From the NCBI RefSeq assembly GCF_018350175.1, contig NC_058380.1, positions 57,598,001 to 57,662,000 of the forward strand: a DNA stretch of 64,000 nucleotides, given 5' to 3'. The notes under the pieces were generated by a model. The model was given only the letters and a program-made list of their open reading frames with translations, searched no databases and was not told the origin of the DNA. The position numbers were made by a program, and so were the translations under genes. Shown piece by piece: positions 1 through 64,000 of the stretch. This stretch comes from Felis catus (Eukaryota). Position 1 is the first letter of the stretch, and the number at the start of each line of letters is the position of its first letter.

Positions 1-3000
1 TTCCTTGAGCTGCTGGTGAGACCAGCATGGTCCAGACAGAAGCAATCCCCTTCTAGGACTTAGTCTTAAGGAACTAATCAAAGAAGTAGATCAAGTTTTC
101 TGAACAAAGATGTACATCTCATCATTATTTACAAGAAAAATATTGGAAAAATAATTGTTCATCAGTAAATGGCATATTCAATAACTGTGGCATATCATAA
201 AATGGAAAATTATACACACTAAAGAGATGTCAACAAAGAGTTTTTGGTAACATGGTAGGGATGGTTATGCTATAAAATTAAATGAGTCATAAGCTATAAA
301 TGTACACATACAATATAATCTCAATTACATAAAAATATCTATGTGTAAAAATGAGCACAGGGAAATTACTTCACACTCTTTAGAGCAGCTAACCATAGGG
401 GATGGAATCACCTCTTACAGTGCTTTGCTTTTGTCCAACCTTCCTACAATGGGCATGTGTTATTTTGTAGTCTGAAAAAAAAAATAAATCATTTGGATTG
501 AAAACAATGAAAAAGAAATGGGAAAATGGAAAGAACTAGCATTGGCCTGGGAATCAGAAGGTAAGGATTTGGGACCAGAGTCCTGGCTGACCCTTTGAGC
601 AGGGAAGAATTTATTCTTTCTTTGAGCCTCAGGTTTCTTACCTGCAAAATGTGGCTGGGAACCCAGCCTGTCTCCTTTCTGGAGTTGATGTGAAGATCTA
701 GCAACTATGCCAGCAAAGGGGCTGATCTTACAGATTATGCCAGCAAAGACTGTAGGGTCAATGTCCTGCCTTTCCCACCAGTGCAGAGTTAGTGGGGGAA
801 GGTAACTGAAGGGGAAGGGAAGTCCACAGACACAGTAACTACTCTGAGCACTCTGTGCTGGCCCCAAGGAGTGGGTCTCCAGCGTCCACTGGATGTGGGC
901 CCAATCCTGACTCATTCATGCCTTAGAGCTTTGGTGGTAAGATGGAAGAGACCTCAGTGATCATCTGATAATAACACTTATTTTATGATTGTATTTATTG
1001 AAAATTTACAATGTCAGGCACTGTGATTGGTGCCTTTTACAAATTTTGTTCACCAGTTACACCCAACAAATATTTATTGTGCACATTCTATGTGTCCTAC
1101 CTAACTCCATTTTTATGTGGCAGGATTTCTCTACTCCCTACCCCTTCTGTAGGGTCCATCACATATCAACTCCCTCTTTTGGAGACAGTAAGACTCATAG
1201 CAAGCTGGGTGGCAGGAGTTGACCAGGAGTTAACACAAGTTGAAGCACAGAAAGAGACAGAGACTTCCTTGGCATAATAATGTATACATGATATACTAAG
1301 AGACAACCTGGGCTGTGGTAAAAGCCTGACTGTCTCATGGGTTTTTGACCTTGAGGCTGTACTTCATGACTTTTTGCCTTCATCTCCTTCATGTTCGTGC
1401 ATTTCAAATTGTTTCTGTCTCCATCCAAGAGATAACAAGACGGCACTCAATGATCGATAACCAGGGACAGATGCAGGTGGCAAGGGGAGGCTCCAGTGGG
1501 AGGGAGTGGGCGTGGTGGTTAAAGGAGCACAGAGATTGGGGGTAAAGGGGGAGGGAGTCTAGAGGTAAGAGGCCCCCAGGCAGTCTGAGAGAGGGGCGCC
1601 TTCCTGGACAGCAGCAAGGATTGAGAACAAAAGGTCGCCATGACCTTCTGAAATTAAGGCTGTAATAAGGAGGTCGCAGTTAGTTGAGGAAATTGAGGCT
1701 TAAAGAGGCAAAGCACAATGTAAGGATTATTCAGATTCTTATTCAGAGAAACCCAAAGAAAAAAAGAAAGGAAAGAAAAGATTAGGACATTAGGAGACAA
1801 GTGGAAGTTTCAAATTTGGAAATGAGCAGATATTTGATGCTATTAATAAATTACTGATAAAATTTTACACATAATAACAGTATTATACCTTATATTAAAA
1901 ATTTCATTACTTTTGAGAGATATGCTGTTTTTTTAAATAGGTGTAAGGATACAGTGTCTGGGATTTGCTTCAAAATAAAAGTGGCATCAGAAAGTTGGAT
2001 AAGGTTATAAATGAAAGATTGGTCATGAATTGGCTATTGGTCATCAGTTGGCTGAGTGATGAATAGGATGTGATTGTTCACGAAACAATTCTACTTTTGC
2101 ATATATTTAAATTGTCCATAATTTTGAGGTCAAGCAGGTGGTCTACATTTCTGTGGTTATTAAGTGATAAAGCTGGAAATGGAACCCAGGGCTGTTTGTC
2201 TCCAAAGCCTGTGTTCTTCATGACTGTGCTCCTCTACCTGTTTCCAGTCCATCCAGGGCAGGGGTTGCTCCCTCCAGCATCCTCACTCATGCTCTGCCCT
2301 CTGTTGGGATACCTCCTGAGCTAGGGCATCCCTTTGGAAGGTTCTTTTCCAAGATGAGCTGTAACTTCAATCTGCTCATCCTGTGTCTTGCTAGAGAAGT
2401 CTTCCTGACCACTGCCACTCCAGGCTAGGTTAGGTAGCCTCTCGTGGGTTTCCAAGGTGTTCTGTGCTTCTTCATAGCACTCATCACACTTTTAGTTGCT
2501 CATTCAATGTCCATCTTCTCCTGTTGGCTCTAGGTCACTGCCTTCTTGCTTATTGCTTAGTCTGTTTGCTTTAGGTATAAGGATGCGGAAGGGGTTGACC
2601 CTTAGCATGGCCAAGTCACAATATGAGAATGAGTTCCCTGGAGGTCTAGCATCCTGTGAGTCCCCAGGTGAGAGGACCCATAGAGTCCTCAGCCCTAAGC
2701 CCATGGCGCTTACTTTGGATTAGAGAGATGGGTGGTGGGATGGGTGCGTAGGGAACACTGCAAGAATTAGATTATTTCTAAGGAGTTTGACATTTTAGAG
2801 GTAGCTGATGTCAGTTATCTTTCAGGGCAATAGAAAATGAAAAACAGTGATGCCGGCGTGAGATGTTTAGTTTTGAGAACAAACTTACCACCTTGAGCCT
2901 CGTGGTGGAATTTTCTTAGTGAAAGAGTTGCTGCTTTGTCATTTTATCTGCTTCCTGCTTTTGTTTTGTGTGGAAAAGCTCCTGGGATTTGGCCAAAGGG

Positions 3001-3230
3001 ACTGGAATGAAAGGTAATGACCCCTAGAATGCACAATGAATGTGGAAGAGCAGCGGGCATGTGCTGGGGAAGGTGCCCCATTCAGGGATCTCGGCAATGT
3101 CAGGACTCCCAGCTGACTTTGTCATCTGGTTCTTAGGGGGCGTGAGGACACATGGCTTACAGAAATTGTCATACTTAACCATTTGGGTAAACAGTGTCTG
3201 ATGGCAATGCTTGCTGTATTTCCTATGGTA

Positions 3231-3439
3231 TTTTTTAAAGTTTATTTATTTTGAGAGAGTAAGAGAGAGTGAGTGAGTGCAGGGGAGGGGCAGAGAGAGA
3301 GGGAGAGAGAGAGAATCCCAAGCAGGCTCCACACTGTCAGCACAGAGCCCGATGCGGGGCTTGAAGTCACGACTGTGAGATCATGACCTGGGCTGAAACC
3401 AAGAGCTAGACACTTAACTGACTGAGCCACCCAGGTGCC
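3231..3439 (-). mobile_element. CAN-SINE (tRNA-derived carnivore SINE)
   Basis: T-rich tail, GA-rich tract and ...gagccacccaggtgcc head. Confidence 0.9.
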
Positions 3440-3591
3440 GTCCTATGATAATTTTTAGTAATTTGTTCATTATTGTTTCTTTTTATTTGGTAAATTCAAA
3501 TATAAAATACATTTAAAGGGAAGCTCAATTTTGCCATTTGAGGAGATTAAGAGGTAGATTTTTTTTTATCTTAAAAATAATGTGTGTTTTA

Positions 3592-3813
3592 GGGCACCTG
3601 GGTGGCTCAGTCAGTTGAATGTCTGATTCTTAGGTTCCGCCCAAGTAGTGATCCCAGAGTTGTGGGATTGAGCCCTGAGTTTGGCTCCATGCTGAGCATG
3701 GAGCCTGCTTGGGATTCTCTCTCTCCCTCTCTCTCTTCCCCCCCCCCCACCTTTGTCTCTCTCCCCTACTCATGCTCTCTCACTCTCTCGCTCTCTCAAA
3801 TTAAAAAAAAAAA
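3592..3813 (+). mobile_element. CAN-SINE
   Basis: gggcacctgggtggctcagtc head, CT tract, poly-A; aatgtgtgttt on both sides (TSD). Confidence 0.9.
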
Positions 3814-3995
3814 TGTGTGTTTATTCTTCAAGAACTAAAATTTAGTTTTCTAATCCCCTGTATTCAGATTTTATTGCTATTTTCTATTTTTATTTGTGTT
3901 ATCCATTATGAGAGTAGCATTTTTTACTTATAAAATGAAATTGGTATCATTTTTATTGTGGTAAGGTATGCATAACATTTACCATTTTATTGAAA

Positions 3996-4211
3996 AAAAT
4001 TTTTAATGTTTAGTTTTGAGACATAAAGAGAGAGTGTGAGTGCACACACCTGTGGGGGAGGGGCAGAGAGAGAGGGAGACACAGAATCTGAAGCAGGCTC
4101 CAGGCTCCAGGCTGCTGGCACAGAGCCCCATGCGGGGCTTGAACTCATGAACTGGGAGATCATGACCTGAGCTGAAGTTCGATGCTTAACTGACTGAGCC
4201 ACCCAGGAGCT
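3996..4211 (-). mobile_element. CAN-SINE inserted in an L1 3' fragment
   Basis: Full SINE body flanked by ttaccatttta on both sides. Confidence 0.9.
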
Positions 4212-5502
4212 CCAACAGTTACCATTTTAAAGTGTAGAGTTGAGTAGTATGAAGTACATTCACTTATGCGGCCATCACCAGCATCTGCCTACGGGACTCT
4301 TCGTCTTCCAAAATGAAAACTCTGTTCCAGTTAAACATTAGCTCCNNNNNNNNNNNNNNNNNNNNNNNNNNNNNNNNNNNNNNNNNNNNNNNNNNNNNNN
4401 NNNNNNNNNNNNNNNNNNNNNNNNNNNNNNNNNNNNNNNNNNNNNNNNNNNNNNNNNNNNNNNNNNNNNNNNNNNNNNNNNNNNNNNNNNNNNNNNNNNN
4501 NNNNNNNNNNNNNNNNNNNNNNNNNNNCTTGTTAAGGCTGAATTAATATTCCACTGAATGAGTATGATGACTTTTATCTAAAATTTCTGATTATGGCAAA
4601 TTTCAAACATACCCAAGAGCGTAGAGAGTGTATATTGTGCTCCCAGGCACCCATTACCCACTTGCAACAAGCTTATTTGTTATATCTATACTTGCACACA
4701 GTCCACCTCCTACCTTCAGAAGCTAATTCCAAAAATATCATTTGACCTGAAAATATTCCAGGATGTACTTAAAAACGTAAGGACTCTGATTAAAGCTGTA
4801 ACTACATTACCATTATTATACCCCAAAACATTTAAGAGCAACTCCTTCATATCAAATATCAAATCAGTGTCCACATGTCTATATAATTTTCAGTATTTGT
4901 TTTGACTATATTTTCTTATATTTGTAACAGGCCCTCTTAAGCCCCCAAAGGTCTGGGTGGTGGTAGAGGAGGATGGTTGCAAATCAGAATAAGTGGGATT
5001 GGAACAAATCAGGTTCCAGGTAAACTTCATGTTCTTGAAAGAATCTTGTCCTCGCTTGTCTATTCTAGGCTGTCGTTTACTTCTCAAAGCACCAAGAGTA
5101 GTGAAACAATTGTCCTTTGCAGCTGAGCACCCCAAAGATTTAGCTTGTTATTTGTACTTTCTGTTCTGGATTTGGTGTCTTCCGCCCTTCCCTAGTTTTG
5201 AGATAGATAAGAGGATGGGCTCTTGAATGTACTGCTAACTGAATGTTGAATGCAGCTGTTAACTGCAACATGAAATCGAAAAGGCTTATACATGGAAAAG
5301 AAAGACAAAATGAAGGAGGAATATTGGAGGATACTGTAAGACAGACCCAAGGATAAGGAAATAAAGAAACTAGCTGAGCAATTCTTGTGACAGAACTTTG
5401 GCAGTTATCATTCCCCAGGGGAAGGGACATCATAAAAGAGAAGACCCAGGGTGGGATTTTTAGCAGCAATCCAAGGTAAAAGTTTCCTCTTTTGTTATTA
5501 TA

Positions 5503-5526
5503 ATAATTTTTTCATGTTTATTTACT

Positions 5527-5574
<48 letters not shown>

Positions 5575-5743
5575 ACGAGTGGGGGAGAGGCAGAGAGAGA
5601 GGGAGAAAGAGAGAGAGAATCCTGAGCAGGTTCATGCTGTCAGCACGGAGCCAGATGCGGGGCTTGATCCCACGAACCATGAGGTCATGATCTGAGGCTA
5701 AATCAAAAGTTAGCTGCTCAACCAACTGACCCACCCAGTCACC
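5503..5743 (-). mobile_element. CAN-SINE with expanded (GA)n
   Basis: SINE body with a long GA dinucleotide run at about 5528-5570. Confidence 0.85.
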
Positions 5744-5766
5744 TCTGTTATTGTTTTATATTAAAT

Positions 5767-5937
5767 TAGGGCTGCCAGATAAAACACAGGTTGCCCAGTA
5801 TAATTTCACTTTCAAGTAAACAATGAATACTTTAAAAAGTTTATATATTTTGTGTATATATTTATGAAAGCATTCATTGTTTATTTGAAATTTGAACTGA
5901 ATCAGGCATTCTGTATATTGATTTGCTAAACCTGGCA
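5767..5937. mobile_element. MER53-like hAT MITE (imperfect palindrome)
   Basis: Begins tagggctgccagataaaacacagg and ends cattctgtat...cctggca; the internal arms are complementary (aatttcactttcaagtaaacaatgaat / attcattgtttatttgaaattt). Confidence 0.65.
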
Positions 5938-7152
5938 TTCCTCTCCCTCCCAGTAAACATATGGGGACACCGCTGGTGAAACAGGACTTTGACTTTTAGG
6001 CCCCTTTGATTTCTTTCTTGGAAGATGGTTAAATTTTCTTTTCTTTATTCAGCCTCCTTATTCTGCAGGTCTACCTAATATTATAACATTATATTAAACA
6101 ATTGACCTACTTTCCATTAGCACCAGCAGAATGTGAGAGTATTTATTTCCCTCTATCCTCATCCACGTCACATAGTATCATCAGTCTTTTAAGTTTTGTT
6201 AATCTTCAGGACAAAAAGTCTAAGAACTGTCGGTTTAGAGCACTTCTTAAAGGAGACAAACTTTTCTTTTGTGATGCCTAGCATCAAGGTTTGTTTCTAA
6301 ATAATTTTAAATATTATTCTATATTGTAAAAATTTGCACAATGAAATGTAATGATTTATAACACATTAGCGTTTTTAAATTTCCACAGTGGATTTCCTAG
6401 CTTCTTCCAGCAAAACTGAACTTTTCTGTGCATACTCAAGTCAACACCAAAGAATTTCAAATTAGCTTTAGCAAAAGCAAATATTTATATTTAAGAAGAA
6501 AATATTTTAACCCAGAACTCATTAAGATAAAAAAGCTAATAAACTGAAGATGTCTTGTTAGTTGATGCCCCTCGAAGCAACGTCTAGGTCAGATAACTTA
6601 TACTGACTCAAGCAGTATTTCCACTAGCTTCATGCAACCGTATTTGTAATTACTGCAATAAGGGATTTTTTAAAAACCTAGTCTCTTTAATCTACATTTC
6701 CACAAAAAGCTGTTGAAAGAACAATTTCTGCTCAGTTGTTTTTTCCTTTGCTGAAAAAAATCAAAGTGCCAGGAATCTCACCCCACCCTGCTGCTGGGTA
6801 ACAGTCAATCATTTATTATTCCTGGATCAAACACAAGCATTCATGCCTATGAAAACATTTTGCAATGAATAGGATCTTGGTCTGTACTAAAAACAAAAAA
6901 TGGCTAAAAAGAGACTTCGATTTATTTTCAAATTCTATGGCTAAATTCTTATAATTCCTAACTGGCAAAAACATTGGCAAGCCACTACATTTTACGTAGG
7001 ATCAGATTTACTTCTTTGGTGTCTGCCCAGAGGTGCTATTGAGAGCTATTTGTGGCTGGCTTTTTAAGAGACTGGGTGGGCCTCAAATGAAATGAATATT
7101 GACGCTGAGGTACCAAAGCACAAGGAAAGGCTGGAGAGAGAATTGAACATTT

Positions 7153-7381
7153 TAATTTTTAAAAAAAATTTTTTTTCAACGTTTTTATTTATTTTTGGGA
7201 CAGAGAGAGACAGAGCATGAACGGGGGAGGGGCAGAGAGAGAGGGAGACACAGAATCGGAAACAGGCTCCAGGCTCTGAGCCATCAGCCCAGAGCCCGAC
7301 GCGGGGCTCGAACTCACGGACCGCGAGATCGTGACCTGGCTGAAGTTGCACGCTTAACCGACTGCGCCACCCAGGCGCCCC
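7153..7381 (-). mobile_element. Young felid SINE (SINEC_Fc-type)
   Basis: Consensus-like body with most CpGs retained (cccgacgcggggctcgaactcacggaccgcgagatcg). Confidence 0.93.
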
Positions 7382-8738
7382 AAAAAATAACTAAGCATAG
7401 CCTGTTTTTACTTCAAAGTTTTTATATTTGGCAAACCAAAAAGGTTACTTCTTAAAATGACCAAACTTATAGTTGAAACCTTTCTTTTTATTTTGATGTT
7501 AGACCAGGAGTTATATATCTTATCAAAGTTCTTACCCAATCAAGTCATTCCATCAACCTCACCAAATACAATCACCATCAATCCAGACATACTCAGTGAT
7601 CTTCCTTTCCTCAAGCCTAATCAACCCTAAAACCTAATTAAGCTTCTAGAGCCACGACATCCCCCAAAGTGATCAACTCCCCTGCAAAGCGATAAAAAAA
7701 ACCCTTAATCCCAAGCATTCCCAGCCATCCAGTCAACCACTAGCTATGGTCCAGCAATCATCCATGAAACAAACGTCATTGTGGTAAAGACCAGTAATCT
7801 TTTAAAGTTTAGACATTCTGATTCTTTTCATTTGGGGGATGGATTCCTATATTGTGTGGTACCATAGCCATAGTTTTTAAGACTGAAGACCTAGGTCAAA
7901 GAAAAATTTTCCTCAGTCTTCTGTCCTCTTGTTACTGTTGATGCATCTTGTTCTTCTCGAAAGCATGGACCAGGAGACAGGTGACTGACTTTGAAATGCA
8001 AGGAATGTGAAATTGGAGGATGGGAGTAGAAGTAGCCATTATCCCTGGAGGAAACTATTTACATGATTTTTAACTTAACATTTACATTAGGAACATGTCA
8101 TTCATAATATAAAAGGACATGGCCGCCACTACTCAGTGGAAAAGCAAGTGAGCAGAGGACAGCCTGACAAGAAGGTGGGCTTGGTCAAAAGTGTGTCTCT
8201 TGGCCAGTCTGATCTTGGCTATCCTGGGGAGATGGAGTTAGCTTAGCAGCATCATTGTTATTTCCAAGGTATTTTCGGAACTTTCATAGTCTTTCTATTG
8301 TTGGAATAAACTAGATGGTGCTCTACGTACAGTTCAGCCCCTGGCAGTTGGGTAAAGTTGGGTGATTTTGGCACTGGAGGAAGGATGGAGGGGACTCAGG
8401 GCACCAGAAGACCTGTCTTCATATGTCAGAAGGAAAGAGATTAGGTGCATCTCATGTAGAGGCACAGAGCTGAATTAGGACTAAAGGCAGAAGCTAGAGG
8501 AGGATATAGGTTAGCATAATTCAAGGAAGGGTTTCCTAGGGCTGAGTGAAACAGCTGGAATCTGGAAGTATTGAATTCTCTGTCACTGGAGGTGTCCACG
8601 CAAACGCTGGTTGACTAGGGTCAGGGTCATTGGAGAGGAACTCTATGCATCCTGTAGATCGGGTTGAACAAGAAAACCCCTAGCCTCTTCAAACAATGAT
8701 ACTGTTTGTCTGCGCTAAGTGTCTGAAGTTTGCTTAAC

Positions 8739-8755
8739 TGGCCGCTAGATGTCAC
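8739..8755 (+). promoter_or_regulatory. Candidate CTCF-binding site
   Basis: TGGCCGCTAGATGTCAC, close to the CCASYAGRKGGCRS core, in a locally CpG-containing stretch not recognised as a repeat. Confidence 0.45.
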
Positions 8756-10268
8756 GGGCGCATTTGCAACAGCAAGATCCTTGGCAATGGTGTAATGGTA
8801 GAAATCAGGAACAGGACTCACATAAGGATGTGAAATTGTATTAACAAAATATGCATCTTTATGCAATTCACTTTTCATAAATATAATAAAACTTAAATAT
8901 CACTTGAAGCAAAAACTTCCAAGATCTAATCTCAAAATTGGATTCACTTTCTAAATTCTTTTCAAATAAGTCTGCCAGTGTTCAAAGAATTAAATATATA
9001 ATTTAATATAGCTTGGCCTAAAACTGCTTCTATCCATCTACTACCATCTCTGAGACTCTCATTCATCTTCTGTCTGTTGGTCTAGAAAGGAACAATGTCT
9101 GGCTCATTTCCACATGGAACACAGCACTGTGCAGCATTCGTGATACTACCACTGCCATCTGTAGTTCTATTGCATTTACCATAAATAAGTACTCGTTTAT
9201 ATAGTATCTTATCTAATTTGTCTAAAATCAAATGGTTAGGTTTTAAATATGGAGAAATAGACCGAGAAAGATTAAGCAACCTGCCCAAGGTCATAGGTAA
9301 GAAAATGCTTCCCAGTGTTTATTGTGCTGAGCTATGGAGGCTCAGAAATGCTACAGATTTTACATCTCTTGGACATTCACGGTGTATTTTAACATATTAA
9401 AGACTTTGAGAAGTTCTGGAATGAAGAAATGTGTCAAATTTTACCCCACTAAACTCTTCAAATAATTNNNNNNNNNNNNNNNNNNNNNNNNNNNNNNNNN
9501 NNNNNNNNNNNNNNNNNNNNNNNNNNNNNNNNNNNNNNNNNNNNNNNNNNNNNNNNNNNNNNNNNNNNNNNNNNNNNNNNNNNNNNNNNNNNNNNNNNNN
9601 NNNNNNNNNNATCTAACAGAAAACTAGCTTTTCTGTTGGGAATTGTATAAGTGGTAAACATCAAATTCAAACTCTACACTCCTTGAATTTAACTTAGAAG
9701 AAGTGTTTCATAATGTGAAATGCATTGAGAAAAAATAAGCCTCAATTTTCTCATAGCTAAAAAGCAATTCAGTTCCTCAGGCTAGATTATTTCCACTCAA
9801 AAGCCCTCTGTGTGGAGACCTTGTCTTTGTCTCCTCTTAGTATTTCAGGCAAACTGAGTCTAATAATGAAAATGTCCACTTCCTCCTTGTTCCTGGCTGT
9901 CCTGGGGAGTCCAGTAGGGATGAAAAAGTTGCTGTGAGAGCCCTCTCACCTGTGTGTACTGACTGTGTAGCTCAGACACAGTATGCGCTATTCGGCTTGC
10001 TCTAATGGTCGCTTTCTCCTCGGTTTTAGGATGTGTTCAGAATGTCTTTGTACATTACATTAGCGATTTATTGCCTGGCATCTGTTGAAGCTCTCAGATA
10101 TCTGGCTAAAACTCAGAAGACACAATGTGAAAAGTTACACAATCCCTGAAAATGAACTAGAGGGCAAGCGATCATTTCAGTTAACATCACCTGGCTTTTG
10201 AGTGGCAGCTGCAATGATCAAAACCCTTGCTCCCTTGGAGGTAGGAACCACAGAGGACCCCTCCTCCA

Positions 10269-11228
10269 TCACTGGGTGAAGTATTTCCAAGCCACCAGGT
10301 TCCTCACAGCAGCCTTCACGTCCTTGTTCCTGAGGCTGTAGATGATGGGGTTGAGCATGGGGGTCACCACCCCATAGAAGAGAGGGATGAGCTTATCTGA
10401 AAGGTCCTCTTTGTCTGCCCCCAGGGGATCCTTAGACTTGGGCTTCCTGTACATGAAAAATAAGGTCCCGTAGAAGATGACCACCACAGTGAGGTGGGCA
10501 GAGCAGGTAGAAAAGGCCTTTTTCCTCCCCTCAGCTGAAGGGATCCTCAGGATGGTAGCAATGATGAAGACATAAGAGACGGAGATGAACAGAACTGGGA
10601 CCCCCAGGAAGATCACATTTGTCACTCCCATGCTGATCACATTGATGGAGATGTCAACACAGGCCAACTTGAGGACTGCCAGGATCTCACAGGCAAGGTG
10701 GTTGATGACGTTGTTCCCGCAGAAAGGCAGCTGAATCGTCAGGGATGTGTGTACCACAGAAGCAGCCCCACCAATTGTCCAGGAGCTGACAGCCATGGAT
10801 ACATACACAGACCTGCTCATGACCACAGGGTACCTCAGGGGGTTACAGATGGCCACATAGCGATCAAATGCCATCATGGCCAGGAGCACACACTCTGTGG
10901 CTCCCATGGCAAAGGAGAGGAACATCTGCATGGCACAGCCTGAGAAGGAAATGGTTTTCCTGGGAGTGAGGAAGCCATCCAGGACTAGAGGGANNNNNNN
11001 NNNNNNNNNNNNNNNNNNNNNNNNNNNNNNNNNNNNNNNNNNNNNNNNNNNNNNNNNNNNNNNNNNNNNNNNNNNNNNNNNNNNNNNNNNNNNNNNNNNN
11101 NNNNNNNNNNNNNNNNNNNNNNNNNNNNNNNNNNNNNNNNNNNNNNNNNNNNNNNNNNNNNNNNNNNGGGCTGAGAGTCCCAGGAGAATGAACCCCACCA
11201 CGGGGGAGGACCAGTTGGCTTTTTCCAT
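10269..11228 (-). CDS. OR2S2: Olfactory receptor, OR37/MOR262 subfamily, OR2S2-like (copy 1), 319 aa
   Basis: Single-exon ORF with [28 protein letters not shown] and [12 protein letters not shown] motifs, an N-terminal NWS sequon and the extended EL3 ([20 protein letters not shown]). The N-terminus and EL3 match human OR2S2 as I recall it. 10994-11167 is N-masked, so TM1-TM2 cannot be checked. Confidence 0.93.
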
Positions 11229-12429
11229 GTGATATCCCTTCTGTCATCAGCAAAGTACAAAAGCAGCACATCAGGCTTTCTTGAGAAGAGTCTCAGGCAT
11301 CTAGTATGCCATCAAGTCTCTGCTACATAAGAGGAGAGCATGTGTGTGTAAGAGAAAAATGGCAGTAAGAGACAGTAAGTGGGAGTGTCCTTAGCTTCTA
11401 GATGAGAGAGGGTCGGGGGTGGAACACAACAGAGCTTAGAGTAGACTAGCACCAAGGAAAAGCCTCAAATGTTCCAGCCGACTGTGTGCGAGGGGTTTTT
11501 CTGATGTTTCATCCTCTCATGGCCCGAAAAAGCAACTGAGGCCCAGAGAGGGGTGTGACCTGTCTGAGTCTTCTGAGCAAGTTGCTGATAGAGGCGGGAC
11601 TGGAGCCCAGTAGAGCTAATCCCCAGTCAAGGAGGACTTTTCCTCTGTTTTATGATCAACAGCTGGAAAATGCTGTAAATTATTTCTTTCTATAGAAGTT
11701 TCACCTAATCTGGGCTCTCTTAGATTCTCAGAGAGGAGAATCCCCAAGCTGATCCAATTCTTAGAATGGGCAAAGTTTTAAGCTTCTGTAAACTTTATTA
11801 ACGTTTGGAAGCAACTTGTATAAAAGTGTTAACCCACATCCAGACAGAATGAAGCCTAGGTAAAGGCTCAGCCATAACGAGGATTGCTTCCTCAGCCTGC
11901 CCAGCCTCAGCAACACAGACTTGACTGTCATCTGAACTGGGATCTGCCTATTTTCACACACACTAATAGAAATTGGGGGAGGTTCCTTAGGGGGCAGAAC
12001 TTTATGAAGCCAACACAAGGATTGACTGGAGTGATGGAACCCACACTATGGAATGGCAACTTGCAGCTCACTGGCCAGTTAGCACAGTTCTTAATAACCA
12101 TGCTGACTACAGTCATCAGACAGCAGGTTATGTGGCATTGACTTCTAATCCCAGCTCATTAGAATCTTGGTGACATTCTTAGCCAGGGGTGACTACGGAA
12201 TGTTTTTTCTTTGTCCTTTTATGTTTATACTTTATTCTTGGGTAATATTCTGGCTCTCTGCCTCCATTCTTGTGTTCTACACAAGCAGCTAGCTTATCGG
12301 AAGACCTGTCTGCCTTTGTATAGAGGATTTCCAGGCTCTCAGCTGCAATTGCCCAGACTCTATATTCAGAATCCTCATTCATAATATTTCTATAGCTCTT
12401 TCTTAATTGCAATGGTGCATATGTATGTG

Positions 12430-12437
12430 CGTGTGTG

Positions 12438-12471
<34 letters not shown>
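12430..12471. repeat. (GT)n microsatellite; duplicated at about 19824-19865
   Basis: Direct reading; same length in both units. Confidence 0.95.
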
Positions 12472-12474
<3 letters not shown>

Positions 12475-13077
12475 GCTGCTTCACCATGGAATTCTGCCCC
12501 AGCTTATCTCCCACTCCTCCCAGTGGCTCTCCCAGCCCTTCCAGAAAATGAAAAGTAAACATTACAGTTGGTGCCACAAGCAGGATTCCATAGTGACAAG
12601 GATATGCTGTGATTTCAGAGGCCAAGGGCAGTGGCTTCTGTTAGAGAAGCCATCCTGTCTACGCCCACGAGCCGGGGCTGTGCACACAGAAGCATCTGCC
12701 CGTGAACGATGTGCTGTGGCCATGAGTGGTGCACGGGATTTGCCCCGTGTGAGAGCTGCAGCCATGGAAGTCCTAGTGCCCAGCATGGAGCAGTGCTGAA
12801 TGAAAGCTGGTTCAATTGGAGTGAACAGAACGACTAGGAAGATCTTGTGCACTGAGCCCAGAGCTCTGGGACCTGCCCCTGCCCGTGACATGGGTGTTCT
12901 GGGTGGCTAGAGCAAGTCCCTAAGCCTGTTTCCCATGTGCATGAAGAAAAGGCTGAACAGGTGCTCCCCAGAGTGTCCCAACTCTGTCATGGATTGCTCA
13001 GCACCATTCTCACCAGGCAGGGCTCAGACTTTGGTGAAGGTGACTGCCTGCTCCTTTGCGTGTGTGCTATGGGGTGC

Positions 13078-13079
<2 letters not shown>

Positions 13080-13113
<34 letters not shown>
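13080..13113. repeat. (GT)n microsatellite; 6 bp shorter in unit B (about 20474-20501)
   Basis: Direct reading; the ORF track shows two fewer codons in unit B. Confidence 0.95.
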
Positions 13114-13116
<3 letters not shown>

Positions 13117-15118
13117 CATGAGCACACATGGTGGGGAGATCTGAATGCTTGGTCTCCCATCAAGATATGGCCAGCTGGAAATAGGGCTGTATCAGGCTTT
13201 GGAGGAGAGTTGGGATGGAAGAAAACCAGGAGCTCTGACACCTACAGCCCCAACTGGGCAGATGTCCACCTGGGAGAGCGAGGAAGGGAAGGGAACACAA
13301 GGTAGTTAGGAGCCTATAAACCGTCATACTGCCTCTATACACTGTTTCATGGCCTCTCTGGAGAGCAGTTTGCCCAGGAAAAGGAAAAACCTGGAAAGCC
13401 CACATAACTCAGCAGTTCCACCCCTGGGAGTAAGTTCTAATGATTCAATGAGTGGAGGGCTGGTATCTCTCAATAAAGGCATTTATCACAGCCATTTTGT
13501 GAGTGAACATAGGAAACAAAATAACTGTCTACCAATAAATACCTAATGATACCGCTTCATAGAATGGAATGTTAGACATTAAAGTTACATTTATAATTTT
13601 TACACTATTACATCATTACATTACAACAATAAATTCAAAGGGAGAACACAAAATTGTACACACTGTTATGATGTCAATTAGGTGAACAATATGTATTGAT
13701 AAAAGTGACTCAAAAGAAATTATAGAAGAATCACTAGGGGAGGGGATTCCTCTTTTACCTCTTCAGTATTATCCAATTTTCTAATATTATGGGCACAAAT
13801 TGTATTTGGGGAAAAAATTCTCAGTACAGTAATACCCCCCCCTCCCCAGTCTTACTTACCGACATTTTGCATTCAGAAGTTTCACTTCCTGCCCCACCAC
13901 CACCTCCAGGTGTGGTCTGGAAGCAGAAGATGGTCTTTCTGAGAATGGTGAGGTCAGTAGTAGCCTCACAACACCTAGGTCACTCACCTCACTTCATCTC
14001 ATCGTGTGGGCATTTTATCATCTTGCATCATCGCAAGAAGAATGCGGGGGGGGGGGGCNNNNNNNNNNNNNNNNNNNNNNNNNNNNNNNNNNNNNNNNNN
14101 NNNNNNNNNNNNNNNNNNNNNNNNNNNNNNNNNNNNNNNNNNNNNNNNNNNNNNNNNNNNNNNNNNNNNNNNNNNNNNNNNNNNNNNNNNNNNNNNNNNN
14201 NNNNNNNNNNNNNNNNNNNNNNNNNNNNNNNNNNNNNNNNNNNNNNNNNNNNNNNNNNNNNNGATCTACTGGGGGTCTTGGGATGTATCCCCTGTGTAAA
14301 AGAGGAAACTACTGTACCTATAGGAAGAAAGTGAGAAAAATGGAAAGAACTAGCCACGGAATGGGAATCAGACAGGGTTGGGTCCCAGCTTGCCTGTCTT
14401 GCTCACCTCTGACCCTGAGGAAGGCTCAGTCTTCCAGGAAATCTCAGCGGGATGGGGATGGGAACATGGCTGCCTCTTTCCCTGGGCTCTGGGCTCCTCC
14501 CGGGGAGGACTGAGCAGCAGTGTCAAGGCAGGGGCTTGGTCACTGGTGAGCTCTGTGGAGCACGAGGGACTGCCTGGGCTTAGCCTCAGCTGCTCCTCCC
14601 CACTCCAGCATCTGCTGCTCATAGGCAGTTGCAGCTGGAAGTTTCTTAGAGCAGAGGCAGGGTGAGGAGGAAAGTCCATCTTTGGAAAATGCTTGGCAAA
14701 AGTCATGGCCACCACTTCTGTCCCCACCACAACCCAGTGCTCCCTACCTGCATCCTGCTTGCAGCCACTTGTCTGAGTCTCCTGATCCCAGACACAGTTC
14801 TCAACTCCACACTGTGCCCTTGGCCAGACCCTGGATGCCAGAGAAAGACCCCAGACACTCCCCTGCTGGATTTCCTTGACCTCTGAGACCCTCTTTCTTC
14901 TTCTCTCTGCTAAATCCCTATGGCAATGTTAGCCCCTGCTGGTGTTTCTCTCCCATCCTTCTTCCTAGCCGTGCAGGCTGACCGTGTATTTCAACTACAG
15001 ACTCTTTGTGGAGAGCACCTGTCATCCTCATGTGAGGCACAGAAATCCCAATGGTACATCTTCCCCAGCAGTGAAAGGAGTTCTCAGGCAGCAGCTGTGA
15101 ACTCTGCAGGGACCCTGT

Positions 15119-15220
15119 TAGTCCCAGAAGCAATTTAAAGTTTGGAATGTCAAATGTGCACGGGGTACAGGCCCTAAGCATACCTGGGGCCTCCAGGGAC
15201 CACACACCCTGTCCCAATTA
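15119..15220 (-). promoter_or_regulatory. Candidate OR promoter module for OR copy 1
   Basis: cccagaagcaatttaaagtttgg (15123-15145), O/E-like ctccaggga (15191-15199) and homeodomain caatta (15215-15220). The 23-mer recurs upstream of other ORs. Confidence 0.6.
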
Positions 15221-15479
15221 GAGGTAACGACTGGGACACGGTCAAGGGGAGATGGACAAGAGCATACAGCAGATGCTGGCTTCCTCCAGAGCTTTCCCTG
15301 GGGTCTCAGAGAAGCCAGTGCTCGATTCAGGGACGGCGTACTTTGTCCCTATGTCGAAGTCCTAGATATCCAGAATGGGGAAGCAGGATAAATGTCTAAC
15401 AGCAGTAGCAGGATTGGCTGCATTCGTTGAGCGGCTCCCTTGTGCCAGTCACTGTGACGAACGCCTCACAAACACTGGT

Positions 15480-16033
15480 TTTAAGACGTTCTCCACTTCC
15501 TCTCCAGCACGTGTCTTTTCTTGTCTTTTTGATCCTAGGCATTCTGACAGGTGTGAGGTGGTATCTCATGGTGGGTTTAATTTGCATTGCCCTGATGATG
15601 AGTGATGTTGAGCATCGTTTCATGTGTCCGTTAGCCATCTGTAGGCCATCTTTGGAGAAATGTCTATTCAGGTCCTCTGCCCACTTTTAATCCAATTATT
15701 TGTGGGTTTTTTTTTGATGTTGAGTTATATTTTTTGCAAATATTTTCTCCCATACAGTTGGTTGCCTTTATGTTTAGCTTATGGTTTCCTTCGCTGTGCA
15801 AAAGCTTTTTAGTTTGCTGTAGTTCCAAGAGTTTATTTTTGCTTTTGTTTCCCTTGTCTGAGTAAACATATCCAGAACAATGTTGCTAAAGCCAATATTC
15901 AAGAAGTTTTCTTTAGGAGGTTTATGGTTTCAGGTCTTTAATCCATTTTTATTTTATTTTTGTGTATGCTAAAAGAAAGTGGTCCAGTGTCATTTTTTTT
16001 TTTTGCATGTAACTCTCCACTTTTCTCAACGCC
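15480..16033 (-). mobile_element. L1 ORF2 3'-region fragment (unit A)
   Basis: Antisense translation includes [28 protein letters not shown], typical of the L1 ORF2 C-terminal region. Confidence 0.88.
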
Positions 16034-16103
16034 ATTTTATTTTATTTTATTTTTAATTTTTTTAAAATTTACATCCAAATTAGTTAGCATATAGTGAAAC
16101 AAT
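16034..16103 (-). mobile_element. Very short felid L1 3'-end insertion
   Basis: T-rich tail followed by tttacatccaaattagttagcatatagtgaaacaatgatttcaggagtagattcctta, with ccattt on both sides. Confidence 0.7.
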
Positions 16104-16109
16104 GATTTC

Positions 16110-16333
16110 AGGAGTAGATTCCTTACCATTTATTTTTATTTTTATGTCTATTTATTTATTTTGAGAAAGTGAGCATGTGCGAGTAGGCAAGGACAGAGAG
16201 ACAGGAAGAGAGCGAATCCCAAGCTAGCTCCTCTCTGTCAGTGGAGAGCCCATCAGGGGGCTCTATCTCACCAGCCGTGAGATCACAACCTGAACTGAGT
16301 CGGACGCTTAACCAACTGAGAAACCCAGGAGTC
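16110..16333 (-). mobile_element. Older CAN-SINE at the duplication junction
   Basis: Diverged SINE body whose head abuts the start of unit B. Confidence 0.8.
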
Positions 16334-17662
16334 CTGACTTTCTGTATTCTTTTTAAATAAGTCTGTCAGTCTGCAAAGAATTTAGTATAACTTGGCCTAA
16401 AGCTGCTTCTATCCATCTACCACCATCTCTGAGACTCTCATTCATCTTCTGTCTGTTGGTCTAGAAAGGAACAATGTCTGGCTCATTTCCACATGGAACA
16501 CAGCACTGTGCAGCATTCGTGATACTACCACTGCCATCTGTAGTTCTATTGCGTTTACCATAAATAAGTACTCGTTTATATAGTATCTTATCTAATTTGT
16601 CTAAAATCAAATGGTTAGGTTTTAAATATGGAGAAATAGACTGAGAAAGATTAAGCAACCTGCCCAAGGTCATAGGTAAGAAAATGCTTCCCAGTGTTTA
16701 TTGTGCTGAGCTATGGAGGCTCAGAAATGCTACAGATTTTACATCTCTTGGACATTCACGGTGTATTTTAACATATTAAAGACTTTGAGAAGTTCTGGAA
16801 TGAAGAAATGTGTCAAATTTTACCCCACTAAACTCTTCAAATAATTTTAGCTNNNNNNNNNNNNNNNNNNNNNNNNNNNNNNNNNNNNNNNNNNNNNNNN
16901 NNNNNNNNNNNNNNNNNNNNNNNNNNNNNNNNNNNNNNNNNNNNNNNNNNNNNNNNNNNNNNNNNNNNNNNNNNNNNNNNNNNNNNNNNNNNNNNNNNNN
17001 NNNNNATCTAACAGAAAACTAGCTTCTCTGTTGGGAATTGTATAAGTGGTAAACATCAAATTCAAACTCTATACTCCTTGAATTTAACTTAGAAGAAGTG
17101 TTTCATAATGTGAAATGCATTGAGAAAAAATAGCCTCAGTTTTCTCATAGCTAAAAAGCAATTCAGTTCCTCAGGCTAGATTATTTCCACTCAAAAGCCC
17201 TCTGTGTGGAGACCTTGTCTTTGTCTCCTCTTAGTATTTCAGGCAAACTGAGTCTAATAATGAAAATGTCCACTTCCTCCTTGTTCCTGGCTGTCCTGGG
17301 GAGTCCAGTAGGGATGAAAAAGTTGCTGTGAGAGCCCTCTCACCTGTGTGTACTGACTGTGTAGCTCGGACACAGTATAGGCTATTCGGCTTGCTCTAAT
17401 GGTCCCTTTCTCCTCGGTTTTAGGATGTGTTCAGAATGTCTTTGTACATTACATTAGCGATTTATTGCCTGGCATCTGTTGAAGCTCTCAGATATCTGGC
17501 TAAAACTCAGAAGACACAATGTGAAAAGTTACACAATCCCTGAAAATGAACTAGAGGGCAAGCGATCATTTCAGTTAACATCACCTGGCTTTTGAGTGGC
17601 AGCTGCAATGATCAAAACCCTTGCTCCCTTGGAGGTAGGAACCACAGAGGACCCCTCCTCCA

Positions 17663-18622
17663 TCACTGGGTGAAGTATTTCCGAGCCACCAGGTTCCTCA
17701 CAGCAGCCTTCACGTCCTTGTTCCTGAGGCTGTAGATGACGGGGTTGAGCATGGGGGTCACCACCCCATAGAAGAGAGGGATGAGCTTATCTGAAAGGTC
17801 CTCTTTGTCTGCCCCCAGGGGATCCTTAGACTTGGGCTTCCTGTACATGAAAAATAAGGTCCCGTAGAAGATGACCACCACAGTGAGGTGGGCAGAGCAG
17901 GTAGAAAAGGCCTTTTTCCTCCCCTCAGCTGAAGGGATCCTCAGGATGGTAGCAATGATGAAGACATAAGAGACGGAGATGAACAGAACTGGGACCCCCA
18001 GGAAGATCACATTTGTCACTCCCATGCTGATCACATTGATGGAGATGTCAACACAGGCCAACTTGAGGACTGCCAGGATCTCACAGGCAAGGTGGTTGAT
18101 GACGTTGTTCCCGCAGAAAGGCAGCTGAATCGTCAGGGATGTGTGTACCACAGAAGCAGCCCCACCAATTGTCCAGGAGCTGACAGCCATGGATACATAC
18201 ACAGACCTGCTCATGACCACAGGGTACCTCAGGGGGTTACAGATGGCCACATAGCGATCAAATGCCATCACGCTCAGGAGCACACACTCTGTCCCTGCCA
18301 TGGCAAAGGAGAGGAACATCTGCATGGCACAGCCTGAGAAGGAGATGGTTTTCCTGGGAGTGAGGAAGCCATCCAGGACTAGAGGGANNNNNNNNNNNNN
18401 NNNNNNNNNNNNNNNNNNNNNNNNNNNNNNNNNNNNNNNNNNNNNNNNNNNNNNNNNNNNNNNNNNNNNNNNNNNNNNNNNNNNNNNNNNNNNNNNNNNN
18501 NNNNNNNNNNNNNNNNNNNNNNNNNNNNNNNNNNNNNNNNNNNNNNNNNNNNNNNNNNNNNGGGCTGAGAGTCCCAGGAGAATGAACCCCACCACGGGGG
18601 AGGACCAGTTGGCTTTTTCCAT
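17663..18622 (-). CDS. OR2S2: Olfactory receptor, OR37 subfamily, OR2S2-like (copy 2), 319 aa
   Basis: Same motifs as copy 1; six visible aa differences from it. 18388-18561 is masked. Confidence 0.93.
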
Positions 18623-19831
18623 GTGATATCCCTTCTGTCATCAGCAAAGTACAAAAGCAGCACATCAGGCTTTCTTGAGAAGAGTCTCAGGCATCTAGTA
18701 TGCCATCAAGTCTCTGCTACATAAGAGGAGAGCATGTGTGTGTAAGAGAAAAATGGCAGTAAGAGACAGTAAGTGGGAGTGTCCTTAGCTTCTAGATGAG
18801 AGAGGGTCGGGGGTGGAACACAACAGAGCTTAGAGTAGACTAGCACCAAGGAAAAGCCTCAAATGTTCCAGCCGACTGTGTGCGAGGGGTTTTTCTGATG
18901 TTTCATCCTCTCATGGCCCGAAAAAGCAACTGAGGCCCAGAGAGGGGTGTGACCTGTCTGAGTCTTCTGAGCAAGTTGCTGATAGAGGCGGGACTGGAGC
19001 CCAGTAGAGCTAATCCCCAGTCAAGGAGGACTTTTCCTCTGTTTTATGATCAACAGCTGGAAAATGCTGTAAATTATTTCTTTCTATAGAAGTTTCACCT
19101 AATCTGGGCTCTCTTAGATTCTCAGAGAGGAGAATCCCCAAGCTGATCCAATTCTTAGAATGGGCAAAGTTTTAAGCTTCTGTAAACTTTATTAACGTTT
19201 GGAAGCAACTTGTATAAAAGTGTTAACCCACATCCAGACAGAATGAAGCCTAGGTAAAGGCTCAGCCATAACGAGGATTGCTTCCTCAGCCTGCCCAGCC
19301 TCAGCAACACAGACTTGACTGTCATCTGAACTGGGATCTGCCTATTTTCACACACACTAATAGAAATTGGGGGAGGTTCCTTAGGGGGCAGAACTTTATG
19401 AAGCCAACACAAGGATTGACTGGAGTGATGGAACCCACACTATGGAATGGCAACTTGCAGCTCACTGGCCAGTTAGCACAGTTCTTAATAACCATGCTGA
19501 CTACAGTCATCAGACAGCAGGTTATGTGGCATTGACTTCTAATCCCAGCTCATTAGAATCTTGGTGACATTCTTAGCCAGGGGTGACTACGGAATGTTTT
19601 TTCTTTGTCCTTTTATGTTTATACTTTATTCTTGGGTAATATTCTGGCTCTCTGCCTCCATTCTTGTGTTCTACACAAGCAGCTAGCTTATCGGAAGACC
19701 TGTCTGCCTTTGTATAGAGGATTTCCAGGCTCTCAGCTGCAATTGCCCAGACTCTATATTCAGAATCCTCATTCATAATATTTCTATAGCTCTTTCTTAA
19801 TTGCAATGGTGCATATGTATGTGCGTGTGTG

Positions 19832-19868
<37 letters not shown>

Positions 19869-20471
19869 GCTGCTTCACCATGGAATTCTGCCCCAGCTTA
19901 TCTCCCACTCCTCCCAGTGGCTCTCCCAGCCCTTCCAGAAAATGAAAAGTAAACATTACAGTTGGTGCCACAAGCAGGATTCCATAGTGACAAGGATATG
20001 CTGTGATTTCAGAGGCCAAGGGCAGTGGCTTCTGTTAGAGAAGCCATCCTGTCTACGCCCACGAGCCGGGGCTGTGCACACAGAAGCATCTGCCCGTGAA
20101 CGATGTGCTGTGGCCATGAGTGCTGCACGGGATTTGCCCCGTGTGAGAGCTGCAGCCATGGAAGTCCTAGTGCCCAGCATGGAGCAGTGCTGAATGAAAG
20201 CTGGTTCAATTGGAGTGAACAGAACGACTAGGAAGATCTTGTGCACTGAGCCCAGAGCTCTGGGACCTGCCCCTGCCCGTGACATGGGTGTTCTGGGTGG
20301 CTAGAGCAAGTCCCTAAGCCTGTTTCCCATGTGCATCAAGAAAAGGCTGAACAGGTGCTCCCCAGAGTGTCCCAACTCTGTCATGGATTGCTCAGCACCA
20401 TTCTCACCAGGCAGGGCTCAGACTTTGGTGAAGGTGACTGCCTGCTCCTTTGCGTGTGTGCTATGGGGTGC

Positions 20472-20504
<33 letters not shown>

Positions 20505-22503
20505 CATGAGCACACATGGTGGGGAGATCTGAATGCTTGGTCTCCCATCAAGATATGGCCAGCTGGAAATAGGGCTGTATCAGGCTTTGGAGGAGAGTTG
20601 GGATGGAAGAAAACCAGGAGCTCTGACACCTACAGCCCCAACTGGGCAGATGTCCACCTGGGAGAGCGAGGAAGGGAAGGGAACACAAGGTAGTTAGGAG
20701 CCTATAAACCGTCATACTGCCTCTATACACTGTTTCATGGCCTCTCTGGAGAGCAGTTTGCCCAGGAAAAGGAAAAACCTGGAAAGCCCACATAACTCAG
20801 CAGTTCCACCCCTGGGAGTAAGTTCTAATGATTCAATGAGTGGAGGGCTGGTATCTCTCAATAAAGGCATTTATCACAGCCATTTTGTGAGTGAACATAG
20901 GAAACAAAATAACTGTCTACCAATAAATACCTAATGATACCGCTTCATAGAATGGAATGTTAGACATTAAAGTTACATTTATAATTTTTACACTATTACA
21001 TCATTACATTACAACAATAAATTCAAAGGGAGAACACAAAATTGTACACACTGTTATGATGTCAATTAGGTGAACAATATGTATTGATAAAAGTGACTCA
21101 AAAGAAATTATAGAAGAATCACTAGGGGAGGGGATTCCTCTTTTACCTCTTCAGTATTATCCAATTTTCTAATATTATGGGCACAAATTGTATTTGGGGA
21201 AAAAATTCTCAGTACAGTAATACCCCCCCCCCCCCCCGGTCTTACTTACCGACATTTTGCATTCAGAAGTTTCATTTCCTGCCCCACCACCACCTCCAGG
21301 TGTGGTCTGGAAGCAGAAGATGGTCTTTCTGAGAATGGTGAGGTCAGTAGTAGCCTCACAACACCTAGGTCACTCACCTCACTTCATTTCATCGTGTGGG
21401 CATTTTATCATCTTGCATCATCGCAAGAAGAATGCGGGGGGGCNNNNNNNNNNNNNNNNNNNNNNNNNNNNNNNNNNNNNNNNNNNNNNNNNNNNNNNNN
21501 NNNNNNNNNNNNNNNNNNNNNNNNNNNNNNNNNNNNNNNNNNNNNNNNNNNNNNNNNNNNNNNNNNNNNNNNNNNNNNNNNNNNNNNNNNNNNNNNNNNN
21601 NNNNNNNNNNNNNNNNNNNNNNNNNNNNNNNNNNNNNNNNNNNNNNNGATCTACTGGGGGTCTTGGGATGTATCCCCTGTGTAAAAGAGGAAACTACTGT
21701 ATCTATAGGAAGAAAGTGAGAAAAATGGAAAGAACTAGCCACGGAATGGGAATCAGACAGGGTTGGGTCCCAGCTTGCCTGTCTTGCTCACCTCTGTCCC
21801 TGAGGAAGGCTCAGTCTTCCAGGAAATCTCAGCAGGATGGGGATGGGAACATGGCTGCCTCTTTCCCTGGGCTCTGGGCTCCTCCCGGGGAGGGCTGAGC
21901 AGCAGTGTCAAGGCAGGGGCTTGGTCACTGGTGAGCTCTGTGGAGCACGAGGGACTGCCTGGGCTTAGCCTCAGCTGCTCCTCCCCACTCCAGCATCTGC
22001 TGCTCATAGGCAGTTGCAGCTGGAAGTTTCTTAGAGCAGAGGCAGGGTGAGGAGGAAAGTCCATCTTTGGAAAATGCTTGGCAAAAGTCATGGCCACCAC
22101 TTCTGTCCCCACCACAACCCAGTGCTCCCTACCTGCATCCTGCTTGCAGCCACTTGTCTGAGTCTCCTGATCCCAGACACAGTTCTCAACTCCACACTGT
22201 GCCCTGGGCCAGACCCTGGATGCCAGAGAAAGACCCCAGACACTCCCCTGCTGGATTTCCTTAACCTCTGAGACCCTCTTTCTTCTTCTCTCTGCTAAAT
22301 CCCTATGGCAATGTTAGCCCCTGCTGGTGTTTCTCTCCCATCCTTCTTCCTAGCTGTGCAGGCTGACCGTGTATTTCAACTACAGACTCTTTGTGGAGAG
22401 CACCTGTCATCCTGATGTGAGGCACAGAAATCCCAATGGTACATCTTCCCCAGCAGTGAAAGGAGTTCTCGGGCAGCAGCTGTGAACTCTGCAGGGACCC
22501 TGT

Positions 22504-22605
22504 TAGTCCCAGAAGCAATTTAAAGTTTGGAATGTCAAATGTGCACGGGGTACAGGCCCTAAGCATACCTGGGGCCTCCAGGGACCACACACCCTGTCCC
22601 AATTA
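22504..22605 (-). promoter_or_regulatory. Candidate OR promoter module for OR copy 2
   Basis: Duplicate of the copy-1 module: 23-mer at 22508-22530 and gtcccaatta at 22596-22605. Confidence 0.6.
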
Positions 22606-22864
22606 GAGGTAACGACTGGGACACGGTCAAGGGGAGATGGACAAGAGCATACAGCAGATGCTGGCTTCCTCCAGAGCTTTCCCTGGGGTCTCAGAGAAGC
22701 CAGTGCTCGATTCAGGGACGGCGTACTTTGTCCCTATGTCGAAGTCCTAGATATCCAGAATGGGGAAGCAGGATAAATGTCTAACAGCAGTAGCAGGATT
22801 GGCTGCGTTCGTTGAGCGGCTCCCTTGTGCCAGTCACTGTGACGAACGCCTCACAAACACTGGT

Positions 22865-23188
22865 TTTAAGACGTTCTCCACTTCCTCTCCAGCACGTGTC
22901 TTTTCTTGTCTTTTTGATCCTAGGCATTCTGACAGGTGTGAGGTGGTATCTCATGGTGGGTTTAATTTGCATTGCCCTGATGATGAGTGATGTTGAGCAT
23001 CGTTTCATGTGTCCGTTAGCCATCTGTAGGCCATCTTTGGAGAAATGTCTATTCAGGTCCTCTGCCCACTTTTAATCCAATTATTTGTGGGTTTTTTTTT
23101 GATGTTGAGTTACATGTGTTCTTTATATATTTTGGATATTAACCGAATATGTTATCAAATATGTTGTTTGCAAATACTTTCTCCCATA
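22865..23188 (-). mobile_element. L1 ORF2 fragment (unit B)
   Basis: Same L1 as in unit A, ending at ctcccata. Confidence 0.85.
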
Positions 23189-23638
23189 ACTTAAAAATTT
23201 TAAATTTAAAAAGTTAAACAGTTTAGCAAAGACCACATCTCTTGTAAAATCCAGAGCTGGTATTTCAGTCTCAATACATCTGATTCTCTTTATCATCATT
23301 GGATATCCTCCTCCTCCTCTTCCTCATGATTATCACCACATTAGTAGGCATTACTTGTACCTGAAACAAAATGTAAAAGGTATAGAAGAATGTATAATAA
23401 AAATTAAGTCTCTTTCTCGTCACCTAGTTATGTTCCTTTGAGACAACCAATATTAGCAATTTCTTGTATGCCTTTTTTTCCCCAGAAATATTCTATGGAT
23501 ATTGGTCAGTGAGAAAAGCAAGATATGAAGACAGTGACAAATTTTGCACAAATATACACTGTTTTAATATCATGATTTTCTCAGTTAATGTATATTGGAG
23601 CTATATATCTGGAAAATATATCATTTTTATACATGTTT

Positions 23639-23676
<38 letters not shown>

Positions 23677-23682
23677 TTTCTT

Positions 23683-23841
23683 TCTTTCTTTTTAATGTTT
23701 ATTTATTTTTGAGAGAGAGAGATAACATGAGTGGAGGAGGGACAGAGAGAGAGGGAAACAGAGAATCTGTCAGTGCAAAGCAGGGTTCAAACCCACAAAC
23801 TGTGAGATCATGACCTAGCCAAAGTCAGACACTCAATCAAC
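23683..23841 (-). mobile_element. CAN-SINE (internally deleted) with a (TTTC)n tail
   Basis: SINE head and tail preceded by a TTTC repeat at about 23640-23690. Confidence 0.8.
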
Positions 23842-25262
23842 TGAACCACCCAGGCATCCCTGCCTCATTCTTTTAAATGGCTGTATGTATTCCAGTGTTA
23901 AGAATGTGTCATCATTTAATTAACCAATCTAATATTGATAGACTTTTAGATCTTCCAGTTTCCCCCCATCTTATGCTATTACAGTCAATGTTACAACAAA
24001 TGTCTTTGCATATTCATAATTTAGCACATGTGGTAAAAACATATCTGTTTATGTACATTTGTAATATTGACAAGTTTACAAATTCCTATCATCAGCTTAT
24101 GAGAATGTCTGTTTTCCACCCTCTGATAACATATTACTTTGCTCTCTCAAGAACTTCTTTTGGTCTTTGCTAATTTAAAGATGAGAAGTGATATCACATT
24201 GTACTATTTAATACTTTAGATATTTAAAACAATTTAAAATGTGAAATATAGCACACACATGTAAATGCATATGAAAGTATATAAAACACATATTTTTAAT
24301 TGAAAGAATAAAAGAAAGCAATGATACCCTAATTTAAGGAGTAGGACACTGCCAGTACCTTGGAAGCTCCCTGGGTATTCTTTCCCTGTCCATCCTCTCC
24401 CTCTCCTCCCAGAGACACCACATTCCAATTTTAGTTATAATCATTTCCTTGTTTTTCATGAGTTTATCATCTGTGTATACATCCTTAAACAGTATAGTTT
24501 AGGCTTTCCTCTTTCTAAACTCCATATCAATTCAATTGCTTGTAGGTATTCTTTTTAACTTGCTACTTCTGTCAATATTATGTTTGTGAGGCTCATTCAT
24601 ATTTATGAGTGTAGCTAAATTCATTAATTTGTATTGCTAAATTCCATTATATGAATGTAGCACCACTTATTTATACATTCTACTTCAAAGGATAATTGGG
24701 TTGCCTCCTAGTTGAATGCTGCTATAAATATTTTGTATACTTCTCCTTGGTACACATACGTCCAATGTCCTGCCTACATCTGTCACCCATCCTTTCTCTA
24801 GTGATCTGTAATAGCCTCTCTGTTATACATCAAATGTCCAGACATGAAGGGGTTCATTTCTGGGATCTCTATTCTTTTCCAAATGGCTTACCTGTCTGTT
24901 CCTGTGTTGATGCCACACTGCCCTAATTAATATTGCTTTTTAGTATGCTTTGATATCTTGTAGGGTGAGTCCCTTTATCCCCACTCAATACTTCTTCAAA
25001 TGTGTGATGACTGTTTTTAGTTCTTTGTTCTTCTATATAAATTATGGACCCAACTTCTTGAATTCTACAGTAATTGTTTTGGGAATGTATAAATTGGTTT
25101 TACATTTATTCTATAGATCAATTTGAGGGGAACTAATATCTCCATAATACTGAATTTTCCAACCCATTAAATGGAAATATTTCTCTGTTTTAATATTGTT
25201 CAAAACATGTTATAATTTATACTTTTATGCATGAAGGTCTTGGAGATCTTTTGTCAGATTTA

Positions 25263-25492
25263 TTTATTTAAAAAAAAATTTTTTTTTTCCAACGTTTATT
25301 TATTTTTGGGACAGAGAGAGACAGAGCATGAACGGGGGAGGGGCAGAGAGAGAGGGAGACACAGAATCGGAAACAGGCTCCAGGCTCCGAGCCATCAGCC
25401 CAGAGCCTGACGCGGGGCTCGAACTCCCGGACCGCGAGATCCTGACCTGGCTAAAGTCGGACGCCCAACCGACTGCGCCACCCAGGCGCCCC
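25263..25492 (-). mobile_element. Young felid SINE (SINEC_Fc-type) with 16-bp TSD
   Basis: TSD tcttttgtcagattta at 25247-25262 and 25493-25508; CpG-rich body. Confidence 0.95.
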
Positions 25493-25584
25493 TCTTTTGT
25501 CAGATTTAACCCTGTATGAGGATATTTATATTTTAACATAAACATATTAATTTTTATATTTAAATATATAAATACATATATACT

Positions 25585-25809
25585 TTTTAATTTTTTAAAA
25601 TGTTTATTTATTTTTGAGAGAGAGAGAGAGAGAGAGACAGAACATGAGTGGGGGAGGGGCAGAAAGAGAGGGAGACACAGAATCCGAAACAGGCTCCAGG
25701 CTCTGAGCTGTCAGCACAGATCCCAAAACAGGGCTTGGACCCATGAACCACGAGATCATGACCTGAGCTGAAGTTGGATGCTTAACTGACCGAGCCACCT
25801 AGGCACCCC
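25585..25809 (-). mobile_element. CAN-SINE
   Basis: Full body flanked by aatacatatat. Confidence 0.9.
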
Positions 25810-25945
25810 AATACATATATTTATATTTCTTTATGTCTTTAAAAATATTTCAAAATCTGTTGGTAGAATATAGAAATACAATATTTGTTTTTGTATATTG
25901 ATTTAGTGTTGAGGAACCTTACTAAACTCTTTTAAATATTTATAA

Positions 25946-26155
25946 AATTCTTTTAATGGTTTTATTTATTTGCTAGAGAGAGACAGAGCCTGAGTGAGGG
26001 AGAGGCAGAGAGAGAGGGAGACACAGAATCTGAAGCAGGCTCCAGGCTCTGAGCTGTCAGCAGAGATCCCAGTGTGGGGCTCAAACTCGCAAACTGCGAG
26101 ATCATGACCTGAGCTGAAGCCAGATGCTTAACTGACTGAGCCACCCAGGCGCCCC
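25946..26155 (-). mobile_element. CAN-SINE with 21-bp TSD
   Basis: TSD aactcttttaaatatttataa at 25925-25945 and 26156-26176. Confidence 0.93.
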
Positions 26156-26324
26156 AACTCTTTTAAATATTTATAATATATCTTCAAGTTATTTTAGATT
26201 TTCTATATAGTAGGCAATAATAACACCAGTGAACAATGAAAGTTTTTTTCTTCCTTCAAAATTGTTAGACTTGTCTGTTGCCCTACTGCACTGGCTGGGA
26301 CCTCCAATTCAATGCTGAAAGGTT

Positions 26325-26363
26325 TTTGTTTGTTTGTTTGTTTGTTTGTTTTGTTTTGTTTTT
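26325..26363. repeat. (TTTG)n/(TTTTG)n simple repeat
   Basis: Direct reading. Confidence 0.9.
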
Positions 26364-26834
26364 CACCATGAATGGGCATTGGTTTTTCAAATGCTTTTCC
26401 TGTTTCACTCATGTCAGTTTTTTTTTTTTAATTTAGCTTGTTAATACGCTAGATTGCATTGACTGATCTTTGCTTATTGAACCAGCCTGTCCTTCCCTGG
26501 TGGAGGAGATCCCCCTTGCTGCTAGAGAGGATGAATTTCAGCTCCCCACTAGGGCTCTGCTGATTGATTCCTTCCTGGCTGGCAGGGGCAAGGGTATATA
26601 GTTACTACTCCCATGTCCTCCACTGACACCATAAGAAGGGTGGCCTCATTACCATAGGCACAAGTTCTGACTCTCCTTTAGACCCTCTCTGATACCACCC
26701 AAGTGGGAAGGAAAAGGGGCACCTCATTACGCAGGGTTGGGGATGAAAGTCTAGGCTTCCCACATGCTCTCCACTGACACTGCAAAGTGGAGATTTTTTT
26801 TACAACTTAACGGAGATAAAAGTCCCATGTCTCT

Positions 26835-27039
26835 GGGGCGCCTGGGTGGCTTAGTTGGTTAAGCGTCCGACTTCGGCTCGGTCATGATCTTGCAGTTTGT
26901 GAGTTTGAGCCCCACGTCGGGCCTGTGCCGACAGCTCAGAGCTTGGAGCCTGCTTTGGATTCGGTGTCTGCCTCTCTCTCTGCCCCTCCTGTGCTCGTGC
27001 TCTCTCTCTGTCTCTCAAAAATAAATGTTAAAAAAAAAA
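26835..27039 (+). mobile_element. CAN-SINE with TSD
   Basis: ggggcgcctgggtggct head; TSD aaaagtcccatgtc at 26818-26831 and 27036-27049. Confidence 0.93.
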
Positions 27040-27309
27040 GTCCCATGTCCTTGCTCAGTCTCCTCTGATGCCACATTCAATTTAGGATTTTGCATCTATG
27101 TTCATGGATAGTATAGGCCTGAAAGGAGTTTATTCCTTTTCTTTTATTTGAAAAAGAGCCTGGGATTTGACCAAGACTGGTTTGCGGTTTCTTGTATCTC
27201 AACTGAGAATGACCTACCATGTTATATAAATGTAGAATTGCAGGTGGAGAATGCAGTGGTCAGCAAGAGAGGGAGACCATATAAAGATGCTTTTCTCTGG
27301 GCTTTGTAA

Positions 27310-27900
27310 TTGTTAAGACTTCCTAGGCTGCTAGATAGAAAACTTATTCCAACCGGCTTAATCCCAAAAAGAACTTTAATGTTCATACAACTGAGAAGTT
27401 CAAGGGTGGATTCAGTCTCAGGCATAGCTGGAATTAGGGACTCTACATGTCATTAGGATCCTGGGTCTCTCCATCTGTTTCTTATCTCTACTTGTTTTTT
27501 CCTGGCTTCATTTTAAACGCTGGTGGACAGATTTCCTCATGTGATAGGGAAGAGAGTTGTCAAGAGCCTAATTCACATTCTTCTGTTTAAGTCTCCAGGT
27601 GAGAACTGAGCCCTGGCCAACACCTACACTGCAGCCTTGTGGAGGACTTGGTTGAACTCCTGACTTACAAAACTGCAAGATTATAAATGTGTGTTGTTTT
27701 AAGCCACTAAGTTAGTGATGATTCTCCATGCAGCATAGAAAGCTAATACAAGACCCTTTCTCTGCATGCTCCAATTAGAAATTTCCTGAGGAATGGCTCT
27801 GGTTAGTTTGACTTAGGTTACATGACTTCCATTAGACCCGATTGCTGTGCCAAGAGCTGGTGTACTATGATTGGCAGCCTCGTTAGAATCACATAAGAGT
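27310..27900. mobile_element. Nested MaLR (MLT1-type) LTR fragments
   Basis: A plus-strand MLT1 3' end (aaatgtgtgttgttttaagccactaag...gctaataca, about 27590-27750) inside an antisense MLT1J/K-like relic. Confidence 0.6.
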
Positions 27901-30900
27901 GAGAGCGAGCAGTTCCCCCCAACACCCAAAATAATAGGTGCACAGTACAGGATATAGCTGACCTCTGTGATGGCATTCTTAGGGGGTTCAGGTGTGTCTT
28001 ATGAGTGCTTATAGTGGACATTGCAAATTTGTAACCTTTAGCCAAATCTGGGTATGGATCAAATTTTGTTTGACCCCAATAATACTTATCTTGATACCAT
28101 TAAAGAATTTTGAGGGACACTCAGTTCAACTCTGCAAACACCAGAGGTAAGCATGGAACCTGCAGCTGGGACAGCATCTCTGCAACCCCTCCCCCACTCC
28201 TACATTCCTTCCTGGCATTCTGTTGGAAGAAGCAGTCAGGTCCTGCTTCCACACCTGGTCCTTTCCTGCAGTCCAGCATCTGAAATGCTCTGATTTAAGC
28301 TATTTGGGTGATTACATTCTTGACCTGTTATCTGTGATTATCTGTGTTGCTTGATTTGATCATGTTTGTAATAACTTTCATTGGCTGCTGTAATCTCTTG
28401 AAGATTTAAGACATCATCCTAACCTGAGATAAATGGTCACTGGTTGTAATGAGGTGGAAATTAATCAGCACATAAGCAGAGCTCTGAAAACCTCCATTTG
28501 TCAGTGGTCTGTTCTAGACTCCTTGGTTATCTCCAAAAGCAAGGGCTGAATTGAGGCTGGTTTTCTTTGCTTCTGTAACCTTTAGGTCAGTGAGCCTTCA
28601 CCTTTGTCTCCAAGCTCTGAGCTTGAACCTTCTTTCCCAACTAACAGCATGTGCTTGCTCTAAGGATGGGAAAGTGAATGGAGCATGGCTCATCCCAACC
28701 TGTTGGCAAGGGGGAGAAAGGCTTTGAATGAGAGCACTTGGAGGATAGTTAAATGTCCTAAAGCTTACATTCAGGGCACTTCCTTCCTCCAAAATGAAAC
28801 TGTTTATTTCTTCTGTTCGTGTGTGATTATAAATACATGATATTCATATAGTTCTTTCATACTTCTTTATATATTTTCCCAAGGTATTTAAAAATTTTTG
28901 TGACTGCTGTGAATTATGTACAACCACTCTAGTGTACTTTCTTACTACTTCTAGTAGCTTTGACATTTGATTAAAATTTTTGTAGTTGAACAACGTCTGT
29001 GAATAGTTTTCTTTTTTTTTCCTTCTTCTTTTCATTATTTTTGTCCTTTATTTTTCTGGTCTCATCTAATTAGTTAGACTCTGCAGAATGATGTAGACAT
29101 TGAAAGCAGGTGTTCTAATCCAAGTTGTAGACATGCTACAGGCCGATGTTCTGATATTTTCTTTCATGTCAGGGATGGTTTCCTCTATTCAAGTCTGCTA
29201 CTTTTAAAAAGTCAGAAATAAATATTAAATGTTATCAAATGACTTCTCAACATTTGTCAATGAAATCACTTTTTCTGCTTGAATCTATTAATAAAACGGT
29301 TGCAATAGATCTAACATTCCTAATGTTAGAAACCCTGAAACTCCTTTAAAAACTGGGTAATGTGTATCATTTGTTTAATATACAATGATTTTAATCTACT
29401 CAGATTCAATAAATGACTTTTTTTCATTTGATCAACTTTTTTTGTTCATTCACAATCCTCTAATTCTTTCAAAAGTCTTCATCCTAATGCTTTTCTACTG
29501 GTCTTGTCTCTTAAAATTTCAACAAGCATATTAAGACTTGTATTTCAGTATCAATGCAGTGAATTATACTTATAAGATTCCCCTTCCTGATACATCCTTC
29601 ATAAGATGAAACCTTAAATGGGTTGTACCTTTACTTCTCTTTCTTAATTTCTCAGCTTAATAAAGTCATCTAGAATTGTAACTGGAGTTATACCATTGCT
29701 TTGTTATCAGTGTTTCCCTCTGTGTGTTTTCTAATAATTCATATATTTGTCTTGGCAAATTTGGTATCAAGAGTTCATTAGACTTTATTATTCTTTAGCA
29801 TTTGATCATTAGCGTCTTACATACCATATCTGTCACATTCGTTCAATTATTTATTTTAAACTATTTGTTGGGAGAACTTTATAAATAAAACTTCTTTTTC
29901 AGAAAGAGATTATAGGGGTACGTGCTTTCTGTGTGTGCACGTGCCAAAAATGTCTTTTCAAGTCTTACATTTGTGCAATGGTCAGGGTGCATAGAATTCA
30001 GGACTCACAGCCCATATCTGTCAGAACTCAGAAAACCTTCTTCCACTGGCATCTACATTTAGGGTAACGGAAAAGCAGGCCAATTGCAGCCAGATTCCTA
30101 TCCCTTGTTAGAAAATATGCTTTTCTCCTGTGGAAAAGTCTATAGCATTATTTTAACATAGATGAGAATCAAAAATTATCCTTGTATCGACTGTGTATAG
30201 GTGTGTCTTTTGCTACAATTCTTACCTGGTGATTCATGAAACTTTTATGAATGAAATTTTATCTGTTCAGCAGAATGTTTTTTCTCCTCCTTAATTACTA
30301 TTTGCTTTTTATCTGCTCTGTTTTCTCCTCAAGAATTACATAATGGATCCCCCCGGTCTATCTTTTATGTCTCTCATCTTTTCTTGAATAACTGAACCCC
30401 CCCCCTTTTTTTTCCCTCTGAAGACTAGGAGAAAAATTTAAGTTATTTTTAATGTAAAAATTCATTTTAAGCATTGTTTTATCTACTTTTAAATACTTTC
30501 TGCTGAATTTTATTTGATAAATAATGTGGATTTTTCCCCCTAGGCTCATGTTTTTATCTCCCAGTCACCTTTTCTTTTAGCTTCTCTTTGGCAAACTGCT
30601 TTTGTTTTATTGACTCCATAGCCTCCCGAGTTCCACTGAGACTTTTCTTCACTGTGCTTAACTATCTTTTTGCAATAACTCTTTGTCAGCAAAGGCTGTT
30701 TGTTTTATGGTTAGTTTATTTCCTCCCTATTGGATTAAAAGTTCATGTCAGCTAACAGAAGTTTTCTATTCCACTCATTCTTTTAGCTGGACTTCTAGAT
30801 GGATGACTATTGGGAACTGGCTTGGAATTCCTCACCAATCATGCGGATGACTCTTAGATGTCTCCTAGTGAACATCACCTTCTTCTCCATCTGACTGCCA

Positions 30901-31423
30901 TGTAGTGTCATGCTCATGCCACAATGGTCACTTGGCTGCATGGTTGGTCAAGCTAGGTCAGGAAATTAATAGAATTCATTTGATTCTCCTAAATACATCT
31001 CTGTTTCCAAATCACTCTGATGACCTATGGGAGGCCACTGCTATCCAGGGACAGAAGCCAGGGGTGAATAACATCTTCAAAAAGGGGAAAGAAAAAAGGC
31101 CAGAGCCTTTGACCCTGGTATCAGTTTTGCCACAACCTACTCACCCTCTAATTTGCTCCAAAAGCGTGAATGATTTTCTGGTAGGGACTATGATTAAGGA
31201 TAAGAGGTTAATTATGGAGACAGGAAGAGAACAATTCAGGAAACAATTTGAGGAATTAATATGAAAATAAGGAGAAAGAAACAATGAGGATAAAGATAAA
31301 AATATTACTTTTGTTTAATATGGAATAAGATGTGTTGAAAGGTAACATGAATCAAGGACCCATCCAAATATGTTCCAAGAAAGAGGCCAAGAAGCAAATG
31401 AATTACAGATCTATTGATTAGAG

Positions 31424-31627
31424 CTTTTTTTTTTAATGTTTGTTTATTTATTTTGAGAGAGAGAGCCCACAAGCTGGGGAGGGGCAGAGAGAGAGGGAGA
31501 GAGAATCCCAAGCAGGCTCCACACCGTCAGTAAAGAGCCTGACACAGGGCTCAAACCCACAGACTGTGAGATCATGACTCGAATTGAAATGAAATCAGAC
31601 AATCGACTAAGCCACCCAGGTACCCCT
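31424..31627 (-). mobile_element. CAN-SINE
   Basis: SINE body flanked by tagagcttttt. Confidence 0.88.
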
Positions 31628-31930
31628 AGACTAGAGCTTTTTGTCAGTTAAAAATAAAACTGGGAAAGTTACTTTCCTGGACATCAATAAGTTCAGTAAT
31701 GCATCACAGAGATAGATAACTATAAGGCTTGACCAATGGCATATACTTTTGTATAATTGCTTATAGAATGGGGTAGAAAAGTCCAATTAAATGCTTCCTA
31801 TTCATATAAAGCCTTCTGTGTCATTAGTTTTGTCTATGTACCCTTGATGAAATTGGCCCTTTTTCTTATCCCCTGAGACACTTAGGTGAGAGAAATGATA
31901 TAATAGAGATCTATCATGACCCTTCCACCA

Positions 31931-32890
31931 TCACTGGATGAAGTGTTTCTGAAATACCAGGTTCCTCACAGCGGCCTTCACGTCCTTGTTCCTCAGGCTA
32001 TAGATGATGGGGTTGAGCATGGGGGTCACCACCCCATAGAAGAGGGAGATGAGCTTATCTGAAAGGTCCTGCTTGTCTGCCCCCAGGGGGTCCTTGGATT
32101 TGGGCTTCCCATACATGAAAAGGATAGTCCCATAGAAGACGACCACGACTGTGAGGTGGGCAGAGCAGGTGGAGAAGGCCTTTTTCCTCCCCTCAGCTGA
32201 GGGGATCCTCAGGATAGTGGTGAGGATGAAGATGTAGGAGATAAAGATGAACAGAACTGGGACCCCCAGGAAGATCACATTGGCTACTGCCATACTGATC
32301 ACATTGATGGAGATATCAGCACAGGCCAACTTCAGGACAGCCAAGATCTCACAGGTGAAGTGGTTAATGACGTTGTCACCACAGAAGGGCAACCGCATTG
32401 CTAAGGATGTTTGCACCATGGCAGTCGTGCTTCCAGCTGCCCAGGAGCTGGCAGCCATGGGCACGTAGACAGCCTTGCTCATGACCACAGGGTACCTAAG
32501 AGGGTTACAAATGGCCACATAGCGATCAAATGCCATCATGCCCAGAAGCACACACTCTGTGGCTCCCATGGCGAAGGAAAGAAACATTTGCACAGCACAG
32601 GCTGAGAAGGGTACAGTTTTCCTGGGGGTCAGGAAGCTGTCGAGAATGAGGGGGANNNNNNNNNNNNNNNNNNNNNNNNNNNNNNNNNNNNNNNNNNNNN
32701 NNNNNNNNNNNNNNNNNNNNNNNNNNNNNNNNNNNNNNNNNNNNNNNNNNNNNNNNNNNNNNNNNNNNNNNNNNNNNNNNNNNNNNNNNNGGAGGATGAG
32801 CACAAAGAACGTTTTCTCTAGCTTTGGGTGGGCTGAGAGTCCCAGGAGAATAAACCCCATCACAGGAGAAGTCCAATTGGATCTCTCCAT
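31931..32890 (-). CDS. Olfactory receptor, OR37 subfamily (OR13C7/OR2S-like), 319 aa
   Basis: [20 protein letters not shown] and [12 protein letters not shown] motifs, NWT sequon, extended EL3 [15 protein letters not shown]. 32656-32790 is masked. Confidence 0.93.
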
Positions 32891-33930
32891 GGTGTATCTT
32901 CCCTCAGAAAGCCAACTTCATGATTCTCTGATGCCTAAAGTGGCCAGAAAGCCAGTGAGGAAACTTGCCTTGCTGAGCAGCTGGAGAACAGCCTTGGCAA
33001 TCTGGGTCTCTTTACATTGTTCTAATAAAATGCAGAGAAATTAGTCAAAATCTACTTTGTGATATTTGGCTACCCATGGAGGTGTTTGACATTTCACAAA
33101 ATTGTATTTAATTTTCTGAATCACATTTAAGATTAACATCACATGTTTACTTCAGGCTATACCATGTGTGGCTGATCCATTTTAATCAATTTTGTGAGAA
33201 GTGCTATACTCCATTTGTATGAATTTTTATTCTTTTGGGACATAAGTCTGGTGGAAATAACAGATCTTCATTCTCAATTGCTGATCCAAGCAATTTTAGA
33301 TACGAATTTCCTCCTCTTTTTTAGTTCTCTCTCACAGTCCACAGGCCCCTGGGATATTTATTCATGCATTCCTTCACTCACCTGCCAAACTCTTTGGAGC
33401 ACTTACCAAAAGAATTGTACTTCACCAGTCACTCAATGTATGGGGATTATCAACTCCCTTTTCCTCTCTGGGCCTCTGTTTTCCTGATATGCTCTTTGGA
33501 ATGGGATATATTTAGAGATATTCTATCCAGGGACAAAATGATCTCATGAATTCCTCATTCTTCACTTTCTGTCCCACCACTAAGATGTCCTTCTCTCTTT
33601 CCTTCAAGTTCTCCCCATGCCACTTAGTCACAAGGAATGAAGCCAGGAATTGGGCTGGGCTCACAAGAGTTTACGTATTCTTTTACAAATTCTCTCTTAC
33701 CTTTTCTGTAAACAGGTCAATAAAGAACACCACTTTTCTGAGGTCTTGGAATAGTCCAGAGGCTGAACATAGCCAATCTGATCTGAAAGTAGCAGACAGA
33801 GGAGTTAGCACCTGAAATGGATGAGAGCTAAGTTTTCTGGTCTTCGTTCTGGGTTTGGGTAAAATCCACAAAGGACCATGTATTACGTACATGAAGCCAG
33901 TTAAATTCCACCCCGCTATTGGGATTATTC

Positions 33931-34020
33931 TAGTCCCTGAAGTGATTTAAAGTTTAGAAACTGAAGTGACAAAGTTTAGAAACTTTATACATCTGGGATT
34001 ATGTCCCCAAGATCCAATTA
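33931..34020 (-). promoter_or_regulatory. Candidate OR promoter module for the OR at 31931-32890
   Basis: ccctgaagtgatttaaagtttag (33935-33957) and gtccccaagatccaatta (34003-34020, O/E-like plus HD). Confidence 0.65.
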
Positions 34021-34879
34021 TTTTGAAGTCCCTCCAGAAATACTTTCTTCCCCCTCCTTTCCTTTATACCCATCCTGCTGAGCTATTGGAAAACATTAGA
34101 GAGGACAGGTCATCCTGGTCCTGCCAGAATTAACATAAACCCCAGTCAGTGAGACCTCTCAGTAGAACCCATGATAGGTCTAGGAGAGTGTGAAACTCAC
34201 TACACAGGACAGATCCTTGTAGCTCAATACCACTGGCATTTCCAAATTCAGGATCTTGGGGTTGGAAAGAATCAAGTGACCTAGAAAGTTTTTCCTTGTC
34301 CGTGTCCCACCACATAGAGTCCGAACTCCTAGCACAGGTTAGGCCTCTACAGGGCATTGGGAGAGTCTGGTCCTAGCTCTTGCCATGAGAGTTTCATAGG
34401 TATAGCAGCTGTGTGCTTGAAAAAGTCCACTTGATTGCAGAAGTGATGTCCTGTTGTTTGAAGTCTTTCTTATGATCATGTGTTTTATCTTCTCCAGAGA
34501 AGAAATTTTTGTTGGGATCGGTAAGGGACAGTTGGCCAATGTCATGGGATGAGGGAGGGGGTATAGGGACTCTGTTTCTTATACATTTTTTTTTGCCTAA
34601 TCCTCCTGTTTTAGTAGCACCCCTTCACCCCTGGACCTAGAGGATGTGGTGCAATGGCTGCTCAGTGCTGGAGATCTGGTTGCAGTGCAGTGCTCTCCTA
34701 GTTTCTGGCTCAGGATGTAGGTCTGTTAGATCTGCAGTGGAAATGACCACATCCACTTTCCAGCCTTCAGGATGTTATCACACTGCTGTCCCCCTTCTTC
34801 TTAATCTTGTGGATTTTGTCACTTTAAAAAAATGAAACAAAACCAAAAAAGTTAACTATAGTTTTTGTGGGTTGCAAGA

Positions 34880-35130
34880 GGGAGCAAAATTAGGTGCATG
34901 TGTTCAGTCCTCCTTTATGCCTCAGTCCTGATTCTGTGCGGTTTCCAGCATCCCCTGTTATTTTCTTATTTATGTTAGCCATTTATCTTGTCTGTTTCCA
35001 TCTGCTAGAGTGCAATTTTCACAGAGGCAGGGATTTTTTTCTACACTGTTTACAAACGTATCTGAAGCATAAAAACTGAACCTGGCTTACATTAGGCATT
35101 CAATGAATAGCTGCTGAATAAACTAGTAAA
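34880..35130 (+). mobile_element. L2 3'-end fragment
   Basis: ...gaggcagggattttt...ggcattcaatgaatagctgctgaataaa resembles the L2 terminus. Confidence 0.55.
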
Positions 35131-35436
35131 TGAATTTGTGACCTACCCTTAATTTCTCCTCTGCTCCATGTTAACCCTTCTTTTTATATTTTTATTTTTA
35201 TCCCATCTTTTTCAATTTCTAATTTTGTAAACATTTAATAATGTATATAATATCTTGGTACAGGAGAACATTTATGTATTTTATAAATAAATAACAGTGT
35301 AAATTATAAGGAAGCATGATTTTAAAACCTAGAGCACCGCTGATCCCAGATACCTAGCTTCTGGCTATGGTTCCACCTTTTCAAATGTTTAACAAACCTG
35401 TCTTTTCTAAGTGGCTCTTACATATTGGAAACATCT

Positions 35437-35661
35437 ATTTTTTTTTTTAAATTTTTTTAACGTTTATTTATTTTTGAGCCAGAGAGAGACAGAGCATGAA
35501 CAGGGGAGGGGCAGAGAGAGAGGGAGACACAGAATCGGAAACAGGCTCCAGGCTCTGAGCTGTCAGCACAGAGCCCAACGCAGGGCTCGAGCTCACGGAC
35601 CCTGAGATCATGACCTGACCCGAAGTCGGATGCTTAACCGACCAAGCCACCCAGGCGCCCC
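35437..35661 (-). mobile_element. Felid SINE with TSD
   Basis: gaaacatctat on both sides; consensus-like body. Confidence 0.93.
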
Positions 35662-36098
35662 TAGAAACATCTATCTTGAGCAGAACCAGCTTGCAGAATT
35701 CAGAATTTCTGGCCCTATTCAGAGAGGATCTGCCATCTTACTTGTCTGAACTACATACCTTCCTTTGTTGCGCTCTTCCTGTTTCAGAAAGTCTGAGCTT
35801 TGAGATGCCTTGAGGGTCTTGTTTGGAGTCTCTCTCTCTCCCCAAGTTGGATTTCTCCTGCAACTCTTCCACAGACTGTCACCCCTCAGTACGACACATG
35901 TGAGCTTGGGTCTCTTGTGGAAAGCTCAGGAACAAGTGGAAGGGCTCACACCATTGCCTCAGCTATTATGATTGGCCCCAATACTGACAGCCACACAGGA
36001 ATCGGGAAACATATCACAGGACAGCCTGACTCACTTCTGCTGTTTACAGGAGCTGTGTCCACATTAGCTCTTAACATTTTATTTTGTTGGTATAACTT

Positions 36099-36868
36099 TG
36101 TTGGTGGGTGGACTAGGGATACCTCACGCTCTGACACAGCCCATCCAAAAGATATTGCTGAGGCCTGTTGGTCTCATCATGAGAAAGAATTCAAGGACAA
36201 ACAACACGGCAGATGAGCAGTAGAAACAAGAGGGTTTATTAAGATAAAAGTACACTCTTTAGTTGTGAGAGTGGGTGAGCTTAAAGGGGAACTATGCCCA
36301 CTGGAGTTTGGATTTCTATCTTTAATTGACAGTTGTTAACGAAGGGATAGAATATTCATTACTTGAAGGTGGAGATTTTCTTGGAAGCAGGGTGGTCTCT
36401 TCCAGGAATGTGGGTTATATACCTTTTCTTCCTTACTTGGTCAGGGGTTTTCTGTCATGGCACCCTTAGGGAGGAGACTTTGTCAGCCATCTTGGGCCTG
36501 TCTGGTTTGATCTGGTTTCTTATGGCTTTGTTTTGCTGTGCTGCCAGGATAGGCCTTTGACTTTAGCCATGACTTCCTGTTTGGTGGCTTCCAGGCATCC
36601 TGTTAGAACCTAACTAATTGCTTTAGCATGCCTGCGTGGCTCAGTCGGTGAAGTATCCAACTTCAGCTCAGGTCATGATCTCATGGTTTTTGAGTTTCAG
36701 CCCTGGTTCTGGCTTTCTGTTGTCAGCATAGAACCGACCCACTTTGGATCCTCTGTCTCCCTCTCCCACTTACACACCCCTACTCTTGTGCGTGCTCCCT
36801 CTCTCTCAAAAATAAATAAAACATTTTAAAAAATAAATGCTTAAGAACCTAACTAACTGCTTCTAACA
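36099..36868 (-). mobile_element. Solo LTR (ERV1-type) with an internal SINE
   Basis: TGTT...AACA termini and a 4-bp TSD actt (36095-36098 / 36869-36872); antisense AATAAA near 36236. Confidence 0.75.
36626..36838 (+). mobile_element. CAN-SINE nested in the LTR
   Basis: SINE body flanked by agaacctaactaa[t/c]tgctt. Confidence 0.88.
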
Positions 36869-37139
36869 ACTTTAAGCCCTCTCCATACTTTGGATATTAG
36901 CTCCATAGTCATTTTCTTTAAGAAATTCTTATTTCTTTCAGTGGGGAATGGTATTTATAAACTCAATCTGGGTGCCAAGGGTGCTTTTGAGTTTCTCATA
37001 GTTTCTAGGCCTTTCAATGGGAACAGAAAATATGTGTAAATATAAAATATTTATATGTATATAAAATTCATACTTATAATTTCTACAGAATTTTTGCTTA
37101 GCCTCATTGATTAAGATTGTCTTCTTATTCCTTCCCATA

Positions 37140-37385
37140 TACATCACCTATGTAATGAATCCTCCAAAAAACCCTCAAAGGTTGGGGTTCAGAGAACTTC
37201 TGTGTTGGTAAACATGTGAAGATGGGAGAGAATGGGGAGGGAGTGGAGTCTCTGAACACTTTCTCGTATCTTTCCCTATGCATCTCTTCCATCTGGCTAT
37301 TCTTGAATTATATCCTTTTATAACATATCAGAGGTCCAGTAAGTAAAATGTTTCTCTGAGTTCTGGGAGCTGGATCTAGCAAATT
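37140..37385 (+). mobile_element. MER21-like LTR fragment
   Basis: tatgtaatgaa...ggttcagagaacttc...ccctatgcatctcttccatctggct...gtttctctgagttctg. Confidence 0.6.
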
Positions 37386-37469
37386 AAGAGGAAATTAAGA
37401 GGGAGAGGGGGAGGGGGAAGCAAGAGGGGCATTGGAGAGGGGAGAGAGAACCAAAGAGTAAAACAAACT

Positions 37470-37840
37470 AATCATAATGTGTAGTCTTACTTGGATTTTA
37501 GTTTAAGTACACACACTGAAATAATGACAGCATTTATAAGACATTTGGAGAAATATATAATCCTAGATAATTGATGATATCAAGGAATTAGGGTTGATTT
37601 ATATTTTATAAGAGTATTAGTCATTTTTAGAGGTAAATACAGAAATACTTAAGGATGATATGCTATGGGTATCTGTGATTTGTTTCAAAATAATTCAAGA
37701 AAGGGAGAAATAATTCATGGGCATATAGATGAACAAGATTGGTCATGAATGGATCATTGTTGGATCTGGATATGAATACCTAAGGATTTGTTTTATTATC
37801 TTCTCTACTTTTCTCTAGATTTAAATTTTTCCATAAAATG
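37470..37840 (+). mobile_element. Old L1M (L1MC/ME-like) 3' end
   Basis: atctgtgatttgtttcaaaataatt...gaacaagattggtcatgaat...ttttccataaaa; a similar relic lies at about 1790-2120. Confidence 0.6.
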
Positions 37841-38432
37841 AAAGAGAGAGGAATTCTCTAAGTCTTAGGTCATGTATTATATGATGCTCTTTGAGCATTT
37901 TATTTGTCATTTCTCTGCAGACCAGCTTTCTCTTTCTTGCAAGACACATGGCCACGTTAGTCCTATGTTATGTGGTCTCTCAGCTCAAGAGCCCTATGCC
38001 AACTAACAAGGGTCTCTATATTCACATTCATATTCCTTGGAGAGAAAATATGATTAGCTTTGTTTTGGTCAAGAATGCAATCATCTGTGCCCAGGAGAAG
38101 GGGCATGGCTGTCCTCTCATCATATGCTAAGGAAGAAACATGTCTGCCTCTGGCAGAGCTTTCTAGTTAGTATGCCATAGGCTCCAGATATGCCAAGCTG
38201 AGTCCCCCTGGGGTCACTAAGCAGGACATGTTGTGACCTAAGTCCCCAGGTTAATTTCCTTCATCATGAGTAGACCCATCCACTTATCCCACGGTGCCAT
38301 ACAAATTAATTATTTTCTATGTGGTTCATGGCAAATAAAATGGGAATGGGAAACACTGAACTAAGGAGGTGGGCAGGACAGCGGTGGTAAGCCAATTTCA
38401 GAGAGGTTAACTACAATATAAAACAAACTTCA

Positions 38433-38651
38433 GGGGCGCCTGGGTGGCTCAGTCAGTTAGGCGGCCGACTTTGGCTCAGGTCATGATCTCGCGGTCCGTG
38501 AGTTCTAGCCCCGCGTCGGGCTCTGTGCTGACAGCTCAGAGTCTGGAGCCTGCTTCATATTCTGTGTCTCCCTCTCTCTGACCCTCCCCTGTTCATTCTC
38601 TGTCTCTCTCTGTCTCAAAAATAAATAAACGTTAAAGAAATTAAAAAAAAA
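38433..38651 (+). mobile_element. Felid SINE with TSD
   Basis: TSD aaacaaacttca at 38421-38432 and 38654-38665. Confidence 0.93.
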
Positions 38652-38737
38652 TGAAACAAACTTCAAAGTAAGTTGATAAATAGAGGAATTGGAAACTAAC
38701 TAAGATCTGGTTCTAAAGCTTCTGATGCTAACACAAC

Positions 38738-39326
38738 TGATGCAGTTTGAAGGGGTTCAGAGCTGATGGCCAAGAGAGAATTCTTGAGATGTCTTCGGTG
38801 CAAAAAATGTGGTTTTATTAAAGCATGGGGAGGACCCATGGGCAGAAAGAGCTGCACTGGGGTTGCAATGGGTGACTGATTATATACCTTCAAGTTTTGG
38901 GGGGGGGGGTGGTGGTTAGGAATAGTGTAAGTCTCTAAGGAATTTGGAAGCAAAGTTTCCAGGACCTTGAGGGGCTAGCTGTTGTTAGGATAAGGTCGTT
39001 TACTACTCTCTAGTAAAACCTTAGTCATGAGACCCTTTAGATGTGTATCAGTGGCCCATATGTTTGGAGAATGATTGCTAACATATATCTTAGGGGGAGT
39101 AGAGATAAAGGAAGTTTCCAAAGGAATTTTCATAAGCTAAAGAAGACTCACAGGATCCTGAGGGGTTGAGCTAATATTGCCTTTTGTTCCTCAGCAAAGT
39201 GTCAACATGGAGGCAACTGAGCTCCTTGAGGAAGGTCACTCTGTTTCAAGGACTTGTCAATGGGCTATAAGCTGTAGGAAAATTTAATTTTATCCACATT
39301 TCTCTCTGCCTTTGTTTCCCACATCA
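38738..39326 (-). mobile_element. Complete solo LTR (ERV1-type), 589 bp
   Basis: TGATG...CATCA inverted termini, a 4-bp TSD caac (38734-38737 / 39327-39330) and an antisense AATAAA near 38815. Confidence 0.82.
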
Positions 39327-39454
39327 CAACTATTCTACATGAGTTTTGTAATGATTGCCAGCGGGGTGGGGGGAGGTGGTTGGTCCATAGATTCTGAAGA
39401 GAGAATATATGTATTACATAAGCAATGGAGTTTGCATGATGACATGGTTTGGGT

Positions 39455-39880
39455 TTGCCAGGAAACAGACTCTGGTATGGAGATTGAGGTGCATAATGTT
39501 TATTAGGGAGTGCTCTTGGGATCAACACTGGTGGAAGGGAGGATAGAAAGCCAGATTGGGCAGAGGGAGGAGTTGGCCTGTGATGTAGTCTCAACAAAGG
39601 CCTCAGTCAACCCTGTGGGGAACTCTGGCAGTAGGGCCACCTTTCAGAGTTATCCTGAGTTGGGGGGGGGGTGTGGTAAGACATTTATATCTCTTCATCA
39701 GTCAATCATTGGATATGGGCTGCCCTGAGGAAGGGGGCATGACCTTATGTGAGTCCACTCTTCAGCTAAGAGCAGTCTTTAGCTAATTCCTGAAGAAGAC
39801 TGCCAGCTGAAAGCTCTCTGATGGCAGCACTTTGGGCAGCTGAAGGAATCCTGTAGAGTCCTATGGAAAAATCTGGGTAG
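39455..39880. mobile_element. Old ERVL-class LTR fragment
   Basis: gaaacagactctgg...tttattagggagtgctcttgggatcaacac...; a related copy lies at about 60150-60330. Family not assigned. Confidence 0.55.
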
Positions 39881-41289
39881 AAACTAGTTACAGTTCTCTT
39901 AGTCAAAACTAGTGATATTGAAAAGGAATTTTGCTCTACAAGTATGTTTCATTTTTAGGTCAATTCTTGACTTACAAAGGTTGGAGTTGATCCCAAGTTG
40001 ATGTCATCCTCTCTGTAGTGAGCTAAGATGGACACAGATAGGCTCTGTGCTCAATGAAGAAAGGCAAACTCACACCAGAATGAGACAAATAATACCAGGT
40101 TTGAAATGGTGAGACAGGAGCAGCCTGAGAGGCTAAGGACTCACATAGGCAGTGACCAGTGTCCACGTTTCTGACCAGTGTGTCCAGGAGAGCACTGTGG
40201 GGCCAAAGAGGGTGGCTGGCCACATCCCGGACAGGAGAAGCCCAGGACACCCAAGGAAGGCAAGCAGGGAGAATTTGTTTTCATCAGAAAATTTTGATTC
40301 TCAGAAAAAAAAAAAAAAGAGACATCCAGTTACCTCAAGGAAAAAGAGACATTCAAAGTTCACTTCCTTTTAGTAGCTTTGCTCCTTTTTGTGTCTCTAG
40401 TGACTGAGATCATCACACATTACACCTCTGGACCCCTTCTTAGGTGCATGGTAAACTGGCTCTGCCTTTCAGTTTTATCATTCCACTTCTCCTCAGTCAG
40501 CCACCTTGCTCCATCTTCTGCTGGTCACATGATGCTCCTGCTCTGCTCTCCCCCATAGGTCCATCTTCTAACTCTCTGGACTGTAGGGCCAGACTGTGTA
40601 CTTAAATACATAAGACTTACTGACAGCAGGAAAATTAAGCTTAAAACCAGATACCAGCTATTAGTACTCCTGGGCTAAGAACTTCCACATGCATTTGCAG
40701 GATCCAGCTTACTTGCTGTCAGTGGAAATACCCTACACGGAATCTACATGATCCCAACTCATCTGAGCCTCAGGGGAAAGAAAGAGCCAACTTCATTCTC
40801 ATCTCCAGTCTCAATCCTGCCACTAAGAAAAACAAAATTGAAAGAGTGCCATTTTATCTCTAATGTTGATAATTTTTATACTATTCTGCCATGGAGTTTT
40901 GCCCCACACTGTCTTCCTTGCCTCCTTTCCAGAGAAGGATTTTGGATATTTATGTAACTCAAAGGTACACTAAGCTGTTTTTCCCAAAACAAATGGGCAA
41001 ACTTCTCACAAGGGTGAATTCACACGTGCCCAAAAGGGAATCAGCAAAATCATTTGTGTTTTCAGCAGCACCCACTTCCGACCCTTCAAGTCCCACCCCA
41101 TCAGGTTTTAGGTTTTATTGTTTTTAGAACTTGGGTCCAGTAATAGCCAAAGTTCTCCATTGCATATGGAATTCTGTTTTCTGGTAATCATTCTTCACAT
41201 TTATCTTCCTTGGAGGACACATTTTTCTGAGATGCATGGGTGCAGGCAGCCAAGAGCACAGAACTACAGGGACATTTGTCCTCCAGACC

Positions 41290-42249
41290 TCACTGGGTGA
41301 AGCATTTCTGACTCACCAAGTTTCTCACAGCAGCCTTCACGTCCTTGTTCCTCAGGCTGTAGATGATGGGGTTGAGCATCGGGGTCACCACCCCATAGAA
41401 GAGGGAGATGAGCTTGTCTGAAAGGTCCTGCTTGTCTGCCCCCAGGGGGTCCTTGGATTTGGGCTTCCCATACATGAAAAGGATAGTCCCATAGAAGACG
41501 ACCACGACTGTGAGGTGGGCAGAGCAGGTGGAGAAGGCCTTTTTCCTCCCCTCAGCTGAAGGGATCCTCAAGATAGTGGTGAGGATGAAGACGTAGGAAA
41601 CAAAGATGAACAGAACTGGGACCCCCAGGAAGATCACATTTGTCACTCCCATACTGATCACATTGATGGAGATGTCAGCACAGGCCAACTTCAGGACAGC
41701 CAGGATCTCACAGGTAAAGTGGTTGATGATGTTGTTCCCACAGAAGGGAAGTCTCATTGCAAGGGACGTTTGAACCATGGAGGCANNNNNNNNNNNNNNN
41801 NNNNNNNNNNNNNNNNNNNNNNNNNNNNNNNNNNNNNNNNNNNNNNNNNNNNNNNNNNNNNNNNNNNNNNNNNNNNNNNNNNNNNNNNNNNNNNNNNNNN
41901 NNNNNNNNNNNNNNNNNNNNNNNNNNNNNNNGAAGGAAAGAAACATTTGCACAGCACAGGCTGAGAAGGGTACAGTTTTCCTGGGGGTCAGGAAGCTGTC
42001 GAGAATNNNNNNNNNNNNNNNNNNNNNNNNNNNNNNNNNNNNNNNNNNNNNNNNNNNNNNNNNNNNNNNNNNNNNNNNNNNNNNNNNNNNNNNNNNNNNN
42101 NNNNNNNNNNNNNNNNNNNNNNNNNNNNNNNNNNNNNNNNNNNNNNNNNGGAGGATGAGCACAAAGAACGTTTTCTCTAGCTTTGGGTGGGCCGAGAGTC
42201 CCAGGAGAATAAACTCCGCCACAGAGGCAGTCTGGTTGACACTTTCCAT
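41290..42249 (-). CDS. Olfactory receptor, OR37 subfamily (OR13C7-like), 319 aa
   Basis: NQT sequon, [19 protein letters not shown], extended EL3 and [12 protein letters not shown]. Two masked blocks (41786-41931, 42007-42149) hide TM1-2 and the MAYDRY region, but the length is preserved. Confidence 0.88.
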
Positions 42250-44549
42250 GGTATGTCTCCTCCTTCAACAGAGGAAAACACCCAGGTATCCAAACTCAAT
42301 GTTCTTTGCCCTGCATAGGCCGAGGGCATATGATCTCAAGTTCCAGTTAGGCTGAGTGATTGGATAATAGTCTTGAAAGCCCACAGTCTCTATTTATTTC
42401 CAAGAAAAAGAAGCAACAAAATCAGAAATTACTTTGGGACCATAGAACATCAAGTTTACAATGTTTAAAATGGTGATTCTAATAATTTAATGAATTTGAC
42501 CAGAGATAAGACACATAACACATTCAGTTTTTTTTGGTTCTATGTCCATATGGCAGTTCATCTCATTAAACTTTGATAAGAAAAGTAACATTAAGTTTGC
42601 TTCATGCTCTCCAACTTTGTGGTTACTAGTGAAATGATTAGTTGTGAATCCACAACTAATTTCCTCTCCAGGTCATTCTCACAGAAAACATACTCTTGTT
42701 CCCAAGATCTCCTTTCTCATGGGCAACACCGGCTCCAGGGCTTTCCATCCATCCATCTGTGTCTGAACATCCTTCCACCTACTTTTTGAGCCCCAGTAAG
42801 TGGGTATGACAGTTCCTAGGAGGAACAGGGGTGCTTCATAACCCAGGCTTAAGTGAGCCCACAACTTAACAGGAAAGGGAAGCAAAAGATTCAGAAGAGA
42901 CTAGAGTATCCATAAGGGCACTCAGGGTATTGATGGAAATAGGGTCATGGAAAGCTCTTTGGTAATATAAAATCCAGCTGGACTTTTAAGGACAAAAAGA
43001 GATGGAAAGACAAGTGTGTGTGTTGGGTGGGAGGGAGTCTCAAAGTAACTTTGTGCTCTGGAAATGTTAATACATCCCAAATAGTTTGAATCTGATGTTC
43101 CACGAAGCTACAGGACTGGCTCTAAAGATGCAGAGTGAAATCACAGTTTATGGAAATCTAGTTCTCTTAGATAAGTAGAGCAGTGCTTTTTTTCTTATCA
43201 TTCTACTGGGTCACCTTTCCTCTAGGTGAGCATCCATACAGGAATCAGTGGGCATTAGTAGTCCTTGAGCCTTTTGACTTATCTGCTAGATATGTCACTC
43301 AGACTAATATTCTGTCACTGATTCTGTTCCCCAAGTAATCTAGTCCAACCCTCTCTCCCATTCGAGATCATTTTCTATGCCCCACAGATGCATGGCTTTT
43401 TAGTTTCAGCTTGATATCTTCTAAGAATGAAGAGCTCATTACATTCCTAAATGGTGTACTCCATTATTTGCAGAGCTCTAGAGTATTAGAAAATTTTTCT
43501 TCACACTGAACCAAGAAGACAGCTTCCTAAGAGTTCCTTATTCATACGGTGGTACTCAGCTTCCTTCTGGAATTGCAGTGAATTTGTGGAAAGTCATCAG
43601 GTCTGTAAGCCAGAGATTTGGGCTATATTCTTAACCTTCTAACTTGTTGTTTAGACTTCAGTACTTCCTTCCCTCTCTTACATCCTTAGGTTACCCTATT
43701 CTGTGTTGGGATTAAAAGAGATCAATGGTGTTCAAACTTTTTAGTAAAGATAATTTCTTTTTTTAAGGGAAGAGAACTTTTGCTTTCTTAAATTCAGAGC
43801 CCTAAAATATAAAGCAGAACTGCTTTTGTTGAAGTGGGGAAGGAGGGCTCAGGAAGTCTGGGCTGCTGAGCCAGTGAGGCTCCTTCAAGGCCAGGCTACA
43901 ATGATGCACAGCTCCAGATCCCATTTACATTGCAGGCAATATAAATGGTGCCCTCTGGAGCCTAACTCTGGGACAACTCCAGCCATTTCCATGGCTACTA
44001 TGTGAATAATGCTCCATGGAGATACAGAAGAGGCTCTGAAACCATGGAACCATCTCATTTCCAGGGGTGTCTCTAAAATTAGATGATCACATTAAATGAG
44101 ACTGAAAAGTTTCAGAGGCTTCCTGCCATCTAGGTTTTTCTAATCCAGGAAGAAGATATTTGTGTGGCCCTCAGTCTTTGCAATACCACTGAAACTACTT
44201 CATGTCTTCCCTTTTCAAGTCCCAACCTTTTTGAAAAATCAAGTGAGAAGCTGGAAATGTTACTGTGCTAACGAAAGGTTGAGTATTACTCTGATAAGAA
44301 CTCTCACTTACCTTTATCAGGAGCCTACTGAAAAAGGGTCCCTACAGCTTGGGAATAGTGCATGGGCCAGAAATAGCAACACTATTTTGAAAGGCTCAGG
44401 CTGAGATGTCCACCTCTGATTTGAAGAAGGGATGAAAACCATTCATCCCATCTGTCTTGATTCTGTGCTTTAGGCACAATCTCCAAAGGAACAACCAGTA
44501 CATGCAGAAGGCGATTTGAAATCAGTGCTGTAATTGGGACTATTGTGTT

Positions 44550-44638
44550 CCCTGAAGTGATTAAAAGTTTGGAAATGGAATCATACAAAGTCAGAAAATT
44601 TTTTATACTTCTGGGAAAATGTCCCCAGGATCTAATTA
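44550..44638 (-). promoter_or_regulatory. Candidate OR promoter module for the OR at 41290-42249
   Basis: ccctgaagtgattaaaagtttgg (44550-44572) and gtccccaggatctaatta (44621-44638). Confidence 0.65.
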
Positions 44639-45149
44639 TGCTGAAAGCACTCTAGGAAAACTTCTTTTTCTCTTCCCTTTGTTCCTGCTAGAACTTTCCA
44701 TTCTTAGGCCACTGAAGAATATCAAGGGAAGCATTTCCATGTCCTACTTGAATGTCTACAAACTTCAAAGTGCTTAAAATTCTTGAAAAGAGCAGCTGGA
44801 GAGGTATGAATTATTTATAAACAGCCTATGTTTGTGGCATTAAGGAACCAGCAGCTGCAGGCGTAATGCTTCTGTATCAAGTGCTCAAGGGCATGGCTTT
44901 GGACACTTGGGGGGAACTTCCACCTAGAACCCTAAGAAGACTTCAGGAAAGAGGAGATTTCTGGCCAGGCCTTGAACAATGAGGGAGAATTTACATATGA
45001 AGAGATAGGAAAGGGGTGGTGGGAAAGGGAAAACCATCTTGGGGACAGAGCGTGGCACAGGTCTTGGGCTTGAGTATTTCTTCCATAGCTTCAAAAAGTC
45101 ATTTGTTTGGAAAGCATCATGGAACAAGAGATATGGAACAAAGTCCAGG

Positions 45150-45412
45150 GAAGTTGTGCCTGGGTGGTTCAGTTAGTTAAGCATCCAATTCTTGATTTTG
45201 GCTCAAGTCACAATCTCACAGTTCATGAGTTTTAGCCCTGTGTAGGGCTCTGTGCTGACAGCCCAGNNNNNNNNNNNNNNNNNNNNNNNNNNNNNNNNNN
45301 NNNNNNNNNNNNNNNNNNNNNNNNNNNNNNNNNNNNNNNNNNNNNNNNNNNNNNNNNNNNNNNNNNNNNNNNNNNNNNNNNNNNNNNNNNNNNNNNNNNN
45401 NNNNNNNNNNNN
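45150..45412 (+). mobile_element. CAN-SINE (3' part masked)
   Basis: tgcctgggtggttcagttagttaagc head; 45267-45412 is N. Confidence 0.8.
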
Positions 45413-45427
45413 TTCTATGTCTTCTAT

Positions 45428-45930
45428 GTGGGTAGAGTCTGGCTGCAGCCTCTAAGATGGCCCTCATTGATTCTTGCCTACTGATATTCATGGCATTGTG
45501 TAATTCCCTTCCCTTAGTGACTTGATTCTAACCAAAAGACTACACTGTCTTTCTGGGTTTAATGAAGCAAAATGTCAAATTGGAGAGGCCTGTGTGGCAA
45601 GGAACTGAGGGCAGGAACTGAGGCAAGGAACTGTGTGGCAGACAGTGTAGAACTGAGATCCTCAGACCAACTACCTTCAAGTTACATGGCCAACAATCAT
45701 GTAGGTGAGCTTGTAAATAAAACTCTTCCCTCTCCCCAATGAAACCACCAGAAGAGATCCCAGCCATTGTCAACATCTTCATTATAGTTTTGTGAAAGAC
45801 CCTGAAACGAAAGACCCAGCTAATCAGTGCTCAGATTCTTGACTTACAAAAACTATGAAACAATACATGTGTGTTCCTCTAAACTAGTAAGTTTTGTAGT
45901 AATTTGTTTTGCAACAGTAAATAAATAACA
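45428..45930 (+). mobile_element. MLT1D-like MaLR solo LTR
   Basis: ctctaagatggccctc...gagaggcctgtgtggcaaggaactgagg...gtaatttgttttgcaacag...aataaca. Confidence 0.75.
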
Positions 45931-47304
45931 ATAAATAAATAAATGGATTCATGGAGTGAGCTGTGAGGAAGAAGCGAGGGAAAGGAAGAGGTGACACATC
46001 TAGAAGAGGTGACACATCCCAGTGAAAGGGAACCTTCTGTTTTCCCAAAAGGCTATCTCATTGTCTCATTGCCAGAGGACATTAGTGATCAGAAGGATTT
46101 TCCTCATTCTGGACCAAAGCTTGCCTATCACCCTCCTTCTCACTTAGCTCTTGGGGGTTACACAGGACATGGTTGCTTCCTCTTGTGTATCATCCTTTCA
46201 GAAGTAAGAAGACAATAAATCATTGTAGACATGTTCAGTAGCACTGAATACATGAGCCTGAAGTAAGCACAGCATTCCTTCCACAGTGATTTTACAAGTA
46301 GCATACAGTAACTAAACAGTAACTAAATAAATATATGGTGAAACCATGACTCAAAGCCATCCTGCAAACCAGTCCCTATCATCAGATCACATGGCGCAAG
46401 GAACCTCGGGCCCTCAAATGACCTTGTGACAGGGGCTTTTCACTATGATTTAGAACAAAGTAACAGTAACAAATGCAATAACAAGCCACCAATAGAATAC
46501 ACCTTCCTGTTGTGTTGAAGCTTCTAGGAAATTCTTTACACAAATTTGTGCCTTGCCAATAGCAGTTGTGATAACAAATTCATACATTTACGCAGACTGA
46601 TAGAAAGCTATTCACTTTTGGGGAGTAAATTTTACTTACAGTGAGATATATACACCTTGAGTGTATGATCCAGTGAGTTTTGACAGATGTGCACACTATG
46701 TAGCCCAAATCCAATCAAATTAGGGAATATTTCCACCACTGTAATGAGTTTTCTTATGCCCCTTCCCAGTCAGTCCCCAATACCACCATGCCCAGAGCAA
46801 TTTCCATTGTTTTAATACTTTTCACCTTTTTAGAAACATCATATTAATAGAATAATGCAGTAACTATTCTTTGCCTAAGTCTTTATTCAGAATGTTTTTA
46901 AGATTTATCCATGTTGTTAAATGATTTAGTGGTTTGTCCTTTTTTTTTTTTTTTTTTTTTTTATTGCTGAGTAGTACTCCATTATATGGATATCCCAGTT
47001 TGTTTACCCATTCTCCTTGCTGATGAACATCTGGGCTGTTTTCCAGTTTTGGCTGTTATGAATGAAATCATTATTAACATTCTCATACAAGTCTTTTTGT
47101 AGACATGTGTTTCAACTTCTCTTGACTAAATACCTGAGAATGGGATTGCTGGGTCATAGCATAGGTATATACACTTAGTTTTATAAGAAACAGATCTTTT
47201 GCCAAAGTACACCATTTTACACTCCTATCAGTAATGTACAAGAGTTCTCACTGCATCACATTCTCATCAGTGTTCGGTGTTGTCAATCTTTAAAATTTTA
47301 GCCA

Positions 47305-47440
47305 ACCTCTCAGTTAAGTGTCTGGCTTTGGCTCAGGTCATAATCTTGCGGTTCATGGGTTTGAGCCCTGTGTCAGTCTCTGAGCTGTCAGCACAGCACA
47401 GCACAGCTTGTTAATAAATGTACATTAAAAAATTAAAAAT
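47305..47440 (+). mobile_element. Partial CAN-SINE
   Basis: ctcagttaagtgtctggctttggctcaggtcataatc...; the 3' body is deleted. Confidence 0.7.
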
Positions 47441-47636
47441 TTTAGCCAAACTGATTGATGCGTAGTGGTCTCATTGTGATTTTTCTTTGCATTTTCCTGA
47501 TAAGTAATGATATCGAGCACTTGATCACTTGCCCATTGGTCCTTCATATAGCTTTGTCAATTATCTGTTCAAGTATTTTGCTCATTATATACTTTGTTGT
47601 TGTGTTTAAAAATAATGGTTTGTAGGAGTCCTTATG

Positions 47637-47866
47637 TATGTTATTTTTTTATTATTTTTTAATGTTTATTTATTTTTGAGAGAGAGAGAGAGACAGAATG
47701 TGAGCAGGGGAGGGACAGAGAGAGATGAAGACACAGAATCCGAAGCAGACTCCAGGCTCCGAGCTGTCAGCACAGAACCCAATGTGGGGCTCAAACTCAC
47801 AGACTGTGAGATCATGACCTGAGCCAAAGTCAGATGTTTAACCTACTAGGCCACCCAGGTGCTCCC
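47637..47866 (-). mobile_element. CAN-SINE
   Basis: Full body ending ccacccaggtgctcc. Confidence 0.9.
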
Positions 47867-48885
47867 CTTATATATTTTAGATACGAGTCTTTGTCAGATG
47901 TGTGTATTGTGAATATTCTCTCAGTGTGTGTGGCTTCCATATTCATTTTCTTAATAGTGTCTTCTGCTGAGCACATGTTTCAAATTTTGATGAATTCTAT
48001 AATTTTTCTTTTTTGATTACTCTTTTCCATATCTTATCAAAGAAAATTTTGCTTACCCCCAGTCACAAAGATATTTTTCAATGTTTTATATAAAAAGGTT
48101 TATAGTTTTAGCTTTTATGTTTAGGTCTATATTCCACAGTGAATTAATTTTTTATTTTTGTGTCTAGTTCTATCAATTACTGAGAAACAGATATGAAAAT
48201 CTCCCATTCTGACTATGGACCTATCTATCCCTTTAATTATGTCTGTATTTTGTTTTATATTATTTTGAGGTTTTGTTACTAGGTGAAATACATTTGTGAT
48301 TTTTATGTTTTCCTGATTTATACCTTGTCATGATGAAATGTCTCTTTTTATGGTAATATACTTTATTCAAGTCTACCTTACCTGATACTTATATACCCTC
48401 CAGCTAACTGTTTGATATATTTTTCCATCCTTTTCTTTTCAACCTAGATGTGTCTGTATATTTTAAAATGCTTCTTTTAGACAGAATTAAGTTGTCTTTC
48501 TTTTTTACCCAGTCTGATAATCTCTGTATTTTAATTAGTATGTTTAATCTATTTCTATTTAATGTAATCATTGATTAGTTTAGATTTACTATTTTGTTAT
48601 TGTTTTCCATTTATCTCATCTATTTTTTGTTCCTCTTTTATTCCTTTCCTGAAATCTCTTGGGTTAATTGAATAGTTCTTAGAACTAATTCCATTTTAAT
48701 TCATCTATTGAATTTTTGGCTTTATCTCTTTTCTAGTGGTTGCTTTAGGGATTACTGTATACATCTGAATATTTTAGTTGTCTCAAAATTATTACTCAAA
48801 CAAGAATATATAAATCAGTCAGAAAAACAAATTAATAAATCAACCGCAGTGCCAGACTACTTCTGCCAGAATATTCTAGGTACTT

Positions 48886-49045
48886 GCTACTCAAGGTGTA
48901 GTCTAAGACCAGTAGTGACATCACTTGAGATCTTGTTAGAACTACAAAATCTCTAATCCCACTCTGGATTTACTGAACTATAATCTGCATTTTAACAAAA
49001 TCCCCAGATGATTCATATTAACATCAAAATTTGGGAAGCACTGTC
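48886..49045. mobile_element. MER5A (hAT-Charlie MITE)
   Basis: ctactcaaggtgtagtc...tgagatcttgttaga...ctgcattttaacaaaatccccagatgattc...gggaagcactg. Confidence 0.75.
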
Positions 49046-49344
49046 ATCAGTAATTAACTGACATTCTGGGGTAACACAGAGCACATATTAGACCCATCAG
49101 ACTCCTTATTTGATGATGTCCATCACTTCTTGGAACCCATCACATCATGATCATCTTTGGTCAACTTGGGTAGTTTTGTTTGCTCCTGTTGTGAGTACTA
49201 CTCCCTGATTGGCCACAACCACACAACCAGTCTTTTGTTGTACTATCAGCTGCTTGGCTTTCTGCATTATTCTAAAACCTGATACTTACCTAGCCCCCTC
49301 TAAATGGAAAATGCACAATGCCTTTGCTCCATCCAATGCCACAT

Positions 49345-49345
49345 T

Positions 49346-49384
<39 letters not shown>

Positions 49385-49388
49385 TTTT
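49345..49388. repeat. (TTTA)n simple repeat
   Basis: Direct reading. Confidence 0.9.
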
Positions 49389-49769
49389 CTGTTAAATTCT
49401 TTCTTCTAACTCCACAGCTATGTTGTGTTTGCATTGGAATACCTTCTGGACTGAAATGATAGCTCTCTTGAAAGCCAGACAACCTGATTCAGAATCTCTA
49501 TGATATATGGTCCTACTGTTGGATACATAGTAGTCAGAGGTTGAGTTTCCTAGTTAATAGATTATGGATTCAAAGTATGAATTTTAGTGGGACACAGATA
49601 TTTAGTCCATAGCAGCCCTCATTGGGTAAAAGCAGCCCTATCTCCTCCTGATTACTAGGATCAGTTATATGTAACTAGGAGTGACTCTTTGCCTTGCCTT
49701 CTGGTCTCTTGGCATAAGAAGCCCAACATGACTGGGGGATAGCCATAGCTTTAAGTTTAGTAGATATGA

Positions 49770-51235
49770 CAGAATAGAAAGTCCAGATATTAATCCTTAT
49801 GTTTATGGTCAATTGACTTTCAACAAAGGTGCCAACGCAATCTAATGGGGGGAAAGATAGTCTTTTCAATAAACGGTCTGCAACAATTAGATATTCACAT
49901 GTAAAAAATAAATGAAACCCTTTCTTCACACCATACAAAAAGTTAACTCAAAATGGATCACAGACCTGAATGTAAAACTTAAAAGTATACAACCTGTGGG
50001 GTGCCTGGGTGGCTCAGTCGATTGAGCATCCGACTTTGGTTTCATCTCAGGTCATGATCCCAGGGTTGTGAGATTGAGTCTTGCATCAGGCTCCACGCTG
50101 AGTGTGGAGCTGGCTTAGGATTCCCTCTCCTTCCATCTGTCCCTCTCTCCCGCTCGTGCACTCTCTCTTTCTCTTAAAAAAAAAAAAGCTATACAACTTC
50201 CAGAAGGAAACATGGAATAAAATCTTTGTAACCTTGGATTAAGTAAAGAGTTCTTAAATAAGACATCAAAATTTATTTTTAAAAATTGATTATTGTACTA
50301 CAGAATTAAAAACTTTTGTTTTTCAAATGACACCATAAAAATGAAAAGACAAAAAGGACTGAAATATTTGTAATTTGTATATATGATAAAGTACTTATAT
50401 TCAGGTTACATAAAAAAACTCTTATGTGTGCCTCAATAATGAGAAGAGAAACAGCCCAATTTAAAATATCTTCACTAAAGAGGTACGTGAATGGCTAATA
50501 AGCACATGAAAAGATGTGCAACATTAGTAGCCACCAGGGAAATGCAAATTAAAACTACAGTGAGCTACTACTACACATCTACTATAAGAGCTACATTGAA
50601 AATACTAATAACACCAAGTGTTGGTGAGGATGTAGAGAAACTGGCAATGTTGTACACTGTGGGAATTTAAAATGATACAGCCACTTTGGAAAACAAGCTA
50701 GCAGTTTCTTAGAGTTAAACTTATTTGTACCATTCAACCCACCAATTCCACACCAAGTTGTGTACGTGAATGTTCATAGTAGCATTATTCATGATAGCCC
50801 CAAACTGGAAAAATCCAAATGTCCATCAATGAATGAATAGATAAACACAAGATGTCAGATCCATGTAATTCTAGTCTGTGATACAAAGGAGACTACTAAT
50901 GCATGTTATAACTAGATGAGCCTCAAAAACATGCTAAATGAAAGATGCCAGACACAAAAGACTATATATTGTATTGCTCCACTTATCTGAAATTTCTAGA
51001 AAAGGCAAATATTTCTAGAAATGAGTAGATTAGTAGTTACTGGGACTGGAGTTGGGGATTGATTGACTACAAATGGGCATGAGAGAACTTTTTGAAATGA
51101 TGTAAATGTTCTAAAATTGGTTTGTAGTGATAATTGCACAATGTATAGATTTATCAAAAATCATTGAACATGACTTACAATGGGTGAATCTTATGGTAGA
51201 GAAGTTACACCTCTATTAAGTGCTACAAATGTTTA
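49770..51235 (+). mobile_element. L1M ORF2 3' region and 3'UTR, interrupted by a SINE
   Basis: tatggtcaattgactttcaacaaaggtgcc, ctcaaaatggatcacagacct, gaaatgcaaattaaaactacagtgagc and aaatgtccatcaatgaatgaatagataaac. Confidence 0.85.
49997..50187 (+). mobile_element. CAN-SINE
   Basis: ggggtgcctgggtggctcagtcg head and poly-A, flanked by aaaag(c)tatacaac. Confidence 0.9.
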
Positions 51236-51259
51236 ATGAGACTCTTTCTGTGTCCTCTG

Positions 51260-52110
51260 GTGGAAGCAACACTTCTCTGGGAACTAGGACACTTATACCT
51301 ACAAAGCCTAATGTTACAGTGACTGAAAGTAAAAATTCCCCCAGTAGCTAACTGGGGTTACTCTTATCCCTGTCATCAGGGATACTCTTGCTACCACCCA
51401 TGATTCCTAGACCATGTATTTTGCCTTTTGGGGGCACAGAACCATAAAACAGCCATTAATGTAGGATCCATATACCCCATTCTTGAAGAATATTATCACC
51501 AGGCTGGTGCCTTAGCAGTGCTTTCAAAAGGCCATTATGTCATTCCCTCAGACAAGTTATTTCTGGATGGTGCAGTATATGGAAGGATCAGTGGATCTCA
51601 TAATCACTATCTCACAATGACACCAACTTTGCTAAATGAGCCTTGGACCAATGAAATATTACACAGAATAAGTCAAACCCTCTGTGAGTTGTCAGATGGT
51701 GATGTTAGCTAATGCCCTTCAGAGAGAAAAGGTAACCCATACTCAGAAGAGGTGTTGATTTTAATCAAGATGAATCACTGCACTTTCAGAATGGAAATGG
51801 CCTAATGTAATCAGCTTACTGCCAAGTGGCTGAATAGTCTCTTCGAATGAGGGTTGGTCTCTGTTGCTGAGAGTTTGGACAATTAGCTGCTGAAGTAGCT
51901 ACATCAGCCTTTGTGAGTGAGTCCCTGTTGTTTAGCAAATAACCTCCTGCAATCATGGCTACTCTGTTCATTGTACCAATGATAGAGGTGGAATGACATC
52001 AGTTCCCTGAGTCATTCTGTTTGGTTGTTGAGCCTAGTGGAGAAGATGGAGGCTCTGAAGATGCTCCTAGTACATGAGCAGCTAAGGAGATGAGAGAAAC
52101 CAGACTCAGC
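51260..52110 (-). mobile_element. Degraded ERVL internal fragment (integrase core)
   Basis: The antisense strand reads, through stops and frameshifts, EIH*SFHILHHPEITCLRE*HNGLLKALLRHQPGDNILQEWG and YGSVPP..KIHG, paralleling ERVL integrase (GIHWSYHVPHHPEAAGLIERWNGLLK...GDNTLQGWG, from recall). Confidence 0.8.
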
Positions 52111-53237
52111 TTCAAATACTGAAATAAAAACTGCTATAAGACAGAGTGGGACTTTCCCACCAGTGGATGGAAACACAGATCCCAGGAAATTCACAGGTGG
52201 AGATCACTTGAGATTTAGTACTCCCCCTTCATTGTGTGGAAGAATATACCTGAGATTCTTCAAGAGCAGAGAATACACTCTTGGTCTCTCAGCTCTATGT
52301 GGCTGGTCAGGGATTTAAACCTAAACATTTTATATTACATCAGCCTCTGGACATGTTCCACATTTACAGGTGATGGGATCCACAGAGAGCAAAGCCACTG
52401 TAGCAGAAAGGGAGTACTGATTACAAGAAGCACTGCATATTGAGTTCACAACAGTTGTCTCAAAACTGAATTCTTTAAGACTTCTGTGCATTATAGCCTA
52501 GCACTCCATTTGCACAAGGCACATGATAGAGAATATCTACTTTATACATTAGTAATCATATTAGATATGACTTTTATTGCCCTCTTTCAAAGAAAGTAAC
52601 TTAATCTAGATTATTCAAAAATACAATCTAATATAGAGGAGTGTCCTTTAGAAACAAAAGGGCAGGAATACAGGCTAGGCCTAGGAAAAATTGGAAACTG
52701 AGAACTGGGAACATATGAGGAAGCCCTCAATCATCGGTTCTTTGGCTGTTCTTTCTTTTCTCTTTGCAGACTTGTTTTCTCTTTACCACCCCAGTACACG
52801 TGGGTGAACACAATTACCCCCAAACTCCCAAGTTTGTATGTTATGGATGCAGTGACTCATTTCTTGGGTATTAACAACAATCCCCAAAATCTGGCAGAAA
52901 GAATCTGGTTGGTCGAGGTAGGGTCAGTGTTGCACAGCTCAGACATGCATAACTTACCTGTGTGGATAAGGAAGAAAGGTGACAGAGGAAATGCCCAGAG
53001 AAATGAGATTCTTGACTCCTAAGCTAGAAAGCCAAACAAAAAGGCACTATAATAATATATCAGAAGTGATTCAGTTAACTGTGGAATTGAACTGTCTTTG
53101 TGTCATAAGCCTTCCTCAGAGGAATTATTTAACATATTTCATTAATAATAAAAATGTTCATTTATTGAGAGGATATTCTCTGTTAGCCCTTGTGTATCAC
53201 ATATGTATATATATTAAATTAAAATGAAATATATTTA

Positions 53238-53355
53238 TTTTTTATTAATATAATTTATTGTCAAATTGGCTTACATACAACACTCAGTGCTCATCCCAAC
53301 AAGTGCCCTCCTCAATGCCCATCACCCATTCTCCCTCTCCCCACCCCCTCCTAAG
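53238..53355 (-). mobile_element. 5'-truncated carnivore L1 3' end with 13-bp TSD
   Basis: T-rich tail plus ttgtcaaattggcttacatacaacactcagtgctcatccc...; TSD tgaaatatattta at 53225-53237 and 53356-53368. Confidence 0.88.
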
Positions 53356-54384
53356 TGAAATATATTTAATCCCCACAACAATTCCATGGGGTTGGCTTCA
53401 TTATGTCCATTTTACAAATTAAAAAACTAAGAGTCTATAAGATTAAGTAGCTTTTTAAAAATGTATCTGAAGTTACACAGGCAGGGGCACCTCCACAACA
53501 GTCAGGCTCCAAAGTCCATGCTCTTAAACCACAAGAGTAATTACCAGTGGATTTGTAGCATTGGTGCCAGTGTCCAGTCCAAATCCTGAAGAGACAGAGG
53601 AAATTGAGTTTGACCATTAGAGTCTGGATGGTTGCAAACATTAATCCCAGGAAAATAAAGGGACTCAGAATATAAACTTTGCATTGCAGTAATAATGAAC
53701 TGAAGAGTGCTAGAAATTTTATTCTTGGCCTGCAGTATCTGGAGTTTGATTAGTGTTGACACGAAATCCTCCTTCACAAATTTGGGTAGGAATAGATGTG
53801 CTTTATGTACAATAAAAGAAGATGGAGCCAAAATAAGCTCTAGGATATTAAGCAGGAAATAATTAAACAGGAAGCACTCTGGGCCCCCTGCAGGGTTAAA
53901 TGGTATCGTTTGGGATGTCTTGGTGTTGGTAATTTTGCAAAATGGCAGGTTGGTTTTCAGTTTGGACACCAATTAAGAAGTGACTTTTCCTCACTGCCAT
54001 ACCCCTCCCCCCCTTGCATAGTAGAGCAGAAAACAACATAATGGGCACAAATTGCAGCTGGTCAGCACATGAACAAGGAAAGTATGTTTTTCTTACAAAG
54101 TTTTCCATTTTTATTTATTTTTTTCATAGCAAAAATAAAATATAAGAGTCACTTATCCTTGTTTCTAGGTGACGTAGCACAGTCCTCTCCCCTCTTCATT
54201 CCAAAGATTTGATGTTCATTGTCAATCACTCAGGAAAGTCCCATCCTGATGCGCATTGTTTGGGCAGTTTTGTGATGAGACTGGTGTGTAGGACCATCGA
54301 ACAAATCTATGCTTATGAAGCAGTCATTTCCTAGGAGATCTGTGTGCACAGAGCCACAAGGTATGCTGCTTCCCCCTACTCTCA

Positions 54385-55338
54385 CTAGGCAAAGCATTTC
54401 TGACTCACCAGAGTCTTCACAGCGACCTTCACATGCTTGTTTCTGAGACTGTAGATGATGGGGTTGAGCATGGGAGTCAGCACTCCATAGAAGAGGGATA
54501 TAAGCTTGTCTGAAAGGTCCTGCTTATCTGCCCCCAGGGGGTCCTTGGATTTGGGCTTTGCGTACATGAAAAGAATGGTCCCATAGAAGATGACCACCAC
54601 AGTGAGGTGGGCAGAGCAGGTGGAGAAAGCCTTTTTCCTCCCCTCAGCTGAGGGGATCCTCAGGATGGTAGCAATGATGAAGACATAAGAGCCAGAGATG
54701 AACAGAACTGGGACCCCCAGGAAGATCACATTGGCTACCCCCATACTGATCACATTGATGGAGATGTCAGCACAGGCCAACTTCAGGACAGCCAGGATCT
54801 CACAGGTGAAGTGGTTGATGACATTGTCCCCACAGAAGGGTAATTGTACTGCAAGAGAGATCTGCACCAAGGAGTTGGCTCCACCAGCCACCCAGGAGCT
54901 GATAGCCATGGGCACATAGACAGCCTTGCTCATGACCACAGGGTACCTCAGGGGGTTACAGATGGCCACATAGCGATCAAATGCCATCATGCCCAGAAGC
55001 ACACACTCTGTGGCTCCCATGGCAAAGGAGAGGAACATCTGCATGGCACAGCCTGAGAAGGAGATGGTTTTCCTGGGAGTGAGGAAGCCATCCAGGACTA
55101 GAGGAANNNNNNNNNNNNNNNNNNNNNNNNNNNNNNNNNNNNNNNNNNNNNNNNNNNNNNNNNNNNNNNNNNNNNNNNNNNNNNNNNNNNNNNNNNNNNN
55201 NNNNNNNNNNNNNNNNNNNNNNNNNNNNNNNNNNNNNNNNNACAGGATGAACACAAAAAACATTTTCTCAAGCTTTGGCTGATCTGACAGCCCCAGCAAG
55301 ACAAATCCCGCTACAACAGATTGGTTGCCCACTTCCAT
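54385..55338 (-). CDS. Olfactory receptor, OR37 subfamily (OR13C7-like), 317 aa
   Basis: NQS sequon, all visible OR motifs, extended EL3. Ends KCFA-TAG directly followed by TGA. 55107-55241 is masked. Confidence 0.92.
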
Positions 55339-57632
55339 TTTAAATTCTCTCTTCTACCCTCGGGAAAACTGAGGACAGCAAGCACATGTTTATAGGGATC
55401 AATATGTGGGGATTTAAATGACAACTTATAATTAAATTTATCCTTTGGCATGCCAACTTATAATAGTAACATTGAAATTACAAAAATCGTTGTCCACTGA
55501 AGTTACCTTAAAAGTCAGGATATGTCAAATCAAAAGCAGGAAGAGCAGACCCTGGAAACTTAATCAAATCATGATATATGATAGAATTTTAGACAGATCA
55601 ATAGTGTTGACACACTTGAAGGAAGGGTCTACATGGGAACCATAAAAGAGGAACCCTGAAGTTGTACTGTAATGCATGGGTCCAGACCACTGATTGGCTC
55701 TTCTGGCCAGCCCTCCCTGCCTGTAATTGTCCCTGCAGTATCCTTAGGGGCTTCTGGCTGTCATACTCAGTGGTGATAATCACTGACATCACTTCACTTA
55801 CTCTAATCCTGTGCTTATACAATAATTTTCTGACAATAATTTGAGGACTACGGAGAGGATGTGATGAGCAGAGGCCAGGAACATTAGAATCTGCGTAGCA
55901 TTTATATTTGTTACTTGATGCCTACTTTATACTTCATTTCTCATGAGTTTGGTTGATTTTCCTTCATTGCACTGTCAATAGGGACTCTCTGGCTAATAGT
56001 TCATGGAGACCTAACAAAAGCACTTCTACATTCCCCCTCTCTAACCATGGCCTTTGTCCACAGCATTGCAGTTTCCCTTAGTCTGTTCCAGCCCCCAGTG
56101 CTAGGGAACAGGGGTAGAATCCAAGGACAAATGTCCTTCATGCCTCCCAGTGTGAGCATTTGTGACTCTATAAGCAAGCTCTATGCTTTTGGAGCTGTTT
56201 TATAAGTCACAACTCCTTACTCAGACCCTTTTATATCTGAGTTGACCATTAAAACCACTGCAATACCACAATAATGCTTTCTCTCCTATAGAAGAGCAGA
56301 CAGTTCTACCCAGCCTTGCAGAGGGGTCACCCCAAAGAGGCATTTAACGTAGGATGTGCTCCAGTCATGTAGACCAATTAATCCAATATATTAGAGAAAA
56401 CCTCAAACCTTGGCTTCTCATGTTAAACATGAAGAAACAGAAGCTCACAAGTGCTCCCTCATTTGTGCCAGAGCAGGTCTACTGAGGAGCCAAGGACCCA
56501 CTATGAAATCCTGATCATCCTCGCTTTCCCTAGGACACTCATGAAAAATAGAGATGTCACACCTTTCTCTAAGATATCTGCCTTGTAACAGAGCTTGGGT
56601 AGGGGGCTGTCCCTGGGCTTCACATGTTGCATCTGTGACTATTACCCTGTTGCTGCTAGCCTGAAGCTGTCCTCATGCAATTATCAGAGGACATTAACTA
56701 TGGGCACTGAAAATACTTGGAAAAAAGAGATCTGTTTTTAGAGATATTAGTACTATTGGCTGCAGAATCTCAAGCTTGGCAGAAATCTCAAAAATTAACT
56801 GGTTTGCCTCTTTCCCCTCGATTGTATGAATGTCTATGAAATGCAATTTTCCCATTTCTGCTTTGAACACCTTGAGCTATGTGAGTGCATGGCTCCCATT
56901 CCTTTGTGAAACAGCCTTGATTGTTGGAAAGTTTTCCCTTACATTGAACAGAACTTCCTTCTTCTAATGTTGTCCCCATACCTTACCTCCTACTGCCCCC
57001 CACTGGCCTAAACTCCCAGGACATGCCTGCTCCCTTCCCCTATAAAAGCCCTTCAGAGACATGGGAGCTGTGAGCTGGTCCCTACTCACAACTATCTTTT
57101 CTCTTCTCCCACCTACTTGGAGAAGTTTTGGCTACAGAGAGAGCTCAGTATACATCCAGTATGAGGATGAGGCTATGGTGGGGTCAGGAGCTTACCTAGA
57201 CAGGAGGTTTCATGGCAGGGAGGATGCTGGAAGGCTCCTGGCTTTGGAGGTGATAGCTTCAACTGCCCACCTTGACCATCTCCTGTCTAGCTCTGTCTGT
57301 TGAGGCTGTGCCTGGAAATGTGCAGCAAATTCTGTTTAGCTATCTTGGAGCTAAGCAGTCCCTTCAAATTTCACAGAAGGTAAAGAAAATTCAGGGTTGG
57401 CCATAGCCAAAGGGGCTCTAGCTGCTCTCTTCCCTGGCCTTCTCCATGTCTGGTGAGATAATAGCAGGAAGGACACCTCAAGTTGCTGCTTCCCAGTGGC
57501 CCTGCAGTCATGCCCAACCTGCGTGATCGGGGCAGACACACTCTGCTCTCTGCCCCTTGCCCTCTCTCTATAGGTTCCGTCAAAGAACCACGGAGGAATT
57601 TAGAGTTCTGGTTGTTTGGGGGCAGTTTTAAT

Positions 57633-57702
57633 CCCAGAAGCAATTTAAAGTTTGGTGGAGGCCTCACAGGAGTTTAGAGCCTGTGTCCCATGAACTCAAT
57701 TA
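57633..57702 (-). promoter_or_regulatory. Candidate OR promoter module for the OR at 54385-55338
   Basis: cccagaagcaatttaaagtttgg (57633-57655, 23/23 identical to 15123-15145) and gtcccatgaactcaatta (57685-57702). Confidence 0.65.
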
Positions 57703-59676
57703 CATACATTGTAGACAACACTATGTAAATCTTAACTCTCACTACAAAGATATGTTCCTTAGATTAGAAATTCCCATCCTGTCCTTGCTGACCTTCCTGG
57801 AAGTAGAGGAGATAACTAAGGTCTGACTATGTTTTTACCACAATGGTATCTGTTAGAGGGGGCTCTGCACTTGTCTTTGCAGGACTAAGTGTCCAAACAA
57901 GAGATGAAAGCTTGCCTAGACCCTTACAGACACACTGGGCATCCACATGCTCCAGTAGCTGACCTTCGCTGCGGTCACCCAGCACTCATCCTGGGCTGAT
58001 CAGCTCTAGCCCTTGCCCTCAAAGACAGGAAACATGTACCACAAGCCAGCACCAGGCGCTAGAAATGATAAGGATGGCACCTCTGATCTCCAGAAACTCC
58101 CAGTGACAGCTACAGTTTGAGAGATGATTGCCAAGTGCCCCTAAGCTGTATGGGAGGCCAGAACAGGCAAAAGTCAGAAGAAGGAGGTCAGAGAAGCTTA
58201 GGTCCCAACTAGGAAGCGATTCTTCCTGCCCCCCTGCCATACTATAGTATAGCAGGGAATAAGGATTGTGGATTGAAGCAGAGGACATGAGGGCAGAAGA
58301 GAGCTCTAGGGTTGGTGAGAAAACAGCAGAGTCTACCCTTAGAAGTAGCTCTGGAGTCACAAGCCAGGCAGCTAACTAGCATTTTGCTAAGAGCTTCTGT
58401 TTAGTTGGAAATCTTTGGTGACAAGAAACAAGAGAACCCTTCAGGTCACCTCAACTGGAGTCCAGGAGGTGAGAATCAGGCAGTATGGAACGTGGCCATG
58501 CCTGCTCGGCAGGGCCTGAGAACAGGAATTTTCCCATATAAGTGGATAAGAGGGAAGGCAGGGAGGAGGTAAGGAGCCTTGGATTACAGCCTAGTCTCTA
58601 TCAAAAGCAACTGACAAAGACTGGTCTTAAAAGAGAAGGAGGGTGATTTGCTAATAAAAGACCCTGGGAACCAATTTTTCCTTGAGAAGAAGATGGAAGT
58701 TGGTATCAGTTTGTTGTATACTTTTGTCACCCACGTGGGCATCATGTAGTCATCACGGTCCACGTTATCACAGGGGAAATGCACAAAGATCTCATTATAG
58801 AGTGTGGGTTCGGCTCCTCTCCACCAATGCTTTTGTCATTTTCATAAAGACTGAAGAAAAGAAGTCCTGGAGCCCCCTGGTTGGGGACCTCTACGACCCA
58901 CAGACCACTGCAGGCTTCTGGCTGGAGACTAGCATGTTGGGACTTTCTCTTAAGGAAAGGTTTCAGCCCTCTGAGCCCTCACTTGAGACCCTGTATAGAA
59001 GTCTACCAGCCACATGGCACATCTCTGAGTCCAAGGAGTGCAGGGGGACAAGAGAAAGTTAAAAGGTAGGTGGGGAGAGACATCTGTGTATCTTCTTTAG
59101 TACCTGCATGCCAATTACATTTTTAGGCACTGCAGACAAATACATTGGGAACTAGAGGGTCCACCTCAAGACTGCTCCCAACCTTGGCACTCTTACTTTT
59201 GGAGGTCTCGACCCACATCATGTCAAAATGCACCTGTATCCCATTTTATGTGTAATTTTGTGGTAAATTTGAAGTTATCTTTCTACTTCTGTTATTAGAA
59301 TTACTTGGCATACAAGTGACTCAATTTACAATTCTATGGTTTCTCAACAGTTAGCATAAAAACTCTGGAGTGTTTGCAAAGCTAAGGTAACTAACTACAT
59401 ACACATTGTTTTAAAATAAGATTCATGAATACAGTACATTCGTTTATCCATTACTGAGGTTAACATAATATTCCCTTTTTTGGGCACACAAATAAACAAT
59501 TATTAAGTTTTTAAAGGATTTCTGTTTGTTTGTCTTGTAGTTAAGAGCCAACAGGTTTTCCAGCCCTCAAACGTCTTTGTACTTAGAAAACACCCCATAA
59601 GGCCCGACTACTGCACCCTCATGCCCGGAGGGTAAAACAGCTCTGCTGACTCTCTGCTTAGGAGTAAAGACATTTG

Positions 59677-59815
59677 GGGGCACCTGGGTGGCTCAGTCAG
59701 TTGAGCGACTGACTTTGGCTCAGGTCATGATCTCACGGTTTGGGAGTTCAAGCCCCACGTCAGGCTCTGTGCTAACAGCTCAGAGCCTGGAGCCTGCTTT
59801 GGAGTCTGTGTCTCC

Positions 59816-59849
<34 letters not shown>

Positions 59850-59922
59850 GCCCCTCCCCCACTCATGCTCTGTCTCTCTCTGTCTCAGAAATAAATAAAC
59901 ATAAAAAAAAATTTTTTAAAAA
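59677..59922 (+). mobile_element. CAN-SINE with 17-bp TSD
   Basis: TSD aggagtaaagacatttg at 59660-59676 and 59923-59939. Confidence 0.95.
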
Positions 59923-60457
59923 AGGAGTAAAGACATTTGTACAGTAAGTACAAATTAAGATCTGTTTATAGAATAAAAAGTAAGGAATTTAACTTAGCAA
60001 ATCATTTTTGGGGAATAATTCTTTTCCTTGAACAAATGGAATTTGCCAAGTTACTTTCCTCGGGAGCCAGGGTGCAGGAGACACCTGGGAACGCAGGCCC
60101 ATCACACACAACTCATGCACCAGTACTGAGATTTGATAATTGTTTTCTGTTGTGGGTAAGCTTTCCCAGGAAGTTGACTCTGGTGGGGAGATTTTCATGC
60201 AGGATGTTGACTGGAGAGTGCTCTTAAGATCAATACCTGTGGGGTGGAGGTGAAGGAAGCAGGACAGTGCAGAGGAAGAACTTGAACTGCCACGTAACCC
60301 TCATGGGCCAAGGGCAAGCCAGTGCAGCAACTAACTGAATGTTGTTTGCCACCAGTACTCCCAGTGGCTGGGGTAACAGGAGCCAAAGCCCCTAAGGGAG
60401 AGAGAGGCGGGGTCTGGGTAGTACACTCGCCACACCACCCACTATACACTCTTAACC

Positions 60458-60620
60458 AGTACTTCTCAAGGCTTAACACGCACATGAATCTCCTGAGGGA
60501 TCTTGTTAACATGTAGATTCCAATTCAGTTAAGTCTGGAATGGGCCCCTTCCGCATGTCTAATAAGCTCCCAGGTGCTGCTAACACTGTTGCTCCATGGA
60601 CCACACTATGAGCAGCGTGG
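60458..60620. mobile_element. MER5A-like MITE
   Basis: cagtacttctcaagg...gatcttgttaacatgtagattc...aataagctcccaggtgctgc...ggaccacactatgag. Confidence 0.75.
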
Positions 60621-60710
60621 CTCTGAATTCAATTTGCCCCTCACCTAGCATCACTTTGCATTGACTTTCTCAAGTGAACCAGAGTGTGTGGGTCACGATA
60701 TATCCCAGCA

Positions 60711-61667
60711 TCACTGGGTGAAGTGTTTCTGAGCCACCAGGTACCTCACCGCGGTCTTAACATCCTTGTTCCTCAGACTATAGATGATGGGGTTGAGCAT
60801 AGGAGTTAAAAGTCCATAGAAGAGGGAGATGAGCTTGTCTGAAAGGTCCTGCTTGTCTGCCCCCAGGGGGTCCTTGGATTTGGGCTTCCCATACATGAAG
60901 AGGATGGTTCCATAGAAGATGACCACAACTGTGAGGTGGGCAGAGCAGGTGGAGAAAGCCTTTTTCCTCCCTTCAGCTGAGGGGATCCTCAGGATAGTGG
61001 TGAGGATGAAGATGTAGGAGACAAAGATGAACAGAACTGGGACCCCCAGGAAGATCACATTGGCCACCCCCATACTGATCACATTGATGGAGATGTCAGC
61101 ACAGGCCAACTTCAGGACAGCCAGGATCTCACAGATGAAGTGGTTGATGACATTGTCCCCACAGAAGGGTAATTGTACTGCAAGAGAGATCTGCACCAAG
61201 GAGTTGGCTCCACCAGCCACCCAGGAGCTGATAGCCATGGGCACATAGACAGCCTTGCTCATGACCACAGGGTACCTCAGGGGGTTACAGATGGCCACAT
61301 AGCGATCAAATGCCATCATGCCCAGAAGCACACACTCTGTGGCTCCCATGGCAAAGGAGAGGAACATCTGCATGGCACAGCCTGAGAAGGAGATGGTTTT
61401 CCTGGGAGTGAGGAAGCCGTCCAGGACTAGAGGAANNNNNNNNNNNNNNNNNNNNNNNNNNNNNNNNNNNNNNNNNNNNNNNNNNNNNNNNNNNNNNNNN
61501 NNNNNNNNNNNNNNNNNNNNNNNNNNNNNNNNNNNNNNNNNNNNNNNNNNNNNNNNNNNNNNNNNNNNNNNNNNNNNNNNNNNNNNNNNNNNNNNNNNNN
61601 NNNNNNNNNGGGCAGAGAGGCCAAGCAAAACAAATTCTGTCACAGCAGATTGGTTGGATGCTTCCAT
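60711..61667 (-). CDS. Olfactory receptor, OR37 subfamily (OR13C7-like), 318 aa
   Basis: NQS sequon, [20 protein letters not shown], extended EL3 and [12 protein letters not shown]. 61436-61609 is masked. Confidence 0.93.
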
Positions 61668-62644
61668 TTCAAACTCTCTTCTTTATCCCTAAAAATACTG
61701 AAGGCAGAAATTCTTGTTGGTTTTTTGATGGCTTGCTTGAGTCAGTACATGGGGATCACAGCATCATGTCCCTAAAATTATAAACAAACAATCTATATAT
61801 GGGATTCAACTACAAAACCAAGTGATCTCAAGTAAGGCTGTGTAGCAGTCAAAAGCATCTAGAGCAGAACTTGGAAATCTAATGAAATTTAATGAAATAA
61901 AAAAGACATTTTGATATTAATATACCTAAAGCAAAAATTTTGTGTCTGCATATGCTGTGTGTCTTCCACACTTTCCAGGGAAACAGGAGCCTCTAATTCT
62001 GTCTCTCTTATACAATTAGGACCACAAGCTATCCCAGCTCAGCGACAGAGGCCACTGAAGTCATGTTGCCCATTCCTCTGGCTCCAGTTCTTCTTTGCCC
62101 AGTAAATTTCTAATATAATTGGACTCCCAATACAAACAGTTTTATAGGAAGAGAATGTGCTGGCTTGCAAACATAAAGTTACTTATATTTGTAACCGTTT
62201 TATTTCTTATACAGTATGTGGTTTACACTTCAGTATCTTCTGAGTTTAGTTGGTATGAATCAATTTATCTGATCCTGGCCCTCTTCTCTGAATAATCTGA
62301 CCCAATTGAATTTCTGGAACCTGTAACATGGAGCACTCACCAAAATCTCCCGTAACCACAGCTCACCTGTCTGCTCCTCCGTGGCTCTGGACCTTGGGCC
62401 CAAGGAATATAATCATAGCTGACAGAGCCCATTCATAATACACACCCCCAGCCTAGGTTCAGTGGGGTCTTGAGTCATGTGCCATCCAGTGCCATTGAGA
62501 TGCTTTGGAGACATCATCACATGTACATCTACTCAGCTTGCCAGAATATTCAGTGCCACACTGTAGATCATCACAATTTTTCTGCCAAAGAGATTAGGAA
62601 CACCAGATGTGATCAGGCCCTGTAGCAGAGTGCCTAAAACAGCA

Positions 62645-62790
62645 TGGAGTGACCTGACTGCTGGTTAAAAATACAGATTGCTGAGTCCTACATTTGCAGA
62701 TGATCTTGGAGATCAATTTTTTGTTTGCATAGTTTTTAAATAAATGTTTCTCATATATTTCTGATCCACACCAGTCTTGGGAATCACTGA
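62645..62790. mobile_element. MER5-like MITE fragment
   Basis: ttaaaaatacagattgctgag...gtcttgggaatcactg. Confidence 0.5.
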
Positions 62791-62806
62791 CCTCTAAAGG
62801 TGGGGA

Positions 62807-63003
62807 GGGGTGCCTGAGGGGCTCAGTCAGTTAAGCGCCCGACTCACAGTTTGTGAGTTCAAGCCTTACATCAGGCTCTGTGCTGACAGTTCAAAGCCTG
62901 GAGCCTGCTTCGGATTCTGTGTGTGTGTGTCTCTCTCTGCCCCTCCTCCTCTCACACTCTGGCTCTCTCTCAAAAATAAACAGATATTAAAAAAAATTTT
63001 TTA
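62807..63003 (+). mobile_element. CAN-SINE
   Basis: ggggtgcctgaggggctcagtcag head, flanked by aaggtgggga. Confidence 0.88.
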
Positions 63004-64000
63004 AGGTGGGGAAACTGAGGTCTGGAGAGAGGTTTGTGACTTGCACATGGCCCCAAAGAAAGGGTACTTTCTTCTAATTGGTAATGATACAGTGCCCAAA
63101 AGAGGTTATCTCAGGATACGTGGAATGAAGAGAGAGAGAATCATTTTTAGAGAAAAGCTCTTTTAGTACCAGGAAGTGCAGAATTTGAAGCTTGGCAGAA
63201 CCTTCAGATATTAAACCAATCCAGTCCCCTTCCCTAACCCACCTGTTACAGTGATCCTCTCCTCAGGAAGTAATTTCTCTGCCTCTGCAGAACATTTGAA
63301 CAACATGGGGGCTCGCATCCTCCCATATTATTGTCAATATATATCAATATATTGTTGATTGCTTTTTTGCTAACTTCTTCCTGCCTCCACGGGCCCAAAG
63401 ACTCCTCTGGGCTCATGCAAAACAGACCTGCTCCCTTGTCATAGCAGCAGCCTTCAGAGCTTGAGAAATAATTGTCTTGTCCCCCAGCCCAGTTTTTCCC
63501 TCCCTGCCTCACCCTGCACTCTCTTTTCAGCCTCTTTTCTTCCCTCCCAACTGGTGAGGAGCTGGCCATAAACATCGCCTGGAACTTACCCAGCGTAGGG
63601 TGACATCTAGGCTGGGCCTGTCGCTCACGGGAAGAGAAGCCACTGGAGGGAGGAGGCTGCCAGTTTACAGGAGCAAGGCGAAATGACTGTTTCTGTTGTC
63701 ATCTGTCCATCTGGATGCTACCAAGCCATAACCAAGGAGGCCATACAGGCCTTATCTCTCAGAGCTGCTCCAGCAACAGGTAGATGCACATTTGTAACAT
63801 GGGCACATACTCTTTAACTATTGTCTGACTTCCTGGTGTCTCTAAATGACCCTAGGTATAGAGGGGTCCAAAGTACAACCACAGGTCAAAGCCCATAGAA
63901 GCTGCAGCTACTCACGGTGCCTTTGCCAGACCTTGGGGCTTAGTAAGACAACGAGACAAAGGTTAACTGTCGAGGATGAGGCTCAGCCAGGAACCTCAGC

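Follow-up and report, generated by a model that had tools for sequence, protein, structure and literature searches.

The promoters of the mouse OR37 (MOR262) odorant receptor family reportedly share motif blocks, as described in work of Hoppe et al. from 2003 and 2006 and of Zhang et al. from 2007. Reviews cite Hoppe 2003/2006 for homeodomain (HD) and O/E sites in odorant receptor (OR) promoters. Our literature search found no text printing the letters of the OR37 blocks; subscription journals lay outside its scope, so that no absence from print is implied. Mammalian OR promoters in general carry O/E and homeodomain sites and, in a subset, a TATA element, according to Young et al. 2011 (PMC3247239). 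In the Greek Islands described by Monahan et al. 2017 (PMC5608512), the composite consists of an HD hexamer, one base and an O/E 10-mer, the arrangement of the Sfaktiria probe, and is defined by a matrix score above 10 together with Lhx2/Ebf co-binding. The OR37 subfamily itself is distinguished by six residues inserted into extracellular loop 3 (PMC3499762).

The DNA analysed here, referred to as the window, is a stretch of 64,000 nucleotides from Felis catus (NC_058380.1, positions 57,598,001 to 57,662,000), and coordinates are counted from its first letter. It contains six OR37-type genes on the minus strand, genes 1 to 6, at 10269..11228, 17663..18622, 31931..32890, 41290..42249, 54385..55338 and 60711..61667; a seventh, gene 7, lies beyond the window on the plus strand with its ATG at 72679. 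Genes 6 and 7 score above the curated Pfam 7tm_4 threshold, and the other cluster genes are close paralogues. All seven carry the six-residue loop 3 insertion of the subfamily, the span from TM6 to TM7 being 51 residues, against 44-45 in two neighbouring ORs. Two minus-strand relatives, the minus-strand OR37 genes and a last plus-strand gene are accompanied by a second cluster and a lone gene, a layout equal to that of mouse in PMC3247239 supplement 1, where the match is one of gene order and strand only; the OR37 gene names used here rest on this synteny.

A conserved 23-mer, AAACTTT-AAAT..-CTTCWGGGA, had been described upstream of five of the six ORs, and it is indeed present at all five sites, on the minus strand: 15123..15145 (gene 1), 22508..22530 (gene 2), 33935..33957 (gene 3), 44550..44572 (gene 4) and 57633..57655 (gene 5). 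The distances to the ATGs, 3917, 3908, 1067, 2323 and 2317 bp, also agree with that description. The count does not, since all six genes have a copy, the sixth lying upstream of gene 6 at 64150-64172 in continued window coordinates, 150 bp outside the window. A seventh copy, at 69675-69697, is on the opposite strand and lies upstream of gene 7. The block therefore stands upstream of seven of seven OR37-type genes in sense orientation, and flips together with gene 7. When the window was shuffled 100 times with its dinucleotides preserved, matches with up to three mismatches averaged 0.01 (maximum 1); this test overstates significance because the pattern was derived from the same sites.

The block belongs to a larger module. 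O/E-HD strings with a 7-bp spacer were confirmed at 34003, 44621 and 57685, and correspond to an HD site (TAATTG in gene 3), one nucleotide and an O/E-like 10-mer on the minus strand at 34004..34020 (gene 3), 44622..44638 (gene 4) and 57686..57702 (gene 5), which is the Greek-Island composite spacing. The HD site lies one base from the O/E 10-mer in genes 3 to 7 and in several other family promoters, and not in genes 1 and 2, in which gtcccaatta (15211 and 22596) and ctccaggga (15191 and 22576) were found as previously claimed. The sites of these two genes are rearranged, also on the minus strand: at 15190..15220 a TAATTG adjoins GGGA and is accompanied by a near-consensus O/E site (one mismatch to TCCCYNGRGA), and at 22575..22605 gene 2 has upstream HD and O/E-like sites. 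Elsewhere the module's O/E-like sites deviate from TCCCYNGRGA by two to three mismatches, which we count against a promoter reading. The bare TAATTR-N7-GRGA pattern is unspecific, with six matches in 18 control OR upstream regions. The 23-mer's own 3' half forms an O/E-like half site, and in a matrix test an inverted copy of the block, the left arm, was detected about 24 bp upstream of it in 12 of 18 family promoters, which are related by descent and therefore not independent; plain local alignment of arm against arm made the inverted repeat visible in only four of the 18. This left arm occupies 33981..33998 in gene 3 and 44597..44616 in gene 4 (both minus strand), and is absent in genes 5 and 6. 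By eye, most copies have a second AT-rich block about 55 bp downstream of the first. The order HD, O/E, TATA-like element and transcription start site (TSS) proposed in the preliminary description is accordingly incomplete, as the O/E-like half in the 23-mer, the inverted arm and the second AT-rich block add to it.

Genes 1 and 2, with their modules, lie within a recent tandem duplication of period about 7.4 kb (8946..23115), whose units are 95-99.5% identical and differ at none of 111 four-fold sites, and copies 1 and 2 are thus one observation. Among the other paralogues, four-fold coding sites differ by 0.08-0.33. Copies 1 and 5 had been noted as identical in surroundings that do not align. 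This stands and extends to copy 6, the three having a block identity of 1.00 with flanks at 0.40-0.51 and shuffled sequence at 0.47-0.48; around copies 3, 4 and 7, the sequences can be aligned. Block identity amounts to 83-100% between paralogues with flanks at or near the level of shuffled sequence.

Exact matches to the 22-mer core in the 2.4-Gb genome are these seven only, all in the cluster. A profile trained on six cluster promoters found sense-oriented diverged copies upstream of eight further family-262-like genes or pseudogenes (E < 0.01) and, run against the upstream regions of 18 unrelated ORs, each about 9 kb long, matched nothing at E <= 10. Several genes of cluster II gave weak profile matches or none, which also counts against the promoter reading. 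On a pattern allowing five mismatches the two neighbouring non-OR37 ORs had appeared to lack the module; the profile overturned this for one of them (E 7.6e-10), and matched the other weakly (E 1, or 0.029 with a wider profile that includes five matrix-chosen cluster II sites and whose matches there are therefore partly circular). A low-sensitivity DNA search with the 196-bp gene 7 module returned only itself and gene 3. The earlier interpretation as an OR37 promoter is thus borne out in that the module is specific to the subfamily and follows gene orientation, and needs amending in that the module extends beyond this cluster and runs through both family clusters. The module resembles the mouse OR37/MOR262 blocks in family, two-cluster layout and strands, HD and O/E sites and a position matching mouse TSS distances; the species differ, and the likeness is drawn from these features, not letter by letter. 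It shares its site classes with general OR promoters (PMC3247239), and differs from them in having long blocks at fixed spacing, confined to one family and absent from the 18 unrelated upstream regions.

Its position agrees with that of the TSSs of syntenic mouse genes. The mouse TSS-to-ORF distances given in supplement 1 of PMC3247239 are 749, 1997, 2746, 3665 and 6124, and the cat module-to-ATG distances of 824, 2277, 3004, 4114 and 5412 track them (Pearson 0.98, p 0.003) over five pairs, which draw on five of the nine mouse family genes with a TSS and take orthology from gene order and strand only. In the supplements of PMC5608512, the 300 bp upstream of the mouse TSS have composite scores of 9.53 for Olfr155 and 6.34 for Olfr71. 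The Olfr156 and Olfr267 promoters score low there (1.02 and 1.97), and these values count against the promoter reading. The same supplements give Olfr156 a co-bound Lhx2/Ebf peak at its TSS.

RNA evidence is available for gene 3. In the contigs of one study (X2, X7, X14), transcripts of this gene start 2 kb or more further upstream, with the module spliced out. The furthest upstream exon seen in an alternative transcript is 35759..35955, whose 5' end is a minimum extent, set by 30 letters at the start of the loose end; a further upstream exon, 34201..34821, is followed by an intron (34200-33783) that removes the module. A 5' exon downstream of the module, 33701..33782, has its acceptor at 33782 in the RNA contigs and, by sequence, a donor AAG/GTAAGA at 33700 (all three exons on the minus strand). 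Like splice donors occur in genes 3, 4 and 7, 257-278 bp downstream of the block. Read depths in X2 were 28.3 for the module-skipping junction, 19.8 for the unspliced contig across the module and 46.6 for the shared exon, so that no excess is left for starts inside the module, and this too counts against a promoter. In two studies, contigs stop at 34023/34024, a short way upstream of gene 3's HD site, which is a weak hint. Runs X5 and X6 contained shallow patches only.

It is conceivable, and in our judgement quite unlikely, that the module works as an enhancer linked to its gene, resembling a small Greek Island, and that the main start may lie elsewhere, as for gene 3. The RNA that skips the module, the composite spacing of HD and O/E and the dyad architecture would fit this, as would the listing of the mouse Olfr156 promoter region as the island Makronisos in PMC5608512; in the same source, however, Makronisos overlaps the annotated TSS. 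The strict sense orientation of all cluster copies, the agreement with mouse TSS distances and the splice donors downstream in genes 3, 4 and 7 also speak against an enhancer. Compared with the Greek Islands of PMC5608512, the module is gene-proximal and fixed in orientation, the HD-proximal half of its O/E site is degenerate, and two inverted blocks follow. The preliminary description also suggested that the 23-mer might be an extended homeodomain site, comparable to the 13-mer present in elements H and P, and not core promoter. The AACTTT stem of the block also occurs in the H, P and J elements, a single mismatch separates copy 4, and likewise copy 7, from the J-element HD1 (PMC7804114), and a gene-less weak module match (G000:C31:57574874-57574970) has a true TAAT at the equivalent place. 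The TAAT core is nevertheless missing from six of the seven cluster copies, gene 4 having the only one, an A is kept at that position in 17 of 18 family promoters, and the copies differ from the H/P 13-mer by 3-5 mismatches in the register tested, which leaves this suggestion weak and the explanation improbable.

Duplication could also have left such blocks behind, as neutral remnants of copying or gene conversion or as fragments of an interspersed repeat. Copies 1 and 2 arose by recent duplication, and the low four-fold differences indicate genes that are close or partly homogenised. Against this, the flanks have decayed to shuffle level and the block has been kept, also in front of genes whose proteins share only about 56-77% identity; no spread beyond the family was seen, and five of the seven places with the composite plus AT-block pattern are family promoters, against two control matches. 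A check for copies dispersed away from OR genes, proposed with the initial description, revealed none among the exact genome-wide matches to the core. A neutral or repeat origin is largely refuted, and we regard it as highly improbable.

Taken together, we consider it probable, with good though incomplete confidence, that the module acts as proximal promoter for the odorant receptor genes of OR37 / family-262, having been passed on by gene duplication and maintained by selection. A homeodomain factor, Lhx2 or Emx2, would occupy TAATTR in olfactory neurons in cooperation with an O/E (EBF) dimer seated on the weak O/E site one base away, and the O/E-like half sites of the two inverted arms would add occupancy. 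Direction would come from the AT-rich TTTAAAT element; the second AT-rich block is the better TATA candidate, as it lies downstream of all O/E-like sites. Transcription would then start within about 250 bp downstream, and in genes 3, 4 and 7 the GT donor that follows the block would close exon 1. Gene 3 is also transcribed, in some tissue, from a start further upstream, bypassing the module. More speculatively, and with considerable reserve, the family-262 promoter might be a self-contained enhancer-like dyad, in which an Lhx2/Ebf composite is followed by two inverted arms (O/E half plus AACTTT) separated by about 24 bp and retained in both clusters, with one AACTTT-reading factor on both arms helping to set patch-like receptor choice.

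To our knowledge, the determinants of the patch-like expression of OR37 genes are only partly understood. The present gain is incremental, given that shared OR37 promoter blocks have reportedly been published for mouse; the dyad and the composite spacing may not have been described before. If the promoter reading is right, it places the likely promoters of an entire odorant receptor family from a non-rodent mammal at base-pair resolution, and naturally occurring variants for testing are at hand in genes 5 and 6, without the left arm, and genes 1 and 2, without the composite spacing.

Six OR reading frames, in part covered by N, lie on the minus strand of the window. The 23-mer block that was proposed to lie, with accessory homeodomain (HD) and O/E-like strings, upstream of five of them is present at 15123, 22508, 33935, 44550 and 57633, and has no other window match at up to three mismatches; a shuffled window gave at most one match. 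The accessory strings were likewise found in place. Copies 1 and 2 lie in one 7.4-kb tandem duplicate (95-99.5% identity), and therefore count as one. Genome-wide, the pattern has six exact matches; the sixth, at window coordinate 64150, precedes gene 6 by 2505 bp. A seventh OR, on the + strand (ATG 72679), has a copy 3004 bp upstream that differs by one mismatch and lies on the other strand from the rest. In L007, the DNA that follows the window, the sixth module spans 150-215 on the minus strand (block L007:150-172, HD/O-E L007:199-215) and the seventh lies on the + strand (HD/O-E L007:5609-5625, block L007:5675-5697), ahead of the seventh OR37-type gene (ATG L007:8679); both modules and this gene are outside the window and part of the same finding. 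The module is borne out, and is found at all seven genes and in both clusters of the family.

A 22-mer core pattern covering all seven copies matches 2.43 Gb of genome exactly at seven places and no more, and three of its near matches, at C31:66.02-66.08 Mb, fall within a second cluster of close relatives (65.76-66.09 Mb), so the module is not an interspersed repeat, the case that the preliminary description had named as fatal to it. At up to two mismatches the core has 60 genome matches, against 24 for the reversed control. The HD/O-E pair followed by the AT block at 50-58 bp gave seven genome matches, five of them family promoters, and two control matches.

Genes 6 and 7 pass Pfam 7tm_4, and in all seven genes the loop 3 region is six to seven residues longer than in neighbouring ORs, a mark of OR37 according to PMC3499762. 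In a tree of 24 family proteins (midpoint root, without outgroup) the seven group together as one supported clade, and their order and strands, by which they were named, agree with the mouse MOR262 genes in supplement 1 of PMC3247239. Genes 1 and 2 (duplicate 8946-23115) arose when an OR gene was recently duplicated in tandem together with its 5' region, as a 7.4-kb unit; their proteins differ at a few positions, chiefly in TM3 and at the C-terminus. Genes 3 (31931-32890) and 4 (41290-42249) differ at 6/77 four-fold sites, although their flanks are hardly more alike than shuffles; for genes 5 and 6 the figure is 11/104. This suggests that coding regions underwent gene conversion.

In the order of transcription, the first element is TAATTR, separated by one base from an O/E-like 10-mer that has GGGA at or near its end; by a loose pattern this pair occurs in genes 3-7 and seven other family promoters (12 of 18). 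The Sfaktiria composite probe, as described in PMC5608512, has the same HD-O/E spacing. The O/E-like sites are two to three mismatches off the consensus printed in PMC3247239 (TCCCYNGRGA), except that in genes 1 and 2 sites close to the consensus take their place. Next, in most promoters, comes TCCCWGAAG-N3-6-AAAGTT, an inverted copy of the block, mostly ending 21-26 bp before it. With a leave-one-out matrix this arm reaches p < 0.05 over dinucleotide shuffles in 12/18 promoters and is absent from genes 5 and 6; simple alignment recovers it in four of the 18. The block itself follows (AACTTT-AAATYR-CTTCWGGGA), with its TTTAAAT columns kept in 17-18 of 18 promoters, some of which were anchored on that string, and then a further TCCC half site and a second AT-rich stretch, by eye about 55 bp after the block start. 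Genes 3, 4 and 7 have strong GT donors 257, 261 and 278 bp past the start of the block, respectively.

It had also been suggested that the block may be an extended HD site rather than a TATA box. A single mismatch separates copies 4 and 7 each from the J-element HD1, in the sequence that PMC7804114 gives for it, but TAAT occurs in copy 4 only and A is retained at that position in 17/18 family promoters; a canonical homeodomain reading is not supported by these sequences. The first TTTAAAT could act as a TATA box. The second AT-rich stretch appears the better candidate, because O/E-like half sites lie directly downstream of the first, in the place that the initiation complex would take up.

Six cluster promoters, without copy 2, were made into a DNA profile. 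The sequence searched with it comprised 224 kb surrounding the window, 410 kb from the second cluster, the lone relative found at 71.6 Mb and the upstream regions of 18 unrelated ORs. Eight more family genes or pseudogenes proved to have a copy in sense orientation upstream (E < 0.01), and there were zero matches at E <= 10 in the 18 unrelated regions; at several second-cluster genes the match is weak or absent. Paralogues of the cluster share 83-100% identity in the block, against 38-60% for flanks 100-200 bp off and 44-50% for shuffles. At C31:65.87-66.00 Mb, the second cluster contains two to three copies of a unit that comprises several OR genes, some copies with module-like matches on both strands. 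A wider profile gave a weak gene-less match (E 0.0069) at C31:57574874-57574970, minus strand, which could be the counterpart of one of the two islands that are listed for mouse between Olfr71 and the OR37 genes. This locus has a TAAT-bearing AACTTT element, and TAATGA beside an O/E-like site.

Module-to-ATG distances of 824, 2277, 3004, 4114 and 5412 bp match mouse TSS-to-ORF distances of 749, 1997, 2746, 3665 and 6124 bp (Olfr275, 267, 155, 71 and 270; PMC3247239, supplement 1). The correlation (Pearson 0.98, p 0.003) is over five pairs set by order and strand, with 4/9 mouse family genes with a TSS omitted as ambiguous; omitted Olfr156 (2547 bp in that supplement) would suit gene 5 (2317) or gene 6 (2505). 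A single mm9-to-mm10 offset of 12,873 places the Olfr155 and Olfr267 promoter rows of the PMC5608512 supplements exactly on TSSs. Composite-motif scores there, in unnamed rows that we assigned to genes, are 9.53 for Olfr155, 1.97 for Olfr267, 6.34 for Olfr71 and 1.02 for Olfr156. The same source has the island Makronisos co-bound by Lhx2 and Ebf within 500 bp of an OR TSS and marks the TSS of Olfr156 as the site of an island; in olfactory neurons both factors therefore bind the promoter region of at least one mouse OR37 gene.

These distances agree with the proposed TSS near the module, whereas the RNA of gene 3 speaks against it. Contigs from coded runs of one study carry GT..AG joints from 34201 to 33782 (X2, X14) and 34281 to 33782 (X14), and a loose contig end at 34824 (X2, X7) maps to 35762 through a GT..AG intron. 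The transcripts, as far as contigs, which cannot show starts, reveal, begin at least 2 kb upstream, and the module is either spliced out or read through; the alternative 5' exons that bypass it lie within 33701-35955 (minus strand; donors 34201 and 34281). X2 depths (spliced 28.3, unspliced 19.8, shared exon 46.6) leave nothing over that starts within the module would explain. In sense orientation, some 180-200 bp upstream of the most distant point mapped, lies a dispersed repeat (36150-36628, minus strand) with TATA-like and AATAAA motifs, LTR-like in our reading rather than by library match; among the 53 matches listed, other copies are mostly 66-77% identical. A plausible account is that this repeat may drive an upstream start in a non-olfactory tissue. 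The window also contains SINE-like repeats of ~220 bp at many places (e.g. 3229-3458, 25273-26157, 35439-35662), in many copies.

The inference that this is an OR37 promoter gains from the position relative to mouse TSSs and from the presence of the module at all seven genes, but gene 3 RNA bypasses it. In the papers of Hoppe and colleagues, conserved motif blocks are said to lie immediately upstream of the TSS, reportedly also in dog and opossum. By their titles and one-line citations, Hoppe et al. 2003 dealt with the promoter elements of family 262 and the factors that interact with them, and Zhang et al. 2007 with promoter elements that control clustered expression; the inverted dyad may already stand in figures or supplements of earlier OR37 promoter papers. 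The module is most probably the known OR37/family-262 promoter in another mammal, to which the inverted arm and the composite spacing may be the new additions.
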